In this document: piece after piece, positions 1-64,000 of the stretch
How positions within the stretch are numbered: position 1 is the first letter of the stretch
Layout: each line of letters starts with the position of its first letter
Assembly (NCBI GenBank): GCA_963708135.1
Contig: OY970192.1
Location: forward strand, 1,280,001-1,344,000
Direction of reading: 5' to 3'
DNA from: an uncultured Gemmatimonadales bacterium
GTDB lineage: Bacteria > Gemmatimonadota > Gemmatimonadetes > Longimicrobiales > RSA9
Length of the DNA: 64,000 nt
The notes under the pieces: model-generated
The model's input: only the letters and a program-made list of their open reading frames with translations
Databases searched by the model: none
Told to the model about the DNA's origin: nothing
Made by a program: the position numbers and the translations under genes

Positions 1-512
1 CCCGCGCCGAGCACGCCCACGTGCGGCCGCTCGCCGCCGATATCAAGCACCTCGTACGAGGCGACGTCGAACGCGCCCGTTCCCGCCTCGATCGTACCGC
101 TCACCCGCACCCGCGCGGCCGTGAGCCGGCGCAGCTCCTCCCGGAGCGACCCCTCGAGCACGAGCGGCCGCCCAGTGCCGGTCTCGAGCGTCACCAGGTC
201 CGTGCCGGCCGTGCGCGAGGAGCGCACCACGCCCGTTGTTTCCGCCGTCGCCTCGACGGCACCGGCCGCCCCGGCGCTGCGCGCGCTCGCCCCCACCGTT
301 CCGGCGGCCGGGCCGGGGGCTCTGGCCCGCGCCGGCACGCCCGGGCTCGGCGCGGGCGAGGTCGCGAGGCCGGGAGCGGGGGCGGCGCCGGTCTCGGCCG
401 GCATTGCCGCGGCGCCCGGCTCGCCCTCCGCCGGTGGCGCCTGCGCCGGCCGACTGCCTCGGCAGCCGCCGCAGGCGAGGAGCGCGAGCAGGGGCGGGAG
501 GAGGCGTCGCAT
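1..512 (-). CDS. Hypothetical lipoprotein, 3' end outside the window
   Basis: Manual translation from ATG at 512: MRRLLPPLLALLACGGC..., an Ala/Pro-rich linker, then a globular part (LVLEGSLREELRRLTAARVRVSG). Open to the window edge; starts 1 nt after the stop of the upstream gene. Confidence 0.6.
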   Translation of the reverse strand, partial: MRRLLPPLLALLACGGCRGSRPAQAPPAEGEPGAAAMPAETGAAPAPGLATSPAPSPGVPARARAPGPAAGTVGASARSAGAAGAVEATAETTGVVRSSRTAGTDLVTLETGTGRPLVLEGSLREELRRLTAARVRVSGTIEAGTGAFDVASYEVLDIGGERPHVGVLGA

Positions 513-513
513 G

Positions 514-2820
514 CTACGGCAGGTGCACGACCCAGAGCTGGATGCCGCCGGGCGCCGTCCCGCCGGACTGGCTCCGCACCCGCAGCGCCGTGGCCGGCCG
601 GGAGGTGCCGCTCACGCGGAAGTACGCGGAGGAGCCGCCGCGCACCGAGATCGAGTCCGTGAACGTGCCGAAGGTTCGCTGGTACGGCGTCAGCTGGGCG
701 GTTGTCACCAGGTTGTCGAAGATGTCGAACAGGTTCCAGCTGGTCATGAGGAGCCGCGCGTCCATGCCGGTGAAGCGGTCATCGACGTACAGCATGGCCG
801 CCCACTGCGGGAGCAGGTCCGGCACCGGCTGTTCGACGACCTGGCGGATGTCGGCGAAGCCGCTCGAGGTGGCGTCCACCAGGGCGCGCTGGAGCCCCTG
901 CTCGCCGCCGGCGTAGCCGGGTCCGAACTGGTCGGTCAGCCAGCGCAGGAAGGACCACGAGGTGCCGTAGACGGGCCGGTTGCCGGTGCACGGGCCGTTG
1001 TTGCCCTCGCTCTTCAGGCCGAGGAAGGTGCACTGCTCCGGCGCCCCCTGTACCCGGCTCGTCCGGCTCTCGAAGCCGTAGTAGTCCGCCAGGTCGATGA
1101 ACCGGTCCACGTACCAGTCGTTCGGCCCCTCGGACGGGTCGTTGAACGCGACCGCGTACCCGAGGTTCTGCCCGGAGGCGTGCCCCAGCACCGCGTCGCC
1201 GACCACCTCCTCCGCGAACGTGGCCTGTCCCTCCGCCTCCCACGTGCTCATGAACGAATTGGCGTTTGGATTGTTGATCCGCCGGCTGTACTGGATGTCG
1301 TGGGAGAACTCGTGGGCGATGACCACGGGGGCGTCCTTCGTCGCGACGTCCACGGTGTACTTCGGCCCGAACACGCCGCCCGTGTCCGGCACGATGCCGT
1401 AGAAGACCTCGCCCTCGTTGCTGCTCGGGCACGTGCTCGGCGCCACCAGGTCCGCGCTCGTGACGAAGCCCAGCAGTCCACCCGCCTTGTTGACCTCCTT
1501 CGACAGCACGATCACCACCCGGCCGTTGTTGTCCAGGTCCGACGGCTGCCCGAACCAGGCCACGTCGGTCGGATAGATCGTCTGGTCGAACATGTCGCTG
1601 AACGACTGGATCTGCGCCAGCGTGTAGCCGCCCGTCGGGTTCGCGGCGTCCTCCAGCCAGATGCCGCGCTGCCCGATCACGCGCACCACCGTCTCGATCG
1701 GCGTGTAGTCCGTGCACACGTTCGCGCCCGTGGCGGCGTCGGGCACCCGCACGTCCACGGTGTCCCCGACCTGCACCGTGCTCGGGACCGGCGCCGCCGA
1801 CGCCGGCCCGACGGGGCCCGAGCGGAGCGCCTGCCGGATCTCCGCGAGCCGGGGACCGAAGTACGAGCGCTCGAACGACCGCAGCGAGCTCTCCGCCGCC
1901 CGCCTCCGCTGCCAGCGCTCCGCGGCTGCCGCGGCGAGCTCCGGCACCCGTGCGACGTCCGGGCTTCCCGCCGCCGGCGCCGGCAGCGGCGCCGACGTGA
2001 CCACGGCCCCCGTCGTGGCGCCGGCGAACACCAGCGGCGTCAGGCTCGAGGGCGACTCGACCACCGACTGCACCCCGATGAGGTAGGTCGAGGCTGCGGA
2101 GCTCGCCGGGAACTGGAGGCACAGGTCCGAGGGAGAGCGCACCACCGTCTCCTGCCCGACCGCCACCGAGAGGTAGCTCGCGGGGCGCAGCGGCCAGAGG
2201 ATCGCGTTGCTGGCCGTGCCGCTCACGCTTACCTGCACGCTGAACTGGCCCGCCGGCTGGCAGATCGTGGCGGGGACGTTGATCTGGATGGTGGTCGCCG
2301 TCACTCCGGTGATCGCCGCGGACACCCCGTTGATCGTGACCTTCGTCGCCCCCGACGCGGCCGAGAAGCCGGTGCCGGTGAGCGTCGCCGTGCTCCCGGC
2401 CACGAGCGTGTCCGGGGTGATCCCCGACAGCACCACGGACCCCGAAATCGGCGTGACCGTGACCGTGGCGTTGCCGCTCTGCCCCCCCGCCGTCGCCGTG
2501 ATCGTGGCCTGGCCCGACGCGCGCCCTGTAACCCGTCCCGTCGAGTCGACGGTGGCCACGGCGGTGCTCGAGCTCGACCAGCTCACCGCGCGCCCGGTCA
2601 GCACCTGCCCGTTCGCCCCGAGAGTCGTGGCCGCGAGCTGGACCGCGCCCCCGACCGGCACCGTGGCCGTCGAGGGCGAGACCGTCACCCGCGTCACGGG
2701 CGCGGGCCCCGTCGGCTCACCACCTCCCCCGCAAGCGGCCAGCTGCAGCGCGGCCGCGAGGGCCGCCCAGGCGAGCGGCGATAGGGGTCGCCGCGGTCTC
2801 CAGGCTCCGTGGTGTGGCAT
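514..2820 (-). CDS. Lipoprotein with Big_2 Ig-like and IPT/TIG domains plus a C-terminal HExxH zinc metallopeptidase (M30/hyicolysin-like)
   Basis: Lipobox LAAC-GGGG; Big_2-like segment VTVSPS...VSWSSSSTAVATVDSTGRVT; TIG-like ITPDTLVAGSTATLTGTGF; IAHEFSHDIQ followed by WEAEGQATFAE. Confidence 0.75.
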   Translation of the reverse strand: MPHHGAWRPRRPLSPLAWAALAAALQLAACGGGGEPTGPAPVTRVTVSPSTATVPVGGAVQLAATTLGANGQVLTGRAVSWSSSSTAVATVDSTGRVTGRASGQATITATAGGQSGNATVTVTPISGSVVLSGITPDTLVAGSTATLTGTGFSAASGATKVTINGVSAAITGVTATTIQINVPATICQPAGQFSVQVSVSGTASNAILWPLRPASYLSVAVGQETVVRSPSDLCLQFPASSAASTYLIGVQSVVESPSSLTPLVFAGATTGAVVTSAPLPAPAAGSPDVARVPELAAAAAERWQRRRAAESSLRSFERSYFGPRLAEIRQALRSGPVGPASAAPVPSTVQVGDTVDVRVPDAATGANVCTDYTPIETVVRVIGQRGIWLEDAANPTGGYTLAQIQSFSDMFDQTIYPTDVAWFGQPSDLDNNGRVVIVLSKEVNKAGGLLGFVTSADLVAPSTCPSSNEGEVFYGIVPDTGGVFGPKYTVDVATKDAPVVIAHEFSHDIQYSRRINNPNANSFMSTWEAEGQATFAEEVVGDAVLGHASGQNLGYAVAFNDPSEGPNDWYVDRFIDLADYYGFESRTSRVQGAPEQCTFLGLKSEGNNGPCTGNRPVYGTSWSFLRWLTDQFGPGYAGGEQGLQRALVDATSSGFADIRQVVEQPVPDLLPQWAAMLYVDDRFTGMDARLLMTSWNLFDIFDNLVTTAQLTPYQRTFGTFTDSISVRGGSSAYFRVSGTSRPATALRVRSQSGGTAPGGIQLWVVHLP

Positions 2821-3019
2821 GGGCTGGCTTTCTCCCGGTGGCGTGCGCGGCGCGCTCCGGCGCCGGAGCGCGGAGGCGGGCAAGGATCGGGCCGCCTACG
2901 GTCCATTTTCCAGCCGCCGACACTGGTGCGGCAGATCGCCGATCTCTACATTGCCCGTTCCCGTTCCGCAACCACGAACCGCCGACGGCCGTCCGAGAGC
3001 CTCCCCGGAAAGAGCAGCG

Positions 3020-5929
3020 ATGGCGCCACGGAACCCGATGCCGGCCGGACCCCGCGCGCTCGTTGCGCGAAGCCGTGCGCGGTGCCGGGCGTCCGGGCCC
3101 CTGGGGCTCGGCGTGGCGCTCCTTCCCCTGCTGCTCGCGCTCGGTCCGGCGCCGGCGCGCGCCCAGGCGACGGGCACGATCCTGGGCACCGTGGTGAGCG
3201 ACAGCAGCGGGGAACCGCTTGCCGGCGTCGAGGTGCAGGTGCCCGGCTTTCCGCTCCGCACTCTCACCGATGCCAACGGCAGGTTCGTGCTGGCGGGCGT
3301 GCCCGTGGGGGAGCGCACCGTGCACGTGCAGCGGCTCGGGTACGCCCCGGAGACCGCCGGCCCGGTGGTGGTGCGCGAGGACCGGTCGATCGAGTTGCGG
3401 ATCGCGCTGCGGACCTCGGCCATCCAGCTGCCGGGCGTGACGGCGCACGGGGAGCGTGTGCGCCTGATCGAGCCGGAGGTCAACACCACCCACCAGGTCG
3501 TCGGCGGGCGCGAGCTGCGCGCGCTCCCCGTGGACCGCATCGACCAGGTGATCGACCTCTCGACGGGCGTCTCGGAGGGACATTTCCGCGGCGGCCGGAT
3601 CGGCCAGGAGGCGGTCGTCGTCGATGGCGTGGAGGTCAAGGACGCCTTCGGCGCCTCTTCCGGCCTCGCGGGGCTGGAGCTGGCGCCCGGCTCGCTCGAG
3701 CAGGTCGAGGTCGTCACCGGCGGCTTCGGCGCTGAATACGGATCCGCGCTCTCGGGCGTCGTTCGCTACGCCACCCGCCGCGGCTCGACCGAGCGGTGGG
3801 AGGGACGCGCCGCCCTGAGCACGGACCGCTGGGCGCCGAAGGCGGCGGCGTTCGGCTTCACCCGGCTCTCCCTCTCCGGCGGCGGCCCGCTCACCCCGCT
3901 CGGGGATGGCACGACCATCTTCGCGGACCTCCTCGCCCAGGGCGCATGGGATGCGGACCCGCGCGCACGCGGCGCGACCTGCCTGGGCGCCGGCGACGCC
4001 GATGCCGCCCTCGCGCAGCGGATCAGCGCCCTCGCCTCGGATCCGACCGCCTCCGGCCTTTACTGCCCCTACACCTCCGCGGCGCTGCCGCACGACCGGG
4101 GGGACAAGGCCATTGCCTTCCTCCGCCTCGATCGGCCTCTCGCTGCCGGCCTCGCTCTCACGGCCAGCGTCCTCGGCAACCGCGTGCAGCAGGAGCTCTA
4201 CACGCCGGCCTTCAAGTACGACAACCTCGCGCAGCTCGGCGAGCGCACGCGCTCCGGGCTCGCCACCCTGTCCCTCGACTGGACGCGCCAGCGGGCCGGC
4301 TCCGCGCGCCACCTGAACGCCCGCGCCTCCGCCGAGGAGATCGGCCGCTACATCGGCGCGCTGGACCCGGCCACGTTCCAGGACGGCGGACGCATCGCCG
4401 GCTTCGGCCTCCACGATTTCCGCTTCTTCGGCGAGGACGCTGCGCGCGCCGGCGCCACCGGCGTGCTGCCGGGGTACACGAGCCCCGGCGGCGCGGTCGG
4501 CAGCCCGTTCGGGCCGGCGGGTGAGGGGCTCTTCTTCACGAGGGGCACGCCGCAGCTCGCGGACTGGAGCCGCCTCGGCTCGATCGGCGCCGATCTCAGT
4601 GCGGAGGCGCTGAGCGCCAGCGGGATGGCTCTGCGCGGCGGGCTCTCGGGCCGGCACTACCATGTCCGCAGCTACGAGCGCGTCGAGGCCGACGTGGCCG
4701 GCTCGCCCGCCCTCCAGCGCGACTTCAGCCCCGCCACGGCGTCCGGCTTCGTGGAGGCGCGCTGGCACACGGAGGACGGCGTGACTTTCGAGGCCGGCTT
4801 CCGCGTGGACGCCTTCAGCTCCGGCATCGACGTGCCGCCCGACTCGAACGGCATCTCGTTCGGCTCCGGCTGGAAGACGGTCGCCCTCCCGCGCATCGGC
4901 GCCTCCATGCCGCTCCCGGGCACGAAGCGCGAGACGGTGGTCCGGTTCAACTACGCCCGCGTCGCCCAGCCACCGGACTTCCGCTTCTTCCTCGACACCG
5001 CTCTCGGCGATTCGCTCCGGACCTCGATCCTGCGTCAGGGCAATCCCGCCCTCGGCTTCGAGAAGGGCAACGCCTTCGAGCTCGGCGCGAGTCAGCTCGT
5101 CGGCACGCACCTCGCTCTCGCCGTCACCGCGTTCAGGAAGGACCTCACCGATCTCGTGTCGGGCCGCCTGCGCCTGCCCGGCCAGGCCGCCCCGACCTTC
5201 ACCACCTCGGATTTCGGCCACGTACAGGGCTTCGAGCTCGAGATCCGCACCGACTGGCCGCTCCTCCAGCTCCGCGCCGGCTACTCGCTCCAGAAGGCCG
5301 TGGGCGTCTCCTCCACCGCGCTCAGCGATACGGCCGTCGATGCCGGCCAGACCCGCACCGAATACCCGCTCGCCTTCGACCGCCGCCACTCCATCGACCT
5401 CGTCGCGCTCGCCGGACGGGCCGCCGGCGCCGACCGAGCGTGGGGCGCGGCCCTAACGACCAGCGTCCAGAGCGGCTACCCGCTCGACCGCCTGCTCGCC
5501 GCCGGCGACGCGAAGAACACCACGTTCGCCAACAGCGTCTACCTCCCCTGGACCGCCGATGTCGGGCTCCGCCTCCAGCTCGATCTCGGATCCCTGCCAG
5601 GCTGCCGCCGCTGTCACTGGAGCCTCACGGCGGACGGGCGCAACCTCCTCGGCCTCGACAACATCCGCGCGCTGCGGAACGACTCCGGGCTCCTGGCGCC
5701 CCCGGACAGCGTCTTCCTCGCGGTCGAGAGCGGCGTGGCCGTGCCCGACCACGTGATCCCGTACGAGTCCAGCCGCTACAGCCGCCTCATCGATCTGAAC
5801 GGCGATGGCCTCATCACGCCCGACGAGTTCCGCCAGGCCAGGACGGCCGCCGTCCTCGACCGCCTCGATCCCTCCCTCTTCTACGGCGAGGCCAGGCAGC
5901 TCCGCGCCGGCGTGGAGCTGACGTTCTGA
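3020..5929 (+). CDS. TonB-dependent receptor with N-terminal carboxypeptidase-regulatory-like domain
   Basis: Signal peptide ending ARA-Q; GTILGTVVSDSSGEPLAGVEV...TDANGRF; plug motif VEVVTGGFGAEYGSALSGVV; GNPAL..EKG; C-terminal RQLRAGVELTF. The start could also be 3038. Confidence 0.85.
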   Translation: MAPRNPMPAGPRALVARSRARCRASGPLGLGVALLPLLLALGPAPARAQATGTILGTVVSDSSGEPLAGVEVQVPGFPLRTLTDANGRFVLAGVPVGERTVHVQRLGYAPETAGPVVVREDRSIELRIALRTSAIQLPGVTAHGERVRLIEPEVNTTHQVVGGRELRALPVDRIDQVIDLSTGVSEGHFRGGRIGQEAVVVDGVEVKDAFGASSGLAGLELAPGSLEQVEVVTGGFGAEYGSALSGVVRYATRRGSTERWEGRAALSTDRWAPKAAAFGFTRLSLSGGGPLTPLGDGTTIFADLLAQGAWDADPRARGATCLGAGDADAALAQRISALASDPTASGLYCPYTSAALPHDRGDKAIAFLRLDRPLAAGLALTASVLGNRVQQELYTPAFKYDNLAQLGERTRSGLATLSLDWTRQRAGSARHLNARASAEEIGRYIGALDPATFQDGGRIAGFGLHDFRFFGEDAARAGATGVLPGYTSPGGAVGSPFGPAGEGLFFTRGTPQLADWSRLGSIGADLSAEALSASGMALRGGLSGRHYHVRSYERVEADVAGSPALQRDFSPATASGFVEARWHTEDGVTFEAGFRVDAFSSGIDVPPDSNGISFGSGWKTVALPRIGASMPLPGTKRETVVRFNYARVAQPPDFRFFLDTALGDSLRTSILRQGNPALGFEKGNAFELGASQLVGTHLALAVTAFRKDLTDLVSGRLRLPGQAAPTFTTSDFGHVQGFELEIRTDWPLLQLRAGYSLQKAVGVSSTALSDTAVDAGQTRTEYPLAFDRRHSIDLVALAGRAAGADRAWGAALTTSVQSGYPLDRLLAAGDAKNTTFANSVYLPWTADVGLRLQLDLGSLPGCRRCHWSLTADGRNLLGLDNIRALRNDSGLLAPPDSVFLAVESGVAVPDHVIPYESSRYSRLIDLNGDGLITPDEFRQARTAAVLDRLDPSLFYGEARQLRAGVELTF

Positions 5930-7095
5930 TGCCCGCCCTCGCGAGATCCCGCGGCCCCGCGCGCGCCGCCCTCCTCGCCTCGCTCGCGCTCCTCGCCGGC
6001 TGCGCCGATGGACCCACGGCCTTCCGCGCCATCGATCGCGTGCCTTCGGATGCACAGCCACTGCGCCTGACCTACAGCCCCGGCGATGACCGCGCCCCCT
6101 TCTTCTCGGCGGGCGGAGACTCCATCGGCTACGCCGCCGAGGACCCCGATGCGCTGCCCCCGGGCGACGGCATCCTCGTCGCCGTGCCGGCCGGCGGGGG
6201 GCCGCAGCGCCCGCTTCTGCCGTCCACCACGCCGCCCGACGGGGCCCGGCGCTGGTTCACGGCGCCCGCCCTCGCGCCGGGCGGCGACCGCCTCGCCTAC
6301 GTCCAGATCCCGTCGGTTTTCGAGCTCTTCGCGGGCCTCGACTCGGTGACCTGCGACAATGGTACGGTGCTACCCGCCTACGTCCCGCTGCTCACCGCCA
6401 TCCGGCTGCGCGTGAGCGCGCTGCCGGACCAGTCCAGCGCGGCCCCGCTGGCGGACCTTGCCGTGGCGCTCGCCGGGGTCTCGATCGACCAGGCGACGAA
6501 CGAGTACGTGTTCCGCGACCTGCCGTTCCAGCATCTCTTCGGCACCGAGCGGCTCTACGCGTTCCGTCCGACGTGGGCCCCTGACGGGCAGCGCCTGGCC
6601 TTCAGTGATGGGCTGCGCGTCCGGGTGTGGGACCCGGACCAGGATTCCGCGCGCGCCGTTCCCGGCACGGAGGGTGGCGTCTCCGCCGCCTGGAGCCCCG
6701 ACGGGCAGTGGATCGCCTTCGGTCAGCTCGTGGCCGGGGATTCCACGGCGCTCGAGTGCCGCTACAGCCAGGGGCAGCTCTCGATCCAGGCGCGGCGGGT
6801 CGAATATCCGATCCTCGCGCGGACAATCGTCCTCATCCATCCGGACGGAACCGGCCGGCGCGAGCTCGGCCCCGGCGGCGAGCCCGCGTGGACGCCGGAC
6901 GGCTCGGCCCTCTACGTCCGGCGCGATGACGGCCTCTGGCGCGTGGGGCTGGACGGCGCCGAGAGCCCGCTGGCCGCCGCGGGCGACGCCTTCGAGCCCG
7001 CCGTCTCGCCGGATGGCGGGACGCTGGCCTTCACCCGCCGCCAGGGGACCTCCCTGAAGCGCGACCTGTGGGTTCTCGACCTCGCGCCGCGCTGA
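5929..7095 (+). CDS. TolB-like (PD40 repeat) beta-propeller lipoprotein
   Basis: Lipobox LAGC; repeats PTWAPDGQRLAFS, AAWSPDGQWIAF, PAWTPDG, PAVSPDGGTLAF. TGATG overlap with the receptor gene. Confidence 0.75.
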   Translation: MPALARSRGPARAALLASLALLAGCADGPTAFRAIDRVPSDAQPLRLTYSPGDDRAPFFSAGGDSIGYAAEDPDALPPGDGILVAVPAGGGPQRPLLPSTTPPDGARRWFTAPALAPGGDRLAYVQIPSVFELFAGLDSVTCDNGTVLPAYVPLLTAIRLRVSALPDQSSAAPLADLAVALAGVSIDQATNEYVFRDLPFQHLFGTERLYAFRPTWAPDGQRLAFSDGLRVRVWDPDQDSARAVPGTEGGVSAAWSPDGQWIAFGQLVAGDSTALECRYSQGQLSIQARRVEYPILARTIVLIHPDGTGRRELGPGGEPAWTPDGSALYVRRDDGLWRVGLDGAESPLAAAGDAFEPAVSPDGGTLAFTRRQGTSLKRDLWVLDLAPR

Positions 7096-7130
7096 GCAGC
7101 GCCGGCCCGGGAGCCTCCGGCGGGCGGAGT

Positions 7131-7146
7131 GGGCGCGCGCCTTGCA
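7131..7146 (+). promoter_or_regulatory. Possible sigma54 -24/-12 promoter
   Basis: GGGCGCGCGCCTTGCA has GG-N10-GC spacing with TTGCA, about 40-65 nt before the candidate start codons. The GC-rich background makes a chance match possible. Confidence 0.3.
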
Positions 7147-7186
7147 CGGCCTGATCCGCGTCGGCTCGATCATACGAGGAAGGGGA

Positions 7187-8884
7187 ATGCGGTACTGCGC
7201 AGCGGCACCGATGCCAACGGCCTCGAGGGCGACGCTCCTCGCCGCCGCCGTCCTGCTCACCGCCGGCGGCCTCGCGGCCCAGCGTCCCCGCGCCCCCGAT
7301 CCGCCGAAGCAGGCCCACCCGGCGGCCCGGCCCCGGCCGGACACGGGCGGTCTCCACCTCCTCGGCATCGCGACCGACTCGATCCCTCGCACGGCCGGCG
7401 ACTCGGCACGCCTCCGGCGCGCCCCTGCTCGCCCGGACTCGGTCGGGACGGGCCGGGATTCGGCCGCGACGGGCCGGGATTCGGCCGCGACGGGCCCGCA
7501 CTCGGCCGGGACCGGGACGGGCCGGGACTCGACCGGGACCGGCCCGGACTCGACCGGGACCGGGACGGTCCGGGACTCGACCGCGGCTGGCCGGGACCCA
7601 CCGGCTGGCGAACACGGCCTTCTCGGCGTACCCGTCGCCGCGCCGCCGCCTCCATCCGCCGCGGTGCTGGGCCGGCCGCTGGTGGACGAGGCCGGCGCCG
7701 CCGCGCCGCCGCGCCTGCTCGGCGTCCCCCTCGACCCGGCCGATTCGACGCCGCTGCCGCCTCCCGGCCGCGCCTTTCTCGCGGCGCAGCTCCAGGAGCC
7801 TCGCGTCCGCCGCGCGAGCCTCGATAGCGACGCCCAGCTCCGGGCCCGGTTCCGCAAGCTCGACATCCCGTTCCCGCCCGCCGCCCTTTTCCTGCGCGCC
7901 TTCAAGCGCGAGCACCGCCTCGAGGCCTGGGTCCAGCCGCGCCCCGGCGCGCCGTACCGGCTCCTCGAGACCTTCGCCATCTGCTCCATCTCCGGCGCAC
8001 TCGGCCCGAAGAGTGCCTCCGGCGATGATCAGACCCCCGAGGGCTTCTACTTCATCGACGGCTTCAATCCGCGCAGCGACTACTGGCTCGCGCTCGCCGT
8101 CGACTACCCGAACGCCGCCGACCGCATCCGCGCGCGCGGCGCCGATCCCGGCGGCGACATCTTCGTCCACGGCGGATGCCGCACCGCCGGCTGCCTGCCC
8201 CTCACCAACGCCGGCATCTCCCGCCTCTACTGGCTCGCGGTGCAGGCGCGCGCGGCCGGACAACGGCGCATCCCGCTCCACATCTTTCCGACCCGTCTGG
8301 ACAGCGTCGGCGTGGCCCGCCTCGACAGCGCCTTCGCCACCGATACGGCCCGCCTCGCCTTCTGGGCCTCGCTTCTGCCGGGCTATCGCTATTTCGAGCT
8401 GCGCCGCCACGTCCCCGACCTCTGGACCGACGCCGCCGGCCGCTATCACGTGGCTCAGCTCGATCCCCGCCCCGTCCGCGATGCCAGCGGGCTGCTCGGC
8501 GTGCCGGTCGGGGGCGCTCCGCCCCGCCCCGATTCGACCGGGCCCCCCCCGAAGCGCGACTCGACCGGCGTCCTCGGTATGCCCCTCGGCGCGCCGCCTC
8601 GGCCGGATACGGCCGGACCCCCGCCGAAGCGCGACTCGACCGGGGTGCTCGGCGTGCCCGCGGGCGCGCCGCCTCCGCCGGATACGGCGCGACCCCGGCC
8701 GAAGGTCGATTCGACCGGGGTCCGCCAAACGCCCTCGGGCGCGCCGCCGCGGCCGGACACGGCCGGAGCTGCACTCCCGCCGGATCGGCCTACAGGAACT
8801 GCATCAGCTCCAGGCGGCTCTGGTTCACCCACTGCCCCTGGATCTGCACGTAGTCGCCCACGCGCAGGCTCCGGAACCGGTTGA
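7187..8884 (+). CDS. Exported L,D-transpeptidase-family (YkuD; YafK/DpaA-like) protein with repetitive N- and C-terminal linkers
   Basis: LFLRAFKREHRLEAW, LGPK...GDDQTPEGFY, YPNAAD and catalytic GGDIFVHGGCRTAGC. Start is 7187 or 7211. The low-complexity tail overlaps the convergent gene by 95 nt. Confidence 0.8.
   Translation: MRYCAAAPMPTASRATLLAAAVLLTAGGLAAQRPRAPDPPKQAHPAARPRPDTGGLHLLGIATDSIPRTAGDSARLRRAPARPDSVGTGRDSAATGRDSAATGPHSAGTGTGRDSTGTGPDSTGTGTVRDSTAAGRDPPAGEHGLLGVPVAAPPPPSAAVLGRPLVDEAGAAAPPRLLGVPLDPADSTPLPPPGRAFLAAQLQEPRVRRASLDSDAQLRARFRKLDIPFPPAALFLRAFKREHRLEAWVQPRPGAPYRLLETFAICSISGALGPKSASGDDQTPEGFYFIDGFNPRSDYWLALAVDYPNAADRIRARGADPGGDIFVHGGCRTAGCLPLTNAGISRLYWLAVQARAAGQRRIPLHIFPTRLDSVGVARLDSAFATDTARLAFWASLLPGYRYFELRRHVPDLWTDAAGRYHVAQLDPRPVRDASGLLGVPVGGAPPRPDSTGPPPKRDSTGVLGMPLGAPPRPDTAGPPPKRDSTGVLGVPAGAPPPPDTARPRPKVDSTGVRQTPSGAPPRPDTAGAALPPDRPTGTASAPGGSGSPTAPGSARSRPRAGSGTG
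8489..8767 (+). repeat. Coding tandem repeat, about 75-nt / 25-aa unit, about 3.7 copies
   Basis: Unit of the GVLGMPLGAPPRPDTAGPPPKRDST type; DNA ccgaagcgcgactcgaccgg recurs. Confidence 0.8.
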
Positions 8885-9413
8885 CGTCACTCGTGCGCGG
8901 GTTGTACGGCAGCGTGACCTCCACCGTCGTGCCGTTCTGCTCACGCATCCAGAACGCACCGTTCTGCGCATCGATCCGCGTCACGCTCCCCTGCACGGTC
9001 TGCACGTTGGCGTTCCCGTACGTGCCGCCGGTCCCGTTCCGCTCCTGCACGGTCTGCTGGACCTCGACGTCGTTCGTGTAGTAGCCGTTCCCCGTGTTCT
9101 GCAGGTACAGCAGCACCTGGTCGCCCTGCTGGAGGGCAGTGACGGGGTAGGTCTGGTTCTGGTAGCGGACCTGCGTGTTGTTATCGTATCCGACCGCTGC
9201 CAGCTGCCCGTCCGACGTCCGGACGTAGATCGCCCGCGATCCCGTGTCCACGTGGTCGATCTCGGCCGAAAGCTGGTTCGTCGAGCCCGGGGCCGGTTGC
9301 CCCAGCACGCCGCCGAGCACGTTGCCGAGCCCGCCCGTTTGCGCGCATCCCGCAAGGGCGACGAGCGCCGCGGCGGCCATCCCTCTGGCCACGGCGCGGA
9401 TCCGGTTGTTCAT
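8790..9413 (-). CDS. Lipoprotein with two OB-fold-like (DUF5666-like) repeats
   Basis: Lipobox LAGC; two similar halves (IDHVD...LQQGDQV and VTRID...LRVGDYVQIQG); GGAGG RBS upstream of ATG 9413. Confidence 0.65.
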   Translation of the reverse strand: MNNRIRAVARGMAAAALVALAGCAQTGGLGNVLGGVLGQPAPGSTNQLSAEIDHVDTGSRAIYVRTSDGQLAAVGYDNNTQVRYQNQTYPVTALQQGDQVLLYLQNTGNGYYTNDVEVQQTVQERNGTGGTYGNANVQTVQGSVTRIDAQNGAFWMREQNGTTVEVTLPYNPRTSDVNRFRSLRVGDYVQIQGQWVNQSRLELMQFL

Positions 9414-9482
9414 GCTGCCCCCTCCGTGCCTGGGTATCGACTCAAGTGCCGTAATAGAAAGCACTTAGCACTGTTCAGGAGC

Positions 9483-9518
9483 AAAAGGAATGCCGCCCCG
9501 CCGAGCGGGACGGCATTT
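9483..9518 (-). terminator. Intrinsic terminator of the 12554-to-9543 operon
   Basis: Minus-strand hairpin AATGCCGTCCCGC-tcg-GCGGGGCGGCATT followed by CCTTTTG. Confidence 0.6.
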
Positions 9519-9542
9519 CGAGGGACCGACGTCGGGTGTGGG

Positions 9543-9818
9543 TCAGCCCGAGGCCAGGCGCCGGTGATCGCGAGCCCCCGCACGGACTCCGCCCGCCACC
9601 GCGAGCCCGAAGACGAGCGCGCTGCCGCCGCCCACGAACGGGAGCAGCCAGACGACGGGCGCGGCCAGCAGCGCCGCCACCACGCCGGCTATGACCGGCG
9701 CGCCGCGAGAGTGAACGCCGTCCACGTAACGCAGCCGCTCGCGAACGAAACGCCGTGCCTTGATGTAGCCGAAGATGCTCGCGGCGCCCGCCGCGGCGAT
9801 GACGATGATCTCTATCAT
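9543..9818 (-). CDS. Small membrane protein, 91 aa
   Basis: Hydrophobic segments; GGAGGT RBS; starts 3 nt after the stop of the upstream ligase-like gene. Confidence 0.65.
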   Translation of the reverse strand: MIEIIVIAAAGAASIFGYIKARRFVRERLRYVDGVHSRGAPVIAGVVAALLAAPVVWLLPFVGGGSALVFGLAVAGGVRAGARDHRRLASG

Positions 9819-9821
9819 GGT

Positions 9822-11108
9822 TCACCTCCCGTCATCCTTACGGCGGCGGGGCGCGCGAGTTTCGCGGCTCGCCGGCTCCGCTTCCCAGTCACGGAGTCGG
9901 TTGTCCAGGAACGGCAGGTCGAAGCAGTGGTCGGAGCCGTCGCGCTGGCGGCGGAAGCGCACCGCGTGCCAGCCGCGGACCCCGATCGGCGTATAGACCT
10001 CGCCGCCCACGCGGAGCACCCGGCCGGCGACGGCGTGCATCAGCACGCGCTCGTAGCGAGAGCGCTCGAGACCCTGCTGGGGGGCGAGGAAGTCCCAGGC
10101 GCACAGTCGGCCCACATCGTCGTACTCCGGCTGGCGATCGGCGCCGTCGAGCGGCGAGGTGGCGCGCCCGGCGAAGATCGCGGCCATCAGCCGGTAGGTG
10201 GCTGGATCGGCCAGGCGGCGGATCGGCGCCCGGAAGTGGTGGAGCACCGTGCGGGCCATGCCTCTCAGGCTGCGCGTCGGCCCGTCGATGGTCCGCCAGG
10301 TCGGCGCGTCCGGGTTGGCCAGGAAGGGGTTCTCCGGGAAGCAGGAGAAGCGCGCCACCCAGCCGCGGCGGCTGCTGTGCGGGACCGGCGAGAAGCCGCA
10401 CAGGCGCGGCAGCCTCTCCGCCTCCAGGCGCTCGAGCGCGTAGTCCGGCCAGCGCATCACCTCGCGCACGACGCCGGCGATCAGCGTGGCGGCGGCCATC
10501 ATGAGCGCCGGACTCGGGGTGAAGTCCACCGTCACCTCGATCCGATCGCCGCGTGGACGCACCCCGATCCCCGTCGAGCGCCGATTCGCCGCCAGCACCA
10601 TCACCGGCACGGGGAGCAGATGAGAGAGCAGCAGCGCCAGCGCGCCGATGCTGCGCTCCGGATCCCCCGTGCGCCGGGCAGCAGGCGGCGCATTGAACGA
10701 GACGTTGTAGTGCGCGCTGAACCCGGCGAGTCGTGCCCTGCGCGCGCTTCGCGCCTCCCACGCATCGAGCTCCCCGCGGACGTGCCTGATCGACTCCCAG
10801 AGGGAGCGGACCGCCCGGGCGGCGCAGCCGGGTCCGATCTCGATCAGCGGCGTGGCCACCTCCACCACGCCAGTGTCGAAGTAAACGGCGCCGCCCGTGG
10901 GCAGATGGTAGGACGTCCCCTCCCGGTGCATCGGCGCCCCGCGCAGGAAGCCGCGCGGGTCCCCGAACGTCTCCGCCGGATCGACGGGCACGTCATCCAC
11001 GAACAGCACGAACTCCGATTCCAGGCCGATCGCCGACAGCGAAGGACGCCCCGCGGCGGGCCTCTCCTCCCCCGCTGCGGGGCGCTTCTTGCGCTGCTGC
11101 TGCTGCAT
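9822..11108 (-). CDS. PafA/Dop-like carboxylate-amine ligase (glutamine-synthetase/gamma-GCS fold)
   Basis: IGLESEF resembles PafA GIETEF; LPTGGAVYFDTGVVEVATP resembles NGARLYLD...EYAT; GFSAHYNV resembles GCHENYL; later RPRGDRIEV. Confidence 0.6.
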   Translation of the reverse strand: MQQQQRKKRPAAGEERPAAGRPSLSAIGLESEFVLFVDDVPVDPAETFGDPRGFLRGAPMHREGTSYHLPTGGAVYFDTGVVEVATPLIEIGPGCAARAVRSLWESIRHVRGELDAWEARSARRARLAGFSAHYNVSFNAPPAARRTGDPERSIGALALLLSHLLPVPVMVLAANRRSTGIGVRPRGDRIEVTVDFTPSPALMMAAATLIAGVVREVMRWPDYALERLEAERLPRLCGFSPVPHSSRRGWVARFSCFPENPFLANPDAPTWRTIDGPTRSLRGMARTVLHHFRAPIRRLADPATYRLMAAIFAGRATSPLDGADRQPEYDDVGRLCAWDFLAPQQGLERSRYERVLMHAVAGRVLRVGGEVYTPIGVRGWHAVRFRRQRDGSDHCFDLPFLDNRLRDWEAEPASRETRAPRRRKDDGR

Positions 11109-11140
11109 GCCGCCACTCCCGCTGCGATCGTTCTTCCCGC

Positions 11141-11716
11141 TCAGGGATCGACCCGCGCGTAGCCGATGTCCACGTGCAGGTGGTCGTCCGTTTCGCCCGG
11201 GCCCATCCCGTACCGCGCCGGCCGCAGGGAGGCCGACAGCTCGCGCGCGCGTGTGCCGTACCGTTCGATCGGCTCCTCCCCGTCCAGGTACGTGTCGCCG
11301 ATCCGGTAGATGTCCGCGGCCGTTCCCCATGCATGCACCGTGCGTGCGCCGCCCCGCGCATGCCCGGGAGAGCGGTACCCGCCGTTCGCCGCGATGAAGA
11401 CGTACGTCCCCACGGCCGCGCGAAGCAGCTCCAGGTGTGCCGCGAGCAGCGTCACCGCGCATGGGACGTAGCGCGGCCAGTCCCGCAGCGGCGCCGCCTC
11501 CCGCACGTCCACCTCCAGGAACTCCGACAGCGTGAAGTGGCGCGCCAGCCGCACCTCCCGCGCCCGCTCCCACGAGTCCACCTCGTAGAAGAAGCGCGGC
11601 AGCTGCCGCTCGCGCCCGTCCGCGCCGAGCACCGGCGCGCCGGGTCTCAGCACCTCGCGGTAGCGTGCCGGCAGCTCCAGCCCGTCCACCACCACCAGGC
11701 CCCCGTCCTCACCCAT
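11141..11716 (-). CDS. Peptidase M15A-like (D-Ala-D-Ala Zn peptidase / hedgehog fold) protein
   Basis: HFTLSEF, GGYRSPGH, HAWGTAAD and HLHVD are the M15 zinc-ligand pattern. No signal peptide seen. Confidence 0.7.
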   Translation of the reverse strand: MGEDGGLVVVDGLELPARYREVLRPGAPVLGADGRERQLPRFFYEVDSWERAREVRLARHFTLSEFLEVDVREAAPLRDWPRYVPCAVTLLAAHLELLRAAVGTYVFIAANGGYRSPGHARGGARTVHAWGTAADIYRIGDTYLDGEEPIERYGTRARELSASLRPARYGMGPGETDDHLHVDIGYARVDP

Positions 11717-12554
11717 CCTCACCCTCCGTCAGGTGTTCCCAGACCGCCCGCGAGACCGCCGCGATCGCCTCCTGCCGCCCATTCTCCGATCCCACCCGCC
11801 ACTCCGTCAGCACCACCAGCACGTACGGCGCACGGCCCTCCAGGTACACGATGCCCGCATCGTGCGCCACCGTCGAGATGTCCCCCGTCTTGTGCGCCAC
11901 CCGTGCGCCATCCGGCAGGCCCGCGGGGATCCCGCGGTTGAAGCGCTGCCGGTGCAGCAGCTCGAGCATCTCCTGCGCCGCCGGGGCCGGGAAGCCCCGC
12001 CCCTCCTCGATCACGCCCAGCGCCTCCGCCAACCCCAGCGCGGTGACCCGGTTGTTGATCCCCTCCTGGAAGGCCCGCTCGTCCTCGACCCCCCGGCGCA
12101 GCTCGATCCCCGCCAGCCCGAGCCGCGCCAGCGTTCCGCGGATCGGCTCCAGGCCCACGATGTCCACCAGCAGGTTGGTGGCCAGGTTGCTGCTCGAGAC
12201 GATCATGTGCCGCGCCAGCTCGCGCATCTTCATCGTCCGCCCGGCCCGCTCGTGCACCTCCGCGTCCGAGTCCCGTGCCGCCTCCACCCGGTACGGTGCC
12301 CCATCCGCCGCGCTCAGGAACCGGTTCCGCACGTGCACGCGCGACTCCCAGTGGAAGCGGCCGTCCGAGAGAGCGTCGTACACCCCCAGCAGCACCGGCA
12401 CCTTGATCGTGCTCGCCGCATGGAACCAGCGCTCCCCGTTCAGCGCCCATTCCGTCCCCGTCCCCGTGTCGCGGTAGCACACCGCCACCGCTTCGGCGCC
12501 CGCGGAGCTCCCGATCTCCTCGATCCGCTCCCTCACCGCTCCAGGAAACGACAC
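11709..12554 (-). CDS. Serine hydrolase, class A beta-lactamase-like
   Basis: FHAASTIK (SxxK), SSN (SxN), HKTG, HDAGIV. GTG start preceded by GGAGGAGG; no signal peptide. Confidence 0.8.
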   Translation of the reverse strand: MSFPGAVRERIEEIGSSAGAEAVAVCYRDTGTGTEWALNGERWFHAASTIKVPVLLGVYDALSDGRFHWESRVHVRNRFLSAADGAPYRVEAARDSDAEVHERAGRTMKMRELARHMIVSSSNLATNLLVDIVGLEPIRGTLARLGLAGIELRRGVEDERAFQEGINNRVTALGLAEALGVIEEGRGFPAPAAQEMLELLHRQRFNRGIPAGLPDGARVAHKTGDISTVAHDAGIVYLEGRAPYVLVVLTEWRVGSENGRQEAIAAVSRAVWEHLTEGEDG

Positions 12555-12837
12555 GCCCGCACCTCCTCCTCCGTGCCGGGTCTGCGCACCACCCTGCCAC
12601 CCGCCGTGCAGGATCGGAGCCACCCCCGGCCGCTCGGCGGCATGCTCCGTCGCGCCAAAATGCCGTTGACAGCGGCGCCTCCCCGGTGGTAGACTCGTAC
12701 ACGGTTTTGATCCCCTCCGAGCCCATTCTCCGTGCCGCTGCGTGTCTCCAGGCCCTGGTGGCAAGCGCACGCGAGAGCCGGACATCTTCCGGTCCCTGAT
12801 CCACTTGAAGGGCGCGTTTTCGCGCCCGGAGCGGTCC

Positions 12838-13227
12838 ATGCTCGGGAAGACGATCCTGATCGTCGATGACGATTCCGATACGCGCGTCGTGCTCGGCGCC
12901 ATTCTCCGGCATGCCGGGTTCGCGGTGATCGAGGCCGAAGACGGCGAGGACGGGCTGCGCCAGGCGCGCGAAGGCGGCCCGCACCTCGTGCTGATGGACC
13001 TGGAGCTGCCGCTGCTCGATGGCTGGGAGGTGACGCGCCGGCTGAAGGCGGATCACGCGACGGCGGCGATCCCGGTGATTGCGCTGACGGCGCGCGCCCT
13101 GGATGCGGACCGTGTGCGGGCGATCGAGGCGGGCTGCGAGCAGTTCCTGCTCAAGCCGTGCGAGCCGCGCGACGTTCTGGAGATCGTGAGGAAGCGCGTG
13201 GCCGTCCCACCGGATGCCAGCACGTAG
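12838..13227 (+). CDS. Single-domain response regulator (DivK/CheY-like)
   Basis: ILIVDDD, LVLMDLELPLLDG, IPVIALTA, LKP. Confidence 0.85.
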   Translation: MLGKTILIVDDDSDTRVVLGAILRHAGFAVIEAEDGEDGLRQAREGGPHLVLMDLELPLLDGWEVTRRLKADHATAAIPVIALTARALDADRVRAIEAGCEQFLLKPCEPRDVLEIVRKRVAVPPDAST

Positions 13228-13238
13228 AGGCGGCGCGC

Positions 13239-15794
13239 TCACCTGCCCAGGACGCCGCGCACTCCGCGCGAGATGAGGGTCGCGATGTTGGTCAGCATCC
13301 GCGGCAGGGCGAGCCCGCCGGGCGAGGCCAGGTACTTGGGCTGCCAGACGGGATCGAACTTCTCCTTGTACTGCCGCAGTCCCTGGAAGCTGTAGAAGTT
13401 CTCTCCGTACCGGAAGACCAGCGCGCCGAGCCGGTTCCACAGGGGAGCCAGGGCACGGTTCTCGAGCCCGGACAGCGGCGCCATCCCGAGGTTGAACCAG
13501 CGGTACCCCTGCTCCTTCCCCCATAGCATGAGCTCGATGAAGAGGAACTCCATCACGTCCTCGGGCGCGTCGGGGGTGTAGCGCATAAGGTCGACCGAGA
13601 GCTCGTCGAGCGCTCCGCCCGGCCAGAGGTTGGCGAACGCGATGATGCGCCCGTCGCGCCGGACCACGGCGGCCGGGAAGTTCCGCAGGTAGTCGGGATC
13701 GAAGCGGCCGAGGGAGAATCCCTTCTCGCGCGTACGCTTCTCGCTCAGCCAGCTGTCGGAGACGGTCTTGAGCTCGGCCATGATCTCCCCGACCTGCCGC
13801 TCCCCCAGCACGCGGAACTCGCATCCTTCCTTCTCGAGGCGGTTCCGGACCCGCCGCATGCCCTTCCGCCCGCCGCCCTCGAGCGAGAAGCTCTCGAGCC
13901 GCACGCGCGCCTCCTCGCCCAGCTTGAGCAGGGTCAGGCCGAGGTCCAGGTAGAGGTGGAGGTCGTCCGTCCGGATCTGGTAGAAGACCGTCCATCCCTC
14001 GTGCCGGTCACAGATCTCGCGGAAGCGCCACAGGAGCTCCGTCCACTCCTCCTCGGGTCCCACCGGGTCGCCCATCGCGACCCAGGTCCGCCCCTCCACG
14101 CCGTACATGAGGAAGGCGTTGCCGCTCTCGCTGAACAGCAGCGCCTTGTCCCCGAGCAGCGCCAGGTTGCCGGCCGTGTCCGGCGAGGTGCGCAGCACCG
14201 CCCGGGCGCGCGCCAGCGCGGCCGCATCCGGCAACGTCGGCTCCGGCGGCGCCGGTCTCAGCAGCCGCGCGAAAGCCACCAGCACGACCGCCAGCGTCGC
14301 GCCCACGCTGGCGCGCAGGAAGCGCGGCGCATCCGCGCGCAGCGCGAAGCGCCACCAGATCTCGGACGCGTAGTTCACGTGCCGATAGGTGAAGAAGCCC
14401 AGCCAGATCGAGCCGGCGAGCACGAGCGCGATCGCCACGATCCAGCCGGGCGTGAACGGCTCGTTGGTGAGCGAGGCCTTGCGGTAGAAGTAGCGGTGCG
14501 AGGGGAGGAGCGCCGCGAGCATGATCACGAGCGCCGTCGCCTCCTCGTAGTCACCGCCCTTCAGCAGCGAGAAGATGATCCCGGCCGAGAGCAGCGCCAC
14601 CGTGAGATCGTAGGCCGCGTCGAGCCGGCGCTGGAGCCCGCGCGCCAGGAGCAGCAGCCCCACACCCGCCATGCTCGCCAGGAAGTGCGACGCCTCGATC
14701 AACGGCAGCGGCAGGAAGTCGTTCAGCACGCGCAGGCGGGAGTGCACGGCCGGCGTGGCGCCGGAGAAGAGCAGGATCGCGCCGCCCAGGAACGTGAGGA
14801 ACGCCAGCAGCTGGGGCGCGATGACGGGCGCCCATCGACCGAACGCCCTGGCCACGCGCCGCACGTCCTCGCGCCGCTGGTGGACCTCGTGCGCCGCCAG
14901 CATCACGGCCGCCACGCCGAGCGGCAGCAGGTAGTAGATGCCGCGGTACGCGAGCAGCGAGCCGAGCACCGCCGCCGCCGGCAGCCGGTCCGTGAGCAGC
15001 ACCAGCGCCACCGCCTCGAACACCCCGAGCCCGCCGGGGATGTTGCTGAGCAGCCCCGTCGCCTGCGCCAGGATGAAGATCCCCAGCACGGTCGGGTAGC
15101 TCAGCCCAGGCACGTGCGGCACGACCGCGTAGAACACGGCGCCGGCCAGGGCCCAGTCGACTGCCGAGACCGCCATCTGCAGCAGGGAGAGCCGGGTTCC
15201 GGGGAACGTGAACTCCCAGTCCCGGATCCGCAGCGGCTCGCGCTTCATCCCGCTCCACACGAGATAGCCCAGGATCACCAGCAGGAAGATCGCCCCGAGC
15301 GGCCGGGCGGAGTGCAGCGGCAGGTGCAGCAGGGCGGGGATCGCCAGCGGCTCGACCAGGAAGATGATGCCGCCGATGGTGAACAGCCCGAGGAAGAACG
15401 TCAGGTAGTTGAAAGCGACGATGTTCGTCACCTCCACGGCCGAGAGCCCCCACGCCGAGTACAGCCGGTAGCGGATCGGGGCGCCCGTGAGCAGCGGAAA
15501 GCCGAGGTTGTGGCTGAACGCGTAGCCGATGAAGGAGGCGAGGGCGATGCGGCGGTACTCGAGCTCCCTCTTGATGTAGACCAGTCCCAGCGCGTCGTAG
15601 CCCGTCAGCACGATGTAGTTGGCCAGCGTGAGCACCAGCGCGAGAAGGACCTGATGCTCCGGGAGCTGGTGCAGCTGCCGCACGATGTCGTGGTAATGGT
15701 ACTTCCGCAGCGCCGCGTGCAGCACCCACAGCGCCACGCCGAAGATCACGAGCCCGAGCAGCGGGCTGAGAATTCTTCGAAGCCTCTTGATCAT
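13239..15794 (-). CDS. mprF: Bifunctional aminoacyl-phosphatidylglycerol synthase/flippase MprF
   Basis: Many TM helices with GYDAL and PGGLGVFE; C-terminal synthase motifs LGDK, GDPVG, LGEEA, DLMR, LGMAPL and FQGLRQYKEKF. Confidence 0.92.
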   Translation of the reverse strand: MIKRLRRILSPLLGLVIFGVALWVLHAALRKYHYHDIVRQLHQLPEHQVLLALVLTLANYIVLTGYDALGLVYIKRELEYRRIALASFIGYAFSHNLGFPLLTGAPIRYRLYSAWGLSAVEVTNIVAFNYLTFFLGLFTIGGIIFLVEPLAIPALLHLPLHSARPLGAIFLLVILGYLVWSGMKREPLRIRDWEFTFPGTRLSLLQMAVSAVDWALAGAVFYAVVPHVPGLSYPTVLGIFILAQATGLLSNIPGGLGVFEAVALVLLTDRLPAAAVLGSLLAYRGIYYLLPLGVAAVMLAAHEVHQRREDVRRVARAFGRWAPVIAPQLLAFLTFLGGAILLFSGATPAVHSRLRVLNDFLPLPLIEASHFLASMAGVGLLLLARGLQRRLDAAYDLTVALLSAGIIFSLLKGGDYEEATALVIMLAALLPSHRYFYRKASLTNEPFTPGWIVAIALVLAGSIWLGFFTYRHVNYASEIWWRFALRADAPRFLRASVGATLAVVLVAFARLLRPAPPEPTLPDAAALARARAVLRTSPDTAGNLALLGDKALLFSESGNAFLMYGVEGRTWVAMGDPVGPEEEWTELLWRFREICDRHEGWTVFYQIRTDDLHLYLDLGLTLLKLGEEARVRLESFSLEGGGRKGMRRVRNRLEKEGCEFRVLGERQVGEIMAELKTVSDSWLSEKRTREKGFSLGRFDPDYLRNFPAAVVRRDGRIIAFANLWPGGALDELSVDLMRYTPDAPEDVMEFLFIELMLWGKEQGYRWFNLGMAPLSGLENRALAPLWNRLGALVFRYGENFYSFQGLRQYKEKFDPVWQPKYLASPGGLALPRMLTNIATLISRGVRGVLGR

Positions 15795-15970
15795 GCCTCG
15801 TCGCCCTCCCGCGCCGGCCGCGGCGCCGCTCCGTGGCGCGGCCGCTCCGCGCGCGGCCCGAAGAATGTCCTGCCGCCCACCCTCCGGCAACCGTCGCCGT
15901 TGCGGTGCGTGCGCCCGGCGCGTACCATGCCACTCCCACGAGAGAGCCCGCTCATCCCTGGAGCACAACC

Positions 15971-17047
15971 GTGTCCCATACCGCCCCCGCCGATCCGGCC
16001 ACGCCCGCGCGGGACTCGGCCACGGCGCCCGCCGCCGGCACCCCGGAGGTGCCCGTCGGCTGGCGCGCCCGCCTGGGCTGGCAGGGGCTCCACTATCCGA
16101 TTCCGCCCGAGGCGAACACCCTGCCCTACATGCTGGGCGGGATCACCTTCTTCGGCATCCTGCTGCTTATCGCGACCGGCATCCTGCTCGACCAGGGCTA
16201 CGACCCCGCGCCGCTCTCGGCCCACGACAGCCTCGTCTACATGGTCGGACGGGTCCCCCTCGGCGCCTGGATCCGTGGGCTCCACTACTGGGCCGCCTCG
16301 CTCGTGCTCGTCTCCGCCGTCCTCCACCTCGTGCGCGTCTTCCGCGCCCGCGCCTACCGCCCCCCGCGCGAGATCCAGTGGTGGCTCGGCGCGACGCTGC
16401 TCCTCCTCCTTTTCGCCCTCGCCTTCACCGGCACCGTCCTGCGCGGCGATCAGGAGGGCATCGAGGCGCTTGCCCACGCCATCGCCGGCGGCCGCCTGGT
16501 GGGCGGACCCGGCGCCCTGCTGGCGCCGGACTTCGCCCCGTCCACGACGCTGCTCGCGCGCATGCACGCCTTCCACGTCAGCGCCCTGCCGCTCCTGCTG
16601 CTCGCGCTCCTGGGCGGCCACTTCTGGCTCGTGCGCACGCTCGGCATACGCTCCGAGGCCGCCCCCGCCCGCCCGTTCGCGTCGCACCTGCGGCGCCTCA
16701 CCGGCGTGGCGCTCCTCCTCTACGCCGCACTCGGCGTTCTCGCCTGGCTCGCTCCGCCACCCCTCGGCTACGCCGGCGTCCAGGGCGCGGAGGTGACCAA
16801 GCCCTTCTGGCCCTTCCTGTGGATCTACGCCGCCGAGAACGGCCTCGGGCTGGGCGGCATGATCCTGGCCCCGGCGATCCTCTTCGCCTTCATCTTCCTC
16901 CTCCCGCTCCTCGACCGCCGCGGCTCCGCCTCCCGCCGGCCTCTCTGGCTGACAGCGCTCGCCGTCCTCCTCCTCGCCGCCTGGGTCGGGGCGTTGCTCT
17001 ATGGCGCGCTCGGGCCCCGGAAGGCGCACCTCGGAATGGGAATGTAG
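15971..17047 (+). CDS. Cytochrome b/b6-family protein without PEWY motif or adjacent Rieske gene
   Basis: Heme-b His pairs WIRGLHYWAAS...LHLVRVF and FHVSALP...GHFWL; PPREIQW. KPFWPFLW sits where PEWY is expected. GTG start after GGAG. Confidence 0.75.
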   Translation: MSHTAPADPATPARDSATAPAAGTPEVPVGWRARLGWQGLHYPIPPEANTLPYMLGGITFFGILLLIATGILLDQGYDPAPLSAHDSLVYMVGRVPLGAWIRGLHYWAASLVLVSAVLHLVRVFRARAYRPPREIQWWLGATLLLLLFALAFTGTVLRGDQEGIEALAHAIAGGRLVGGPGALLAPDFAPSTTLLARMHAFHVSALPLLLLALLGGHFWLVRTLGIRSEAAPARPFASHLRRLTGVALLLYAALGVLAWLAPPPLGYAGVQGAEVTKPFWPFLWIYAAENGLGLGGMILAPAILFAFIFLLPLLDRRGSASRRPLWLTALAVLLLAAWVGALLYGALGPRKAHLGMGM

Positions 17048-17051
17048 CCAT

Positions 17052-17576
17052 ATGCGCGCACGACCCCTCGCCGCCGGCTCCGCGCTGCTCGCCCTGCTCG
17101 CGCTTCCCGCCGCTCGCGCGGGCGCCCACGAGCACGGCGCGCTCCACCTCGCCCTCGCCACGGTGCAGCCCGGCGACACGCTCCGCGTCGTGGGGGACCA
17201 CATGGAGCACGGGGCGACGCTCCGGCTCGAGCTCCGCGGCACCCTCGCGACGCTCCCCCTCGGCGAAGTCCGCTGCGATTCCGCCGGACGGTTCGAGGCC
17301 GCGCTGCCGCTCGCCTCCAACCTGCGCCCCGGCCACTACGCCCTGGTCGCCATCGCCGATGACGGCGACGAGGCCGGCCGCGCCGAGCTGACCATCGCGG
17401 CGGCCGGCGCGCATGCGGGCGTGGCCGCCCCCCCGGGCGCGCCCGCGCTCGCCGTGGCGCGGGCGGACGCCATGCCGCTCGAGCCGGCCGCCTCCGCCCC
17501 GGCCTCCGCCGTCGTCCTCGGCTTCGTGGCCGTCTGCCTGGCCGGTGGGCTCCTTCTCCTGCGACGCGCCGGCTGA
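17052..17576 (+). CDS. Exported, C-terminally anchored hypothetical protein with His-rich mature N-terminus
   Basis: Signal peptide ending AGA, then HEHG; Ig-like beta segment; C-terminal TM helix followed by RR. Confidence 0.55.
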   Translation: MRARPLAAGSALLALLALPAARAGAHEHGALHLALATVQPGDTLRVVGDHMEHGATLRLELRGTLATLPLGEVRCDSAGRFEAALPLASNLRPGHYALVAIADDGDEAGRAELTIAAAGAHAGVAAPPGAPALAVARADAMPLEPAASAPASAVVLGFVAVCLAGGLLLLRRAG

Positions 17577-17646
17577 GCTCCGCCGCCGGATCCGCGGCGG
17601 CCGGGCGGGGGACGTCCCCGGGGCTGTTGGAAGCACCGGGATGCGA

Positions 17647-17682
17647 AACCCCCCCGGGGCGCATCCGCTCCCCGGGGGGGTT
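17647..17682. terminator. Stem-loop between convergent genes
   Basis: Perfect 13-bp inverted repeat AACCCCCCCGGGG / CCCCGGGGGGGTT. Confidence 0.4.
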
Positions 17683-17744
17683 CCTCGCCTGTCGGCGGGT
17701 AGGGGCGGTGCCTCGATCGCGCGACTCCGCCCCGACCTCCGCGG

Positions 17745-18146
17745 CTAGACTGCCTGGATGACGCGCTCCATCCGTGCCCTCACCTCGTGCGCCACCGGCA
17801 GGAGCTTCTCGTTGCCCGCGACCTCGAGCTGGGCCACCGGGTCGAGCGCCTCGACCACCGTCTCGCCGTTCCCCGCGTCACGGACCACCACGTTGCACGG
17901 CAGCAGCAGCCCGATGTCCGGCTCAGCCTGCAGCGCCCCGTACGCCAGCGGCGGGTTGCAGGCGCCGAGGATCACGTACGCCGGGAACGCCACGTCCAGC
18001 TTCTTCTTCAGCGTCGCCGCCACATCGATCTCGGTGAGCACGCCGAAGCCCTCCGCGGCGAGCGCCTCCCGGACGCGCCGGTCCGCCTCCGCGAACGGCA
18101 GTGCCATCGTGCGGCGGATCGCGTAGGGTACGATCGTCTCGGCCAT
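17745..18146 (-). CDS. DUF302 domain protein
   Basis: GFGVLTEID, YVILGACNP, IGLLLPCNVVV; GGAGG RBS. Confidence 0.88.
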   Translation of the reverse strand: MAETIVPYAIRRTMALPFAEADRRVREALAAEGFGVLTEIDVAATLKKKLDVAFPAYVILGACNPPLAYGALQAEPDIGLLLPCNVVVRDAGNGETVVEALDPVAQLEVAGNEKLLPVAHEVRARMERVIQAV

Positions 18147-18181
18147 GGTGCCTCCCTCCGTTGTGTCCGGCTGGCCGCGGC

Positions 18182-19105
18182 TCACATCCTCGGCCGGTAC
18201 AGCAGGACGGGCGCGGCCGTGCCGCGCAGCACCTTGTCGGCCACGCTGCCCAGCAGCAGGCGGGAGAATCCCGTCCGCCCGTGCGTCGCCATCGCGATCA
18301 GGTCCGTCCCGCTCTCCCGCGCGAAGTCCAGGATCCCCACGGCGGGCTGCATCTCGACCACCACTTGCGTCCGCACCACCAGCCCCTCCGCCCGCAGCGA
18401 CTCCGCGCGCACCTCGAGGTACTCCTCCGCCTGCTGCGCCATCCGCTCCAGGTCGCTGGTGTCCAGCGCCTGCACCAGCCCGCCTTCCGGCGGAGAGTAG
18501 CCCGTCAGCACCAGCGGCGAGACCACCCGGATCAGCACGTACTCCGCGCTCGAGAGCGAGCCCAGCGCCGTCGCCGGCTGGAGGATCTGCTCGGCCAGCG
18601 GCGAGCCGTCCAGTGGCACCAGCACCTTCCGGAAGAGTCGCGCCCCCAGGGGCTCCGGATCCGCGGCCGGCCGGACCAGCAGCACCGGGACGGTCGCGTG
18701 CCGCGCCAGCCCGTCCGCCACGCTCCCCAGCCACGCGCGCGCCAGCGGCCCCCGGCCGTGCGTCGTCATCACGATCAGGTCCGCCGCGCTCTCCGCCGCG
18801 AAGCTCGTCAGCGTCTCGACCACCGAGCCCTCCAGCAGATCCCGCTCCGCCGCGATCCCTGGACGCTGCAGCACGCGCTCCGAGAGCGAGGAGAGGTACT
18901 GCGCCTCCTGCTCCTTCGCGTCCATGTCCCACTCGCCGTACGCCCTCACGGGAGCGCCCCGGACGGACCCGGCCGTCGCCAGCGGCACGTGCACGTGCAC
19001 CAGGTGCAGCCGCGCCCCGGTGCGCTCCGCGATGCCCTCCGCCACCGGCACCGCGAACTCTCCGTAGGGCGAGCCGTCGAGCGGGACGAGGATCGAGCGA
19101 TACAT
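18182..19105 (-). CDS. Universal stress protein (tandem Usp domains)
   Basis: Two copies of ILVPLDGS...DLIxMxTHGR...LGSVAD...PVLL. Confidence 0.9.
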   Translation of the reverse strand: MYRSILVPLDGSPYGEFAVPVAEGIAERTGARLHLVHVHVPLATAGSVRGAPVRAYGEWDMDAKEQEAQYLSSLSERVLQRPGIAAERDLLEGSVVETLTSFAAESAADLIVMTTHGRGPLARAWLGSVADGLARHATVPVLLVRPAADPEPLGARLFRKVLVPLDGSPLAEQILQPATALGSLSSAEYVLIRVVSPLVLTGYSPPEGGLVQALDTSDLERMAQQAEEYLEVRAESLRAEGLVVRTQVVVEMQPAVGILDFARESGTDLIAMATHGRTGFSRLLLGSVADKVLRGTAAPVLLYRPRM

Positions 19106-19394
19106 TGCCTGCAGCTCCTTGAACGGGAGACGCCCTCGTTGCTCGACGAATCTGCCCTCGCACACGTGCGCGGTCTGTAGGGGATTTCCGAACAGGGGCG
19201 TCGGGCAGCGGCTGAAAAGCCAGCGTGGTGCGCCCCACGCCGGATCGCGCCTCAGCGCGTATCTTGTGGGCTGTAGCTGGGACGGAACGCCCCACGTCCG
19301 GCGGCGTATCCGTTCCTCGGGACGGGAGCGGCTCGCGGGGTCGCGGGTGGCGGGTGCTCTCGACAGCGGTTTCACTTGGGGGTATTCTAGGCCG

Positions 19395-20510
19395 ATGCGA
19401 AAGGTGCTACCCATCCTGGCCGCCGCGTTCCTGGCCGGGTGCGGACACGCCGGCGTGCCCGCACCGGCTCCGCGTGCGTCCGGGCTGGAGCGCTGGACGG
19501 GCGCGACGCCCGTGGCCTCCCGTGCCGACGAGCCGCACCTGGCGAACCTGCGCATGCTCACGCACGGCGGCCAGAACGCCGAGGCGTACTTCTCCCCCGA
19601 CGGGCGGCACCTCGTGTTCCAGGCCACCTGGCCGGGCGTCAGCCAGTGCGACCAGATCTTCATGATGGACGTAGCGGGCCGGAACCCGCGTCGCGTCTCG
19701 AACGGAGAAGGCAGGACGACCTGCGCCTTCTTCCTCCCGAACGGCCGCATCCTCTACAGCTCGACCCACGCCGCTTCTCCCGACTGCCCCCTGCCGCCCG
19801 ACCGCAGCCAGGGCTACGTCTGGTCGCTCGACGAGTACGACATCTACACCGCCCGCGCGGATGGCGGCGACGTGCGGCTGCTGGCGGGCGCGCCCGGCTA
19901 CGATGCGGAGGCGACGCTCTCGCCCGATGGGCGCACCATCGTCTTCACGTCAACGCGCGGAGGCGACCTCGACATCTATGCCATGGACGTGGACGGCACC
20001 CACGTGCGCCAGCTGACGCACGAGCTCGGCTATGACGGCGGGCCGTTCTTCTCCGCGGACGGGCGCTTCATCGTCTACCGGGCGTATCATCCGGAGACAC
20101 CCGAGCAGATCGAGGACTACCGTGCCCTGCTGAGTCGGCACCTGGTGCGGCCCACGACCCTCGAGATCTGGATCATGAACGCCGACGGCTCGGGCAAGCG
20201 CCAGGTCACACGCCTCGGCGCCGCCAGCTTCGCCCCGTTCTTCCAGCCCGATGGCCGCCGCATCATCTTCAGCTCCAACTACGGCGACCCGCGCGGGCGC
20301 GAGTTCGATCTCTACAGGATCGGCGTGGATGGCTCCGGGCTCGAACGGATCACGCACGCGCCGGAGTTCGATGGATTCCCGATGTTCACGCCCGATGGGA
20401 GGCACCTCGTGTTCGCCTCCAACCGTGGCGGCGCGCATCCGGGCGACACCAACATCTTCCTGGCCGACTGGGTGGAGAGCCCCGCGGCCGGCGAAGCGAC
20501 CGTGCACTGA
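19395..20510 (+). CDS. TolB-like PD40 beta-propeller lipoprotein
   Basis: Lipobox LAGC; NAEAYFSPDG, YDAEATLSPDG, YDGGPFFSADG, FDGFPMFTPDG. Confidence 0.85.
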   Translation: MRKVLPILAAAFLAGCGHAGVPAPAPRASGLERWTGATPVASRADEPHLANLRMLTHGGQNAEAYFSPDGRHLVFQATWPGVSQCDQIFMMDVAGRNPRRVSNGEGRTTCAFFLPNGRILYSSTHAASPDCPLPPDRSQGYVWSLDEYDIYTARADGGDVRLLAGAPGYDAEATLSPDGRTIVFTSTRGGDLDIYAMDVDGTHVRQLTHELGYDGGPFFSADGRFIVYRAYHPETPEQIEDYRALLSRHLVRPTTLEIWIMNADGSGKRQVTRLGAASFAPFFQPDGRRIIFSSNYGDPRGREFDLYRIGVDGSGLERITHAPEFDGFPMFTPDGRHLVFASNRGGAHPGDTNIFLADWVESPAAGEATVH

Positions 20511-20560
20511 GCCCCGGCGCCGCCCGCGGGGCGGCGAGCCGGGCGTATCCAGGGGAGACC

Positions 20561-21721
20561 ATGCTGCGAATCGTGGTTCCGACAGAGAGCACACCGGGCG
20601 AGGCGCGCGTCGCGCTCTCGCCCGAGGCGGCCGGCCGCCTCGTCAAGGCCGGATTCGAGGTCGCCGTCGAGAGCGGGGCGGGCGAGCGCGCCGGATTCCC
20701 CGACGAGCAGTACGCCGCCGCCGGCGCCGGCATCGAAGCGGAGCCCGCCGCGCTGCTCGGCTCCGGCGACATCGTCCTCAAGGTACAGCGGCCGCACCGC
20801 CGCGAGGACGGGCTCGATGAGACCGCCACGATGCGCAGTGGCGCCGTCGTCGTTGCGCTGCTCCAGGCGCTGACGGACCCCGACACCGTGGCCGCGCTGG
20901 CCGCCGCCGGAGTCACCGCCTTCGCCATGGAGCTCGTTCCCCGCATCACGCGGGCGCAGAAGATGGACGCGCTCTCCTCCCAGAGCACCGTGGCCGGCTA
21001 CAAGGCGGCGCTGCTCGCCGCGGATACCACGGGCAAGTTCTTCCCCATGCTCATGACGGCCGCCGGCACCATCCCGCCGGCCCGCGTGCTCGTGCTGGGC
21101 GCCGGCGTCGCCGGCCTCCAGGCGATCGCCACCTGCCGGCGCCTGGGCGCGGTAGTCGAGGCCTTCGACACCCGGCCCGCCGTCAAGGAGCAGGTCGAGA
21201 GCCTCGGCGCGTCCTTCGTGGAGCTGTCTCTCGAGACCACGGATGCGGAGGACTCCGGCGGCTACGCGAAGGAGCTCGCGGCCGACCACCTGCGCCGCGA
21301 GCAGGAGCTCATCGGCGCGCGCGCGGCGAAGGCCGACATCGTCATTACCACGGCTCTCGTGCCCGGCCGCAGGGCACCGCTCCTGATCACCGCCGAGGCC
21401 GTGGAGGCCATGCGCCCCGGCTCCGTCGTGATCGACCTCGCCGGCGAGGCCGGCGGCAACTGCGCCGGAGCCGTGGCCGGCGAGACGGTGGTGCAGCGAG
21501 GCGTGAAGATCGTCGCCCCCACGAACCTGCCCGCCCAGCTCCCGCTGCACGCGAGCCAGATGTACGCGCGTAACGTGGAGGCCGTGGTCGTCCACCTCGT
21601 GCAGGACGGTCAGGTCGTGATCGACATGGACGATGAGATCACGCGCGGCGCGGTCGTCACTCACGGCGGCCAGGTCGTGCACGAGCCGACGAAGGCCATT
21701 CTCGACGAGGTGCGTGTATGA
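20561..21721 (+). CDS. pntAA: NAD(P) transhydrogenase alpha subunit, part 1
   Basis: PRITRAQKMDALSSQ, GAGVAGLQAI, GGYAKE, DIVITTA. Confidence 0.93.
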   Translation: MLRIVVPTESTPGEARVALSPEAAGRLVKAGFEVAVESGAGERAGFPDEQYAAAGAGIEAEPAALLGSGDIVLKVQRPHRREDGLDETATMRSGAVVVALLQALTDPDTVAALAAAGVTAFAMELVPRITRAQKMDALSSQSTVAGYKAALLAADTTGKFFPMLMTAAGTIPPARVLVLGAGVAGLQAIATCRRLGAVVEAFDTRPAVKEQVESLGASFVELSLETTDAEDSGGYAKELAADHLRREQELIGARAAKADIVITTALVPGRRAPLLITAEAVEAMRPGSVVIDLAGEAGGNCAGAVAGETVVQRGVKIVAPTNLPAQLPLHASQMYARNVEAVVVHLVQDGQVVIDMDDEITRGAVVTHGGQVVHEPTKAILDEVRV

Positions 21722-22026
21722 GCCAGGAAGTGCTGCTGGGAGCCTACGTGTTCCTGCTCGCGATCTTCGTTGGGTTCGAGGTCATCGGACGGGTGCCCTC
21801 CATTCTCCACACCCCGCTCATGTCCGGCACCAACGCCATCCACGGCATCGTCCTGCTCGGCGCCATGCTCGTCGCCGGCTCCGCGGACACGCCAACCCTC
21901 AAGGTGCTCGGGTTCCTCGCGGTCGTGCTCGGAGCCGCCAACGTGTTCGGCGGCTTCGTCGTCACCGACCGCATGCTCGAGATGTTCAAGAAGAAGCCGG
22001 CCACGGCGCCGGAGGAGAAGCGGTGA
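21718..22026 (+). CDS. pntAB: NAD(P) transhydrogenase alpha subunit, part 2
   Basis: LHTPLMSGTNAIHG, NVFGGFVVTDRMLEMF. Confidence 0.93.
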   Translation: MSQEVLLGAYVFLLAIFVGFEVIGRVPSILHTPLMSGTNAIHGIVLLGAMLVAGSADTPTLKVLGFLAVVLGAANVFGGFVVTDRMLEMFKKKPATAPEEKR

Positions 22027-23435
22027 TGGGGCCGCGTGAAGTCATTATCGGGCTGACCTATTTCCTGTCGGCGATCCTCTTCATTCTCGGGCTGAAACAG
22101 CTCTCCTCGCCCGCAACGGCGCGCTCCGGCAACCGCCTCGCCGCCATCGGCATGGCGCTCGCCCTCGTCGTGACGCTGCTCGACCGCCAGATCGTCAGCT
22201 ACACCTCGATCGCCATCGGGACCCTCATCGGCGCGGGCATCGGCATCTACTGGGGCCGCACCGTCAAGATGACCGCCATGCCTCAGATGGTGGCCATCTT
22301 CAATGGCATGGGCGGCGCCACCGCGGCCCTCGTCTCCATCGCCGAATATACCCGCTACAGCGCCGCCGGCGCGGCACTCGCGGCCCCTGGCGTGGGCGAG
22401 CTCGCCTCCGTCGCCCTCGGCACCGCCATCGGCGCCGTATCCGCCACCGGCAGTGTCATTGCCTTCGGCAAGCTCCAGGAGCTCTTCAGCGACAGGCCGC
22501 TCCGCTTTCCCGGCCAGATGGCGTTCAACAGCCTGCTGCTCCTCGTCATCGTCGTGCTCGGCGCGTTCGTGACCGCCGGCCGCGGCGACGCTGCCATCCT
22601 CTGGGGCCTCGCCGGCGCGGCCGGCCTGCTCGGCGTCCTCGCCGTGCTGCCGATCGGTGGCGCGGACATGCCCGTCGTCATCGCGCTCCTCAACTCCTTC
22701 ACCGGCGTGGCGGCGGCGCTCACCGGGTTCGTGGTGAACAACCAGATCCTGGTCGTGGCGGGAGCCCTCGTCGGCGCCTCCGGCATGCTGCTCACGCTGC
22801 TCATGAGCCGCGCCATGAACCGCGCGATCTCGAACGTCCTCTTCGGCGCCTTCGGCGGTGGCGGCGCCGTCGCCCTGAGCGGCGCGGCGGGCAACGGACG
22901 CAAGGTCGTCCGCGAGACCTCGGCCGAGGACGTCGCCATCGCGCTCGCCTTCGCTCGCAACGTCGTGTTCGTGCCCGGTTACGGCCTCGCCGTCGCCCAG
23001 GCACAGCACACCATCCGCGAGCTCGCCGATGAGCTCGAGAAGCGCGGCGTGAACGTCCGGTACGCCATTCATCCCGTCGCCGGCCGCATGCCCGGGCACA
23101 TGAACGTGCTGCTCGCCGAGGCCAACGTCCCCTACGATCAGCTCGCCGAGATGGAGCAGATCAACGGCGAGTTCGACAACACGGACGTCGTGCTGGTCAT
23201 CGGCGCCAACGACGTGGTCAACCCCGCGGCCCGCACGGACCCCGCGAGCCCGATCTTCGGGATGCCGATCCTCGACGTGGACCGGGCACGCAACGTCATC
23301 ATCCTCAAGCGCAGCATGAATCCCGGCTTCGCGGGCATCGACAACGCCCTCTTCTATCGCGACAACAGCCGCATGCTCTTCGGTGACGCCAAGAAGTCGC
23401 TTTCCTCCCTGGTCACCGCCGTCAAGGAGGTGTGA
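22026..23435 (+). CDS. pntB: NAD(P) transhydrogenase beta subunit
   Basis: MPQMVA, IGGADMPVV, HPVAGRMPGHMNVLLAEA, GANDVVNPAA, GDAK. Confidence 0.95.
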   Translation: MGPREVIIGLTYFLSAILFILGLKQLSSPATARSGNRLAAIGMALALVVTLLDRQIVSYTSIAIGTLIGAGIGIYWGRTVKMTAMPQMVAIFNGMGGATAALVSIAEYTRYSAAGAALAAPGVGELASVALGTAIGAVSATGSVIAFGKLQELFSDRPLRFPGQMAFNSLLLLVIVVLGAFVTAGRGDAAILWGLAGAAGLLGVLAVLPIGGADMPVVIALLNSFTGVAAALTGFVVNNQILVVAGALVGASGMLLTLLMSRAMNRAISNVLFGAFGGGGAVALSGAAGNGRKVVRETSAEDVAIALAFARNVVFVPGYGLAVAQAQHTIRELADELEKRGVNVRYAIHPVAGRMPGHMNVLLAEANVPYDQLAEMEQINGEFDNTDVVLVIGANDVVNPAARTDPASPIFGMPILDVDRARNVIILKRSMNPGFAGIDNALFYRDNSRMLFGDAKKSLSSLVTAVKEV

Positions 23436-23633
23436 GGCCCGGTCCCACGTGCGCTGTAGGCCGATTCCGGACACCGGCGGGCGAATTGCGCCCGTTTTTC
23501 CCCCGCCGAATTCCGCCATACCCCGACGCCCCGGCCCCCCGGCCGGGGTTATTCCTTGCATGTGCGTGGATGAGCGGGGATTGAGAAGCCGCACCGCTTG
23601 CGGTAACTTCAGGCACCAAATGACAACGGAGCC

Positions 23634-24398
23634 ATGACTTACGGGGGATCGATGGGTGCGGAGCCGGCGCGCTGCGTCGCCGAGGCTGACCTGCCGCTCG
23701 CGCTGGATGGCGTGGCGCGGCGCTTTGCCCGGCGCTGGGTGCTGCGCGGCATCCGGCTTTCCGTCGAGCCGGGCGAGGCCGTGGCGCTGATGGGGCGCAA
23801 CGGCAGCGGCAAGACGACGCTGCTCCGGATCGTGTCCACGGCCCTCTCGCCCACGCGGGGCGGCGGCCGGATCTTCGGCCGCGACCTGCTGAGCGAGGGC
23901 GACCGGATCCGCGAGGTGGTGGGCGTGCTCGCCCACTCCGCCGGCCTCTACGAGGACCTCAGCGCCGCCGAGAACCTTCGCTTCGCGCTCCGCATGAACG
24001 GCCTCGCCGCCGACCGGCAGACCATTCTCCGCGTGCTCTCCGAGGTCGGCCTCGCCGGCGAGGTCGATGAGCGCGTGCGCGGCTTCTCGTCCGGCATGCG
24101 ACGCCGGCTCTCGCTCGCTCGCGTGCTGCTCCGGCCCCCCCGACTCCTCCTGCTCGACGAGCCCTACGCCAGCTTCGATGTCGACGGCATCGACCTCGTC
24201 AACGCCTTCGTGCGGCGCGTGGTCGATGGCGGCGGCGCCGCCCTCGTCGCCACGCACGACCTGCGCCGTGCGCTCTCGGTCGTCGACCGCGTCGTCCGCA
24301 TCGAGGACGGCCTCCTCGTCGAGGGCGCCGCGGACACCGCCGAGGACGATGCCTCTCCGGCGGCCGACCCCTTCCTCCTGCAGAGCGAGGGCGTATGA
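23634..24398 (+). CDS. ccmA: Heme ABC exporter ATP-binding protein CcmA
   Basis: GRNGSGKTT, FSSGMRRR, LLDEP; first gene of the ccm cluster. Confidence 0.88.
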   Translation: MTYGGSMGAEPARCVAEADLPLALDGVARRFARRWVLRGIRLSVEPGEAVALMGRNGSGKTTLLRIVSTALSPTRGGGRIFGRDLLSEGDRIREVVGVLAHSAGLYEDLSAAENLRFALRMNGLAADRQTILRVLSEVGLAGEVDERVRGFSSGMRRRLSLARVLLRPPRLLLLDEPYASFDVDGIDLVNAFVRRVVDGGGAALVATHDLRRALSVVDRVVRIEDGLLVEGAADTAEDDASPAADPFLLQSEGV

Positions 24399-25081
24399 GC
24401 GTGCGCGCCGAAATGGCCCGCGTGGGCGCCATCGCGTGGAAGGACCTCACCGCCGAGCGCCGGACCAAGGCCAACTTCAACGCCGTGCTCTTCTTTACGG
24501 CGCTGGTGCTGCTCCTCTTCGGGTTCGCGCTCGGCCCCGACCAGGCCGCGCTCCGCCAGGCCGCCGCCGGCGTGCTCTGGCTCACGATCCTGTTCGGCGG
24601 CGTGCTCTCCTTCAACCGCTCCTACGAGCTCGAGCTCGAGGGTGGCGCCCTCGAGGCGCTCCTGCTCTATCCGGGCGACCGCCGCTCGCTCTTCCTCGGC
24701 AAGCTGCTCGCGAACCTCGCCTTCCTCGCGCTCGTCGAGGTCGTCCTGGTCCCGCTGGCCTCCGTGCTCTACGATCTGCCCCTGCTCGCGCCCGGCGGCG
24801 GCCTCCTGCTCGTCATGGTGCTCGGTACCGTCGGCTTCGTCACCCTCGGGACCTTCTACGCCGCCATGGCCAGCCGCATCCGTGCCCGGGAGGTCATGCT
24901 CCCGCTGCTGCTCTTCCCGATGCTCGTGCCGCTCCTGCTCTGCTCCGTGGAGGCCACCAAGGCCCTCCTCATCGGTGACATCATGGGCGACAGCGGCGCC
25001 TGGATCCGACTGCTCACCGTGTTCGACCTGATCTTCCTGGTGGCGTCCTTCTTCGCCTTCGGCTATGTGATCGAGGAGTAG
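24395..25081 (+). CDS. ccmB: Heme exporter permease CcmB
   Basis: WKDL..E.R, LFLGKL, LPLLLFP; about six TM segments. Confidence 0.88.
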   Translation: MSVRAEMARVGAIAWKDLTAERRTKANFNAVLFFTALVLLLFGFALGPDQAALRQAAAGVLWLTILFGGVLSFNRSYELELEGGALEALLLYPGDRRSLFLGKLLANLAFLALVEVVLVPLASVLYDLPLLAPGGGLLLVMVLGTVGFVTLGTFYAAMASRIRAREVMLPLLLFPMLVPLLLCSVEATKALLIGDIMGDSGAWIRLLTVFDLIFLVASFFAFGYVIEE

Positions 25082-25086
25082 TTTCA

Positions 25087-25812
25087 ATGGCTTCCACTAC
25101 CATCGACACCGCCTCGCTCCGGCCTCGCTGGCTGCGCATCTGGGGGTGGGCTTCGCTGGCCTTCTTCGTCTTCAGCCAGGTAACGGCGGTCGTCATCTCG
25201 CCGCCCGACCGTGACATGGGAGACCTCGAGAAGATCCTCTACGTCCACGTGCCCGCCGCCTGGATCAGCTTCGTCGCCTATGGCATCGTTTTCGTCTGCA
25301 GCGTCCTCTACCTCTGGAAGCGCGAGATCCGCTACGACCTCGCCGCCGCCGCCGCGGCCGAGGTCGGCGTCGTGCTCACCGGCCTCACGCTCGGCCTCGG
25401 CAGCATCTGGGGACGGCCCACCTGGGGCGTCTGGTGGACCTGGGATGCCCGCCTCACCAGCACCGCCGTGCTCTTCCTCATGTACGTCGGCTATCTCGCG
25501 CTGCGCGCCTTCACCGAGGACGAGCACCGCCGCGCCCGCTGGAGCGCCGCCGTCGGGCTCCTCGGCTTTCTGAACGTCTACATCGTCTACATGTCCGTCC
25601 GCTGGTGGCGTACCCTCCACCAGCTCCAGTCCGCCCCGTCCACGGTCGACCCGCGCTACGGCATCGGACTGCGCCTCAATGCGTTCGCGTTCACCTTCCT
25701 CCTCGTCTACTTCGTCGTCGCACGCTACCGGGTGGCCCGCCTCGAGCGGGAGATCGAAGCCCGGGCGGAGGAGGCGGCACTCGCTCCCGAAGGAGTCGGC
25801 GCCCATGCCTAA
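25087..25812 (+). CDS. ccmC: Heme exporter/chaperone loader CcmC
   Basis: YVHVP, WGRPTWGVWWTWDARLT (WWD domain), WWRTLHQ. Confidence 0.92.
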   Translation: MASTTIDTASLRPRWLRIWGWASLAFFVFSQVTAVVISPPDRDMGDLEKILYVHVPAAWISFVAYGIVFVCSVLYLWKREIRYDLAAAAAAEVGVVLTGLTLGLGSIWGRPTWGVWWTWDARLTSTAVLFLMYVGYLALRAFTEDEHRRARWSAAVGLLGFLNVYIVYMSVRWWRTLHQLQSAPSTVDPRYGIGLRLNAFAFTFLLVYFVVARYRVARLEREIEARAEEAALAPEGVGAHA

Positions 25813-25939
25813 CAACTGGGATTTCGTCGGGGCCGCCTACGGCCTCACCTGGATCGTCCTGGCCGGCTATACGCTCTACCTCGTTCGCCGCAGGCACGCA
25901 GTCGAAGAGCTGGCAAGAAGGGAGGAGGAGGCGCGATGA
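25805..25939 (+). CDS. ccmD: CcmD-like small membrane protein, 44 aa
   Basis: MPNNWDFVGAAYGLTWIVL... single TM plus charged tail; lies between ccmC and ccmE, overlapping both. Confidence 0.7.
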   Translation: MPNNWDFVGAAYGLTWIVLAGYTLYLVRRRHAVEELARREEEAR

Positions 25940-26385
25940 AACGCAAGAAGCTGATCCCGGCCCTCGTCGGCGCCGTGATCGTGCTCGGTGGGTTCGGCTA
26001 CCTCATCTACGGCGGGATCGACAACAACCTCGTCTATTTCCTCACGCCCACCGAGCTCCAGGCCAAGGGCGCGAAGGCGATCGGCGCTCCCGTACGCCTC
26101 GGCGGCCAGGTCGTACCGGGTAGCGTCGTCTGGAACGCCCAGGCCCTCGACCTCCAGTTCCGCATGACCGACGGCAAGGATGCCGTCAAGGTGCATTCCA
26201 CCAGCACCCCGCCGCAGATGTTCCGCGACGGAATGGGCGTCGTCGTCGAGGGCAAGCTCGCCGCCGACGGCGTCTTCGAGGCCAGCAACCTCATGGTCAA
26301 GCACTCCAACGAGTACCAACCTCCTCGCGCCGGCCACGAGCCCGAGGAGATGTACAAGACGCTCATCAAGGATCCGAAGAGCTGA
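25936..26385 (+). CDS. ccmE: Heme chaperone CcmE
   Basis: VYFLTP, RLGGQV, FRDG.GVVVEG, KHSNEY (HxxxY heme site). Confidence 0.92.
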   Translation: MKRKKLIPALVGAVIVLGGFGYLIYGGIDNNLVYFLTPTELQAKGAKAIGAPVRLGGQVVPGSVVWNAQALDLQFRMTDGKDAVKVHSTSTPPQMFRDGMGVVVEGKLAADGVFEASNLMVKHSNEYQPPRAGHEPEEMYKTLIKDPKS

Positions 26386-26491
26386 GGAGGTCCCCCGGCG
26401 CGCCGCGCCGGAACGGAACCTGCCTGAGTGCCGAGCGCCCGGCCGGGAGTCCCCGGCCGGGCGCTTCTTCACGCCGATTCGAGGGGGGCCC

Positions 26492-26992
26492 GTGGACTGG
26501 GTGCACGTACATCTCATGGTGAACCACTTTCCGATCATCCTCGGCATGGTCGCGGCCGCGGGCGTCCTGGCCGCCCTCTTCACGCGCCGAGAGTTCTTCT
26601 GGATCTACGCCTGCGTGACTGCGATCCTCGCGGCCATCGCGGCGCCCGTGGCCTACATCACCGGCGATCAGGCCGGGGACGTCGCCCGCCACTTCTGGTA
26701 CGTCGACCGACCCGAGATCCACGACCACGAAGAGGCGGCCCTCTACACGCTCATCATCCTCATCGCCGCCGGCCTCGCCGCCATCTGGGCGCTCTACCGC
26801 CGCAACCCCCGCATCCGCGCCCTCTTCGCCGTCCTCATCATCGCAGGTGCCCTTTCCGGCGGCTTCACCGGCCTCGAGGGCGGCCATATCGTCCACACCA
26901 GTCCCAAGCTCGAGCCCAAGGTACGGCCGGACTCGACGGCGCCCGTCACACCAGCCGCCCCGCCGGCCGCCACGGCTCCCGGAAGGGGTTGA
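26492..26992 (+). CDS. DUF2231-like four-TM His-containing membrane protein
   Basis: HLMVNHFPI, TGDQA, HDHEE, GGHIVH. Start is GTG 26492 or ATG 26516. Confidence 0.6.
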   Translation: MDWVHVHLMVNHFPIILGMVAAAGVLAALFTRREFFWIYACVTAILAAIAAPVAYITGDQAGDVARHFWYVDRPEIHDHEEAALYTLIILIAAGLAAIWALYRRNPRIRALFAVLIIAGALSGGFTGLEGGHIVHTSPKLEPKVRPDSTAPVTPAAPPAATAPGRG

Positions 26993-27251
26993 TCCGGCCG
27001 GCCGACGTGCGCCGGCCAAGCCCGCGTCCGGTCTGGACCCGCCAGGCCGACTGAACCCGAGCGAGCCGAGCTGGGCGCGTGCGCCGCCGTTCGGCCCCGG
27101 GCATCGCCGGCCGCGCCAGAGCCCCTCGTCCACCACCCGCTTCGCCCGCCCCCGCCACCCCGTCCGCGCCCCGGCCCGTGCCGGCGACCGGGCGCATCAT
27201 TTTCAGGCGATTCCCCACGCCATCCCGGTGCCGACCTGGTGCCGGCTTCCC

Positions 27252-27266
27252 TGGCCCACCGCTTGC
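27252..27266 (+). promoter_or_regulatory. Candidate sigma54 -24/-12 promoter for the first multiheme operon
   Basis: TGGCCCACCGCTTGC has exact GG-N10-GC spacing with TGGC and TTGC. Confidence 0.5.
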
Positions 27267-27386
27267 CTTGTTACGTACCGGAAAGACGCTCCAGCGGCTC
27301 CCCTCCACCAGACAGGATTTCGCGACGTGACGCGACGAACTGGCAATGCGATGCCCCGCCTGGACAGCCGTGGCCGACCCAGCGGC

Positions 27387-27432
27387 GGGGGATATCCCCC
27401 GCACGGAGGGCCTCGGGCGGGGGATATCCCCC
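27387..27432. repeat. Twin perfect palindromes GGGGGATATCCCCC, 32 nt apart
   Basis: Copies at 27387-27400 and 27419-27432. Confidence 0.8.
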
Positions 27433-27494
27433 GGCCCCGCCCCGCACGGAGCGAGGAGGCGGCATGCCTTGACGGGGTGCTGCTGGAAGCTGGT

Positions 27495-27593
27495 ATGGAG
27501 GAACGTCGGCCGCTGCCGGCCTATCTGGCCATCGCGCTCTTTGCGCTCGTGATGGCGGCGTTGCTGACGCCGGGACTCACCCTGCGACTCTGA
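27495..27593 (+). CDS. Micropeptide, 32 aa, single hydrophobic helix (copy 1)
   Basis: MEERRPLPAYLAIALFALVMAALLTPGLTLRL; its 17-aa core is identical to 36201-36311 with only synonymous DNA changes. Confidence 0.7.
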   Translation: MEERRPLPAYLAIALFALVMAALLTPGLTLRL

Positions 27594-27602
27594 AGGGTTC
27601 TC

Positions 27603-29045
27603 ATGGAAAGCCTGAAGCGGCATCTCGGAATCCTGATGGCGATAGTTCTGACGGCGGGAGCGGTTGCGGGGTGTGTGGACGAGAAGAAGGTTCTCGAGCC
27701 GAGCCCGAGCTTCGAGACGCCGCCCGCGGCGGCGGAGGGCTTCCTCGGTTACGCCGACACCGTGGCGGGGAAGCCGGTATGCGGCAACTGCCACGCCGGC
27801 AAGTACGCGGAGTGGAAGCAGACGAAGCACGCGCAGGCGTGGGCGGACCTGCAGGCCAGCGGCCATGCCACGGCGGCGTGCGAGGGCTGCCACACGGTGG
27901 GCGCGTACGGGAACCTGGTCGTGGACTCGATGGTGGGGTGGACGGCGACGCACGACGCGCGCTATCACGACGTGCAGTGCGAGAGCTGCCATGGGCCGGG
28001 GATGACGCACGTGACGAACGCGGACGCGAGCCAGCCGCTGGCGTCGATGCTGGTCGGGGTCGGCCTGAAGAGCGGCTGCGGGGAGTGCCACTCGGGGACG
28101 CACAACCCCTTCCTCGAGGAGTGGTCGCAGTCGGCGCACGGACTCGTGCCCCACCAGTCGGGTCACGCCGGCCAGGCGGAGCCCTGCATTTCCTGCCACA
28201 CGGGGGACGTCGCGCTGCAGTCGTGGGGTGAGGATCCGAACTACCTGGAAAAGGACAGTCTGCAGGCGGTGGCCGGCCACCTGCCCATCAGCTGCCCGAT
28301 CTGCCACGATCCGCACAACGCGACGATCGACAAGCAGCTGCGCTTCCCGATCGATGTCGCCAGCGTGGACGACAACCTGTGTATGAAGTGCCACCACTAT
28401 CGGGGCACGCCGGACCCGACGTCGTCGCACGGCCCGATGTCGCCGCAGGGCCCGCTTCTGCTCGGACTGGCGGGCTGGCGCTCGCCGGACTTCGGGCCGA
28501 CCCAGGATCTAAAGGGAACGCACGGCTCTTCGGGCAACAAGGACCTGTGCGTCACCTGTCACGTGGCCCGGATGGACGTGACGGACGCGAGCGGCACCGT
28601 CGTCTTCAATTCGACCGGCCATCTCTTCGTGGCCACGCCCTGCCTCGACGCGGCCGGCAAGCCTACGGCGGCCGAGGACTGCGAGACCAGCCAGCGCAGC
28701 TTTGCGGCCTGCGCGCAGAGCGGCTGCCACGGAAGTCCCGACGCCGCGCAGTCGGCGGAGAGTGTGGCGCGCACCCGCATCGCCGACCTGGTGGCCGAGG
28801 TCAACGCGATGGTGAGCAGGGCGCCCGCGTCGGAGTTCAACACGAGCGACCCGACCTCGACCGCGGAGGGCGCGAAGTTCAACGCCGACCTCGGAGCCAT
28901 GGCGGGATCTCCGATCCACAATCCGTTCCTGATGGAGGCGCTGCTGACGGCCAGCATCAAGCAGCTCCAGAAGGACTACGGCATCGTGCCCACGGCCGGT
29001 GTCACCCTGAACAACGTCCTTCCCCGCGAGGTCATGTCGAAGTAG
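27603..29045 (+). CDS. Multiheme c-type cytochrome lipoprotein (8 CxxCH + 1 CxxxxCH), copy 1
   Basis: Lipobox VAGC; CGNCH, CEGCH, CESCH, CGECH, CISCH, CPICH, CMKCH, CVTCH, CAQSGCH; helical C-terminus. Confidence 0.9.
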   Translation: MESLKRHLGILMAIVLTAGAVAGCVDEKKVLEPSPSFETPPAAAEGFLGYADTVAGKPVCGNCHAGKYAEWKQTKHAQAWADLQASGHATAACEGCHTVGAYGNLVVDSMVGWTATHDARYHDVQCESCHGPGMTHVTNADASQPLASMLVGVGLKSGCGECHSGTHNPFLEEWSQSAHGLVPHQSGHAGQAEPCISCHTGDVALQSWGEDPNYLEKDSLQAVAGHLPISCPICHDPHNATIDKQLRFPIDVASVDDNLCMKCHHYRGTPDPTSSHGPMSPQGPLLLGLAGWRSPDFGPTQDLKGTHGSSGNKDLCVTCHVARMDVTDASGTVVFNSTGHLFVATPCLDAAGKPTAAEDCETSQRSFAACAQSGCHGSPDAAQSAESVARTRIADLVAEVNAMVSRAPASEFNTSDPTSTAEGAKFNADLGAMAGSPIHNPFLMEALLTASIKQLQKDYGIVPTAGVTLNNVLPREVMSK

Positions 29046-29080
29046 CGCCAATCCTTCGACACGCCCGAACGGGAGGAGAA

Positions 29081-29935
29081 ATGTCGAATCGAGTGCTGGG
29101 GTGGCTGGCGCTGGCCACCGTGACCGCCGCGTGCGGGGGGGACGCGCTCCCCCCCGCGCCGACGGCCACCACGGACAGCGTGGCCGTGGCGAGGATCCTC
29201 GCCACGGCGCCGCTCGGCGGCAGCACCCGTCCCTCCTCCGTGGCGGCCACGCCGGCGGACAGCGCCTCGAAGGCGGCGCCGCTCTCACCCACGGCGTTCC
29301 GCCATGAGAAGCACCGCGGCCTGGTCTGCCAGCGCTGTCACCCGGCGGTCCCCGGGCACGCGCGGCACACCAACGTCGCCTGCACGTCGTGTCACCCGGC
29401 GGTGCCGGTCACCGGGCCCGCGCCGGGCCCGGCCGAGTGCGGCGGGTGCCATCACGCGGCCGTGCAGGGCCGCGCGTGCACGAGCTGCCACGATCCCACG
29501 GCGCGTGGCACGCTGGCGCTACAGCGCTCCTGGGATCTTTCGGTGTGGGGCGCCCCACGTCTTCGCGACGTGAAGTTCGACCATCGCTGGCACGAGGCGC
29601 GGCCGTGCGGCGCCTGCCACACCGACCGGCCCTCCCTCGTCTCCACGCGTGCGTGCGCCTCCTGCCACGAGCACCACGAGGGCCGCGCGGATTGCCGCAT
29701 CTGCCACGTGGCCCCGCCCGTGGGCGTGCATACCCTGGCCGCCCACCAGGGCTGTGCGGGGCAGGGCTGCCACCGGGACCCGCCGGTCCGGAAGGCGACG
29801 CTCTCCCGCGACGAATGCCTGCTTTGCCATGCCGACCGCGAGCGCCACCAGCCCGGACGCGCCTGCGCGCAATGCCACATGCCCCAGGCGGCGGCGCGCG
29901 CGCCGCCGGCGGGGCGGGAGCCCACGTCCCCATGA
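29081..29935 (+). CDS. Decaheme cytochrome c lipoprotein (9 CxxCH + 1 CxxxxCH)
   Basis: Lipobox TAAC-GG; c3/c7-like FxHxxH motifs; GGAG RBS. Homologous to the C-terminal half of 50087-51925. Confidence 0.85.
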   Translation: MSNRVLGWLALATVTAACGGDALPPAPTATTDSVAVARILATAPLGGSTRPSSVAATPADSASKAAPLSPTAFRHEKHRGLVCQRCHPAVPGHARHTNVACTSCHPAVPVTGPAPGPAECGGCHHAAVQGRACTSCHDPTARGTLALQRSWDLSVWGAPRLRDVKFDHRWHEARPCGACHTDRPSLVSTRACASCHEHHEGRADCRICHVAPPVGVHTLAAHQGCAGQGCHRDPPVRKATLSRDECLLCHADRERHQPGRACAQCHMPQAAARAPPAGREPTSP

Positions 29936-31443
29936 GCCCGGATAGTCCTCGTTCCACCCTTCGCGCTCGCTCGCCCCTCCTGGCGGCGGCGCTGCTCCTC
30001 GCCGAGCTGGGCGCCGGCGCCGGCGCGCGTCCAGTCTGCGCGCAGAGCGTGAGGATCAGCGGCACCTCTACCGTGCGCTACCTCGAGCTGCAGCCCCTCC
30101 AGATCGACAGCATCCCCGTCTCGAGCACGACCGGCGACGGTGTGCTGCGTCGAGCGGGCGATGGCCGGACGGTGGAATGTGTCGATCCCGCCCCCTACTG
30201 CTATGCCTACGGCAGCGGCTCGGAGGTCTCGACCACGCCCGGGTTGCAGGACCTGCGCGTCAGTGCCTGGGGGTTCGGCCGCGGCGTGCGCTTCTACTCG
30301 CACGTGCGTGGCCGCGCCGTCGTAGCCGGCAGCTCCTCCCTCTGGCCTCTGGCCGGCGACCCCTTCGACATGCTGGAAGGGTACCTAGAGCTGGACCGCC
30401 CACGCTTCCGTGTACGGGCCGGCCGCCAGTGGGATGTCGGGGGACTCAGCTTCGCCAACTTCGACGGCGCCTCGCTGCTGGTTCGGCCGCTCCGCCAGCT
30501 GCGCCTGGAAGGTTACGGCGGCTGGAGCCTGCAGACCGGACTGAACGAGCCGGTCACCAGCGCCGCCATCGCGGCCGTCGAGCCGTTCGCGCCGGACTCG
30601 CGCGGCCTCCTCCTCGGCCTGCGTGCCGAAGCCAGGCCGGCCGCCGCGCTCTCGCTTTCCGCAACGTACGAGAGACAGGTCCGGCAGGACCAGGCGGGCC
30701 TCTACTCGGAGCGCGTGGCCACGGACGGACTGCTTCGCGGCGCCCTGGTGTCGCTGGACTGGGTCCTCCAGGCGGATCTCGCCAATGCGGAGCTCAACGA
30801 GCTGCGTGGTCGGGTCGTGTACACGCCGGCGTCGCGTCTCACGCTGCGCGCCTTCGCGCGCCGGCACCGGCCCTACTTCGAGCTGTGGACCATCTGGGGC
30901 GCCTTTGGCGCGGTCGGCTTCACGGAGGGAGGGATCGGCGGCAGCTGGCGGAGCGCGGGAGGGGCGCTGACCCTCGACGCCCAGGGCGCCCGCCGACGCT
31001 ACCTGGAGACCGGGGCGGAGCTCGGCTTCGCGCCGCTCCACGCCGACGGCTGGACGCTCGACGCCAACGCCGCGGCGCGTCTCGCTCCGCACTGGAGCCT
31101 GGACGGCCAGTACCAGTGGGACCTCGGCTTCGGTGCCGGCAAGAGCCAGGGTCTCGCGCGGCTCCGTCGCACGCTGCCCGGCGGCGCGTCGCTGGCCGCG
31201 ACCGCTACGGCGTTCCAGATGGCCGGTGAGCTCCGTGTGAGAACCGGCACGGTGGCGGGGCTCGGCCTCGAGGGTGGGCTGCCGATCGGGGCCCGCAACC
31301 GGCTGGACGCCTCCCTCTTCGACTACCGCCACTTCGGAGCGGCACCCGAGATGGGCCCGGACTGGAGCCAGCTGCGCGCCAGCCTCTCCTTCAGCTGGAC
31401 CGTCGGAGCCGAGCCCGGCCTGCCGGCACCCGGGAGGATGTGA
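29932..31443 (+). CDS. Putative outer-membrane beta-barrel protein (copy 1)
   Basis: Signal peptide; alternating amphipathic strands (YLELD..RFRVRAGRQW, LRLEGYGG, LRASLSFSW); no heme motifs; translationally coupled to flanking cytochromes; paralogue at 51922. Confidence 0.7.
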   Translation: MSPDSPRSTLRARSPLLAAALLLAELGAGAGARPVCAQSVRISGTSTVRYLELQPLQIDSIPVSSTTGDGVLRRAGDGRTVECVDPAPYCYAYGSGSEVSTTPGLQDLRVSAWGFGRGVRFYSHVRGRAVVAGSSSLWPLAGDPFDMLEGYLELDRPRFRVRAGRQWDVGGLSFANFDGASLLVRPLRQLRLEGYGGWSLQTGLNEPVTSAAIAAVEPFAPDSRGLLLGLRAEARPAAALSLSATYERQVRQDQAGLYSERVATDGLLRGALVSLDWVLQADLANAELNELRGRVVYTPASRLTLRAFARRHRPYFELWTIWGAFGAVGFTEGGIGGSWRSAGGALTLDAQGARRRYLETGAELGFAPLHADGWTLDANAAARLAPHWSLDGQYQWDLGFGAGKSQGLARLRRTLPGGASLAATATAFQMAGELRVRTGTVAGLGLEGGLPIGARNRLDASLFDYRHFGAAPEMGPDWSQLRASLSFSWTVGAEPGLPAPGRM

Positions 31444-32909
31444 TGCGCGCGCCCGCCCTGCCGGCGACTCTGCTGCTGGCCTTCGTCCTGGTCTGTGCGC
31501 CGCCTCCGGCCGCTGGCCAGAAGCCGCGCCCAGCTGGCGGCGCGGCGCCGGCGGCCGGGCGCTTCCCGCATGCTCGCCACGAGGGCCTCTTTCCGCAGTG
31601 CACCGTATGCCACCGTGGCGTGGAAACGGGCGACGCCGACGAGCGCTACCCCGCCCCCGCCGCATGCCGAAACTGCCACGACGGCTCGACGCGGCAGCCC
31701 GTCAACTGGACCGGGCCCACGGTGCGGGTCTCGAACCTGAGCTTCTCGCACCCCCGGCACGACGCGGCCGTGAGCTCGGCGGGGGAGAGCACCGCGTGCC
31801 TCGACTGCCACCGCACGCCGGGCGAGAGCGGCCGCATGGCGGTCAGTCCGCCGCAGCCGCAGTACTGCACCGGCTGCCATGCACACCACGCCTCCGCGCA
31901 CATGGCTCCGGAGGCGCGGTGCACCACCTGCCACCTCCCGCTCGCAAGCACGAGGCTCTCCGAAGCCGCCGTCGCCGCGCTCCCCAAGCCGCCCGACCAC
32001 GAGGCCGCGGACTGGGTGCTCCAGCATGCCCCCGCCAGCCCGGCCGTGGCCGCGGCGCGCTGTGCCATCTGCCACGCCCGTGAGAGCTGCGAGCGCTGCC
32101 ACATGAACGCCGCCTCGATCCCGGCCATCCAGGCGCTCGCGCGCGACCGACGTGTGGCCGCGCTGCTCCGCGACCGCGCGCCCAGCTATCCCCGACCTCC
32201 GAGCCACGGGAGCGGCAGCTGGGACTGGAAGCACGGCGCGGCGGCGGCCGGCGGGGCGGCTGGGCGCGAAGCCTCCGCATCGACCGCCGCCGGCTGCAGC
32301 GACTGCCATGCCCGGGCGAGCTGCCGTGCGTGTCACCGGGACGGCAGCACGCCCGCGATCGAGGCGCTCCCGGAGCCCGGCGGCCGCCGGCCGGCCGGTG
32401 TCAGCGTCGCGCCCCGACCGGTCCATGCCGCCGGCTTTCTGAAGGACCATCCGACGCAGGCGGCCGCGGGTGTCGCGTGCGCCGCCTGCCACACCCGGAG
32501 TTTCTGCGTGGACTGCCACCAGGGACAGAAGGCCGGCTACCACGCCCCGAACTTCGTCGAGCAGCACGGCCCCGAGGCGTACGCGAACGACACGCAATGC
32601 TCGGAGTGCCACAGCAACGAGGCCTTCTGTCGTACCTGCCACCTGCGCACGGGGCAGGGGGCCCGCACCCGCAACGGCGCGGCCTTCCACGGCGAGCAAC
32701 CGCTGTGGCTGCTGAGCCATGGCCAGGCGGCGCGGCAGGGACTCGAAGCCTGCACCGCCTGCCACACCCAGACCAGCTGCGCGGAGTGCCACTCCGCAGC
32801 CGGTGGCTGGGGCGTCAACCCGCACCCGGCGAATTTCGACGCCAGACGCGCCCGCGAACGAAACCCCTCGAGCTGTCTGCACTGCCACGCGGAGCTGCCC
32901 AATGACTAG
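31443..32909 (+). CDS. 16-heme c-type cytochrome (copy 1)
   Basis: Signal peptide; 16 CxxCH including five closely paired doublets such as CAICHARESCERCH. Confidence 0.88.
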   Translation: MRAPALPATLLLAFVLVCAPPPAAGQKPRPAGGAAPAAGRFPHARHEGLFPQCTVCHRGVETGDADERYPAPAACRNCHDGSTRQPVNWTGPTVRVSNLSFSHPRHDAAVSSAGESTACLDCHRTPGESGRMAVSPPQPQYCTGCHAHHASAHMAPEARCTTCHLPLASTRLSEAAVAALPKPPDHEAADWVLQHAPASPAVAAARCAICHARESCERCHMNAASIPAIQALARDRRVAALLRDRAPSYPRPPSHGSGSWDWKHGAAAAGGAAGREASASTAAGCSDCHARASCRACHRDGSTPAIEALPEPGGRRPAGVSVAPRPVHAAGFLKDHPTQAAAGVACAACHTRSFCVDCHQGQKAGYHAPNFVEQHGPEAYANDTQCSECHSNEAFCRTCHLRTGQGARTRNGAAFHGEQPLWLLSHGQAARQGLEACTACHTQTSCAECHSAAGGWGVNPHPANFDARRARERNPSSCLHCHAELPND

Positions 32910-34266
32910 ACGCGTGGAGAACGCGGAGCGCCGCTCCTCGCGCAGCTCCTGGCACGGATCCCTGCGGCGCGGGGCGCTCGCGGCGTGGATGCTCCTCCTC
33001 CTGCTCGTGCCCGTGCTGGCGCGCGCCCAGGAGAAGCCCACCGCCGACAGGTGCATCGCGTGCCATCGGAAGCTCCCGGAGGAACGCCTTTCCGCGCCCG
33101 CCCGGACGTTCTCCGACGACATCCACTCCCAGAAGGGTCTCGGTTGTCTGGCCTGTCACGGCCTCGTGGCGCAGCACGGCGGCGATCCGCGAAACATCGT
33201 GCCCGGAACGGGCTTCCTCACCAGGCCCGCGCGGCGCGACATTCCGGCCCTTTGCGGCCGTTGCCACTCCGATGCGGCGTTCATGAAGCGCTACGACCCG
33301 ATGCTCCGTGTCGACCAGGTCGCGGAGTACCGGAGCTCCGTGCACGGCAGACGGCTCTTCGAGGACGGCGACACGGCCGTGGCGACCTGTATCGACTGCC
33401 ATCCCGCGCACCGCATCCTGGCGCCCTCGGAGCCCGCCTCGTCGGTGTATCCTACGCATGTGGCCGACACCTGCGGCCGCTGCCACTCCGATCCCGCACG
33501 CATGGCCGCCTACGGCCTGCCGACCGACCAGGCGAAGAAGTGGCGCGCCAGCGTGCACGGAGAGCAGATGCTGAAGAAGGGCGACACCTCCGCGCCCACC
33601 TGCAACGACTGCCACGGCAATCACGGCGCCGTGCCGCCCGGCGTCTCGGACGTCCCGCACGTGTGCGGCCAGTGTCATTCGACCATCGCCGAGCTGTTCG
33701 CCGGAAATGGACACGACAGCATCTTCGTCGCCGGCAAGCTGCCGGGTTGCGTCACCTGCCATAGCAACCACGAGATCGAGCAGCCGAGCGATTCCCTGCT
33801 CGTCGTGCGGGCGCGCACCGTGTGCGGCCGCTGCCACCGGTCGGGCGACCCGGCAGGGCGACAGTTCCTCGTGATGCGGTTGCTGGTGGACACGCTGGGC
33901 GCCGCGCGCGCCCGGGCGCAGGCCGTGCTCACCCGGGCGGACAACCTCGGCATGGACGTCAGCCAGGCGCAGTTCGAGCTGAGTGACGTGACCAACGCAC
34001 TGACAAAGGCCCGCAACGCGATCCACTCCTTCCGGGCCGACTCGGTGGCCGCCCAGGTCTCCGCGGGCCTGAAGACCGCCGACCACGCCGCCCGCCAGGG
34101 CCGAGCGGCGCTCGCGGAGCACCGCTTCCGCCGTGTCGGGCTCGGGCTCTCCGTGCCCGTCATCCTCGGCCTCGCCGGCGGACTCTGGCTCCGCCTGCGG
34201 ACCCTCGAGGGCGAATCCGAAGACGATGAGGACGACGGCCACCACCCACGTGGCCAGGAGCGCTGA
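32902..34266 (+). CDS. Nonaheme cytochrome c with C-terminal membrane anchor
   Basis: 9 CxxCH; SVHG repeats; helical stalk and a C-terminal TM (GLGLSVPVILGLAGGLWL); directly upstream of the Rieske gene. Confidence 0.85.
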   Translation: MTRRVENAERRSSRSSWHGSLRRGALAAWMLLLLLVPVLARAQEKPTADRCIACHRKLPEERLSAPARTFSDDIHSQKGLGCLACHGLVAQHGGDPRNIVPGTGFLTRPARRDIPALCGRCHSDAAFMKRYDPMLRVDQVAEYRSSVHGRRLFEDGDTAVATCIDCHPAHRILAPSEPASSVYPTHVADTCGRCHSDPARMAAYGLPTDQAKKWRASVHGEQMLKKGDTSAPTCNDCHGNHGAVPPGVSDVPHVCGQCHSTIAELFAGNGHDSIFVAGKLPGCVTCHSNHEIEQPSDSLLVVRARTVCGRCHRSGDPAGRQFLVMRLLVDTLGAARARAQAVLTRADNLGMDVSQAQFELSDVTNALTKARNAIHSFRADSVAAQVSAGLKTADHAARQGRAALAEHRFRRVGLGLSVPVILGLAGGLWLRLRTLEGESEDDEDDGHHPRGQER

Positions 34267-34268
34267 TC

Positions 34269-34742
34269 ATGTGCGACTGTCAGAACGCCCCCCCCGCACC
34301 GCCGCCGCCGCTGCTCTCCCGCAAGCGGTTCATCGACTGGCTGCTGGGCACGACCTTCGGTGGCCTCGTCGTCGCCGTCGCCTATCCGGTGCTGCGCTAC
34401 ATCGTGCCCCCGGAGGCGGGCGAGGCCTCCCTCAACTCGGTGACGCTCCCGGTCAAGGCCTCGCAGGTGGCCGCCAACTCCGGCCAGATCTTCAAGTTCG
34501 GCAACAAGCCGGGCATCCTCATCCGCACCCCGTCGGGCGAGCTGCGCGCGTTCACCGCGGTCTGCACGCATCTCGGCTGCATCGTGCAGTACGACAGCGC
34601 CCATTCCGACATCTGGTGCGCCTGCCACAATGGCCACTATGACACCACCGGGCGGAACGTCTCGGGCCCGCCGCCCAAGCCGCTCTCGCCCTACGCCGTC
34701 AACGTGCGCGGCGACGAGATCGTCGTCAGCAGGGAGGCCTAG
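34269..34742 (+). CDS. Rieske [2Fe-2S] subunit of a bc/b6f-type complex
   Basis: CTHLGC and CACHNG boxes, GPPPKPL, Tat-like SRKRF followed by a TM helix. Confidence 0.92.
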   Translation: MCDCQNAPPAPPPPLLSRKRFIDWLLGTTFGGLVVAVAYPVLRYIVPPEAGEASLNSVTLPVKASQVAANSGQIFKFGNKPGILIRTPSGELRAFTAVCTHLGCIVQYDSAHSDIWCACHNGHYDTTGRNVSGPPPKPLSPYAVNVRGDEIVVSREA

Positions 34743-34743
34743 C

Positions 34744-35826
34744 ATGGAGGATCCACGCCGCGGCCTCGCCGCCCGCCTCCAGGCCTGGCTGGACGACCGC
34801 ATCGGCTTCAGCGCCCTCCTGCCGCTGATCCGCAAGAAGCGGGTCCCGGTGCACCGCCATTCGATCTGGTACTTCCTCGGCGGCATGGTGCTCTTCCTGT
34901 TCATCCTCCAGGTGTGCACCGGCATCCTCATGCTGTTCTACTACCGCCCGAGCGCCGAGCAGGCCTACGACTCCGTGCAGTTCCTGATGACCCAGGCGAG
35001 ATTCGGCTGGCTCATCCGCTCCATCCACGCCTGGGGCGCCAATCTCATGATCTTCGTGCTGTTCCTCCACATGTTCAGCGTCTGGTTCCTGAGAGCCTAT
35101 CGCGCCCCCCGGGAGCTGACGTGGATGAGCGGCCTCGGTCTCCTCGGTGTCGTCCTCGGTCTGAGCTTCACCGGCTATCTCCTGCCCTGGAACACCCTGT
35201 CCTACTTCGCCACCCGTATCGGAACCTCCATGCCCGGCGTACTCCCCGGCATCGGGCCCTTCATCCAGCGCATGATGCGCGGCGGCGACGACGTGAGCGG
35301 CGCGACCCTGACCCGCTTCTACGCGCTCCACACCTCCGTCCTTCCCGGCCTCACCTTCCTCCTGCTGGGACTCCATGTCCTGCTCGTCCAGCGCCACGGG
35401 ATGAGCGTGCCCCGGAGCGTCGAACGGAAGGGACCGCCCCGCTCCGTCCCCTTCGTCCCCGACTTCCTGCTCCACGACCTCATCGGCTGGCTCCTCGCCC
35501 TCGCCGCCATCGCCGCCCTCGCCGTCTTCTTCCCCGCCGAGCTCGGCACCAAGGCCGATCCCTTCAGCCCCGCCCCCGCCGGGATCAAGCCCGAATGGTA
35601 CTTCCTCGCGCCCTACCAGACGCTCAAGTACCTCCCCGCCACCATCCTCGGCATCGCTGGCGACGCGCTCGGCGTTATCGTCTTCGGCCTCGCTGCCGGC
35701 CTGCTCGTCTTCCTCCCGTTCCTGGACCGCCCGCGCAGCGGCGAATACACCCCCTTCTGGCGCGTCGTGGCCTTCCTCACCCTCGCCTACCTCATCGTCT
35801 TCACCTACCTCGGACTGAGCTCCTGA
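34744..35826 (+). CDS. Cytochrome b of a Rieske/cytochrome b complex
   Basis: IRSIHAWGA...LHMF, FTGYLLPW, RFYALH...LHV, IKPEWYF. Confidence 0.92.
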   Translation: MEDPRRGLAARLQAWLDDRIGFSALLPLIRKKRVPVHRHSIWYFLGGMVLFLFILQVCTGILMLFYYRPSAEQAYDSVQFLMTQARFGWLIRSIHAWGANLMIFVLFLHMFSVWFLRAYRAPRELTWMSGLGLLGVVLGLSFTGYLLPWNTLSYFATRIGTSMPGVLPGIGPFIQRMMRGGDDVSGATLTRFYALHTSVLPGLTFLLLGLHVLLVQRHGMSVPRSVERKGPPRSVPFVPDFLLHDLIGWLLALAAIAALAVFFPAELGTKADPFSPAPAGIKPEWYFLAPYQTLKYLPATILGIAGDALGVIVFGLAAGLLVFLPFLDRPRSGEYTPFWRVVAFLTLAYLIVFTYLGLSS

Positions 35827-36200
35827 GCCGCCGCTGAGCCCGCCGGCGCCACATTCCTGCCGCCGCCTCCTCGCGCCCATGCGGCGCGGTCGATCCAACC
35901 CCGCGACGGGGGCGCCTCGCCCCATCCGCCCCCTCACCAGGGGTCCTTCCGCGGCCGAGGACGATGGCTTGCCCTTTGCCCCTCTCCCTTCCCGAGATCC
36001 GTGGTTGGATCCCTTTCGAAAAGGCCGAAACACCGCGATGTCACGCGAAAAATTGTGCGGCGTGAGGCCCGCTCGAAGGCGCAGCCAGATCGGTTTGCGG
36101 GACAGTGCGCCCGAATACGCTGCGAGCGGCTGGGACAAATTGCCCGACGGAGGACGAGATGTCGATCGATCCACGAACCGAACGCGGGGAGGGCCCGGGA

Positions 36201-36311
36201 ATGAACCGTGGTGAAACGAGGCGACAGCCAATGGTGGCGTATGTCGCGATGGCGCTTTTTGCACTCGTAATGGCGGCGTTGCTGACGCCTGGCCTGACTT
36301 TGGGATTCTGA
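36201..36311 (+). CDS. Micropeptide, 36 aa (copy 2)
   Basis: MNRGETRRQPMVAYVAMALFALVMAALLTPGLTLGF; ends 10 nt before the second nonaheme paralogue. Confidence 0.7.
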   Translation: MNRGETRRQPMVAYVAMALFALVMAALLTPGLTLGF

Positions 36312-36321
36312 GGATACCGAC

Positions 36322-37800
36322 ATGATACCAGACTTCAAGCGACATATCGGCGTCTGCGTGGCCGCCGTCCTTGTGGCGTTGGCGGTGACGGGGTGCGTGG
36401 ACGAGAAGAAGGTGTTCGTGGAGCGTCCGCTGTTCGAGCAGCCGTCGGCGTCCGCCGCCGGCTTCATCGGCTACACGGACACGACGACGCAGAAGACGGT
36501 GTGTGGCAACTGCCACGTGGATCATCAGGCGGAATGGACGCAGACGAAGCACGCGTCGGCCTGGGTCGATCTGCAGGCGAGCGGCCATGCCTCGGCCACG
36601 TGCGAGCCGTGCCACACCGTGAACTCGCAGGGCAACGCGGTCACGGATCCGAACGTCGGGTTCGTGGCCACGAAGGACCCGCGCTACCACGACGTGCAGT
36701 GCGAGGCGTGCCATGGGCCTGGCCTGGATCACGTCACGACGCCGGACGGCAACACCGCGCCGCTGGCCTCGATCGCGGCGGACAGCGGGATGACGAACGG
36801 CTGCGCCGAGTGCCACACCGGCACGCACCATCCGTTCGTGGAGGAGTGGCAGAAGTCGAAGCATGCGACGCTCGAGCCGCACGTGCGCGACGGCATCATC
36901 GCGGGCACGGACCGCTCCGAGTGCCTCAAGTGCCACTCGGCCCAGGGCGCGCTCAAGCAGTGGGGCGTGACGAGCAACTACCTGGAGAAGAACGCCGCGC
37001 CGCAGGACTATCTTGGCATCACGTGCGCGGTGTGCCACGATCCGCACAGCGACAAGAACGTCGGCCAGCTGCGTTTCTCGATCGGCGCGCAGGACACGGC
37101 CACGAACCTTTGCATGAAGTGCCACCAGCGCGAGGGTGAGGCGAGCCCGACCAACTCCCGTGGTCCGCACTCGCCCGAGGGCCCACTGCTGCTCGGCGAG
37201 GCCGGCTGGTTCCCGCCCAACCTGATCGCCCAGGGGATCGTCCCGGGCAGCATCAAGGGCACCCACGGCTCGGAGGCCAATCCGGGGCTGTGCGCCACCT
37301 GCCACGTGAGCAGCTTCACGGTCACCGATCCCACGATCGGCGGCACGTTCACGGCCACGGGGCACCTGTTCTCGGCCACGCCGTGCATCGATCCGACGAC
37401 GAACCGGCCGACCACGGATGAGAGCTGTGACATCACGCAGCGCAGCTTCAAGGCCTGCACGGCCAGCGGCTGCCACGGCTCGGAGGCGGTCGCCCGTTCC
37501 GCGGAGCAGACGGCGCGCATCCGCATCCAGAACCTCGTCGATGAGGCCTACCGCCTCGTCGCGCTGGCTCCGGCGTCGGAGTTCAGCACGACGGATGGCA
37601 AGGTCACGACGGCGGAGGGCACCAAGTTCAACGCGCAGCTGGGTGATGAGGCGAACAAGCCCGGCAGCGTCGTTCACAACCCGTTCCTGGTCGAGACGCT
37701 GCTCACGGCCAGCATCAAGCAGATGCAGACGGACTACGGCCTCACGGCCGCGCCCGGCATCTCGCTGCAGAACGTTCTCAAGCAGCCCGGGATGAAGTAG
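36322..37800 (+). CDS. Multiheme c-type cytochrome lipoprotein (8 CxxCH + 1 CxxxxCH), copy 2
   Basis: Lipobox VTGC-VDEKKV; collinear with 27603-29045 (RYHDVQCExCHGPG, HNPFL, LLTASIKQ shared). Confidence 0.9.
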   Translation: MIPDFKRHIGVCVAAVLVALAVTGCVDEKKVFVERPLFEQPSASAAGFIGYTDTTTQKTVCGNCHVDHQAEWTQTKHASAWVDLQASGHASATCEPCHTVNSQGNAVTDPNVGFVATKDPRYHDVQCEACHGPGLDHVTTPDGNTAPLASIAADSGMTNGCAECHTGTHHPFVEEWQKSKHATLEPHVRDGIIAGTDRSECLKCHSAQGALKQWGVTSNYLEKNAAPQDYLGITCAVCHDPHSDKNVGQLRFSIGAQDTATNLCMKCHQREGEASPTNSRGPHSPEGPLLLGEAGWFPPNLIAQGIVPGSIKGTHGSEANPGLCATCHVSSFTVTDPTIGGTFTATGHLFSATPCIDPTTNRPTTDESCDITQRSFKACTASGCHGSEAVARSAEQTARIRIQNLVDEAYRLVALAPASEFSTTDGKVTTAEGTKFNAQLGDEANKPGSVVHNPFLVETLLTASIKQMQTDYGLTAAPGISLQNVLKQPGMK

Positions 37801-38021
37801 CCGGCAAGGCCGGCGATCGGGCGGCGTCGTTCGTGCCGCCCGAGCCGCCGGCCCGAAGATCGATCGACATGGAACGGCCGGGCCGGCGCAGGATCGCCGG
37901 TCCGGCCGTTCCATGTGCGGGGCAGCGCCTCTTGCTCCGGCAGCACGCTCGTTCCCGACCCGAGGAGGATCCGTGATCCGGCCCCGAGCGCGCGGAGATC
38001 AACCGCGGCACCGGCGGGCTC

Positions 38022-38071
<50 letters not shown>

Positions 38072-38436
38072 CCACTGCGGGGGCACTGCGGGTGGGGCGG
38101 GGTGGCGGGTGCGTCGGCAGGGCGGGCGGCCGGGCGCCGGGCGCCGGGCGGACGGGGCTCCCGCCGGGCGGATGGCGCGGTCTGCGGCCGGCGCCGGATC
38201 GGGAACGGTGGGGCCGCGCTCGCAAGCGTTCCCCACCCGCCGTTCTCACCACCGGTTGTAAACTGGACAGGAGCGACGGTTTGAAAATGGACACTCCCGT
38301 CGAGGAGGTGAAGTCGAGGGCCGAAGCGCCGCAGGCGCGGGAGGCCACGTTGACAGGGAGATGAACGAAGCCCTCGCAGTGCGTAGAATCGGGGCGTCAG
38401 CTTAAAGACGTTCCCGAGCACCGGAGGGCTCCGCCA

Positions 38437-39753
38437 GTGATCCTACGGGAGAGGTCCATGCAGATCAAGTTCCTGGCCCGCGAGGGCATGCAGAAGAGTC
38501 GGATTGCCGAGCGGCTGGGCGTCAGCCGCCAGACCGTCTACAACCACCTGAAGCGAAAGGAGGGAGAGCCGTTTCCGAAACCGCGATCGAAACGGGTCTC
38601 GAAGCTGGAGCCGTTCAAGGAGCACATCCGGGCGCGGCTGGAGTGCTTCGATCTGCCGGCCACGGTGCTCGTCCAGGAGATCCGGGCGCAGGGCTATCGT
38701 GGCGGACTGACGCTGCTGCGGGAGTTCGTGCGCCCGCTGAAGCAGGAGTTCGTGCGGCGGGTGACGGAGCGCTTCGAGACGCTGCCGGGGCAGCAGGCCC
38801 AGATCGACTGGGGGGAGTGCGGCAGCATCGAGGTGGGCGGCGAGCGCCGGACGCTCTACGTCTTCGTCATGGTGCTGGGCTACAGCCGGATGATGTACGC
38901 GCGCTTCACGACCAGCTCGAAGCTGCCGGTGCTGCTGGCCTGTCTCGTTCGTGCCTTCAATGCGCTCGGCATCCCGAAGGAGATCCTGGTCGACAACATG
39001 AAGCAGGCGGTCGAGCAGCACGACGTCACCACCGGCACGGTGCGCTGGAACAAGGGCTTCCTGGATTTCGCCGAGCACCACGGCTTCCTTCCGGTGGCGA
39101 GCCCACCGTACTGGCCACGGGTGAAGGGGAAGGTCGAGCGGGGCGTGGGCTACCTCAAGACCTCGTTCCTGGAGGGCCGCACCTTCACCGACCTCGAGGA
39201 CCTGAACCGGCAGCTTGCGGTCTGGCTGGACACGGTGGCCAACGTGCGGATCCACGGCACCACCGGGCAGCGGCCGATCGACCGCCATGCGCTCGAGCTC
39301 GCGCACCTGCGGCCACTCGCAGCCGTGCCGGCCTACGACGTGCGCCCGGTGGAGCTCCGTACGGTCCCCTCCGACAGCCACATCAGCTACGGCGGGGTGC
39401 GCTACAGCGTGGATCCCATCGCGGTGGGTGGCACGGTGGTGGTCCGCTCGGAAGGGGGCGCGGTGGGAGACGCCTTCTCGGTCTACTTCGGTGCGCACCT
39501 GGTCGCGTGCCATCGGAGAAGGCCCAGCGGCTCGCCCCGCGTGACCCTGCCCGAACACGCGGCGCAGATCCGACGCCTCACGCGCGGCAGCGCCGAAGCG
39601 GCCGCTCGCCGCCGAGGCCATCAGCCAAGCTACGTACAGGTGGGCCAAGGCGGAGGCATTCTCTTGCTGGAGCGGATCCAGCGCTCGGCTCCGCAGGTCC
39701 AGGTGCAGCCGCTCTCGGCGTATGAGCGCCTCCTCGGGGACGGTGCGGCGTGA
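38437..39753 (+). CDS. istA: IS21 transposase IstA
   Basis: N-terminal HTH; RFETLPGQQAQIDWG, DN, KGKVERGV, N.RIHGTT, YSV. Start may be ATG 38458. Confidence 0.93.
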   Translation: MILRERSMQIKFLAREGMQKSRIAERLGVSRQTVYNHLKRKEGEPFPKPRSKRVSKLEPFKEHIRARLECFDLPATVLVQEIRAQGYRGGLTLLREFVRPLKQEFVRRVTERFETLPGQQAQIDWGECGSIEVGGERRTLYVFVMVLGYSRMMYARFTTSSKLPVLLACLVRAFNALGIPKEILVDNMKQAVEQHDVTTGTVRWNKGFLDFAEHHGFLPVASPPYWPRVKGKVERGVGYLKTSFLEGRTFTDLEDLNRQLAVWLDTVANVRIHGTTGQRPIDRHALELAHLRPLAAVPAYDVRPVELRTVPSDSHISYGGVRYSVDPIAVGGTVVVRSEGGAVGDAFSVYFGAHLVACHRRRPSGSPRVTLPEHAAQIRRLTRGSAEAAARRRGHQPSYVQVGQGGGILLLERIQRSAPQVQVQPLSAYERLLGDGAA

Positions 39754-40520
39754 GTGCGGCCGTGAGCTATGAGCGGGTGCGGGACCAGCTCGGGCGCCTG
39801 AAGCTCGAGTCCGCGCTTGCCTCCCTGGACAGCGTCCTCGAGCAGGGGCAGAAGCAGGAGCAGCTCCCGGTTGAAGTGCTCGATGAGCTGCTCGGCCGCG
39901 AGCTCGCCACCCGCTTCGAGCGCCGCGTCAGCACCAACCTGAAGCTCAGCGGCATTCCGGCACCCAAGACCCTGGAGAGCTTCGACTTCGACGCCCAGCC
40001 CTCCGTGCCGAAGGAGGTCATCCGGGAGCTCGCCACGCTGCGCTTTCTCCATCAGGGCGAGAACGTCGTGTTCCTCGGGCCCTGCGGGGTCGGCAAGAGC
40101 CACCTGGCCGTGGCCCTCGCGATCCGGGCGATCGAGCGCGGGCACCGCGCCTACTTCCTCAGCCTCCACGAGCTGGTGACCCGCTCCCGCGTGGCGCGCG
40201 AGAAGAACCGCCTCGACATCCTCCTGCGCGTCATCATCCGCGCCGATCTCTTCCTGCTCGACGAGGTGGGATACCTCCCGCTCGAGAGCGAGGACGCCAC
40301 CTTCCTCTTCGAGGCCGTAAGCCGCCGCTACGAGGCCAACAAGTCGATCCTCCTCACCAGCAACAAGAGCTACGGGCAGTGGGACGAGATCTTTCCGGAT
40401 CCGGTCCTCGCCACCGCGCTCCTGGACCGGCTGCTGCACCACGCCACCACCATCAACATCCGCGGCGAGAGCTATCGTCTCCGCAACCGCCGCGGCGCCG
40501 GCCTCACCACCACCCACTGA
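39750..40520 (+). CDS. istB: IS21 helper ATPase IstB
   Basis: GPCGVGKSHLA, LLDEVGY, LTSN, LDRLLHHA, GESYR. Confidence 0.95.
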   Translation: MSAAVSYERVRDQLGRLKLESALASLDSVLEQGQKQEQLPVEVLDELLGRELATRFERRVSTNLKLSGIPAPKTLESFDFDAQPSVPKEVIRELATLRFLHQGENVVFLGPCGVGKSHLAVALAIRAIERGHRAYFLSLHELVTRSRVAREKNRLDILLRVIIRADLFLLDEVGYLPLESEDATFLFEAVSRRYEANKSILLTSNKSYGQWDEIFPDPVLATALLDRLLHHATTINIRGESYRLRNRRGAGLTTTH

Positions 40521-40678
40521 GAGAGGAGATCCCCCATGCCGCGTTAGCGCCAAGACCGACGGAAGTGTCCAATTCTAAACCGTTGGACCTGTCAACTTCT
40601 CAACCGGCCTTGACACCGTTCCCCCGCTGTGTCCCAACCCCCGCCCGCACCCGCGCCCGCTGTTGCTCCCCGACGGGC

Positions 40679-42034
40679 TCAGCGTCCTTCGCGCCCCACC
40701 ACCGCCCGGTGGAAGTCCGCGGGCATGCGGTCGTAGTCCCAGGCCTCGTTCGAGCCGTAGTGGCAGTACGAGCAGAGCCCCTGGTGTGGCGCCGGGCCGA
40801 AGCTCGGCGGCGCCGGCGCCGCACGGCCCGCGAGGCGGTAGGCCTGCGCGGCGCGCTCGACGCTGGTCCGGAGCACGCGGTCGCTGAGCTCCAGGTTGTG
40901 CTGTCCGCCGGCCTTCTCCACGATGGCCAGCATCGTCGTGGCGCTGCCGAGCAGGGACTTCACCGTGTCGGCGCTCACGCCGGCCAGGCTCCTGCGCGCC
41001 TGGTCGGTGTAGCGCCTGGCCTCGGCCGTGCGGGCGCGCGTGCCGTCCAGCCACCACCGCAGCACCGTCGTGTACTCCTGCCGGTGGCAGCCCGCGCAGG
41101 AGCGCGCCTGTCCCTTGATGGCGACGTCGGCCGCGGTCGCGGCGCCGGGCTGTGGCGGCACGTGGCAGGAGCGGCACGTCATGCCGGCCACGAACTTCCG
41201 GCTGGGTGAGGCCGGCAGCCCCGGCACCAGCCCGAGCAGCAGCCGCTGCTGCGCCTGGTGGACGTCGCCGTGGCAGCTCTCGCAGTAGCTCGGTCCGGTG
41301 GAATCGGCCGCCAGGGAGACCTCGTGCGCCCGCTGGTGGCAGTCGCCACAGCGGAGCACGACGGCGGAGCTCATGGCCTGCACCCGGTGCAGGTCGGAGC
41401 TGTGGCATGACCTGCAGGCGATCCCCTCGTGCTGCGGGTGCACGTCCTTGCCGATCGCGGCCGCATCCACGGCCGCGGAGCTGCCGTGGCAGCCGCGGCA
41501 GCGCGAGGCGGCCACGGCCGTCGGCGGGGCGGAGACGTCGTAATGGCAGCGCACGCAGCCCGTCTCCAGCCAGGGCAGGGAGGAGTGCGGCACCGGTACG
41601 CCCTGGCTGGTCAGCGCGACGTGCTTCTCGTGCGCGTGGCAGAAGCGGCAGTCCTGGGGCTGCTTGGCCGCGATCCGGTCCACGTGGCAGAGGGCGCACG
41701 CGTCGGCCGAGGTCGTCAGCCGGTTCGTCCCCGGCGGATGCGTGTGGCACCCGGCGCACGACGGGGCGATGACGCCGTTCGGTGCGTGGTTCGCGTGCTT
41801 GAACTCGACGTCCCCGAGCGTGGCCTGCTGCGGGCCGCCATCGGTATGGCAGCCTGAGGCGGTGCACGCGGACGCCGGCACGGTAGCCGGCTGCGTCCCT
41901 ACCACGCGGCCCTGGTGGCACGCCGCACAGGCGAGCGCGCCGTGCGGCTCCGCCGCAGCGCGCGCGGCCGGCTCCGCCGGCTTGCACGCGGAGAGTGCGG
42001 CGAGAGCCGCGCAGATCAGCAGAGCTCGACCCAT
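40679..42034 (-). CDS. 13-heme cytochrome c lipoprotein (12 CxxCH + 1 CxxxxCH)
   Basis: Lipobox LSAC; motifs from CAACH to CSYCH; helical region with GQHN before the last heme. Confidence 0.85.
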   Translation of the reverse strand: MGRALLICAALAALSACKPAEPAARAAAEPHGALACAACHQGRVVGTQPATVPASACTASGCHTDGGPQQATLGDVEFKHANHAPNGVIAPSCAGCHTHPPGTNRLTTSADACALCHVDRIAAKQPQDCRFCHAHEKHVALTSQGVPVPHSSLPWLETGCVRCHYDVSAPPTAVAASRCRGCHGSSAAVDAAAIGKDVHPQHEGIACRSCHSSDLHRVQAMSSAVVLRCGDCHQRAHEVSLAADSTGPSYCESCHGDVHQAQQRLLLGLVPGLPASPSRKFVAGMTCRSCHVPPQPGAATAADVAIKGQARSCAGCHRQEYTTVLRWWLDGTRARTAEARRYTDQARRSLAGVSADTVKSLLGSATTMLAIVEKAGGQHNLELSDRVLRTSVERAAQAYRLAGRAAPAPPSFGPAPHQGLCSYCHYGSNEAWDYDRMPADFHRAVVGREGR

Positions 42035-42915
42035 AGCATCATCCCGATGAGCGCGAGACCGATCGCGAGTGAGAGGAACCCCAGCGTCGCCGCCACGAGG
42101 GACTGGCGCCGGCCGGGTGGAGGGGCGGGCGCATCGACGAGCGGCGGCGCGCCCGGATCGCGCTGCGCCAGTTCCTCGATCCGTTCCGCCACCAGTGGGT
42201 GCTCCTCCTCCATGTAGTCCTTCGTGGCCCGGCCCGTGAACATCACGGCGTCCAGCGGGAATTTCTCCGGGCGCAGGTGGACGTTGAAGAAGTGCACGGT
42301 GAAGATGAACGCGGTGGCCAGCACCGCCTCGTCGGCGTGGATGACGGTCGAGACGTTGAAGAGCGAGCCGGGCAGGAAGCGCGCGAAGAACTCCGGGAAC
42401 CAGAGCGTCAGTCCCGAGAAGCCGATCATGGCCACGCCCCAGAAGACGGCGAGGTAGTCGAACTTCTCCATGTAGCTGTAGCGCCCGAACTTCGGCCGCG
42501 GCCCGAGGCCCAGGAACCACTTCCACTGCTGGTAGAACTGGACCACGTCGCTGGGCTGCGGCACCATCGACTCCGGTCCCCACAGCATCCGCTTGCGGTG
42601 CCGGGAGCGCGCGAGCGCGACGATGACGTAGCCCAGGTGCGCTCCGAAGTAGGCGAAGGTCACGAGCGCGGCCAGCCGGTGCAGCCGGCCGGCCATGGTG
42701 ACCCCGCCGAGCAGCCGGATCAGGGGCCGCGACCACGGCGCGCAGCTGAAGCGCAGCGGCATGCCGGTGATGACCAGCGTGAAGAAGGAGATCATCACCG
42801 TCGCGTGCGTCAGACGGTGGTAGAGCCGGAAGCGCCACACGAACGGGCCCCGGCCGCGCTGGGCGGCGTCCATCGGGACCGGTTCTGCCGGTGCGGGGGT
42901 CTGTACGCTGCTCAT
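42016..42915 (-). CDS. Di-heme cytochrome b membrane subunit (FdnI/CbcL b-domain-like)
   Basis: HRLTH, ITGMPL, LHRLAA, PKFGRYSYMEKFDYLAVFWG, IHADEA, FTVHFFNVH. Confidence 0.8.
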   Translation of the reverse strand: MSSVQTPAPAEPVPMDAAQRGRGPFVWRFRLYHRLTHATVMISFFTLVITGMPLRFSCAPWSRPLIRLLGGVTMAGRLHRLAALVTFAYFGAHLGYVIVALARSRHRKRMLWGPESMVPQPSDVVQFYQQWKWFLGLGPRPKFGRYSYMEKFDYLAVFWGVAMIGFSGLTLWFPEFFARFLPGSLFNVSTVIHADEAVLATAFIFTVHFFNVHLRPEKFPLDAVMFTGRATKDYMEEEHPLVAERIEELAQRDPGAPPLVDAPAPPPGRRQSLVAATLGFLSLAIGLALIGMMLWVELC

Positions 42916-44218
42916 GCCTCACCTCCGTGCTTCGATCCGGCCCCCCGCCTGCGCGCGCCGCCGACTCCGACGCGCACGAGCCAGAGCAGCGTGTGCAGCC
43001 CGAACACGCTCAGGACCCCGACCAGCAGCAGGCTCATGAAACGATAGACCCAGTAGAGGATCGGGTTCTTGGCGGCATCGTGCGGATCCGCGTGCGGCTG
43101 GAACTCGACGAAGGAGGCCGACGCCTGCTTGTGGCACTGCCCGCACGTCTGCACCAGGTTCGCACTGGCGACCGTCGAGCGCGGATCGGAGGCCGGCAGG
43201 ATCCCGTGCGCCCCGTGGCAGTCCGCGCACGTCGCGGCCGCCGGAGAGCCGAGCGATGTCGCCTGCCCGTGATACGAGTCGCCGAAGGTGTCGGCGTAGC
43301 GCTCGTGGCAGGCGGTGCACTTCTCGGTGGCGGCGAGCTCGAACGCCTGGCCGCGGGTGCGCAGCATGTCGTGCGCACCGTGACAGGTCGTGCAGGTCGG
43401 CGGCTGCTCGGCCGGCGCCGGAACCGCCCCGCTGCGGTGGGCGCGCGCCGGCGTACCCGTGAGCACGGCCGTCCCGTGCGCGTCGCCGCGCCAGGCGGCC
43501 GCGATGCGCTCGTGGCATGCTCCGCACGTCTCGACCTGCCTGCTCGCGGCCAGCCGGCTCCCCGCGCCGTCCGGAGGCTGCACGTCGTGCGCGCCGTGGC
43601 AGCCGGCGCACGGCACGCTGTCCGCGTGCGCCAGCCGCGGCGCCATCCGGGCCGCATCGTGGCAGGTGATGCAGCGGCCGTTCATGGTCCGCATCGCCGC
43701 GCCCAGGGAGAGCTCCGCCGCAGGCCGGACATCGTGCAGCCCGTGACACTGCTGGCAGGCGACGGGGGCCTTCCCATTGTGACCCGCGTGCACCCCTTCC
43801 TTCCACGTCGCCGCCTGCTTCTCGTGACAGGAGGCGCAGCTCCGCGTCTGCACATCGGTGCCTTCCTTCGGGTGCGGAAACCCGCCGTACCCGCGATGGC
43901 ACTCGGTGCACGCCAGCTTGCCGTGGACGGAATGCCGGACCACCGCGTCGGGCGTCAGCAGCGATTCCGCGCGTGCGAACGTCGGGGCCTGCTGCCGCAG
44001 GAGCTCGAGCTCGCCGTGGCAGCGCTCGCACCGCTCGACCGGGCGCTCGCTCGCCGCTGCCCGTGGCGTCTGCGCGGCGCCGGCGAGCGGCGGGGGAGAC
44101 GTGGCCTGCGGCATGGCCGCGGCCCTCCGGGCTCCGCCCCGGAACGCCGCTCCCGCCAGCACGGCCAGGATGAGGAGCACGCCCGCCAGCGCGGGGGCGC
44201 GGAAGCTCAGGCGCCGCT

Positions 44219-44222
<4 letters not shown>
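42912..44222 (-). CDS. 11-heme cytochrome c with C-terminal TM helix (CbcL c-domain-like)
   Basis: Signal peptide; 11 CxxCH; DSYHG, HGILP..DPRS, C-terminal FMSLLLVGVLSVFGLHTLLW. Confidence 0.85.
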
Positions 44223-45589
<1,367 letters not shown>

Positions 45590-47190
45590 GCCTCGTTCTC
45601 CGTTCTCGCGGGCGGCTCCGTCGGCAGCTCGATCCGCACGGTCGTGCCCTTGCCCGGCTCGCTGTCCACCGCCAGCCGCCCCTGATGCGCGGAGACGATC
45701 CGCGCCACGAGCGGCAGCCCCAGCCCGGTGCCCATCGGTTTCGTCGAGTGGAACGGCCGCAGCACCCGCTCGAGGTCCGGTTCCGGGATGCCGGGCCCGT
45801 AGTCGCGGAACACCAGCGCGACCCGCCCGGCCTCGGCCCGCTCCGTGCGCAGCTCCAGCACACCCCCTCCAGGCATCGCCTCCGCTGCGTTCAGCATCAC
45901 GTTCAGCACCGCCTGCTCGAGGCGCTGCGGGTCCGCCCAGGCGACCCGGGCGTCGCCGCCGTACTCGCGCACCACGGCGAGGCCCCGCCCCGCGGGGTGG
46001 CTTGCCATCTCCAGCAACGCGTTGTCCAGCAGCTCGGGAAGGTCCACCGGCGCCGCGACCAGGCCGTCGGGCCGCGCCAGTGCGAACAGGTCCCGCATCG
46101 TCTCCAGCAGCCGCTCGAGCTGCGCCGCGATACCCGCCAGCAGCTCCTGTCCACGCGGGTCCGGTACGTACTCCCGCTGCAGCAGCTCGATCGCCATCTG
46201 TGCCGATGCCAGGGGGCGCTTGAGCTCGTGCGCCATCTCGGCCGCCAGCTCGCCCACCTCCGCGAGCCCCGCCTGCGCCACCAGCCGCCGTTCCGTCGCG
46301 GCCTCCTTGGCCAGCAGCTTCGTCACCCCCGCCTCCAGCGCGCCCAGCTCCTCCTCCCGGCGCGGCGCCTCGCCCGTCCGGTCCAGCAGCCGCCGCACCC
46401 GTCGCAGCGGCACCACCACCTCCCGCTCGAGCATCGTGAACAGGATCGCCACGAGCGCCAGCACGGAGGCCACGAACAGCCCGATGCCCAGCCGCGCACC
46501 CCGGTCCATGGCCGCCTGCAGCGGCGCCACCGAGAACTCCACCTCGAACACCGCCGCCCCCGGCGCCGTGAGCGGAAGGAACGCGCGGATCGCGCGACCG
46601 TCTGCCGTCTGCCGCGCCAGGCCCTGCGCAGGCAGCTCAGGCGCCGGGGGCAGCCACACCCGCGCGTCGCGCGCGCCCTCCTCCGCGGGTAGCGCCGACA
46701 GGAGGATCCGGCCGTCGTCGCCGTACACGCGCGCGACGCCCGCATTCGCGTCCGTCAACAGCCGGCGCAGGCTGCGCCGCGCCTGGTCCTCCCGGCCGAG
46801 CGCCAGTGCCGCGTCCAGCGACGCGCGCGCCGCGCCTGCCGCCACCAGCGTCTGGTGCTCCGTCGCGGCCAGGGTCTCCTGGCGCCAGTATCGGAAGGAG
46901 AGGTAGGTGGACGCGCCCAGGAGGGCGACGCCCGCGCCAATGATCGTGATGATCAGCTTGGTCCGCAGCGGCAGGTCCCGCAGCCGGACATCGATGCTCA
47001 TATGTCGAACCCCAACGTCGGGGGTGTCGGTCATTTCGTCTCGAACAACGCCTGGCCCGTTGGACATCATGCCCTCATCGGACAAGGCGCGACGGGTGCC
47101 GCGGCGCGCCACTGCTGGATTTCCTCTGCGCGCACGCCGCGGCACACCGTCAGGAAGGGCAACCTTCAGACCACCTCGGACCTCTCCGCT

Positions 47191-48372
47191 TCAGCCGATC
47201 AGCAGCGCCAGCGCGGCCGCCGCCGTTGCGTTCGCGACCACCGCCGGGCCGAGTCCCCGCAGCCAGTACACGACCCCGAAGGCCGCCGCCGGCAGCAGCA
47301 CCGCGACCACCGCGTAGAGCAGCGCCGTCGTCGGGGTGGCGAAGCCGGTCGCGACGATCGCCGGTGCGTAGAGCGCGAGTTGGAGCGCCGCCGCGGCTAG
47401 CACCGCGAGCGTAATGGATTCCTCGCGGCTCCGCCGCCACCGCAGGAGCAGCCACAGCACCGACGTCATGGCGAAGAGGCGGAGGAAGATCTCGTCCACG
47501 AGCGCACGGCTGAGGGCCAGCACCACCGAGCCCGCCGGGCCCGTGGCTGCCGCGGGAGCCGGGATCCCCGCGCCGAAGTGGAAGGGCAGCGCGAGCAGCC
47601 CGAGCAGGGCACCGACGGCGAGCCCGATCGCCAACCCGCTTCCCAGCCGCCCCGACTGAACCAGCGCCGACGGGTGCTCACCCGGCAGGCGCCGGAGCAG
47701 CATGAGCCCGACCGTCACCACCGGCCCGACCATCCAGATCGCGACGAAGGCCGCGAGCAGCACCGCGCCGATCTCCGTCACCTGGAGATCGAAGCCCCAC
47801 AGCATCGGTCGCTTGGCCAGGAAGCTCACCAGCAGGGCCGCGAACGAGGCGCCCACCAGAAGACTGCCCGCCCGCCGGTCCGGCCAGCGGGCGAGCGCGT
47901 TCCGGAGCGCCCGCACTCCCGTCCCCGCCGCCACCGCCACCAGCGCCGCCCCCACCACCCAGCCCAGCCCCACGCCCACCCAGGCGCCGACCCGGTGCAG
48001 GTACGCGGCCACCACCGTCATCGCGATCCAGCCCGAGACCAGCCAGCCCAGGGCCAGTGCCGGCACCGTGTACAGCACCGCCATGCCCAGCCGCCCGAAC
48101 GCCTGCCGCGCTTCCAGACCTTGCGGCCGCCCGAGCAACCCCAGCGCCGCGCCGTGGAGCAACCCGATCGCCGCGCCGAGGATGAACAGCACCGTGCTCG
48201 TGAGCAGCAGCGCGTTTCCGCTCAGGCGCCCGGCCAGCGTCATGCCCGCCACGAGCATCCCGCCCACCAGCACGCCCCCGGCCACTGCCCAGCTCACCAC
48301 CACCGCCCCCGTCAGGCCGATCCCGCGCGCCACCGGCTCGTGCACCATTGTGCCCCGCATCTCGTCCGACAT
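47191..48372 (-). CDS. Polytopic membrane protein, possible degenerate CAAX/Abi-like C-terminus
   Basis: Many TM helices; LVDEIFLR resembles the Abi EExxFR motif; AGGAGG RBS. Confidence 0.55.
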   Translation of the reverse strand: MSDEMRGTMVHEPVARGIGLTGAVVVSWAVAGGVLVGGMLVAGMTLAGRLSGNALLLTSTVLFILGAAIGLLHGAALGLLGRPQGLEARQAFGRLGMAVLYTVPALALGWLVSGWIAMTVVAAYLHRVGAWVGVGLGWVVGAALVAVAAGTGVRALRNALARWPDRRAGSLLVGASFAALLVSFLAKRPMLWGFDLQVTEIGAVLLAAFVAIWMVGPVVTVGLMLLRRLPGEHPSALVQSGRLGSGLAIGLAVGALLGLLALPFHFGAGIPAPAAATGPAGSVVLALSRALVDEIFLRLFAMTSVLWLLLRWRRSREESITLAVLAAAALQLALYAPAIVATGFATPTTALLYAVVAVLLPAAAFGVVYWLRGLGPAVVANATAAAALALLIG

Positions 48373-48631
48373 GGCTCCCTCCTTTTACTCCCCCGGATCC
48401 GGCCGCGTCCTTCGACCGGTGCTTCCGGCTACTCCTCTTGTCACGTCCGGTGCCGTACCGCGTGGGAGCCATGGAACCGTCGAAGCAGCAACAGGTTATC
48501 GCGAATTCGCCGCGTGCCGCCCTGCCCCGTTCAGCCCTCGAAACGCGCGTTTCTGCGCGCCGACGCGCGCGCTTTCGCGCGCCCGCTCCCCGCCTCACAC
48601 CCCGCGCCGCACGGCAGCATGCCACCCACGC

Positions 48632-48668
48632 AAAAGGAGCCGGGCGGGAGTGCTCCCGCCCGGCTCCT
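48632..48668 (-). terminator. Intrinsic terminator after the monoheme cytochrome gene
   Basis: Perfect inverted repeat AGGAGCCGGGCGGGAG / CTCCCGCCCGGCTCCT with a T-tract on the minus strand. Confidence 0.7.
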
Positions 48669-48692
48669 GCATGCCGGCTCCGAACGCGTCGC

Positions 48693-49202
48693 TCAGCTGT
48701 GCGGCGGGCCGCTGCCACTGGCGGCGCCGGCCTTCATCGCGTCGGGCCGCAGGACGCGAACCACGTAGTAGGCCGCCGCGTCGATCTCCCTCGGCGTGAG
48801 GTGCGCTACGCCCCACGTCGGCATGCCGGACGGGTGGCCCTCGAAGATGCGCTCGCGCACCCGGGCGACATCGCTGCCGTAGGCCCAGTCCGGCTTCACC
48901 AGGGACGGCGCGTTGATGCCCTGCGACGTGGCGTACGCGGTGTGCCCCTCGCCCAGGTACCCGTGGCAGTCGCGGCAGGCGCGCGCGTAGACCTCGTTGC
49001 CCGTGAAGGCGCGCGCGCTGTCGCTCGCCCACGTCACGGTGTCGAAGTCCACGGCTTGGTAGATCGAGTCCGCCTTCGCCACCTGGGCCGACCGCGACGG
49101 TGGCTCGAACTTGTGCTCGCCGCAGCCGCCCGAGGCGGCCGCCGCCAGCGCGAGCGCCGCCAACATCCCGCCGCGCCGCACACCCGTCCCGTTGCGGATC
49201 AT
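48693..49202 (-). CDS. Monoheme class I cytochrome c, probable lipoprotein
   Basis: SGGC lipobox-like; CRDCHG; APSL; GMPTW Met ligand. Confidence 0.85.
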   Translation of the reverse strand: MIRNGTGVRRGGMLAALALAAAASGGCGEHKFEPPSRSAQVAKADSIYQAVDFDTVTWASDSARAFTGNEVYARACRDCHGYLGEGHTAYATSQGINAPSLVKPDWAYGSDVARVRERIFEGHPSGMPTWGVAHLTPREIDAAAYYVVRVLRPDAMKAGAASGSGPPHS

Positions 49203-49579
49203 GGCGTCTTCGTCGTATCGCCCGACGCCGGGTGCACCAGCGTCGCTCCCGGGGCCAGCGCCCGCGCCTTTCGCATGGCCGAATCCGCCGCCACCGTGTC
49301 GCCCAGCGCCGACTCGGCCATGTAGACGCCGAACCAGCTCGCCGGTGTGTGCGGCGCATCCTTCACGGCCTGCTGGTAGTGCTTCAGCGCCGTCTGATAG
49401 TCCTTCGCGCGATAGGCCGTGTTGCCGCTATCCAGCTGCGCCTGGGCCGCTGGCGCCAGCTTCGGCGCGGTCGTCATCTGGCTCGCGCCCAACGGCTGCT
49501 TCGGCGCTTCATCCTTCTTGCACCCTACCAGCAGCGCGCCCGCTGCCAGAATCGGGACCACGCCCTTGAAGATCCGCAT
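49199..49579 (-). CDS. TPR-repeat lipoprotein
   Basis: Lipobox LVGC-KK; GNTAYRAKDYQTALKHYQQAV...P...WFG. Confidence 0.75.
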   Translation of the reverse strand: MRIFKGVVPILAAGALLVGCKKDEAPKQPLGASQMTTAPKLAPAAQAQLDSGNTAYRAKDYQTALKHYQQAVKDAPHTPASWFGVYMAESALGDTVAADSAMRKARALAPGATLVHPASGDTTKTP

Positions 49580-49957
49580 CAATCCCTCTTGGTCGTCTGT
49601 CGTTCGTCTCGAGGCGCGCGACACCGGGACCCCCCGGCCCCGTCGAGCCCGTCTGCCGGGGCCCGGTCACGCGCCGCTCCCCCCGGCAGCATTCATGCCC
49701 CATGCTGTCCCGTTCCGTCCCGCCCGCGCCGGCGCCGCCGAATCGGCCGCCGCGTCCTGATCTGCCAGCCCGCGGCGGGCACTTTCCGGGCTGCGCCATC
49801 CACTCCCTGGCGGCGCGCCGCCGGATCGCCCATTCTTTCCGGTCATGTCGCGCAAAGCCCCAACCAACGTTTACCTCCGCGGCAGAATGTCGCAAGGTTC
49901 CGTTCCGCCCGCGGCGAATCTTGGCGCCGGGCAAGGTCTTTCGCGCGCGAGGCGGAC

Positions 49958-49972
49958 TGGCCTGCCCGTTGC
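49958..49972 (+). promoter_or_regulatory. Candidate sigma54 -24/-12 promoter for the second conduit operon
   Basis: TGGCCTGCCCGTTGC(T), GG-N10-GC, about 115 nt before the start codon. Confidence 0.55.
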
Positions 49973-50086
49973 TGAGCGGGGCCCCGCCGAACACAACGGA
50001 TCTTCACCCGATGACGGGTTGCAGCCAATGAGGATGAGAAGGAGCGTTGCGCGGGTCGGGCTGGGTGGTGGCGGGGCAGGGCCCTC

Positions 50087-51925
50087 GTGAGTGGCCCCTC
50101 TGTTTGGGAGCGGCTGCGCGGGTGGGCCTTCGGGATCTCGCGGGGCTGGCTGATTGCGGCAGCGGCGGCGGGCGCGGTCATCGTCATCGTCGGCGGAGCG
50201 CTGCTGTTCCGGACGTACAACTACGTCCAGTACAACAACAACTTCTGTCTGCAGTGCCACCTCATGGCGGGGCCGTACGCCCGCTTCCAGCAGAGTGCCC
50301 ACCGCGGCCTGGGCTGCAAGGCGTGTCACCATCCGACGCCGATCGCGCGGGCCAAGATGGGCCTGACGCAGATCATCAAGCAGCCGACCAGCATTGAAGC
50401 CCATGCCGAGGTACCCAACTCGGCGTGCGAGAAGTGCCACGTGGAAGGGAACCCCAGGGAATGGACGCTGATCTCGGCGTCGGTCGGCCACCGGATCCAC
50501 TTCGAGTCGAAGGACACGGCGCTGAAGGGCCTGGCCTGCGTGCGCTGCCACTCCGTGTCGATTCACGAGTTCGCGCCCGTGGATCGCACGTGCGCGCAGG
50601 CGGGCTGCCACACGAACACGAAGATCAAGCTCGGCAAGATGGGCCAGCTCACGATCCACTGCGTGGTCTGTCACAACTTCAACAAGCCGGATACGCAGCG
50701 GGTCGGCCCCGATTCGCTGGCGCTGGCGCTCCGCCCGCAGCGGGAGGAATGCCTGAGCTGCCATGCCATGCGGCAGAAGGTCGGCGTGTTCCCCGCCAAC
50801 GAGCCCCACAAGGGCGTGTGTGGCGCGTGTCATGATCCGCACACCCAGTCGACGCCCGCGGAGGCGGTGCAGTCGTGCTCGAACGGCGGCTGCCACGAGC
50901 GGGCGGACACGATCACGCCGGCGCACCGCGGCCTCGAGCCCGGCGTGCTCGAGCGCTGCACGAACTGCCACGTCGCCCACACCTGGAAGCCGAAGGGCCA
51001 GGTGGACGACTGCCGGTCCTGCCACACGAAGATCTTCGAGGCGACGCCGCCCGGCGCGAGCACCCGCGCGGCGCTTCCGCCTCCGCCGCGCGGCCCGGCC
51101 GCGGCCGCCGCCGCGGGATCCGCCGCGGCCGCGGCACCCGCGCAGCCCGGGCGCGGAGCCGCCGAGGTCGGGCCGGCCGGCGAGGCCTCCCTGGGCGCAG
51201 CTCTCCTGCGGCTCGTGGGCGGCGCATCCCACGCCAGGCCCGCCTCCCGGCGGCCGCTCACCCCGGAGCATCCATTCCGCGCCGTCACGCAGGAGCCGCA
51301 GCAGCCCGTGGCTGGAACCGTGGCGCGGTGGGGCGGCCATTTCGACCATCGCACCCACCGGCAGCTCGACTGCCTGCAGTGCCACAGCATGCAGGACACC
51401 CACGGCGCGCTGAAGGTTCGCACGAAGCAGGACTGCGAGTCCTGCCACCACTCCGCGGATCAGAAGCGGCCGTGCGCCAGCTGCCATACGGCGGCCGAGC
51501 TGGGCTGGCAACGACCCGAGAAGGTCGAGGTCCGCACGAGCGTGTCGCGGACGACCACCACCCGGACGTTGCCGTTCCCGCACGCGCGCCACACGTCGCT
51601 CCAGTGCTCGGCGTGCCACGGGCCGCCGCCCACGTACACGCCGCGCGTGGACTGCGAGTCGTGTCACAGCAAGCACCACCAGGCGAACGCCGAGTGCAGG
51701 CTCTGCCACGCCGGGCTGCCGCTCAAGGCGCACACGCGGGCCGCGCACCTGGCGTGCGGCGGTAGCGGGTGCCATCAGGACGCGGCGGTCGCCTCCCTGT
51801 CCTGGTCCCGCGAGGTCTGCCTTGCCTGCCACCAGGACCGGGTGCTGCACGAGCCGGGACTCGCCTGTGAGAGCTGCCACAAGGTCCCGGCCCTCCATTC
51901 AACGACGAAGAGGTCCGCGCCATGA
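50087..51925 (+). CDS. NapC/NirT-like membrane-anchored 20-heme cytochrome (17 CxxCH + 3 CxxxxCH)
   Basis: N-terminal TM, then NNFCLQCHLM...SAH..LGCKACH (NapC/NrfH-like start). An Ala/Pro linker separates the 11-heme and 9-heme halves. Confidence 0.85.
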   Translation: MSGPSVWERLRGWAFGISRGWLIAAAAAGAVIVIVGGALLFRTYNYVQYNNNFCLQCHLMAGPYARFQQSAHRGLGCKACHHPTPIARAKMGLTQIIKQPTSIEAHAEVPNSACEKCHVEGNPREWTLISASVGHRIHFESKDTALKGLACVRCHSVSIHEFAPVDRTCAQAGCHTNTKIKLGKMGQLTIHCVVCHNFNKPDTQRVGPDSLALALRPQREECLSCHAMRQKVGVFPANEPHKGVCGACHDPHTQSTPAEAVQSCSNGGCHERADTITPAHRGLEPGVLERCTNCHVAHTWKPKGQVDDCRSCHTKIFEATPPGASTRAALPPPPRGPAAAAAAGSAAAAAPAQPGRGAAEVGPAGEASLGAALLRLVGGASHARPASRRPLTPEHPFRAVTQEPQQPVAGTVARWGGHFDHRTHRQLDCLQCHSMQDTHGALKVRTKQDCESCHHSADQKRPCASCHTAAELGWQRPEKVEVRTSVSRTTTTRTLPFPHARHTSLQCSACHGPPPTYTPRVDCESCHSKHHQANAECRLCHAGLPLKAHTRAAHLACGGSGCHQDAAVASLSWSREVCLACHQDRVLHEPGLACESCHKVPALHSTTKRSAP

Positions 51926-53385
51926 GAGCCGGATGCATCCTGATCCTGCTCGCGGCGTTTACGGCTGGTTCCTTGTCGGCGCAGGGGTTTCGGATCACGG
52001 GGGTCTCGACCGCGCAGTATATCGATGCGCGGCCTCTGGCCTCCGACAGTGTCCCCATCTCCCAGGCCCTCGGGACCGGCACGCTGCGGCAGACCGCCGA
52101 CGGCACGATCGTCAGCTGCACCAGTGCGGGATCGTACTGCTACTTCCAGCGCTCGGGTGCCACGCTCGCGGCCGTGCCCCTGATCCAGGATCTGGAGGTC
52201 AGCGCCTGGGGGCTCGCCACCGGGCTGCGCTTCTACGCGGATCTGCGCGGCCGCGCCGCGGCTGGCGATGCCGCCAGCTACTGGCCCCGCGCCGGTGATG
52301 CGTTCGACGCCCTCGCCGCCTACCTCGAGCTCGACCGCACCCGCTACCGGGTCCGGGTCGGACGCCAGTGGATGACCTCGGGGCTCGGCCTCTACAACTT
52401 CGATGGCGGCGACCTCGTCGTTCGCCCCCTGACCGGGGTCTCCCTCGAGGGCTACGGCGGGTGGAGCCTGGCCAACGGCCTCGACGAGTCCTACACCAGC
52501 AACGCCATCTCGGCCGTCGAGCCCTTTGCCCCGGACGAGGGCGCCTACATCCTGGGCGCCCAGCTTCACGTGCGTCCCACGCCGCGCTTCTCCGCGAGCG
52601 CTCTCTATCAGCGCGAGATCCGGAGGGACCGGGCGGGCCTCTACTCGGAGCGCGTCGCCGCGGACGCCCGGCTGCTCGTGCGCGGCTTCACGCTGGACGG
52701 CGCGCTTCAGGCGGACCTCGCCTCCGGCGACGTCAACGAGGGCCGCCTGCGCGTCCGCCTCCCGAGCCTCGCCGGGCTCGCGCCCACGCTCCAGGTCCGC
52801 CACTACCAGCCGTTCTTCGAGCTGTGGACCATCTGGGGCGCGTTCTCTCCCGTCGGCTTCGACGAGGCCACGGCGACCCTCGACTGGGCGGCCATGAACG
52901 GCCGCCTCGCCCTCGCGCTGCACGGCGGCCGCCGCCGTTACGGCGACACCGGCACCGGGGTGGAGTTCGCGCCGCTCCGCAAGGAGGGCTGGACCGCCGG
53001 TGGCGACCTCACCCTGCGGCCGGCCAGCGGCTGGACCGCCCTGGGCAGCTACGACGCCGACATCGGCTTCGGCGCGGCCTCGACCAACGAGACCGTCTCG
53101 CTCCGGCGTGAGCTCGGCGCGGTGGGCTACCTCGGAGTGACCGGGCTGGCGTTCCAGAACGCCTACGAGTTCCAGGTCGGCGAAGGGCGCGTGTGGGGTG
53201 GGGGAGTGACGGCCGGCGTCCGGCTGACGGATGCCGCGCGCGTCGATGGCAACATCTACAGCTACGTGCACCACGACCGCGGCAATGCGGCCGTGGACTG
53301 GACGCAGATGCGCGGACAGCTCCAGCTGTCGTGGTCCGTCGGCGCCGATCCCGGAATGCGGCGGCTGAAGGAGGTGGGGCCGTGA
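51922..53385 (+). CDS. Putative outer-membrane beta-barrel protein (copy 2)
   Basis: Signal peptide ending SA-Q; paralogue of 29932-31443 (QDLxVSAWG, YLELDR, EGYGGWSL, AVEPFAPD, AGLYSERVA, FELWTIWGAF). Confidence 0.7.
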   Translation: MRAGCILILLAAFTAGSLSAQGFRITGVSTAQYIDARPLASDSVPISQALGTGTLRQTADGTIVSCTSAGSYCYFQRSGATLAAVPLIQDLEVSAWGLATGLRFYADLRGRAAAGDAASYWPRAGDAFDALAAYLELDRTRYRVRVGRQWMTSGLGLYNFDGGDLVVRPLTGVSLEGYGGWSLANGLDESYTSNAISAVEPFAPDEGAYILGAQLHVRPTPRFSASALYQREIRRDRAGLYSERVAADARLLVRGFTLDGALQADLASGDVNEGRLRVRLPSLAGLAPTLQVRHYQPFFELWTIWGAFSPVGFDEATATLDWAAMNGRLALALHGGRRRYGDTGTGVEFAPLRKEGWTAGGDLTLRPASGWTALGSYDADIGFGAASTNETVSLRRELGAVGYLGVTGLAFQNAYEFQVGEGRVWGGGVTAGVRLTDAARVDGNIYSYVHHDRGNAAVDWTQMRGQLQLSWSVGADPGMRRLKEVGP

Positions 53386-54869
53386 GGACCCGTCTCTTCG
53401 CCGCGGCCCTCATGGTCGCGGCCACCGCCAGCGGCCTCTGGGCCGTCGCCTCGCGGGAGCGTGGCTTCCCGCACGAAAAGCACGCGCGGCTGTTCCCGGT
53501 GTGCACCGGCTGCCACACGGGAATCGCCGCCGGGGATACGGCGAGCTTCTACCCGGATGCCGCCTTCTGCGCCCGCTGCCATGATGGCAAGCGCGAGCCG
53601 ACCGTCGACTGGACCGGCCCTCACCGGCGGCCGACCAACCTGGCCTTCTCGCACCCGGACCACTTCCAGCGCACCGCTGCGCAGGGCGTGACGCCCGATT
53701 GCCAGACGTGCCACGGCGTCCCTGGCGCCACTGTGCCCATGGCCGTGGAGGAGGCCACGCCGCAGCAATGCATCGCCTGCCACACCCACCAGGCGCCGAC
53801 GCACCTCGCCGAGAGCGCCGTCTGCCGGACGTGTCACGTCCCCGTGGCCAGCGCGAGCGGCCTCGACACGGCGGCCATCGCGGCCTTCCCGCGGCCCGCC
53901 ACCCACACGGCCGCGGACTTCCTCCAGACCCACGGGAAGGGCGTCGGCGCCGCCCAGGCGCAGGCACGCTGCGCCATCTGCCACGCCCGCCAGAGCTGCG
54001 AGCGCTGCCATCTCAACGCCGGATCGGTGGCGGCCATCGCTGCGCTCCAGCCCGATCCCCGCATCGCGGCGCTCGTGGCCGCGAAGAGTGCACGCTACCC
54101 GGAGCCGGCCAGCCACCGCAGCCCCGACTGGAAGCTCGCCCACGGCGCGCGCGCCCGGGCAGGCATCGCGACGTGCGCGAACTGTCACTCCCGGGCGGGC
54201 TGCACCACCTGTCACATCGGGGGCACGGCCGCCCAGGTCATTGCCGCGCTCCCGGCGCCCCGCCCCGGCGGACCGGCCGGCGCGCTCGCCGGCCGGCGCT
54301 ACGCCGCCCGCGAGCCGATCACCCCTGGTGCGCCCCTGTCCAGCGCCGCGCTGCAGGGCGCCGGTGGCACGCGCATGCACCCCGCCGACTTCGCCACCAC
54401 GCACGGCACGGCGGCCGCGGCGGGCCAGCCGAAGTGCTCGAGCTGCCACGAGCAGGCCTACTGCCAGAAGTGCCACGCGGCACCCTCGCGGCCGGGATTC
54501 CACCCTCCGGACTTCATGGCGCGCCACGGCGCGCAGGCGTTCTCGAGCCAGACCGACTGCATGACCTGCCACAACCGCCAGGCCTTCTGCAAGACGTGCC
54601 ACGAGAACTCCCGGATCGCCGCGGGCGCTACGGCCGGGCCGTTCCACACCAGACAGCCGCTCTGGCTGCTCCAGCACGGGCAGGCGGCCCGCCAGGGGCT
54701 GGAGTCGTGCGCCTCGTGCCACAAGCAGCAGGACTGCCTGCGCTGTCACTCCGACATCGGCTGGGGCGTCAATCCGCACGGGCCCGGTTTCGATGCGGAC
54801 AAGATGGCCGCTCGAAACCAGCTCGTCTGCGCCCGCTGCCACGTGGGCGCCACGCCCCGTAAGCCTTAG
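53382..54869 (+). CDS. 16-heme c-type cytochrome (copy 2)
   Basis: 16 CxxCH collinear with 31443-32909 (FPHxxH, CAICHARxSCERCH, HGQAARQGLE, WGVNPH). GTG start overlaps the barrel stop codon. Confidence 0.88.
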   Translation: MRTRLFAAALMVAATASGLWAVASRERGFPHEKHARLFPVCTGCHTGIAAGDTASFYPDAAFCARCHDGKREPTVDWTGPHRRPTNLAFSHPDHFQRTAAQGVTPDCQTCHGVPGATVPMAVEEATPQQCIACHTHQAPTHLAESAVCRTCHVPVASASGLDTAAIAAFPRPATHTAADFLQTHGKGVGAAQAQARCAICHARQSCERCHLNAGSVAAIAALQPDPRIAALVAAKSARYPEPASHRSPDWKLAHGARARAGIATCANCHSRAGCTTCHIGGTAAQVIAALPAPRPGGPAGALAGRRYAAREPITPGAPLSSAALQGAGGTRMHPADFATTHGTAAAAGQPKCSSCHEQAYCQKCHAAPSRPGFHPPDFMARHGAQAFSSQTDCMTCHNRQAFCKTCHENSRIAAGATAGPFHTRQPLWLLQHGQAARQGLESCASCHKQQDCLRCHSDIGWGVNPHGPGFDADKMAARNQLVCARCHVGATPRKP

Positions 54870-54931
54870 CCCCGCAGGGCGGGGAGGCGCGGCCCGACAG
54901 GCGCGCCTCCCCCATGTAGTCTCGCAACGGA

Positions 54932-54972
54932 CGACGGGTGGGGGAATCTCCGGTTGATTCCCCCACCCGTCG
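54932..54972. other. Perfect 17-bp inverted repeat between the conduit operon and ccmF
   Basis: CGACGGGTGGGGGAATC-N7-GATTCCCCCACCCGTCG; no clear adjacent U-tract. Confidence 0.6.
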
Positions 54973-55030
54973 CCATATCTTTCGTAACAGCACGGCACTG
55001 CCGTGATGGCTCATAGACTGGGGAGGACGC

Positions 55031-57010
55031 TTGATCCGGATCCTGGGGTACACGGCCATCGTCGTGGCGCTCGCCATCTCGACCTTCGGCGCCGTCGCGG
55101 CCGTCGTGGGCGTGCGGCGCCGCCAGGGCGCGCTGATCCACAGCGCGCAAACCGCCGCGTTCGTCAACTTCGGCCTCATGAGCCTCGCGAATCTCGCGAT
55201 GATCTACGCGCTCGTGACGCACGACTTCAGCATCTCGTACGTCGCGCAGGTGGGCAGCCGCGAGACGCCGCTCTTCTTTACGGTGATCTCCCTCTGGGGC
55301 GCCCTCGAGGGCTCCATCCTCTTCTGGGGCTGGATCCTGTCCGGCTACACCGCGGCGGTCGTCTTCTTCACTCGCGGCAAGCTCGGCTCCCTCGGCGTCT
55401 ACGCCACGGCGACGATGCTCACCGTGGGCGCCTTCTTCTACCTGCTCCTGGTCGGCCCCGCAAACCCGTACCACGCCGTCTTCCCCGTGCCCGCCGACGG
55501 GCCCGGCCCGAACGCGTTACTGCAGAATCATCCGCTCATGGCCGTCCATCCGCCCTTCCTGTACATGGGCTACGTGGGCATGACCGTGCCGTTCGCCTTC
55601 GCCATCGGCGCGCTGCTCTCCGGCAAGCTCGATGACACCTGGATGCGCGTGACCCGACGCTGGACCATGATGGCGTGGATCTTCCTCTCGCTCGCCATCA
55701 TCGCCGGCATGTGGTGGTCCTACGACGTGCTCGGTTGGGGCGGCTACTGGGCGTGGGACCCGGTGGAGAACGCCTCCTTCATGCCCTGGCTGACCGCCAC
55801 GGCCTTCCTCCATTCCGTCATGGTGCAGGAGCGCCGCGGGATGCTCCGCGTCTGGAACGTGAGCCTCGTCGTGGCGACGTTCGTGCTCACGATCCTCGGC
55901 ACGTTCCTCACCCGCAGCGGCGTCCTCTCCTCCGTCCACGCCTTCACCGAGGGGACCATCGGCTTCTACTTCCTCGGCTTCATCGCGCTGGTGCTGCTCT
56001 TCTCGATGGCGGTGCTCGCCGGCCGCAGCAGCGAGCTCCACAGCCAGGGACAGCTCGACCGCATGCTCTCGCGCGAGACCGTCTTCCTGCTCAACAACCT
56101 GCTGCTCACCGCCTTCTGCTTCACGGTGCTGCTCGGCACGCTCTTCCCCCTCCTCGCCGAGGCGCTGCGCGGCGTCAAGGTCAGTGTGGGCGCCCCGTTC
56201 TTCAATAAGATGACCGTGCCGCTCGCCGTCGGCCTGCTCTTCCTGCTCGGCGTGGGCCCCGTCCTCCCCTGGCGCGGCGGAAAGGCCGAATACCTCAGAA
56301 AGCAGTTCCTCGTGCCCGCTCTCGCGGCCCTCTTCGTGGCCGGTGCGAGCATCATCGGCGGGGTGCGCAACGTCTACACGGTCCTGGCCTTCACCTTCGG
56401 CGCCTTCGCCCTCGTCGCCAACCTCGAGCAGTTCGTGTCCGGCGCCGGCGCGCGCATGCGCGCTCACCATGAGGCGCCGCTCCTCGCCCTCGGACGGCTC
56501 GTCGCCGCGAATCGGCGCCGCTACGGCGGCTACATCGCACACATCGGCGTGATCACCGTCGCCATCGGCATCGCCGCCTCCTCGACCTTCCGCGCCGAGC
56601 GCGAGACCACGCTCAAGCCCGGCCAGAGCGTCTCCGTGCGCGGCTACACCGTTCGCTTTGACGGGCTCTGGGCCAAGGACGAGCCCCAGCGCTTCGTCGT
56701 CGGCGCCACCATGAGCGCCCTCGGCGCCGACCAGCAGCCGTACGCGCAGATGGAGCCGCGCCTCAACTTCTACGGCGGCCGCAGCGAGCCGATCACCACG
56801 CCCGCCGTCCGCAGCCGGCCCGACAACGATCTCTACATCAACCTGCTCGCCTTCGAGCGGGACGGCTCTTCCGCCACGGTCCACGTCATCGTCGAGCCGC
56901 TCGTCTACTGGATGTGGCTCGGCGGGCTCATCGTCGCTTTCGGCGGCCTCGTCGGCATCGTGCCTCTGCCGCGCCGCCGCCCGGAGCGGAGGAAGGTCTA
57001 CCAGGTATGA
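55031..57010 (+). CDS. ccmF: Cytochrome c heme lyase CcmF
   Basis: EGSILFW, HPP.LY.GY, WGGYWAWDPVENAS.MPW, HS, RSG...SVHAF. TTG start after GGAGG. Confidence 0.95.
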   Translation: MIRILGYTAIVVALAISTFGAVAAVVGVRRRQGALIHSAQTAAFVNFGLMSLANLAMIYALVTHDFSISYVAQVGSRETPLFFTVISLWGALEGSILFWGWILSGYTAAVVFFTRGKLGSLGVYATATMLTVGAFFYLLLVGPANPYHAVFPVPADGPGPNALLQNHPLMAVHPPFLYMGYVGMTVPFAFAIGALLSGKLDDTWMRVTRRWTMMAWIFLSLAIIAGMWWSYDVLGWGGYWAWDPVENASFMPWLTATAFLHSVMVQERRGMLRVWNVSLVVATFVLTILGTFLTRSGVLSSVHAFTEGTIGFYFLGFIALVLLFSMAVLAGRSSELHSQGQLDRMLSRETVFLLNNLLLTAFCFTVLLGTLFPLLAEALRGVKVSVGAPFFNKMTVPLAVGLLFLLGVGPVLPWRGGKAEYLRKQFLVPALAALFVAGASIIGGVRNVYTVLAFTFGAFALVANLEQFVSGAGARMRAHHEAPLLALGRLVAANRRRYGGYIAHIGVITVAIGIAASSTFRAERETTLKPGQSVSVRGYTVRFDGLWAKDEPQRFVVGATMSALGADQQPYAQMEPRLNFYGGRSEPITTPAVRSRPDNDLYINLLAFERDGSSATVHVIVEPLVYWMWLGGLIVAFGGLVGIVPLPRRRPERRKVYQV

Positions 57011-57630
57011 ACTGGAAGCGCGCCGGTATCGGGATCGGAGCGGCCATTCCCGTGGTCGCGCTCCTCTCCTTCGGCCTCACCCGCGACCCGTCTCTCATTC
57101 CTTCCCCGCTGCCCGGGAAGGCGGCGCCCACGTTCGCCTTGAGGACCATGGACGCGGGCGACAGCATCCGGCTCGCCGACCTCCACGGCCAGGTCGTCGT
57201 CCTCAACTTCTGGGCCTCCTGGTGCCTGGCGTGCCGTGACGAGCACGCCACCCTCGCCGAGGCGGCCGCCCTCTACCAGCCCCTCGGGGTCCGCTTCTTC
57301 GGCGTCCTCTACGACGACTCGCCCGGCAATGGCAAGGCTTACATCCAGGAGATGGGCGGACAGGGCTACCCGACGCTGCTCGACCCCGAGACACGCACCG
57401 CCATCAGCTACGGCCTCTACGGCGTTCCCGAGACCTTCTTCATCGCCCGCGACGGCCGCGTCGCCTACAAGCAGATCGGGCCCGTCAGCCTCGACGGCAT
57501 GAGAAAGATCCTCGACCCGCTCCTTGCCGAGAAGGCGCCCCCCGCAGCCAGCGGCCGCGAGATCTCCCGCAGCCCCGCCCCCGACCGCCGCCTCGCCCGG
57601 CAGGGAGCGGGACGTCAGGAGTCACGATGA
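57007..57630 (+). CDS. ccmG: CcmG/DsbE (TlpA-family) thiol-disulfide oxidoreductase
   Basis: NFWASWCLAC, YGVPETFFI; lies between ccmF and ccmH. Confidence 0.85.
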   Translation: MNWKRAGIGIGAAIPVVALLSFGLTRDPSLIPSPLPGKAAPTFALRTMDAGDSIRLADLHGQVVVLNFWASWCLACRDEHATLAEAAALYQPLGVRFFGVLYDDSPGNGKAYIQEMGGQGYPTLLDPETRTAISYGLYGVPETFFIARDGRVAYKQIGPVSLDGMRKILDPLLAEKAPPAASGREISRSPAPDRRLARQGAGRQESR

Positions 57631-58145
57631 ACCCCTTTGCGATCCTCGCCCTCGCCCTCGCCCTCGCGCCCGCGCCACCTCAGAGGCCCGACACCGGCAT
57701 GATCGGCGTCGTGCCCGCCGCCGCCGCCGCGCCCGGCTCGCGTCAGGACAGCATCCTCAATGCGCGCACCAAGGAGGTCGCCTCCCAGCTGCGCTGTCCC
57801 GTCTGTCAGGGACTCTCCCTCCAGGACTCGCCTTCCGACCTCGCCCGCCAGATGCGCGCGCTCGTCCATGACCAGCTCGCCGCCGGGAAGAGCCCCGACG
57901 AGGTCAAGCAGTACTTCGTCAGCAAGTACGGCGAGTGGATCCTCCTGCAGCCGCAGGCCCACGGCTTCAACCTCGTCGCCTACCTGCTGCCCGCCCTCGT
58001 CCTCCTCGCCGGCGCGGCCCTCGTCTGGACCGCCGCCCGCCGCTGGGTCCGCAGCCCCGAGGGACCCGAAGGGCCAGCCGAGGATCCGGGCCGCGATGCG
58101 ACAGCACCCCCCGAGGAATCGGGCGAAACAGCCTCGAGCCGCTGA
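57627..58145 (+). CDS. ccmH: Cytochrome c biogenesis protein CcmH
   Basis: LRCPVCQGLS..DS, YGEWIL, C-terminal TM helix. Confidence 0.9.
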   Translation: MNPFAILALALALAPAPPQRPDTGMIGVVPAAAAAPGSRQDSILNARTKEVASQLRCPVCQGLSLQDSPSDLARQMRALVHDQLAAGKSPDEVKQYFVSKYGEWILLQPQAHGFNLVAYLLPALVLLAGAALVWTAARRWVRSPEGPEGPAEDPGRDATAPPEESGETASSR

Positions 58146-58186
58146 CGGATCGGGCGGCGTGGCTCTCCTCGCAAGGTACAGTCTTG

Positions 58187-58219
58187 CCCCTGAATGTCGC
58201 AAACTGCGACATTCAGGGG
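58187..58219. promoter_or_regulatory. Perfect 15-bp inverted repeat, candidate regulator binding site or terminator
   Basis: CCCCTGAATGTCGCA-AAC-TGCGACATTCAGGGG, upstream of a sigma54 activator gene. Confidence 0.5.
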
Positions 58220-58376
58220 AGCGTGCGGCCGGGGCCGGCCGCCGGATGTGGTCCGTAGGCGATTGTGTGGTAAGGGGTTACACGAATGAGCACCGCCGCC
58301 GCGCAAGTGGTATGGAATGCGCGACGGGATCCGTTCGGGCTCTCCAGTTGCGCAACGATACCGAGGCGGTTGACCG

Positions 58377-59786
58377 ATGACGGAGCAATCCAGCGAGCGT
58401 CCGAAGGCCCGCGTACTCGTGGTCGAGGACGAGGAGATCGTGCGGGACCTGCTGGTGAAGGTCCTGGACGACGAAGGGTACGTCGTGGAGTCGGTCGATA
58501 GCGGTGAGAAGGCGCTGAAGGCGCTGGACGCCGAGCTCTACGATGTCGTGCTGCTGGACCTTAACCTGCCGGGCATGTACGGGATGAACGTGCTGGCGGC
58601 GGCGCCGTCGCTTCAGACGGACGCGGCGTTCATCGTGATGACGGCGTTCGGGTCGGTGGACACGGCCGTGGAGGCGATGAAGCTGGGCGCGTTCGATTAC
58701 ATCAACAAGCCGTTCCGCCCGGAGGAGCTGCTGCTGGTTGTGGAGCGGGCGCTGCGGGAGACGGAGCTGCGGCGGGAGGTGGCGCAGCTGCGCCGGCGGG
58801 CGGGCGAGGGGGCGCGGGGGAGCATCGTCGGGAAGTCGCCGGCGCTCGAGCGGATGTTCGATCTGATCGAGCGGGTGGCGCCGACGCGGGCCACGGTGCT
58901 GATCACGGGGGAGACGGGGACGGGCAAGGAGCTGGCGGCGCGGGCGCTACACGAGCTTTCGGGGCGCGTGCGGAAGCCGTTCGTGGCGATCAACTGCTCG
59001 GCGCTGCCGGAGACGCTGCTGGAGACGGAGCTGTTCGGGCACATGCGGGGCAGCTTCACGGGGGCGATCCAGAACAAGCGCGGCCTGTTCGAGGAGGCGA
59101 ACGGCGGCACGCTGTTCCTGGACGAGATCTCGACGGTCTCGCAGTCGATCCAGGTGAAGCTCCTGCGCGTGCTGCAGGACCGGAAGATCCAGCGGATCGG
59201 CGGGACCCAACAGCTTCCCGTGGACTTCCGGCTGGTGGCCGCCACGAACGTCGAGCTGGCGGAGCGGGTGGAGAACGGGGAGTTCCGAGAGGACCTGTTC
59301 TACCGGCTGAACGTGTTCCCGATTCGAGTTCCGGCGCTACGTGAGCGGAAGAGCGACATCCCCTTGCTGGCCAACTACTTCCGGACGAAGTTCGCGCAGG
59401 AGAACGGGGTCGAGGCGCCGGAGATCTCGCCCGAGACCATGCGGCGCCTGATCGAGTACGAGTGGCCGGGCAACGTGCGTGAGCTCGAGAACTTCATCGA
59501 GCGGGCGGTGATCATGCACGCCGGCGCTCGCTCGATCCCCTTCGACGCGCCGGCCGGGCAGAAGGAGAAGACGGAGCGCGACATGATCGCGCGGGCCCGC
59601 CAGGAGCGCTGGAACCTCGAGCAGCTGGAGCGCGAGTACATCCTCAATGTGCTGGACCAGACGCGGGGCCACAAGGGCAACGCCGCCGAGGTCCTGGGCA
59701 TCGACCGCCGGACGCTCTACCGGAAGCTGAAGAAATATCAGGACGATGGGCTGCTGCAGGAGCTCGAGCTCGCCGGCGTCGATTAG
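58377..59786 (+). CDS. Sigma54-dependent NtrC-family response regulator
   Basis: Receiver domain; GETGTGKE, ELFGHMRGSFTGA, WPGNVREL; HTH LGIDRRTLYRKL. Confidence 0.92.
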   Translation: MTEQSSERPKARVLVVEDEEIVRDLLVKVLDDEGYVVESVDSGEKALKALDAELYDVVLLDLNLPGMYGMNVLAAAPSLQTDAAFIVMTAFGSVDTAVEAMKLGAFDYINKPFRPEELLLVVERALRETELRREVAQLRRRAGEGARGSIVGKSPALERMFDLIERVAPTRATVLITGETGTGKELAARALHELSGRVRKPFVAINCSALPETLLETELFGHMRGSFTGAIQNKRGLFEEANGGTLFLDEISTVSQSIQVKLLRVLQDRKIQRIGGTQQLPVDFRLVAATNVELAERVENGEFREDLFYRLNVFPIRVPALRERKSDIPLLANYFRTKFAQENGVEAPEISPETMRRLIEYEWPGNVRELENFIERAVIMHAGARSIPFDAPAGQKEKTERDMIARARQERWNLEQLEREYILNVLDQTRGHKGNAAEVLGIDRRTLYRKLKKYQDDGLLQELELAGVD

Positions 59787-59811
59787 GATGCGGAGGCGCG
59801 CGATCGTCTGA

Positions 59812-61404
59812 CTACGCGCGATCGACCGGCCTGGGCGTCGCCGGCCGTGCCGGCAGCCGCAGCGTGAACGTCGATCCGACGCCCGGCGTGGTGTCCACGG
59901 TCACATCCCCGCCCATGAGGCGGGCGAGCTGTCGGGAGAGCGGCAGGCCCAGGCCCGTGCCGCGGCCCTTCGCCGCGACCGACACCTGCTCGTACGGCCG
60001 GAAGATGCGCTCAATGTCCTCCGGCGCGATACCCGGACCGGTATCGCGCACCCACGCCAGCACCTCGCCCGCCTCGTTCCGCTCGACGCCCGCCGTGATC
60101 TCGCCGCCCGCCGGCGTGAACTTCGTCGCATTGGTCAGCAGGTTCACCATGATCTGACGGACCCGCATCGGGTCGGCCTCCACGACCACGCCGCGCTGCA
60201 GGGGCGAGGCGACCTGCATGCGGATGCCGGCGGATTCGGCATCCGGGCGCATCTGCAGCACGGCGTCGTGCACCACCTCCCCGACATCGACGGGCCAGGA
60301 GGTGAGCGTGAGGCGGCCCTCCTGGATGCGGGAGAGGCTGAGCAGATCCTCGATGAGCTTGCTTGCGCCCTCGGCGCCCTTCATGATCTTGCCGAGCCCG
60401 TCCCTCCACTCCTCGATGGTGTCCGGTTCGCGGCGGATCAGGTGGCGCGCCCAGACGGTGACCCCCGCCACCGCGTTTCCGAGCTCGTGGCTGACCGCGG
60501 CGAAGAAGCGGTCGCGCTCCTGGCGGAGCTGGGCGTTCTCGATGGCAACGGCCGCCTGGGCGGCGAGCATCTCGATGATGGCCAGGTCGTTTCCGCTGAA
60601 ATCCTCCGCCCCGACCTTCTCCGTCACGTAGAGATTGCCGAAGACGCGTCCTTTGCTGGTGACGGGCACGCCGAGGAACGACTGCATCTTGGGGTGGTGC
60701 GGGGGGACCCCGGAGGTGGCGGGGTGCTCGCTGAGGTCGTGCAGCCGGATCGGCTTGGGCTCACGGATCAGCAACCCGAGGATGCCGTGGCCGGCGGGCA
60801 GGTGGCCGATGCGCGCGCGTTGCTCGGGAGTGAGCCCGGCCGTGATGAAGTCGGAGAGTCCGGTGCCCTCTGCGTTGATCACGCCCATGGCGGCGTAGCG
60901 GGCATCCACCATTTCCCGGACCACGTCAACGAGCACCTGGAGCACACGATCGAGCGAGAGCGCCGAGGAGAGGGCGAGCCCGGCCTCGACGAGTCCCTCC
61001 GTGACGCGCTCCCCCTCAGCGTCCGCCGCCGCGGCGATGCGCACGTGCCGCTCGCGCAGCTGGACCAGGACGGACTCCCGAAGCGGCATGACGGTCACGT
61101 CGTAGTGGCCCTGATGCTGGTCCGTGCTGTAGCGCGTGGTGAAGGTGACGGTCTGCCCTTCATCCACCGCCTGGCGCACGCGTCGCTCGAAGGGGGTGTT
61201 CTCGAGCATCGGCAGCGCATCGTATACCGTCCCGCGGGGCACGAAGTCCACGCCCACGAGCCGGCGGGCGGCCACGTTGGCCCGCAGCACGCACCAGTCC
61301 CGGTCGAGGAGCACGACGGCGTCGGACAGCAGGTCGATCACCTGCCAGTCGGCGTCGGCGAGGCTGCTCGTCTTGCTCCGCTTCGCGCGCTTCTCGTTGG
61401 CCAT
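59812..61404 (-). CDS. Cytoplasmic PAS-GAF sensor histidine kinase
   Basis: PAS-like N-terminus; GAF with HHPKMQSFLGVP..GNLYVTEK; SHELGN H-box; NATKFT, DTGPGI, GTGLGL. Confidence 0.88.
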   Translation of the reverse strand: MANEKRAKRSKTSSLADADWQVIDLLSDAVVLLDRDWCVLRANVAARRLVGVDFVPRGTVYDALPMLENTPFERRVRQAVDEGQTVTFTTRYSTDQHQGHYDVTVMPLRESVLVQLRERHVRIAAAADAEGERVTEGLVEAGLALSSALSLDRVLQVLVDVVREMVDARYAAMGVINAEGTGLSDFITAGLTPEQRARIGHLPAGHGILGLLIREPKPIRLHDLSEHPATSGVPPHHPKMQSFLGVPVTSKGRVFGNLYVTEKVGAEDFSGNDLAIIEMLAAQAAVAIENAQLRQERDRFFAAVSHELGNAVAGVTVWARHLIRREPDTIEEWRDGLGKIMKGAEGASKLIEDLLSLSRIQEGRLTLTSWPVDVGEVVHDAVLQMRPDAESAGIRMQVASPLQRGVVVEADPMRVRQIMVNLLTNATKFTPAGGEITAGVERNEAGEVLAWVRDTGPGIAPEDIERIFRPYEQVSVAAKGRGTGLGLPLSRQLARLMGGDVTVDTTPGVGSTFTLRLPARPATPRPVDRA

Positions 61405-61425
61405 ATTGGAATCCGGACTGCTGCC

Positions 61426-63093
61426 TCAGAACAGGCCGTGGATGGTCCCGTCCGGGTCCAGCCTCATCGCCTCGGCCGCCGGGGTCCTCGGCAGCCCGGG
61501 CATCGTCATGATATCCCCCGTCTGCGCGACTACGAACCCCGCTCCCGCGGAGGGCGTGACCTCGCGCACCGTGATCCTGAAGCCCGTGGGCGCTCCCAGC
61601 AGCCTGGGATCATCGGCGAAGGAATACTGCGTCTTGGCCATACACACCGGCACGGCGCCGAGGCCGATGGACTCGAGCTTCGCGATCTGCTTCTCCGCCG
61701 CGCTCGTGTAGTCCACGCCGTCCGCGCGGTAGATCTCCGTGGCGACCCTCTCCATCTTCGCCTTGAGCGGCTGCTCCAGCTCGTAGAGCGGAGCATACGT
61801 CGCGCCGCCCCCCTCCAGGACGTCCAGCACCAGGTCGGCGAGCTCCAGCGCTCCGGCTCCGCCGTGGCCGTGCACGTCGGCCACCGCCACCGGCACCTCC
61901 ATCCCCCGGCACGCTTCCACGAGCGCGTCCAGCTCCTCCGCGCTGTCGCTCGCGAAGCGATTGATCCCGACCACCGGCGGCACCCCGAACTTGCGCACGT
62001 TCTCGACGTGGCGCGCCAGGTTGGCCGCGCCCCGCGAGACGGCCGCGGGGTCCGGCGTCGCCAGCCCCGTGCGCGCCACGCCGCCGTGCATCTTGAGCGC
62101 CCGGATCGTCGCGACTACCACCGCCGCGCCCGGCTCGAGGCCGCCGGCCCGCGCCTTGATGTCGAAGAACTTCTCCGCGCCGAGGTCCGCTCCGAAGCCG
62201 GCCTCCGTCACCACGAGATCCGCGAGGGCCAGCCCCGCCCGCGTGGCGATGAGCGAGTTGCACCCGTGCGCGATGTTGCCGAACGGACCGCCGTGGATGA
62301 AGGCCGGCGTGCCCTCCAGCGTCTGGACCAGGTTCGGCGCGATCGCGTCTCCCAGCAGCAGCGTCATCGCGCCCGACGCGCCCAGGTCTGCCGAGCGCAC
62401 GGGCGCTCCCGCCCGGTCGTAGCCCACGATGATGCGGCCCAGCCGTGCCTCCAGGTCCTCCGCATCGCGCGCCAGCGCGAAGATCGCCATGATCTCCGAA
62501 GCCGCCGTGATCATGAACCCGTCCTGCCGCGGCACGCCGCCCGTGGGACCGCCGAGCCCGATCACGATCTGACGCAGCGCGCGGTCGTTCATGTCCACCG
62601 CGCGCTTCCAGGTGATCCGCCGCGCATCGATCCCGAGCGCGTTGCCCTGGTGCAGGTGGTTGTCCAGCATCGCCGAGAGCAGCGCGTGCGCCGACGTGAT
62701 CGCGTGGAAGTCTCCCGTGAAGTGGAGGTTGATGGCCTCCATCGGCACCACCTGCGCGTAGCCGCCCCCCGACGCGCCCCCCTTCACCCCGAACACCGGG
62801 CCCAGGCTCGGCTGCCGCAGGCACAGCACCACGCGCCGCGAGCGCCGGCGCAGCCCGTCCGCCAGCCCCACCGCCATGGTGGATTTCCCCTCGCCCGCCG
62901 GCGTCGGGTTGATCCCCGTCACCAGCACCAGGCGTCCGCCCGCGCCGCGCCGCCGCTCGATCGCCTCCAGATGCACCTTGGCCTTGTAGCGGCCGTACAG
63001 GTCGATGTCCGTCTCCGGCAGGTCCAGCTCCGCCGCTACCTCCACGATCGGCTTCAGCTCGGCGGCCTGGGCAATCTCGATATCCGTGCGCAT
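61426..63093 (-). CDS. fhs: Formate--tetrahydrofolate ligase
   Basis: MRTDIEIAQ, PTPAGEGKST, KGGASGGGYAQV, HGGPFGNIAHG, TEAGFGADLG, MTMPGLP, GLF. Confidence 0.96.
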   Translation of the reverse strand: MRTDIEIAQAAELKPIVEVAAELDLPETDIDLYGRYKAKVHLEAIERRRGAGGRLVLVTGINPTPAGEGKSTMAVGLADGLRRRSRRVVLCLRQPSLGPVFGVKGGASGGGYAQVVPMEAINLHFTGDFHAITSAHALLSAMLDNHLHQGNALGIDARRITWKRAVDMNDRALRQIVIGLGGPTGGVPRQDGFMITAASEIMAIFALARDAEDLEARLGRIIVGYDRAGAPVRSADLGASGAMTLLLGDAIAPNLVQTLEGTPAFIHGGPFGNIAHGCNSLIATRAGLALADLVVTEAGFGADLGAEKFFDIKARAGGLEPGAAVVVATIRALKMHGGVARTGLATPDPAAVSRGAANLARHVENVRKFGVPPVVGINRFASDSAEELDALVEACRGMEVPVAVADVHGHGGAGALELADLVLDVLEGGGATYAPLYELEQPLKAKMERVATEIYRADGVDYTSAAEKQIAKLESIGLGAVPVCMAKTQYSFADDPRLLGAPTGFRITVREVTPSAGAGFVVAQTGDIMTMPGLPRTPAAEAMRLDPDGTIHGLF

Positions 63094-63304
63094 CGGGCTC
63101 CGGCACCTCGTTCGGTTGCTGTTTGCTGGTATCCGGCTTCGATCCAGCCGTTCAGTCAGTATACGCGCAAGCCCGACGGCCGGCCACACCTCGCCGCCAC
63201 CATCGCGCCCCGCGTCGGCGTAACCTCCGGGGCGGTGCGCGACTGCGATGGGGCGAAACAGGACAGGACGTTTCGGAAAGTCGCGTTTTTGGGCCATAGC
63301 CAGA

Positions 63305-63319
63305 GGGCACGCTTTCTGC
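63305..63319 (+). promoter_or_regulatory. Candidate sigma54 promoter for hypCD
   Basis: GGGCACGCTTTCTGC (GGCACG-N4-CTGC variant, GG-N10-GC spacing), about 57 nt before hypC. Confidence 0.45.
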
Positions 63320-63376
63320 CCCCTCGGACCGCCGATCCTTGCGATCGACAGGAACCCAAATCGGCGAGGAACGCAC

Positions 63377-63685
63377 ATGTGCCTGGGAGTGCCGGGACGC
63401 GTGGTCGAGGTGCACGGGCAGACCGCGATCGTGGACTTCTTCGGGGTACGCCGCGAGACGCGGCTGGATGTGGTCGATGAGCCGGTCGCGCCCGGGGACT
63501 ACATCCTGAACCACGTCGGCTTTGCGATCCGCAAGATCCCGGCGGAGGAGATCCAGGAGACGCTGGCGCTCTACGAGCTGCTGCTCCGGGAGGCGGAAGG
63601 GGACGTGATGGCGGCCGACGTCCGCGGCGAGATGGAGGCGGGCGGCTGGGCGGCGGTCCCACCGCAGGCGGGGTCCGATGGCTAG
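63377..63685 (+). CDS. hypC: [NiFe]-hydrogenase maturation chaperone HypC
   Basis: MCLGVPG N-terminus; GDYILNHVGFAI. Confidence 0.93.
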   Translation: MCLGVPGRVVEVHGQTAIVDFFGVRRETRLDVVDEPVAPGDYILNHVGFAIRKIPAEEIQETLALYELLLREAEGDVMAADVRGEMEAGGWAAVPPQAGSDG

Positions 63686-64000
63686 CGCCACGGAGCTGCG
63701 TGGCGGGGCGGGGGCGCAGCTCGATGAGCTGAAGTTCCGCGATCCCGCCAAGGCGCGGGAGCTTTCGGCCGCGCTCGCGCGGGTGTGCGAGACGATCGGC
63801 CGGGCGCCGATCTCGGTCATGCACGTATGCGGCAGCCACGAGCAGTCGATCGCGAAGTACGGTCTGCGCGCGGTGCTGCCGGAGGCGCTGGACGTGATCA
63901 TGGGCCCGGGCTGCCCCGTGTGCGTGACGGACCTCCCGGAGGTGGACGAGGCAGTAGTGCTCGCGGAACAGGGGGTGAGGATCGCGACGTACGGCGACAT
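63678..64000 (+). CDS. hypD: [NiFe]-hydrogenase maturation protein HypD, 3' end outside the window
   Basis: Manual translation: FRDP..., MHVCGSHEQ, GPGCPVCVT, TYGD. Confidence 0.9.
   Translation, partial: MASATELRGGAGAQLDELKFRDPAKARELSAALARVCETIGRAPISVMHVCGSHEQSIAKYGLRAVLPEALDVIMGPGCPVCVTDLPEVDEAVVLAEQGVRIATYGD

Follow-up and report, generated by a model that had tools for sequence, protein, structure and literature searches.

A multiheme cytochrome locus of an uncultured Gemmatimonadales bacterium with two candidate porin–cytochrome conduits

The locus described here, part of a window of 64,000 nucleotides (the whole stretch of DNA that was analyzed), is read as two ancient paralogous porin–cytochrome conduits across the outer membrane, built of parts specific to the Gemmatimonadota, with outward electron flow favored; a probability of about 0.7 is given to this reading. 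The locus joins two conserved operon types (modules 1 and 2) to a third module of b-type and multiheme cytochromes and also carries an IS21 element, which is intact (Table 1). An earlier note on this DNA had suggested that it wires the quinone pool to the cell surface, and the core of that suggestion finds support in the barrel models, a predicted barrel–cytochrome complex and the presence of quinol-type modules.

A six-frame scan for CxxCH and Cx4CH motifs reproduced the nine multiheme genes of the earlier note, with 9, 10, 16, 9, 9, 13, 11, 20 and 16 motifs, and its estimate of about 114 motifs proved to be exactly 114. The monoheme gene, two barrel genes, quinol-type modules, ccmA–H genes and sigma54 two-component pair that it listed were all located. 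Just two single-motif ORFs lie outside these genes in the 64-kb window. Genome-wide, 14 ORFs have at least three CxxCH motifs, nine of them within the locus, and every ORF with at least nine hemes falls here. All named relatives are Gemmatimonadota, in agreement with the host that had been supposed. The description of the locus as a self-contained island had to be given up, because its GC content is that of the genome, it holds the genome's sole complete cytochrome maturation System I and a cytochrome b without a second genome copy, and its two operon types are each conserved separately across the class, as seen from related loci and the barrel tree. The locus is not a mobile island.

Table 1. 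Features of the locus, with positions in the window
Feature	Position	Strand	Basis
Locus	23634-58145		ccmA start to ccmH stop
ccmA, ABC ATPase of heme export	23634..24398	+	PF00005 103 bits
ccmB	24395..25081	+	PF03379 CcmB 139 bits
ccmC	25087..25812	+	PF01578 119 bits
ccmD, 44 aa, single TM	25805..25939	+	PF04995 CcmD 26.3 bits (cut-off 25.6)
ccmE	25936..26385	+	PF03100 104 bits
Small 4-TM membrane protein	26492..26992	+	weakly DUF2231-like; start uncertain
g7, nonaheme OcwA-like lipoprotein cytochrome, module 1	27603..29045	+	8 CxxCH + 1 Cx4CH; VAGC lipobox
g8, 10-heme cytochrome, module 1	29081..29935	+	10 motifs; cytochrome c3 and c7 domains
g9, outer-membrane barrel, module 1	29932..31443	+	46% identity to g24
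g10, 16-heme cytochrome, module 1	31440..32909	+	16 CxxCH; 43% identity to g25
g11, 9-heme cytochrome with signal peptide and C-terminal TM anchor	32902..34266	+	9 motifs; TM 412-432
g12, Rieske 2Fe-2S subunit	34269..34742	+	PF00355 46.7 bits (cut-off 20.3); PetC TM anchor
g13, fused b6 + subunit IV-like cytochrome b	34744..35826	+	PF00033 166 bits; PF00032 48.7 bits
g14, nonaheme OcwA-like lipoprotein cytochrome	36322..37800	+	9 motifs (8 CxxCH + 1 Cx4CH); VTGC lipobox
Intact IS21-family element	38244..40615	+	istA 38437-39753, istB 39750-40520; rve domain, IstB 252 bits
g15, 13-heme lipoprotein cytochrome, module 3	40679..42034	-	12 CxxCH + 1 Cx4CH; LSAC lipobox; c7, c3 domains
g16, FdnI/b561-like membrane cytochrome b, module 3	42016..42915	-	TM segments predicted
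g17, 11-heme cytochrome, C-terminal TM anchor, module 3	42912..44222	-	11 CxxCH; TM ~394-421
g18, sigma54-dependent response regulator	44219..45589	-	PF00158 216 bits, PF00072, PF02954
g19, histidine kinase	45535..47145	-	HisKA + HATPase_c domains
g20, polytopic membrane protein	47191..48372	-	without Pfam or NCBIfam match
g21, monoheme c-type cytochrome lipoprotein, CcoP-domain-like	48693..49202	-	PF13442 41.8 bits; 1 CxxCH; SGGC lipobox
g22, small TPR lipoprotein	49199..49624	-	TPR matches; LVGC lipobox
g23, 20-heme fusion protein	50087..51925	+	17 CxxCH + 3 Cx4CH
g24, outer-membrane barrel, module 2	51922..53385	+	~24 strands, without plug; AF2
g25, 16-heme cytochrome, module 2	53382..54869	+	16 CxxCH
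ccmF	55031..57010	+	PF16327 227 bits, PF01578 122 bits
ccmG, thiol-disulfide oxidoreductase	57007..57630	+	AhpC-TSA + Redoxin domains
ccmH	57627..58145	+	PF03918 110 bits

The AF2 model of g24 is an all-beta barrel of 487 residues and about 24 strands with no plug domain (pLDDT 81, pTM 0.74). The barrels modeled as large outer-membrane barrels, counter to one of the outcomes that the earlier note had named as refuting. The best structural matches were outer-membrane barrels of 22–24 strands. Foldseek gave the FimD usher (TMq 0.49), and MtrB (6r2q_B) appeared at rank 32 (E = 9.3e-8, TMq 0.41), after ushers, AlgE and porins. VIA returned TonB-dependent receptor barrels at Z 18–20, MtrB being absent among the 50 matches listed. 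At the sequence level, g9 and g24 matched nothing in Pfam and no NCBIfam family at E ≤ 0.01, and TIGR03509, the MtrB/PioB family model, gave no match. The barrel profile likewise had no match at E ≤ 10 among PDB sequences, which include MtrB.

The g24/g25 complex was predicted with a score of 0.70, compared with 0.00 for the best of three controls. Among solved complexes 116 of 157 attained this mark, and among mismatched pairs 2 of 215 did; these counts are only roughly valid here since our own alignments were used. The runs shared at least 59% of their contacts, with a partner pLDDT of at least 72, hemes being left out of every structure model. Because a porin–cytochrome complex of the same kind has been solved (MtrCAB, 6R2Q), part of the score may reflect learned likeness instead of pair-specific binding. 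In the interface, residues 334–486 of g25 lie against residues on almost all barrel strands, and the C-terminal 150 or so residues of the cytochrome, its 7-heme part, are predicted to occupy the barrel lumen. The most conserved loop of the barrel touches the cytochrome in the predicted complex; the invariant loop LWTIWGAF, disordered in the monomer model, contacts g25. By this prediction the pair would have the defining feature of a porin–cytochrome conduit, namely a multiheme cytochrome lodged in an adjacent barrel. The contact list, read with the topology usual for such barrels, leads us to infer that the C-terminal end of g25 is at the outer mouth. MtrA sits in MtrB with this polarity too.

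The barrel family was found in 135 of 301 sampled Gemmatimonadota genomes. The genome studied here has only two members, both in the locus, and the deepest split in the barrel tree separates them. The synteny survey that the earlier note had called for bore out the pairing: the barrel gene is followed by a 16-heme gene in 78 of 80 related loci, and in the two exceptions the contig stops less than 570 nt from the barrel. Homologs of the other partners occur in subsets of the 80 loci (10-heme protein, 43; 20-heme protein, 27; g11, 25; Rieske protein, 24; cytochrome b, 25). Counting complete orthologs alone, 65 of 72 16-heme proteins have 16 motifs and none of the 72 has a lipobox, and in the g25 family all 16 CxxCH motifs and 16 further histidines are invariant (30 sequences).

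In module 1 (g7–g13), the barrel g9 is the second barrel-profile match in the genome (E = 1.6e-198) and belongs to a Rieske-linked clade of the tree; g10 is proposed as its insert. The 10-heme g8 combines a lipoprotein-type signal with a low-complexity tether, and its orthologs show lipoprotein-type N-termini, with ten motifs in 23 of 37. The Rieske 2Fe-2S protein g12 and the cytochrome b g13, with its N- and C-terminal domains, qualify as a bc1/b6f-type pair. Scores on the NCBIfam models stayed under cut-off, at 79 bits for g12 on the b6f-type Rieske model and at 226 bits (b6) and 207.8 bits (ExtP, cut-off 290) for g13. No further copy of this cytochrome b was found in the genome at E ≤ 1e-5. 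No monoheme cytochrome c1 or cytochrome f adjoins them as third redox subunit; the adjacent g11 is instead a 9-heme protein with a C-terminal TM anchor. This protein is proposed to be the c-subunit of the Rieske/cytochrome b complex; its orthologs have nine motifs in 23 of 24 cases and the C-terminal TM segment in 18 of 24.

Module 2 comprises g14 and g22–g25. The nonaheme g14 (54% identity to g7) was grouped here since its homologs in relatives lie directly upstream of the 20-heme gene, and the conserved partner g22 is a neighbor of the 16-heme gene in 22 of the 80 loci. In g23, an N-terminal TM anchor (residues 15–44) precedes a weakly NrfH-like multiheme domain, a Pro/Ala-rich linker of about 90 residues (~320–400) and a g8-like 10-heme domain (residues 419–598, 38% identity to g8). 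The NrfH-like assignment is a weak one, the N-terminus scoring 27.8 bits on the NrfH model, far under the cut-off of 134. Twenty motifs are kept in 19 of 23 g23 orthologs. The position of the g8-like domain, after an inner-membrane anchor and a linker, speaks for a periplasmic role of the 10-heme module.

Together with g12/g13 and the N-terminus of g23, the cytochrome b g16 brings the quinol-type modules to three; it scored under cut-off on PF01292 (27.9 bits) and TIGR01583 (33.5 bits). The module 3 genes lie downstream of the g18/g19 regulatory pair on the same strand. An rpoN gene was found in the genome, and no conservation of sigma54 promoter-like sites was found in relatives. The membrane protein g20 is possibly Rce1/CPBP-like, 28 of its 30 nearest Atlas clusters having this character, and 15 of the 80 loci have a homolog upstream of the g7 ortholog. 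The IS21 element sits between convergent genes and disrupts none. Its ends and a 4-bp CCGT target duplication were defined from three near-identical genome copies (2346–2347 of 2348 bases in common), which share their ends and have target duplications of 4, 8 and 4 bp, as befits the IS21 family.

System I (Ccm) is complete (A, B, C, D, E, F, G, H) and is split into ccmABCDE (23634-26385) and ccmFGH (55031-58145), flanking the locus. Two genes were assigned by position, ccmA beside ccmB as the first of its group and ccmG between ccmF and ccmH. No second copies of ccmB, ccmC and ccmE were found in the genome, and ccmF is the sole full-length copy. As the one Ccm system of the genome, it would attach all hemes. 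The 4-TM protein scored 21.6 bits on PF09990, under the cut-off, and had no homolog among the 80 related loci.

Both nonaheme lipoproteins resemble OcwA of Thermincola potens in having nine heme motifs and significant sequence similarity. Among PDB sequences, g7 matched 6qvm_A (E = 1e-10) and OcwA (6i5b_A, E = 7.2e-8). The 681-residue multiheme cytochrome 6QVM is probably OmhA of Carboxydothermus ferrireducens, judging by the matching length of 681 alone. A Pfam Cytochrome_C554 match at residues 59–131 of g7 fits the OcwA fold (a c554-like tetraheme and an NrfA-like pentaheme part); the AF2 model of g7, with a pLDDT of 55, was too poor for comparison with this fold. The lipobox Cys24 of g7 is invariant in 30 sequences, and complete nonaheme orthologs have nine motifs in 63 of 69 cases and a lipobox in 57 of 69. 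Both g7 and g14 are proposed to be surface cytochromes. OcwA is described as a nonaheme terminal reductase at the cell surface that acts on soluble electron shuttles and oxyanions as well (PMC6703420). Gavrilov et al. (PMC7829351) assigned it to a subclade whose nonahemes come from Gram-negative bacteria. OcwA and 6QVM come from monoderm bacteria and have no barrel partner, whereas g7 and g14 are diderm lipoproteins with a barrel in the operon.

The likeness to MtrCAB lies in a multiheme cytochrome predicted to pass through a large barrel of the outer membrane and in a lipoprotein multiheme cytochrome proposed for the outside, and the logic of a quinol-oxidizing inner-membrane cytochrome is common to MtrCAB of Shewanella (with CymA), MtoAB, PioAB and DmsEF. 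Nevertheless, the parts differ. MtrB has a chain of 649 residues and no family relationship to the g24 barrel; the MtrCAB insert has 10 hemes and the insert here 16; the surface cytochrome is OcwA-like in place of MtrC; and a Rieske/cytochrome b complex, unlike in MtrCAB, would be one of the entry modules. No protein of the locus reached the cut-off of the MtrA/DmsE family (TIGR03508, 192.2 bits), the scores being 57.9 (g17), 47.1 (g11), 40.1 (g14), 28.1 (g7) and 20.5 bits (g23), and the 16-heme proteins and g8 did not match it.

The OmbB-OmaB-OmcB, ExtABCD and ExtHIJKL + ExtMNOPQS clusters of Geobacter likewise combine a porin with periplasmic and lipoprotein multiheme cytochromes. The Geobacter ExtMNOPQS operon adjoins the porin cluster ExtHIJKL. 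According to the NCBIfam descriptions of ExtKL, ExtM, ExtN, ExtO and ExtP, the Ext operon encodes multiheme cytochromes and a b6-like cytochrome b; the locus differs in that a true Rieske protein accompanies its cytochrome b. All Ext equivalog scores were under cut-off (ExtP 207.8 of 290, ExtM 20.7 of 800, ExtKL 14.9 of 250, ExtN and ExtO about 19 of 200 bits), and the GSU2203-family decaheme model gave just 32–39 bits against a cut-off of 325. As regards the Mtr, Pio and Ext models, the earlier statement that the components cannot be matched to the MtrA/MtrB/OmcB architecture stands for the barrel and the 16-heme protein, neither of which matches any of these models. Some other parts do have known relatives, the 9-heme lipoproteins being related to OcwA and the cytochrome b resembling b6 and ExtP.

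Among iron oxidizers, MtoAB and PioAB are porin–cytochrome systems with an architecture of the same kind, and PCC3 and PCC4 of neutrophilic Fe(II) oxidizers are candidate clusters drawn from genomes alone (He et al. 2017, PMC5566968). In the text of that paper, PCC4 combines a porin with three periplasmic cytochromes (4, 5 and 10 hemes) and a 5-TM protein of the inner membrane, and it lacks an extracellular cytochrome; by this description the present locus is not a PCC4, since it has lipoprotein cytochromes and heme counts of 9, 10 or 20, and 16. PCC3, PCC4 and the PCCs of a 2026 Sterkfontein metagenome survey are genome-defined like this locus, and some are joined to b- or bc-type inner-membrane parts. 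The survey lists petB/petC-containing PCCs of groups 2 and 3 in the Gemmatimonadales MAG SAW209, group 2 being a decaheme beside a porin and group 3 including MHCs with more than 20 motifs. These are probably the two module types of the present locus. The claim of a candidate new system holds in that the barrel and 16-heme families match no Mtr, Pio or Ext model and are uncharacterized, but such clusters had already been pictured in this one MAG. In its methods and section 18, the survey does not define the family, give a fold or a complex model, or chart the distribution across the phylum. We read the two conduits as a variant of the porin–cytochrome kind, pictured once and never characterized.

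In the proposed mechanism, the C-terminal 7-heme segment of each 16-heme cytochrome would lie inside a plug-less barrel of about 24 strands, and the N-terminal nine hemes would extend into the periplasm. The nonaheme lipoprotein would serve as surface cytochrome on the outer side, and the tethered 10-heme module would deliver electrons on the inner side. In module 1, electrons would pass from quinol through the Rieske/cytochrome b complex and its membrane-anchored 9-heme c-subunit to the conduit. In module 2, the 10-heme module would be linked flexibly to the membrane-anchored NrfH-like domain within one 20-heme protein. Module 3, with its FdnI-like cytochrome b, anchored 11-heme cytochrome and 13-heme lipoprotein, is probably a further quinol entry point. 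Flow from quinol outward to extracellular or insoluble acceptors is favored because no RuBisCO large subunit was found in the 97.65%-complete genome and an uptake-type [NiFe]-hydrogenase cluster adjoins, starting at the edge of the window.

With the same hardware, the conduits could instead draw electrons inward, the sources being Fe(II), Mn(II), reduced humics or cathodic surfaces, which we consider rather unlikely. Rieske/cytochrome b complexes can run in reverse in iron oxidizers, as in the Acidithiobacillus literature. On this reading, electrons would reach a terminal oxidase downhill by way of the monoheme cytochrome, and a reversed Rieske/cytochrome b complex would carry them uphill; the locus holds both this complex and the CcoP-domain lipoprotein g21, which could be a link to an oxidase. 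Nothing in the sequence fixes polarity, and the iron oxidizers' MtoAB and PioAB are of the same kind (PMC5566968). Three observations weigh the other way, none decisively: the missing RuBisCO, which leaves room for carbon fixation by another route or for mixotrophy; the relationship of the nonaheme lipoproteins to a terminal reductase of metal reducers; and the adjoining uptake hydrogenase, which suggests that an electron donor is present and not needed.

It is improbable that the conduit serves, in place of mineral respiration, to reduce or detoxify soluble oxyanions at the surface of the cell. The substrates might be selenite or tellurite, after the annotation of Geobacter ExtHIJKL/ExtMNOPQS, or nitrite and hydroxylamine, which OcwA can reduce; its activity on soluble shuttles and oxyanions (PMC6703420), the 208 bits of g13 on ExtP, a model named after the selenite/tellurite reduction operon, and weak matches of g11 and g14 to ExtM and ExtKL all point that way. 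Against this, every Ext match is under cut-off, the domain search showed no rhodanese-like or other catalytic partner in the locus, and 45–54 hemes per conduit, twice over, would be a large investment for detoxification. The components also do not match a characterized periplasm-only complex, an outcome that the earlier note had named as fatal to its proposal. Multiheme cytochromes can serve as periplasmic capacitors, and the barrel is structurally like many transport barrels. Even so, a periplasmic respiratory network or electron store beside ordinary porins or exporters is very improbable given the adjacency of barrel and 16-heme genes (78 of 80 loci), the predicted complex (0.70 against 0.00), the plug-less barrel with its most conserved loop on the cytochrome and the confinement of both barrels of this family to the locus. 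With two outward-directed conduits as the preferred reading, the host is a common soil bacterium in which two related, uncharacterized gene sets look like protein wires that could bring respiratory electrons from the inner membrane to the cell surface by way of a barrel in the outer membrane.

As the window has a GC content of 71%, genes were called by third-position GC and their starts were then refined. The heme-motif density of the locus is far above chance. An earlier note, made from the sequence alone, had counted multiheme genes with 9, 10, 16, 9, 9, 13, 11, 20 and 16 motifs plus one monoheme gene (114 motifs); these counts were exact, and only two further single-motif ORFs lie in the window. 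Across the 5.45-Mb genome, 14 ORFs carry at least three CxxCH motifs. Nine of these are in the locus, including all those with at least nine hemes. The remaining content described in the note was confirmed with Pfam and NCBIfam, which detected ccmA, B, C, E, F, G and H, a Rieske protein and a b6-like cytochrome b, an FdnI/b561-like cytochrome b, and a sigma54 response regulator with a histidine kinase. The ccmD product has 44 residues. One ORF (26847-27593) was dropped as a gene owing to its Pro/Arg-rich translation, atypical codon-position GC and lack of any family or homolog. Neither Rfam nor tRNA scans gave a hit in the window. Among sequencing runs, no RNA run was listed as matching, and one soil-metagenome DNA run contained 0.60 of the sampled words.

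Pairwise comparison identified two paralogous modules. The barrels g9 (module 1) and g24 (module 2) are 46% identical, the 16-heme cytochromes g10 and g25 43%, and the nonaheme lipoproteins g7 and g14 54%, while the C-terminal 10-heme domain of the 20-heme fusion protein g23 shares 38% identity with g8, the 10-heme cytochrome of module 1. In g23, an N-terminal transmembrane helix is followed by a multiheme domain with weak likeness to NrfH, about 90 residues of Pro/Ala-rich linker and the g8-like domain. Most orthologs of g8 have lipoprotein-type signals and then a low-complexity tether. The g8-type domain was placed in the periplasm because in g23 the same domain comes after an inner-membrane anchor and linker. 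The nine-heme protein g11 has a signal peptide and a C-terminal transmembrane anchor. The modules are separated by an IS21 element, itself intact, and a block of genes on the minus strand.

Features of the locus and related sites (window positions unless marked as genome positions)
Feature	Position	Strand	Remarks
PntA and PntB	20561-23435		NAD(P) transhydrogenase subunits, directly upstream of ccmA
ccmABCDE	23634-26385		
ccmD	25805-25939		
sigma54 -24/-12-like site	27252-27266	+	upstream of g7
Module 1	27603-35826		g7, g8, barrel g9, g10, g11, Rieske, cytochrome b
sigma54 -24/-12-like site	35965-35979	+	upstream of g14
Module 2			g14, then further along g23, barrel g24, g25
Terminator-like hairpin	37867-37916		67 nt past g14 stop; 22-nt arms, 95% complementary
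(GGGTGA) hexamer microsatellite	38023-38070		about 8 units; spacer between g14 and IS21 element
IS21 element	38244-40615		own 4-bp duplication; between convergent genes
Minus-strand block		-	TPR lipoprotein, monoheme cytochrome, polytopic membrane protein, kinase, regulator, anchored 11-heme, FdnI-like cytochrome b, 13-heme lipoprotein
sigma54 -24/-12-like site	49958-49972	+	upstream of g23
ccmFGH	55031-58145		
Second sigma54 response regulator	58377-59786		directly past ccmH
PAS-GAF histidine kinase	59812-61404	-	downstream of ccmH region
Formate-tetrahydrofolate ligase	61426-63378	-	beyond PAS-GAF kinase
HypD	63678-64000		ORF running off right window edge
Hydrogenase cluster	genome 1343678-1354860		begins with HypD
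Third OcwA-like nonaheme gene	genome 1076817-1080546	-	about 50-55% identical to g7 and g14
Rieske paralog	genome 1767130-1767582		70% identical to g12, the Rieske protein of module 1
IS21 copy	genome 1824692-1826772		one of two more near-identical copies

The lipoprotein g7 matched OcwA (6i5b, E 7e-8) and 6qvm (E 1e-10) in sequence, and its lipobox cysteine is invariant. From its matching length of 681 residues, we infer that 6qvm is OmhA of Carboxydothermus ferrireducens. The AlphaFold2 model of g7 (pLDDT 55) was too poor for a fold search, and its likeness to OcwA is one of sequence. In the available text on Thermincola, OcwA is described as a nonaheme cell-surface terminal reductase (PMC6703420), and in that of Gavrilov et al. 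it groups among nonahemes of Gram-negative bacteria (PMC7829351).

The barrel g24 had no match in Pfam, NCBIfam or the PDB sequences. Searching its own genome with TIGR03509 gave no match, and neither did the control genomes, which leaves that search without weight. More than 500 homologs were found; the named ones are all Gemmatimonadota proteins annotated as "hypothetical protein". Modelled with AlphaFold2 from a 30-sequence alignment, g24 is an all-beta barrel of about 24 strands (pLDDT 81, pTM 0.74), without a plug domain. The 24-strand FimD usher was the top Foldseek match (TMq 0.49) and MtrB ranked 32nd; a second structure comparison gave 22-strand TonB-dependent receptor barrels at Z 18-20 over about 360 residues and ushers at Z of about 18. 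In the protein atlas, only unannotated Gemmatimonadota clusters lie near g24, and the nearest Pfam-bearing clusters are outer-membrane barrel families. An exhaustive search of 1.84 billion proteins with the barrel profile returned 529 cluster representatives at E <= 0.001. The range of the family was judged from the named hits, the atlas and a phylum sample, in which the barrel occurs in 135 of 301 genomes, spread over 70 of 127 genera, nearly all of the same class and mostly in single copy; beyond that class there were three matches, all of them weak (E 2.6e-7 to 4.9e-4). In the present genome the family is represented twice, each time within the window.

Named hits of the 16-heme family are likewise restricted to Gemmatimonadota. 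Across 30 aligned sequences of the family, none of the 16 CxxCH motifs varies and neither do 16 other histidines, as expected if the hemes are bis-His ligated. The barrel and the 16-heme cytochrome are two new, unannotated protein families at the core of the conduit. As the invariant core of the synteny, the mature forms of both were chosen for complex prediction, which was run without heme ligands. The pair scored 0.70 and the best of three controls 0.00, with contact agreement of at least 59% and partner pLDDT of at least 72. Among solved complexes, 116 of 157 attained that mark, as did 2 of the 215 mismatched pairs; the counts are approximate since own alignments were used. MtrCAB, a complex of the same kind, has a solved structure, and the pass therefore denotes likeness to that kind of complex rather than proof of binding.

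In the predicted interface, cytochrome residues 334-486, which hold seven heme motifs, face residues on nearly every barrel strand. The tightest contacts are made by barrel residues 297-311, an invariant LWTIWGAF loop that is disordered in the barrel monomer model. Outer-membrane barrels usually have short periplasmic turns and long outer loops, and by this rule the loop would be on the outer side. The model would therefore put the C-terminus of the cytochrome at the outer mouth of the barrel, with its N-terminal nine hemes reaching into the periplasm.

A scan with one genome per species gave 404 barrel relatives, and the best 80 of these loci were searched by tblastn with all proteins of the locus. 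All 80 are labelled Gemmatimonadota except two that carry the label "uncultured bacterium". A 16-heme gene follows the barrel in 78 of the best 80, and the remaining two contigs stop within 570 nt. Two operon types were recognized. Type I runs, in some cases after a gene like g20 (the polytopic membrane protein), through a 9-heme lipoprotein, 10-heme cytochrome, barrel, 16-heme cytochrome, anchored 9-heme cytochrome, Rieske protein and cytochrome b; among the best 80 loci, homologs of g11 were found in 25, Rieske in 24 and cytochrome b in 25. Type II consists of ccmABCEFGH, a 9-heme lipoprotein, 20-heme protein, barrel, 16-heme cytochrome and TPR lipoprotein, with the 20-heme homolog in 27 of the best 80 and ccmF, ccmG and ccmH each in 18. 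Complete orthologs keep the heme counts and anchors. A quick maximum-likelihood IQ-TREE analysis was made of 76 complete barrels and the two of the window, incomplete ORFs being left out. Its deepest split has a support of 99 on each side and separates the Rieske-linked barrels (20 of 20 on one side) from the 20-heme-linked ones (21 of 23 on the other). As g9 and g24 fall on opposite sides, the two modules are ancient paralogs and not the product of a recent duplication.

The earlier note had taken the locus for a self-contained island. This did not hold: its composition is that of the genome, it holds the only complete ccm set, and the parts are conserved across the class. Horizontal acquisition was rejected because the GC of the locus (0.67-0.74) brackets that of the genome (0.72) and because the parts occur class-wide. 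For ccmB, ccmC, ccmE and full-length ccmF the genome offers no other copy, nor is there another of g13 (the cytochrome b of module 1) at E <= 1e-5, so that the cell as a whole is served by these genes. Here ccmABCDE and ccmFGH stand about 29 kb apart, with the cytochrome genes between them; in 15-18 related loci, ccm is contiguous and precedes the type II operon. An IS21-mediated rearrangement was considered and rejected, as the element has its own target duplication and sits in a spacer between convergent genes, which indicates simple insertion. Another near-identical IS21 copy, with an 8-bp target duplication, splits the third OcwA-like gene about 200 kb upstream. The Rieske paralog at 1.767 Mb was rejected as a conduit part, having no adjacent cytochrome b and a dissimilar neighbourhood (a histidine kinase, a thioredoxin-like protein, LTXXQ and PCYCGC proteins and a P-type ATPase-like gene). 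About 4-5 kb from it, tblastn found a C-terminal fragment of ccmF and ccmG- and ccmH-like genes.

The genome encodes rpoN, and the sigma54 regulator and kinase neighbour the cluster in 7-8 of the best 80 loci. The TGGC-N7-TTGC core occurs three times in the window against 1.74 expected, each time on the coding strand ahead of a cytochrome operon start and nowhere else. A suitably placed site was present in just 2-3 of 80 related loci, and these promoter-like sites were kept as a hint specific to the window.

The reading with most support is two conduits across the outer membrane, both drawing on quinol. Electrons would enter module 1 through the Rieske/cytochrome b complex and module 2 through the fused, weakly NrfH-like anchor of g23, and a probable third, b-type entry module follows the sigma54 pair, transcribed from the same strand. 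We agree with the earlier note that the direction of flow is not readable from the sequence. Outward flow is favoured because the genome, 97.65% complete, has no RuBisCO, because the proposed surface cytochromes are related to a reductase, and because an uptake-type [NiFe]-hydrogenase cluster begins at the right edge of the window. In that cluster, HypD is followed by HypF, HypB, HypA, a maturation protease and the large and small hydrogenase subunits, all lying no more than about 17 kb from ccmH; a Tat-type RRDFL motif is present in the small subunit, and H2 is a possible electron donor to the conduits. Inward flow through the same conduits is a live rival, fitting both the Rieske/cytochrome b complex and the CcoP-like monoheme cytochrome.

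With outward flow, the parts can be combined into one tentative picture, to which we give roughly three chances in ten. In module 2, the inner-membrane-anchored 20-heme protein would reach, via its linker, the periplasmic end of the barrel-plugging 16-heme cytochrome, giving a tethered 36-heme path from quinol site to cell surface with no soluble carrier. In module 1 the outer conduit would be the same but would draw on a Q-cycle of the Rieske/cytochrome b complex, so that extracellular respiration would conserve energy at quinol oxidation. Each module might suit acceptors in a potential range of its own, a division of labour like that proposed for ImcH and CbcL in Geobacter, and extracellular electron transfer would be common in the phylum.

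In the freely accessible literature searched, no extracellular electron exchange mechanism was attributed to Gemmatimonadota and no description of the present conduit system was found. In the available text of a marine Gemmatimonadota study, FeGenie matches are limited to Cyc2, the widely annotated DFE_461-465 and three MtrABC operons (PMC11316326). DFE_0461-0465, which the accessible material lists among the iron-reduction HMMs of FeGenie, was rejected as the same system: as far as the available text on D. ferrophilus goes, the cluster encodes cytochromes and an NHL-repeat protein with no porin, and genes of porin-cytochrome conduit clusters (PCCs) are not apparent in that genome (PMC9769857). 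PCC3 and PCC4 were also rejected, as their composition, in the accessible part of He et al. 2017, differs from that of the present conduits (PMC5566968). Such conduits have been pictured once in print, to judge from the available parts of a 2026 karst metagenome survey, the closest earlier sighting, which lists PCCs containing petB/petC (PMC13264449). One MAG with such a PCC, SAW209, appears in survey groups 2 and 3 and is assigned to Gemmatimonadales by the supplementary table; the other three are Acidobacteriota (PMC13264449).

The finding is real, conserved and uncharacterised: the predicted conduits are of the porin-cytochrome kind with an unusual Rieske/cytochrome b link, and they are not a mobile island. 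Annotation with Pfam and NCBIfam leaves the barrel nameless. Gemmatimonadota, a phylum common in soils and sediments, are usually regarded as aerobic and heterotrophic. A conduit conserved in 135 of 301 genomes would make them candidates for iron, manganese and humic redox cycling, in settings with wet-dry or oxic-anoxic shifts. If confirmed, the Rieske/cytochrome b-linked conduit would represent an unusual, testable form of energy conservation in extracellular respiration. Should the combined picture of the two modules prove true, extracellular electron transfer, possibly fuelled by H2, would be common in a major soil phylum.

Follow-up and report, generated by a model that had tools for sequence, protein, structure and literature searches.

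To judge from the available part of one account (PMC12648545), it is well documented that respiratory and transport complexes can have small subunits with a single helix, the genes of which lie within or beside the operons of these complexes. CydX (37 aa) and CioY (34 aa), both single-helix subunits of cytochrome bd-type oxidases, are encoded beside the genes of their complex, are easily missed and diverge fast, and KdpF (29 aa) as well as PetN, PetL, PetG and PetM of the cytochrome b6f complex (about 29–37 aa) are described in the same part as small single-helix stabilising subunits (PMC12648545). Small membrane proteins are systematically under-annotated, yet several of them are essential to respiratory complexes. 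KdpF is encoded by the first gene of its operon.

In CbcL a c domain with nine haems is joined in one polypeptide to a dihaem b protein of the HydC/FdnI type, and both CbcL and CbcBA of Geobacter are inner-membrane quinol:multiheme-cytochrome oxidoreductases with sigma-54-dependent regulators, as far as the available portions of two reports extend (PMC6295460; bioRxiv 10.1101/2021.04.15.440034). According to the same portions the cbcBA operon also includes hypothetical ORFs, and a small helix subunit of CbcL is not described in them (PMC6295460; bioRxiv 10.1101/2021.04.15.440034). In a limited literature search, no report was found of a small protein encoded before multiheme cytochrome genes in members of the Gemmatimonadota. 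To our knowledge, the electron-transfer chains of this phylum are almost unstudied.

The locus described here is situated in a stretch of 64,000 nucleotides (the window) from a Gemmatimonadota genome of 5.45 Mb on a single contig (G000). Two short ORFs on the forward strand, pep1 (27495..27593, 32 aa from the ATG at 27495, MEERRPLPAYLAIALFALVMAALLTPGLTLRL) and pep2 (36201..36311, 36 aa, MNRGETRRQPMVAYVAMALFALVMAALLTPGLTLGF), end 9 and 10 nt, respectively, before the ATG of two paralogous cytochrome genes on the same strand, cyt1 (27603..29045, 480 aa) and cyt2 (36322..37800, 492 aa), as a preliminary description of this DNA had read them. The label nonaheme lipoprotein which was given there to the cytochromes is fair, as both contain eight CXXCH motifs, one CX4CH motif and a lipobox cysteine.

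With less than about 50 aa and one hydrophobic helix the peptide has the dimensions of the small accessory subunits. It is of the same size as CydX and CioY and likewise adjoins genes of respiratory membrane complexes. However, Pfam, NCBIfam and PDB profile searches revealed no sequence similarity to them, and the neighbouring genes encode multiheme c-type cytochromes and b-type quinol-dehydrogenase modules instead of a bd oxidase. Furthermore, CydX is widespread whereas the peptide occurs in 4 of 73 genomes of one family, and its binding to a partner is hypothetical. Like kdpF, pep1 is the first gene of its operon, but the peptide has no KdpF match, only one of seven members hits PetL, without significance (E = 0.37), and one peptide-bearing genome (G457) is devoid of a b6-type cytochrome b. 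The likeness to CbcL and CbcBA concerns the neighbours of the peptide and is judged by Pfam domain make-up alone: the cluster facing the peptide gene combines an MHC (multiheme cytochrome) domain, fused or coupled to a dihaem b-type protein, with an adjacent sigma-54 response regulator.

Coding potential and sequence features

The two ORFs share a core of 17 codons (ALFALVMAALLTPGLTL) with identical protein sequence and 8 nucleotide differences, all of them synonymous, seven at codon position 3 and one being a CTG/TTG exchange; the count given in the preliminary description was exact. When 8 substitutions were placed randomly in the core, an all-synonymous result was obtained in 24 of 1,000,000 trials, so that the pattern exceeds chance. 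The longest identical run comprises 17 aa in the peptide pair versus 8 aa in the cytochrome pair, and pS and pN are 0.52 and 0.17 for pep1/pep2 compared with 0.47 and 0.31 for cyt1/cyt2. Since the peptide pS is as high as that of the cytochromes, the identity is not due to recent gene conversion. The flanking DNA, said earlier to have diverged, indeed aligns poorly 5' of the two ORFs.

In total, five copies of the peptide gene were found in four genomes, two in G000 and one each in G457, G449 and G523, the latter two belonging to genus g166. All of them are intact ORFs of 32–36 aa with the stop codon in register; the G457 copy has the same sequence as locus L017 and was counted once, and a metagenome contig (L052) repeats it. 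Over 29 aligned codons of the five copies, 17, 11 and 29 columns vary at codon positions 1, 2 and 3, respectively. The comparison of G449 with G523 gives pS 0.73 and pN 0.08, and pN/pS of the peptide is about 0.1–0.3. RNAalifold predicted for the five coding regions (one reference offset by 3 nt) a weak fold (−11.2 kcal/mol; covariation term +0.12) that lacks net covariation, and a Rfam gathering scan of 26900-37900 resulted in 0 matches.

DNA with a high GC content (71.5 %) yields many spurious ORFs, and long antisense ORFs overlap both pep1 and pep2. Nevertheless, a chance ORF, a relic signal peptide or conservation originating from the opposite strand is barely credible, since the sense frame is the best conserved of all six (19/23), start, stop and length are retained in four genomes, the substitutions show codon periodicity and random placement so rarely matched the all-synonymous core. 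By all sequence criteria applied, pep1 and pep2 are real protein-coding genes under purifying selection and probably translated. Selection on the encoded peptide, as proposed in the preliminary description, is corroborated by codon periodicity, dN/dS, intact ORFs elsewhere and the lack of conserved RNA structure or a Rfam match. The expectation that gene callers would miss such a gene is only partly true: family members are sometimes called, among them pep1 itself in an 80-aa form (P0002, 27351-27593, from ATG 27351).

The start of pep1 is uncertain, with a weak Shine-Dalgarno sequence (GGAAG) in front of ATG 27495 and an in-frame GTG at 27477 as an alternative that would give 38 aa. At 27464-27479 a two-codon mini-ORF (ATG CCT TGA) stands behind GAGGAGG, the strongest Shine-Dalgarno sequence of the region, and ends 4 nt before this GTG, so that pep1 may start at 27477 by termination-reinitiation. 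The Shine-Dalgarno sequence of pep2 (GGGGAGGG) lies 8–15 nt upstream, and the long form of pep2 is favoured because the family-invariant R and P precede the internal ATG at 36231.

The members of the family comprise 32–37 residues, with a short polar N-terminus ending in an invariant R-x-P, a hydrophobic helix (consensus AYVAIaLFALvvAALL) and a short C-terminal tail (consensus TPGLTLGF). The overall consensus is E-R-R/Q-P-x-x-A-Y-V-A-I-x-L-F-A-L-x-V-A-A-L-L-T/I-P-G-L/Y-T-L-G-F, in which R, P, Y, F-A and A-A are invariant in 9/9 sequences. The Kyte-Doolittle mean over 19 residues amounts to 2.3–2.6, and AlphaFold2 modelled one helix at residues 7–31 with a mean pLDDT of 86. Most likely the peptide would reside in the inner membrane as a single-pass helix. 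The invariant Arg beside the helix suggests an N-in topology; the N-terminal net charge spans −2 to +2 across the family and the positive-inside rule therefore leaves the topology unfixed. No one-sided conserved face of the helix was detected, as the helical moment was reached by 3035 and by 417 of 5000 shuffles. The three copies located before a cytochrome gene retain the tail P-G-x-T-x-G-F, whereas g166, in which the peptide is not followed by a cytochrome gene, has T-S-L-L-A-A-G-L in its place, a correlation which is a lead resting on two lineages only.

A profile search in 1.84 billion representative proteins (E ≤ 0.001) retrieved five matches, P0002 of the window and four other members (P0001, P0003–P0005), all either 36–37 aa long or 80-aa upstream-extended forms. 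On sequence grounds the peptide is without significant match to any known family in Pfam, NCBIfam, PDB profile and ESM Atlas searches. In Pfam, 0 families were found for pep1, and the best hits across seven members were PF10399 (E = 0.057), DUF6480 (0.11) and PetL (0.37), each in one of the seven. NCBIfam returned only PGF_CTERM (E = 0.23, again 1/7), the best PDB profile E-value was 1.5 and the best ESM Atlas feature score was 0.88, to unnamed clusters. A comparison of the 68-aa ORF form with shorter proteins (30–36 aa) gave no candidate sharing three words. Membership in CydX, KdpF, PetL, PetN, PetG, PetM or CcmD was rejected, as no Pfam or NCBIfam model matched significantly. Also rejected was a Tat signal or Rieske N-terminal anchor: RR is present in 6/9 and RQ in 3/9 sequences, no cargo domain is attached, and PF10399 was matched by the single member mentioned above.

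Gene neighbourhoods

In the window pep1 is preceded by ccmA, B, C, D and E, a gene for a DUF2231-like membrane protein and a spacer of 500 nt. The DUF2231-like gene is absent from the peptide loci of G457, G449 and G523. The order in G457 is ccmABCDE, about 700 nt, peptide gene and nonaheme cytochrome gene, with 12 nt between peptide stop and cytochrome start. In its position downstream of ccmABCDE pep1 resembles CcmD of cytochrome c maturation System I, also a small single-helix protein encoded with ccm genes. Together with the equivalent place of the G457 copy and the haem-rich lipoprotein with a conserved GCVDEK N-terminus encoded by the following gene, this speaks for a helper of cytochrome c maturation or lipoprotein handling (Ccm, Lgt/Lsp or sorting) which is not a subunit of the finished complex. 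Such a helper is quite unlikely, however, as G000 possesses its own CcmD of about 44 aa (a separate CcmD-like ORF between ccmC and ccmE, ending at 25939), the peptide matches neither a CcmD model nor any other Ccm family, the same cytochrome is matured without it in most genomes and the g166 peptide gene is not near ccm genes.

The pep1-cyt1 operon, with pep1 as its first gene, continues over 29081..35826 (+). It encodes an MHC lipoprotein of 284 aa (29081-29935, +, Shine-Dalgarno sequence GGGAGGAG), a putative outer-membrane barrel of 503 aa without Pfam match (29932-31443, +), MHCs with 16 (31440-32909, +) and 9 CXXCH motifs (ORF 32719-34266, +) and, as its last products, a Rieske protein (34269-34742, +) and a cytochrome b6/subunit IV-like protein (ORF 34630-35826, +, true start probably ATG 34744). 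An ORF of 684 aa at 29389-31443 was dismissed as a high-GC artefact, since the third-position GC profile shows two genes here, those for the 284-aa and 503-aa proteins. To judge by their sequences, the genes at 29046-31443 together with the flanking MHCs and the Rieske/b6 pair look like a porin-cytochrome conduit joined to a bc-type complex. In G000 the entire segment that extends from pep1 to cytochrome b, 8.7 kb in length, has the appearance of an addition.

The pep2-cyt2 unit begins 375 nt after the cytochrome b gene. pep1 heads an operon ending in Rieske and cytochrome b6, pep2 stands shortly behind it, and one of the seven members has the PetL match already given, which is not significant. 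All this would fit a small subunit, analogous to PetG, PetL, PetM or PetN, of the Rieske/cytochrome b6-type complex whose genes lie between both copies. We regard this as very unlikely in view of G457 (99 % complete), where the peptide is present but no protein homologous to the b6-type cytochrome b of the window was detected (E ≤ 1e-10), of G449 and G523, in which cytochrome b homologues lie on contigs other than that of the peptide, and of the missing significant match to a Pet family.

Downstream of cyt2 an IS21-type element (38437..40520, +; istA 38437-39753, istB 39750-40520) separates the unit from a convergent CbcL/Cbc-like cluster (40679..45589, −). The latter consists of an MHC gene homologous to 'MHC466' (about 40679-42010, −), a gene for a dihaem cytochrome b561-type membrane protein (42016-42915, −), a further MHC gene (42912 to about 44132, −) and a gene for a sigma-54 response regulator (44219-45589, −).

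A solitary peptide gene is found in G449 and G523. Its own GGAGG is located 5 nt (G449) or 6 nt (G523) before it, a strong bidirectional terminator and a convergent gene come after it, and there is no downstream gene on its strand. It directly faces the orthologous cluster, in the order MHC466, MHC-cytochrome b561 fusion (686 aa) and sigma-54 regulator. For G457 the facing arrangement rests on an exact overlap of 99 nt between the end of the contig past the cytochrome and the end of the contig with MHC466, cytochrome b561 and MHC. Each of the four genomes therefore has the peptide gene, accompanied by a cytochrome gene or not, tail to tail with the MHC, cytochrome b561, MHC and sigma-54 regulator cluster, and pep2 is accordingly the positional orthologue of the copies elsewhere. 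The peptide gene lies within the operon of the presumed complex or directly next to it: 3/5 loci have 9, 10 and 12 nt, respectively, between its stop codon and the start of a nonaheme lipoprotein cytochrome gene, and in 4/4 genomes it faces the CbcL-like cluster. The G457 assembly breaks at the place equivalent to the IS21-type element of the window.

The stand-alone copies also bear on the leader peptide which the preliminary description had listed among its options, that is, a regulatory uORF whose translation and not whose product controls the cytochrome gene. The location immediately 5' of the cytochrome start (9–12 nt) would be expected of it. Yet a leader acts on a gene in cis, and in G449 and G523 the peptide gene, equipped with its own Shine-Dalgarno sequence, is succeeded by a terminator. 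The amino-acid-level constraint is strong across the whole hydrophobic helix, and the weak RNAalifold fold and the empty Rfam scan reported above likewise argue against it. The leader reading is disfavoured by the stand-alone copy and the amino-acid constraint, and we consider it highly improbable.

The CbcL-like protein is encoded by one fused ORF of 686 aa in G449, G523, G425, G453, G532 and G503 (at L059, 8152-10212, −) and by two abutting genes for MHC and cytochrome b561, overlapping by 4 nt, in G000 (42016-44132, −) and the majority of the remaining genomes of the family. A single in-frame TGA is present in several of the matches to its MHC part.

Distribution and possible role

Profile searches of whole genomes detected the peptide in 4 of 73 genomes of family f1, G000 included, corresponding to 3 of 37 genera. 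A sample of 401 genomes of the order contained the same four and one 22-bit match inside a 133-aa frame, which was judged to be noise. In a phylum sample of 401 genomes, searched with a 3-sequence profile, the best match outside G000 had E = 0.008 (18.5 bits), and about 725 other Gemmatimonadota genomes beyond family f1 gave no credible match. A metagenome scan with the peptide alignment recovered one locus, L052, with the same peptide as L017. By comparison, the nonaheme cytochrome is present in 47/73 and a CbcL-like protein in 34/73 genomes of family f1; the contrast with the cytochrome marks the peptide as accessory and not as its general partner.

Among 11 cytochrome loci of the species collection only L017 has the peptide. 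In a survey of 44 rows upstream of cytochrome homologues, not de-duplicated and including about eight doubtful start guesses, a small hydrophobic ORF was found only at L077 (pep2) and L017/L061, and six other rows showed just the C-terminal helix of a larger upstream membrane protein. At L010, L080, L082, L088 and L099 the gene just 5' of the nonaheme cytochrome encodes a multi-pass membrane protein of unknown family with the C-terminus ...WIALPVxVxxLxxxHR..., unrelated to the DUF2231-like protein of G000. When five peptide-less genomes were inspected beyond the MHC466 gene, an ORF of this kind was absent from the first 1.6 kb and a cytochrome homologue from about the first 6.5 kb. Most homologous cytochrome loci thus lack the ORF, which the preliminary description had named as evidence against its reading; where the ORF is present, however, no frameshift interrupts it, and its conservation is not accounted for by RNA structure.

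The cytochromes cyt1 and cyt2 are 54 % identical (BLASTP, 263/489), and the lipobox Cys24 is invariant in 28 homologues. A third paralogue of G000 outside the window (G000:C1:1076817-1080582, −) appears as two matches about 2.36 kb apart and is perhaps split by an insertion. No peptide ORF was found upstream of it, so that the association with nonaheme paralogues, as described earlier, holds for cyt1 and cyt2 and fails for the third. In the cytochrome tree cyt2 forms a clade with the peptide-linked cytochrome of G457 (99/98), and cyt1 groups with three peptide-less cytochromes (L008, L009, L080; 100/100), which requires at least two gains or losses of the peptide. The peptides group in the opposite way: pep1 and pep2 are 72 % identical, and each of them is about 58 % identical to the G457 peptide. 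As far as sequence comparison can tell, this points either to duplication of the peptide gene within G000, with one copy placed before the cyt1 operon, or to a common partner that holds both copies.

Our tentative preference, by analogy with CydX, is for an accessory small membrane subunit or an assembly or stabilising helper of the surrounding cytochrome module. This module would be composed of the lipid-anchored nonaheme cytochrome and a membrane quinol-dehydrogenase module (CbcL-like MHC plus dihaem cytochrome b), in which the peptide may have a role comparable to that of CydX, CioY, KdpF and PetN in their complexes. In G000 and G457 the gap of 9–12 nt between stop and start would couple translation of peptide and cytochrome, so that both products might be made together. 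In G461, another genome of family f1, nonaheme cytochrome genes lie directly beside CbcL-like genes on the same strand.

Several findings count against the accessory-subunit reading. The peptide is dispensable for both candidate partners, given its presence in so few of the genomes that encode them, the closest relatives of cyt1 (L008, L009, L080) and the third G000 paralogue do without it, and no candidate partner is adjacent in every case. G449 (96 % complete) has the peptide and no cytochrome homologue at E ≤ 1e-10, G457 contains, besides the peptide, the CbcL-like cluster and three paralogues of the cytochrome but no homologue of the b6-type cytochrome b, and most genomes with a candidate partner have no peptide; consequently, no single neighbour is an obligatory partner. 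Of the small membrane subunit or export factor envisaged in the preliminary description the hydrophobic single helix stands, whereas a role dedicated to the nonaheme lipoprotein is weakened by the unequal distribution and by G449.

The main competing explanation is a free-standing small membrane protein with a function unrelated to cytochromes, for instance a regulator of a transporter, kinase or protease, a stress protein or a hydrophobic peptide of the type I toxin kind, whose neighbourhood would be gene order inherited among few related genera. It is doubtful but deserves serious weight. The form in g166 stands alone with its own GGAGG and terminator, purifying selection persists in this genus even though G449 has no cytochrome homologue, the patchy distribution is that expected of an accessory gene and the conservation shows no one-sided face. 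The convergence with the CbcL-like cluster could be inherited gene order among related genera, and it need not mean co-expression. On the other hand, the junction of 9–12 nt between peptide and cytochrome, present at three loci, has been retained across two genera and by both paralogous units, and the peptide was apparently copied together with a second cytochrome operon or placed precisely before it. As to toxins, typical type I systems differ from the peptide gene in copy number, synteny, mobility and antisense partner: the gene is single-copy and stably syntenic, with no sign of mobility or of an antisense partner.

A more specific version of the accessory-subunit reading, in which the single helix would dock the inner-membrane-anchored nonaheme lipoprotein onto a CbcL-type quinol dehydrogenase and the P-G-x-T-x-G-F tail would serve as the cytochrome-binding element, is unlikely. 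Co-folding of cyt1 (residues 24–480, 28-row alignment) with the peptide (7-row alignment) gave a score of 0.00 in both runs, which were done without controls and carry no weight either way.

The new peptide family lies within a dense multiheme-cytochrome island with lipoprotein cytochrome, putative porin, Rieske/b6 pair and CbcL-like module. If the peptide were a subunit or assembly factor, it would mark cytochromes cooperating at the inner membrane, and a tagged 36-aa protein would be a handle for purification of the complex. The docking arrangement, if true, would add a new component to a possible extracellular or periplasmic electron-transfer chain in Gemmatimonadota. The very narrow distribution of the peptide limits its general importance.

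Elements upstream of the peptide genes

Upstream of pep1, at a distance of 63–108 nt, the palindrome GGGGGATATCCCCC is present in two copies (27387-27400 and 27419-27432) 32 nt apart, and is otherwise absent from the 5.45-Mb genome. Behind each copy stands CGCACGGAG, directly adjoining the first and 10 nt away from the second. The pair may be an operator for a dimeric regulator or may form hairpins. In front of pep2 the 11-mer GGGACAAATTG (36132..36142, +), which occurs once in G000, lies 59–69 nt upstream of the gene and recurs ahead of the solitary peptide genes in G449 and G523 (L059 about 6357-6376; L060 upstream of 10701, −). In these two genomes it is part of CCGGGACAA...TTGTCCGG, two segments that could pair with each other and would then abut the Shine-Dalgarno sequence. 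The 11-mer is a candidate for a shared promoter or regulatory element.

Follow-up and report, generated by a model that had tools for sequence, protein, structure and literature searches.

A candidate porin-cytochrome conduit in Gemmatimonadota pairing a predicted plug-less beta-barrel with a 16-heme cytochrome

The window, a 64,000-nucleotide stretch of DNA from an uncultured Gemmatimonadales bacterium, holds a gene run that we read, with a probability of roughly 0.68, as encoding a porin-cytochrome conduit. According to this reading, the C-terminal part of the heme chain in the multiheme cytochrome C likely lies inside barrel B, and the pair would carry respiratory electrons out of the cell. 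This kind of system is already known, which limits the surprise. In the proposed pathway, menaquinol would be oxidised at the PEWY site of a cytochrome b together with a Rieske protein, and electrons would pass to the membrane-anchored nonaheme cytochrome D and next to the tethered decaheme cytochrome A. From A they would enter the periplasmic c7-like end of C and travel along its diheme repeats through B. A surface nonaheme lipoprotein would then deliver them to an external acceptor, which may be metal oxides, humics or another cell. The features are listed in Table 1.

A preliminary description of the locus had proposed a translationally coupled run of three genes, encoding a decaheme lipoprotein, a heme-free protein of roughly 500 amino acids and a 16-heme cytochrome. 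The sequence bears this out, with an ATGA overlap between A and B (29932-35) and a GTGA overlap between B and C (31440-43). The ten heme motifs of A comprise nine CxxCH and one atypical CX4CH. The middle protein has 503 residues, no heme motifs and a signal peptide extending to about Q38, and its expected amphipathic strands appear as 22 long ones in an AlphaFold model. The neighbours placed in the same run were also found, namely the nonaheme lipoprotein upstream and D, Rieske and cytochrome b genes downstream (32902-35826). Residue shuffling (2000 trials) yielded at most 2 CxxCH motifs in A and 3 in C, where 9 and 16 are observed, and GC3 is 0.88-0.91 across the five genes tested; chance or wrong-frame reading frames are thereby ruled out.

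Table 1. Positions in the window of the conduit genes, segments of interest and paralogues
Feature	Position	Strand	Remarks
Nonaheme lipoprotein	27603..29045	+	8 CxxCH + 1 CX4CH; candidate outer-surface cytochrome
A, decaheme lipoprotein	29081..29935	+	284 aa; c7/c3-type modules, flexible tether; likely periplasmic adaptor
B, predicted 22-strand plug-less outer-membrane beta-barrel	29932..31443	+	unnamed family
Barrel loop 313-329 RPYFELWTIWGAFGAVG	30868..30918	+	candidate partner-binding loop
C, 16-heme cytochrome	31440..32909	+	cleavable signal peptide; 16 invariant non-motif His
C-terminal seven-heme core of C	32412..32906	+	candidate barrel-inserted segment
D, nonaheme cytochrome	32902..34266	+	C-terminal transmembrane helix; likely replaces cytochrome c1
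Rieske 2Fe-2S protein	34269..34742	+	box II CACHNGHY
Cytochrome b	34744..35826	+	fused subunit IV, PEWY quinol-oxidation motif; PF00033+PF00032
Second nonaheme lipoprotein paralogue	36322..37800	+	
Paralogous module 2	50087..54869	+	fusion, barrel B2, C2
Module 2: NapC/NrfH-like + A-domain 20-heme fusion	50087-51925	+	
Module 2: barrel B2	51922-53385	+	46% identical to B
Module 2: 16-heme C2	likely 53382 to 54869	+	

Of 301 Gemmatimonadota genomes sampled, 131 encode the barrel. Across loci that are kin, and whose counts are to be taken as non-independent, C lies directly downstream of the barrel in 79 of 80 (the single miss is a contig end) and in all 71 with room, with exactly 16 hemes in 68 of those 71; the 4-nt B/C overlap is kept in 77 of 79. 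C also follows the barrel in all of 40 additional loci (40 of 40), most of which are more distant. The barrel and C are the constant pair of the module. The preliminary description had supposed a porin-cytochrome complex and named homologues lying mostly without cytochrome neighbours as evidence against it. Barrel homologues almost never lack such neighbours, and the plug-less barrel is likewise consistent with the complex. The boundary drawn for the module looks wrong: decaheme A is its variable part and moves together with the inner-membrane genes, and the likelier surface cytochrome, the nonaheme lipoprotein, falls outside the coordinates given.

Counting against the conduit, inter-protein mutual information over 80 paired loci gives a maximum Z of 4.8 for B-C versus 4.4 for shuffled pairing, which is no clear signal, and distance-matrix correlation fails to single out C (B-C 0.81, B-nonaheme 0.80, B-A 0.71). 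One database protein, P0412, fuses the barrel to C. This fusion is a singleton, not recovered as DNA and absent among 42 metagenome loci. A lookalike at L057 was rejected as a frameshift artefact.

B is predicted to be a large plug-less outer-membrane barrel. The preliminary description had proposed a structure prediction, and the resulting AlphaFold (AF2) model (pLDDT 87.2, pTM 0.81) has 22 strands, of which the first starts straight after the signal peptide (residue 39 on), with no plug domain. The closest folds to the model come from 22-strand TonB-dependent receptors, in their barrel parts (Z 15-18). FyuA reaches Z 18.1 (rmsd 4.7, 369 aligned, over chain 137-651 only), and MtrB scores Z 14.7 (rmsd 6.3, 359 aligned). 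Although these receptors share the strand number and supply the top structural matches, B differs from them in its cytochrome neighbours and its identity of only about 10%, and it was rejected as a TonB-dependent receptor because it has no N-terminal plug domain. No plug or TonB family in Pfam/NCBIfam was matched by the barrels.

B itself has no match in Pfam or NCBIfam and no sequence match in the PDB. Against solved structures, its sequence gave two chance matches (E 0.56 and 0.91) and its profile gave none. Because the family matches no Pfam/NCBIfam model, surveys for extracellular electron transfer that rely on markers would overlook this barrel. A beta-rich insert (residues 54-98) holds a Cys83/Cys90 pair that is invariant in a 120-sequence alignment. 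In the model, pLDDT falls below 50 at residues 318-326, within a loop (313-329) whose column conservation is 0.87 versus 0.60 across the mature protein. Counting against the conduit, the lumen of B comes out narrower than that of MtrB, with a C-alpha diameter of ~40 Å versus ~48 Å for 26 strands, as estimated by formula with an assumed shear number.

C begins with a five-heme c7/c3-like domain, which is followed by five diheme repeats and a terminal heme. Therefore, the 16 hemes described for C stand, but their description as paired doublets applies to 10 of the 16, with five in the N-terminal domain and one terminal single. Among 68 sequences, C has 16 invariant CxxCH motifs and exactly 16 other invariant His residues. 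With these 16 extra His residues, C is likely an all-bis-His heme wire. Natural versions with 9, 12 and 18 hemes all retain the last seven.

The model of C is weak in its C-terminal half (pLDDT ~45-60, residues 290-400), and fold searches with C found nothing at an E value of 0.001 or lower, the best Z being 3.6 to ACIII ActA in the N-terminal domain only. Given this weak prediction and the lack of any match above Z 3.6, the thin-rod shape imagined for C is unsupported. The absent fold match does not establish a new fold. By sequence, the best match of the C core to solved structures has E 0.2. The core scores 0.90-0.94 against unnamed clusters of Myxococcota, Ignavibacteriota and Thermodesulfobacteriota, which is only a lead towards a possible kinship with Geobacter Pcc. 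The best 120 of 281 hits in a core search are mostly unnamed fragments, and those with names are from Gemmatimonadota or one Eisenbacteria; plasmids gave zero matches. Assignment of C as an HmcA-type 16-heme cytochrome was rejected, because the match is limited to the N-terminal 130 residues.

The same conduit might be wired otherwise: A or the nonaheme lipoprotein would enter the barrel or, like MtrC, occupy the cell surface, and C would do no more than feed the barrel from its periplasmic side. In 70 of the 71 loci with room, the gene immediately upstream of the barrel encodes an A-type or nonaheme cytochrome, and at this locus A is a lipoprotein (lipobox TAAC18) with an Ala/Pro/Thr tether. 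The A/B overlap, kept in 63 of 71 loci, also counts against singling out the B-C pair. However, A is made of compact c7/c3-type modules and is inconstant in form and place. In about 21 of 71 loci its domain follows a membrane-anchored NapC-like domain within one fused protein, and at other loci it forms a soluble 9-heme protein. It follows C in L019 and L028 and does not adjoin the barrel in L040, L134, L135, L143, L145, L148 and L150; in L135 it lies on the other strand with D-Rieske-cytochrome b, apart from nonaheme-B-C. We therefore regard this wiring as improbable.

The form of A also varies with the inner-membrane partner. With forms tallied by heme number (the lipobox pattern is loose, missing L011 and L043 and flagging L038 and L049), D-Rieske-cytochrome b genes lie downstream in 29 of 30 loci with a 10-heme A, in 0 of 8 with the 9-heme form and in 0 of 12 with the 20-heme NapC-fused form. 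For this reason, A likely serves in the periplasm as an adaptor for the inner-membrane module. The upstream nonaheme lipoprotein, found in 54 of the 57 loci with 4 kb or more of upstream sequence, is more likely to be the surface cytochrome. It has an N-terminal c554-like domain and a conserved extra Cys pair. The best GspE match in the genome falls just under the cut-off (614.7 vs 630.25 bits), which leaves delivery of lipoproteins to the cell surface as a putative step.

At the inner membrane, D likely stands in for cytochrome c1, and the genome carries futalosine-type menaquinone genes. Box II reads HNG rather than HGS in each of the 31 Rieske proteins examined, and HNG there marks low-potential menaquinol-oxidising centres. 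This mark speaks against inward flow, in which Fe(II), reduced humics or a partner cell would supply electrons to oxygen, or to the quinone pool via a reversed Rieske/cytochrome b, as proposed for MtoAB and PCC4. RuBisCO is unmatched in the 97.65% complete genome, and the candidate surface lipoprotein is nearly always there, unlike in MtoAB. The genome does carry three heme-copper oxidases. Moreover, He et al. 2017 (PMC5566968) propose inward flow for PCC3/PCC4, and CbcL/MtoC-type partners, which adjoin the barrel in some other loci, are described from both reducers and oxidisers. On balance, inward flow seems quite unlikely.

It is hardly probable that the barrel is a pore instead of an electron sheath. 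Such a pore would either export C, for example to build a filament on the cell surface, or let in a soluble acceptor, such as a selenium or sulfur oxyanion, for the nonaheme lipoprotein acting as a redox enzyme in the periplasm, a role of the kind suggested for Geobacter ExtI. In favour of a pore, the named ESM Atlas clusters closest to the barrel are the polysaccharide-export-type barrels BBP2_2 and EpsX (0.91-0.92, 155-158 shared features), and the lumen is rich in Arg, which takes 26 of 140 inward positions. The nonaheme has just seven conserved distal His for nine hemes, and weak matches, all under cut-off, link it to ExtKL/UshA-like proteins and the cytochrome b to ExtP. Against a pore, translational coupling of the barrel to one all-bis-His cytochrome is 1:1 and near-invariant, which is more in line with a stoichiometric complex than with a general pore. 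A plug-less 22-strand barrel would also need filling, and C comes after the barrel's periplasmic C-terminus in the single fusion P0412.

The outward conduit that we favour resembles known systems in part. Shi et al. 2014 (PMC4245776) describe Pcc porins of 18-22 predicted strands, a range that includes the 22 of B, and a constant pair of porin and periplasmic cytochrome. As in Geobacter Pcc (OmbB-OmaB-OmcB; ExtABCD, ExtEFG) and the two-gene Anaeromyxobacter pcc, the porin here lies beside a periplasmic multiheme cytochrome. A lipoprotein cytochrome, often with atypical CX3-4CH, is usual in Pcc, and the nonaheme has a lipobox and CX4CH. In contrast to the 5-14 hemes of Pcc periplasmic cytochromes (same source), C usually has 16, with 9- and 12-heme forms also existing. 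Unlike Pcc, C has a c7/c3-like head and a variable repeat number, and an adaptor cytochrome and inner-membrane quinol module share the operon.

The locus shares with MtrCAB/MtoAB/PioAB (PDB 6R2Q) a barrel, a periplasmic multiheme wire and a lipoprotein cytochrome whose surface placement is here a candidate one. However, MtrB has 26 strands (PMC12133095) and about 650 aa, versus 22 strands and 466 aa for B, and the gene order here is barrel then cytochrome, unlike in MtrAB/MtoAB/PioAB. TIGR03509 (MtrB/PioB) had zero matches among 68 barrels (NCBIfam or Pfam, E up to 1). TIGR03508 (MtrA/DmsE) is matched by 4 of 68 C members (best E 0.011), and neither by C of the window nor by A. Membership was rejected because of the missing TIGR03509 match, the 22 strands and a C that is not an MtrA/DmsE decaheme.

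PCC3/PCC4 of the He et al. 2017 paper (PMC5566968) are likewise putative clusters of porin and cytochromes, which combine several multiheme cytochromes with a b-type partner in the inner membrane. Their mark is a conserved 5-TM inner-membrane protein with SGXXG and two WX3HX13H motifs; in contrast, no 5-TM SGXXG-type protein is seen in the module, whose membrane genes are D, Rieske and the PF00033+PF00032 cytochrome b, a bc-type partner. A paper on ghost-rock MAGs (PMC13264449) lists petB/petC-linked PCCs in SAW209, a Gemmatimonadota MAG, which may be the same system; its text gives no barrel family, fold or range.

A bolder and more tentative proposal is that the locus represents a telescoping wire, an independently built conduit found phylum-wide. 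A seven-heme tip would be locked in the 22-strand barrel, the periplasmic arm would change in diheme steps (9, 12, 16 and 18 hemes), and an exchangeable adaptor would dock the wire to a Rieske/cytochrome b, a NapC fusion or a CbcL-type module, all three quinol-oxidising, giving a hard-wired quinol-to-surface chain. If so, a Q-cycle complex would be coupled here directly to extracellular respiration, and nearly half of Gemmatimonadota genomes would be electroactive.

Rieske/cytochrome b genes share an operon with the outer-membrane conduit candidate, and the locus offers a barrel-cytochrome pair with natural length variants and one natural fusion. Should the conduit reading be right, this phylum, common in soils and sediments, would have a large and so far uncounted part in the redox cycling of iron, manganese and humics.

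Genes A, B and C encode a decaheme lipoprotein, a predicted barrel protein and a 16-heme cytochrome, respectively. The gene order is nonaheme lipoprotein, A, B, C, D (a membrane-anchored nonaheme cytochrome), Rieske protein, cytochrome b with fused subunit IV, and a second nonaheme lipoprotein. The A/B and B/C junctions are ATGA and GTGA overlaps. Thus, the stop/start overlaps and the nonaheme and Rieske/cytochrome b neighbors reported in a preliminary description are confirmed. Residue shuffles (2000 trials) gave at most two motifs for A and three for C, and GC3 is 0.88-0.91 across the tested genes. As labeled from translations, ccm genes flank the cytochrome island, and an IS21-type look-alike pair lies within it. 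The genome has two barrels of the B family, both in the window, the other belonging to a second module copy. Many loci have, next to their conduit genes, counterparts of the window's membrane protein and small TPR lipoprotein.

Coordinates of module genes and associated features (window positions, unless a homologous barrel locus, L plus number, is named)
Feature	Position	Description
A	29081-29935	lipobox, low-complexity tether, 9 CxxCH and 1 CX4CH
B	29932-31443	0 heme motifs
C	31440-32909	16 CxxCH
Second module copy	50087-54869	barrel 46% identical to B
Second bc-type cytochrome b	15833-17047	fused subunit IV; PFWPFLW at expected PEWY place
Transposase/ATPase look-alike pair	38437-40520	two overlapping ORFs
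Split CbcL-like quinol module	40679-44240, minus	11-heme cytochrome, FdnI-like cytochrome b (42016-42915), 13-motif cytochrome
Membrane protein	47191-48372, minus	no NCBIfam match
Small TPR lipoprotein	49199-49624, minus	
Barrel-gene frameshift	L057:9617-12937	
5-heme and 4-heme gene pair	L039:5767-7481; L047:7706-9702; L056:9626-11424	conserved
Tetraheme cytochrome	L123:6574-7005; L134:5404-5877; L139:6070-6492; L140:2353-2967; L148:5287-5712; L150:4944-5357	small, secreted; two PH..EG..CxxCH repeats
Large unassigned multiheme ORFs	L113:12780-17001; L114:457-3971; L116:13357-17001	23 and 16-19 CxxCH; few kb from conduit genes

The barrel profile matches in 131 of 301 sampled genomes of the phylum, the present genome included. 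The 80 best of 307 GTDB loci carry titles of Gemmatimonadota taxa in 78 cases and "uncultured bacterium" in two, and C lies immediately 3' of the barrel in 79 of them, the sole miss being at a contig edge. At loci with room downstream, C is present in 71/71, with exactly 16 hemes in 68. A C homologue also follows the barrel in all of 40 further regions, which were hand-picked for long contigs and come mostly from a more distant clade. Thus, homologues of B do not occur mostly apart from cytochrome genes. Across all 192 loci, a set containing duplicates, the present locus and 42 loci retrieved via a barrel-C query, barrel ends with room have C in 174/174 cases, with a 4-nt overlap in 166. In the first 80 loci, such overlaps occur at 77/79 B/C and 63/71 A/B junctions. 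The loci are kin, so these counts are not independent.

The B sequence has no match in Pfam, NCBIfam or the PDB, and the best family signals among 68 homologues are weak generic porin matches in three members. An AlphaFold2 model based on 120 sequences (pLDDT 87.2, pTM 0.81) supports the predicted barrel with 22 long strands, which begin straight after the signal peptide with no plug before them. Most strands are clearly amphipathic, and the earlier picture of a heme-free middle protein with a signal peptide and amphipathic strands stands. The first loop holds a beta-rich insert carrying a conserved Cys pair. Structurally, B comes closest to 22-strand TonB receptors, aligning with their barrel portion but not with their plug (Z 18.1, rmsd 4.7, 369 aligned); MtrB gives Z 14.7, and Foldseek agrees in returning generic barrels. 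The C-alpha diameter of the barrel, calculated by formula for an assumed shear number rather than taken from model coordinates, is ~40 Å, versus ~48 Å for 26 strands. Loops 203-216 and 318-326, the latter inside the WTIWGAF loop (conservation 0.87), are conserved yet poorly predicted, which suggests that they gain order upon partner contact.

In an alignment of 68 C sequences, 16/16 CxxCH motifs and exactly 16 further His residues are invariant. This correspondence suggests that C has 16 bis-His hemes and would lack an open catalytic site. The head (residues 1-130) looks like c7/c3 domains and is a homologue of A (hhalign 98.1%). After it come five H..H..CxxCH-x4/5-CxxCH repeats and a single terminal heme. 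Paired CxxCH doublets, previously proposed for the whole chain, thus hold for the five diheme repeats but not for the head or the single terminal heme. Natural C forms also include 18 hemes (L122), 12 hemes without repeats 1-2 (L139, L146, L150) and 9 hemes without the head (L123, L134, L140), and the last seven hemes are common to all. Conservation peaks in repeat 5 (0.63). Residues 1-230 of C are modeled with good confidence and the 290-400 stretch with low confidence, and fold searches gave no useful match.

The 990-aa database protein P0412 joins the barrel and a full 16-heme C in one chain, with a linker that has no visible signal peptide. This arrangement, if genuine, would place the head of C in the periplasm. 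Caution is needed because the fusion is a singleton, known from a protein record, and because fusions can be faked: in L057 a frameshift, probably an assembly error, mimics one with the C signal peptide still present.

A has three forms: a 10-heme lipoprotein, a soluble 9-heme protein, and a fusion in which it follows a NapC-like domain anchored in the membrane. The D-Rieske-cytochrome b genes lie downstream of 10-heme A at 29 of the 30 loci with room; in the exception, L037, they occur just past the distance limit. They follow 9-heme A in 0/8 loci, the 20-heme form in 0/12, and no or partial A in 1/11. In L135, A is encoded with these genes, separate from nonaheme-B-C, and at other loci CbcL-like cytochrome b/multiheme genes take their place. 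Because A tracks the inner-membrane module, it likely joins such modules to C. The nonaheme lipoprotein, present at 54 of 57 loci with room, adjoins the barrel where A lies elsewhere. It has seven conserved distal His residues for nine hemes and an extra Cys pair, and is missing nearby at the CbcL-type loci L123, L139, L140 and L146. It is the better candidate surface cytochrome, provided that lipoproteins can be exported to the cell surface here.

Relatives of the 11-heme and FdnI-like genes adjoin the barrel in L112, L117, L146, L148 and L150. The 5-heme and 4-heme gene pair follows loci with soluble 9-heme A; a repeated PPxIPH-type motif in the 5-heme protein is reminiscent of NapB. The tetraheme cytochrome accompanies loci with a short C or CbcL-type partner and is a possible periplasmic shuttle.

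Absence of the serine from box II is a sign of menaquinol-oxidizing Rieske centers. Box II is HNG in 31/31 Rieske proteins, and PEWY is found in 30/31 cytochromes b. The genome carries futalosine-pathway genes and three heme-copper oxidases, and yields no RuBisCO match. These features favor, short of proof, outward electron flow in a heterotroph.

According to Shi et al. 2014 (PMC4245776), Geobacter-type Pcc systems have porins of 18-22 strands and cytochromes of 5-14 hemes, and their co-evolving pair is the porin and periplasmic cytochrome. That pair is likewise constant in the B-C module, and a distant kinship of the conduit with Pcc is possible. PCC3 and PCC4 were defined by He et al. 2017 (PMC5566968). 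In the Mtr system, MtrA is too short to bridge the whole periplasm, and MtrC depends on type II secretion (PMC7096707). The proposed mode of working is that of Mtr and Pcc. Membership in MtrAB is rejected, as MtrB has 26 strands (PMC12133095) versus 22 in the B model, and B has no Pfam or NCBIfam match. In a ghost-rock study (PMC13264449), the Gemmatimonadota MAG SAW209 is listed as having porin-cytochrome clusters that include petB/petC; these are probably the same system. A 2026 peat preprint (10.64898/2026.05.27.727921) covers four conduits, divergent ones from Acidobacteriota and Verrucomicrobiota, and its main text does not mention Gemmatimonadota, nor does the term appear in the supplement of PMC11475568. 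Our literature search, with most subscription journals outside its coverage, found no paper defining the B barrel family.

B-C co-variation does not rise clearly over that of a shuffled control, nor does tree-distance correlation single out C as the B partner. The module is real and conserved, and is most likely a Gemmatimonadota porin-cytochrome conduit. Rated below this class assignment, at a probability of about 0.7, is the specific wiring, in which electrons would pass from menaquinol through cytochrome b/Rieske, D and A to C in the barrel, and on to the surface nonaheme lipoprotein. This locus contributes a constant barrel-C pair, a modular wire whose seven-heme tip is fixed, and an adaptor that can be exchanged and is linked here to Rieske/cytochrome b.
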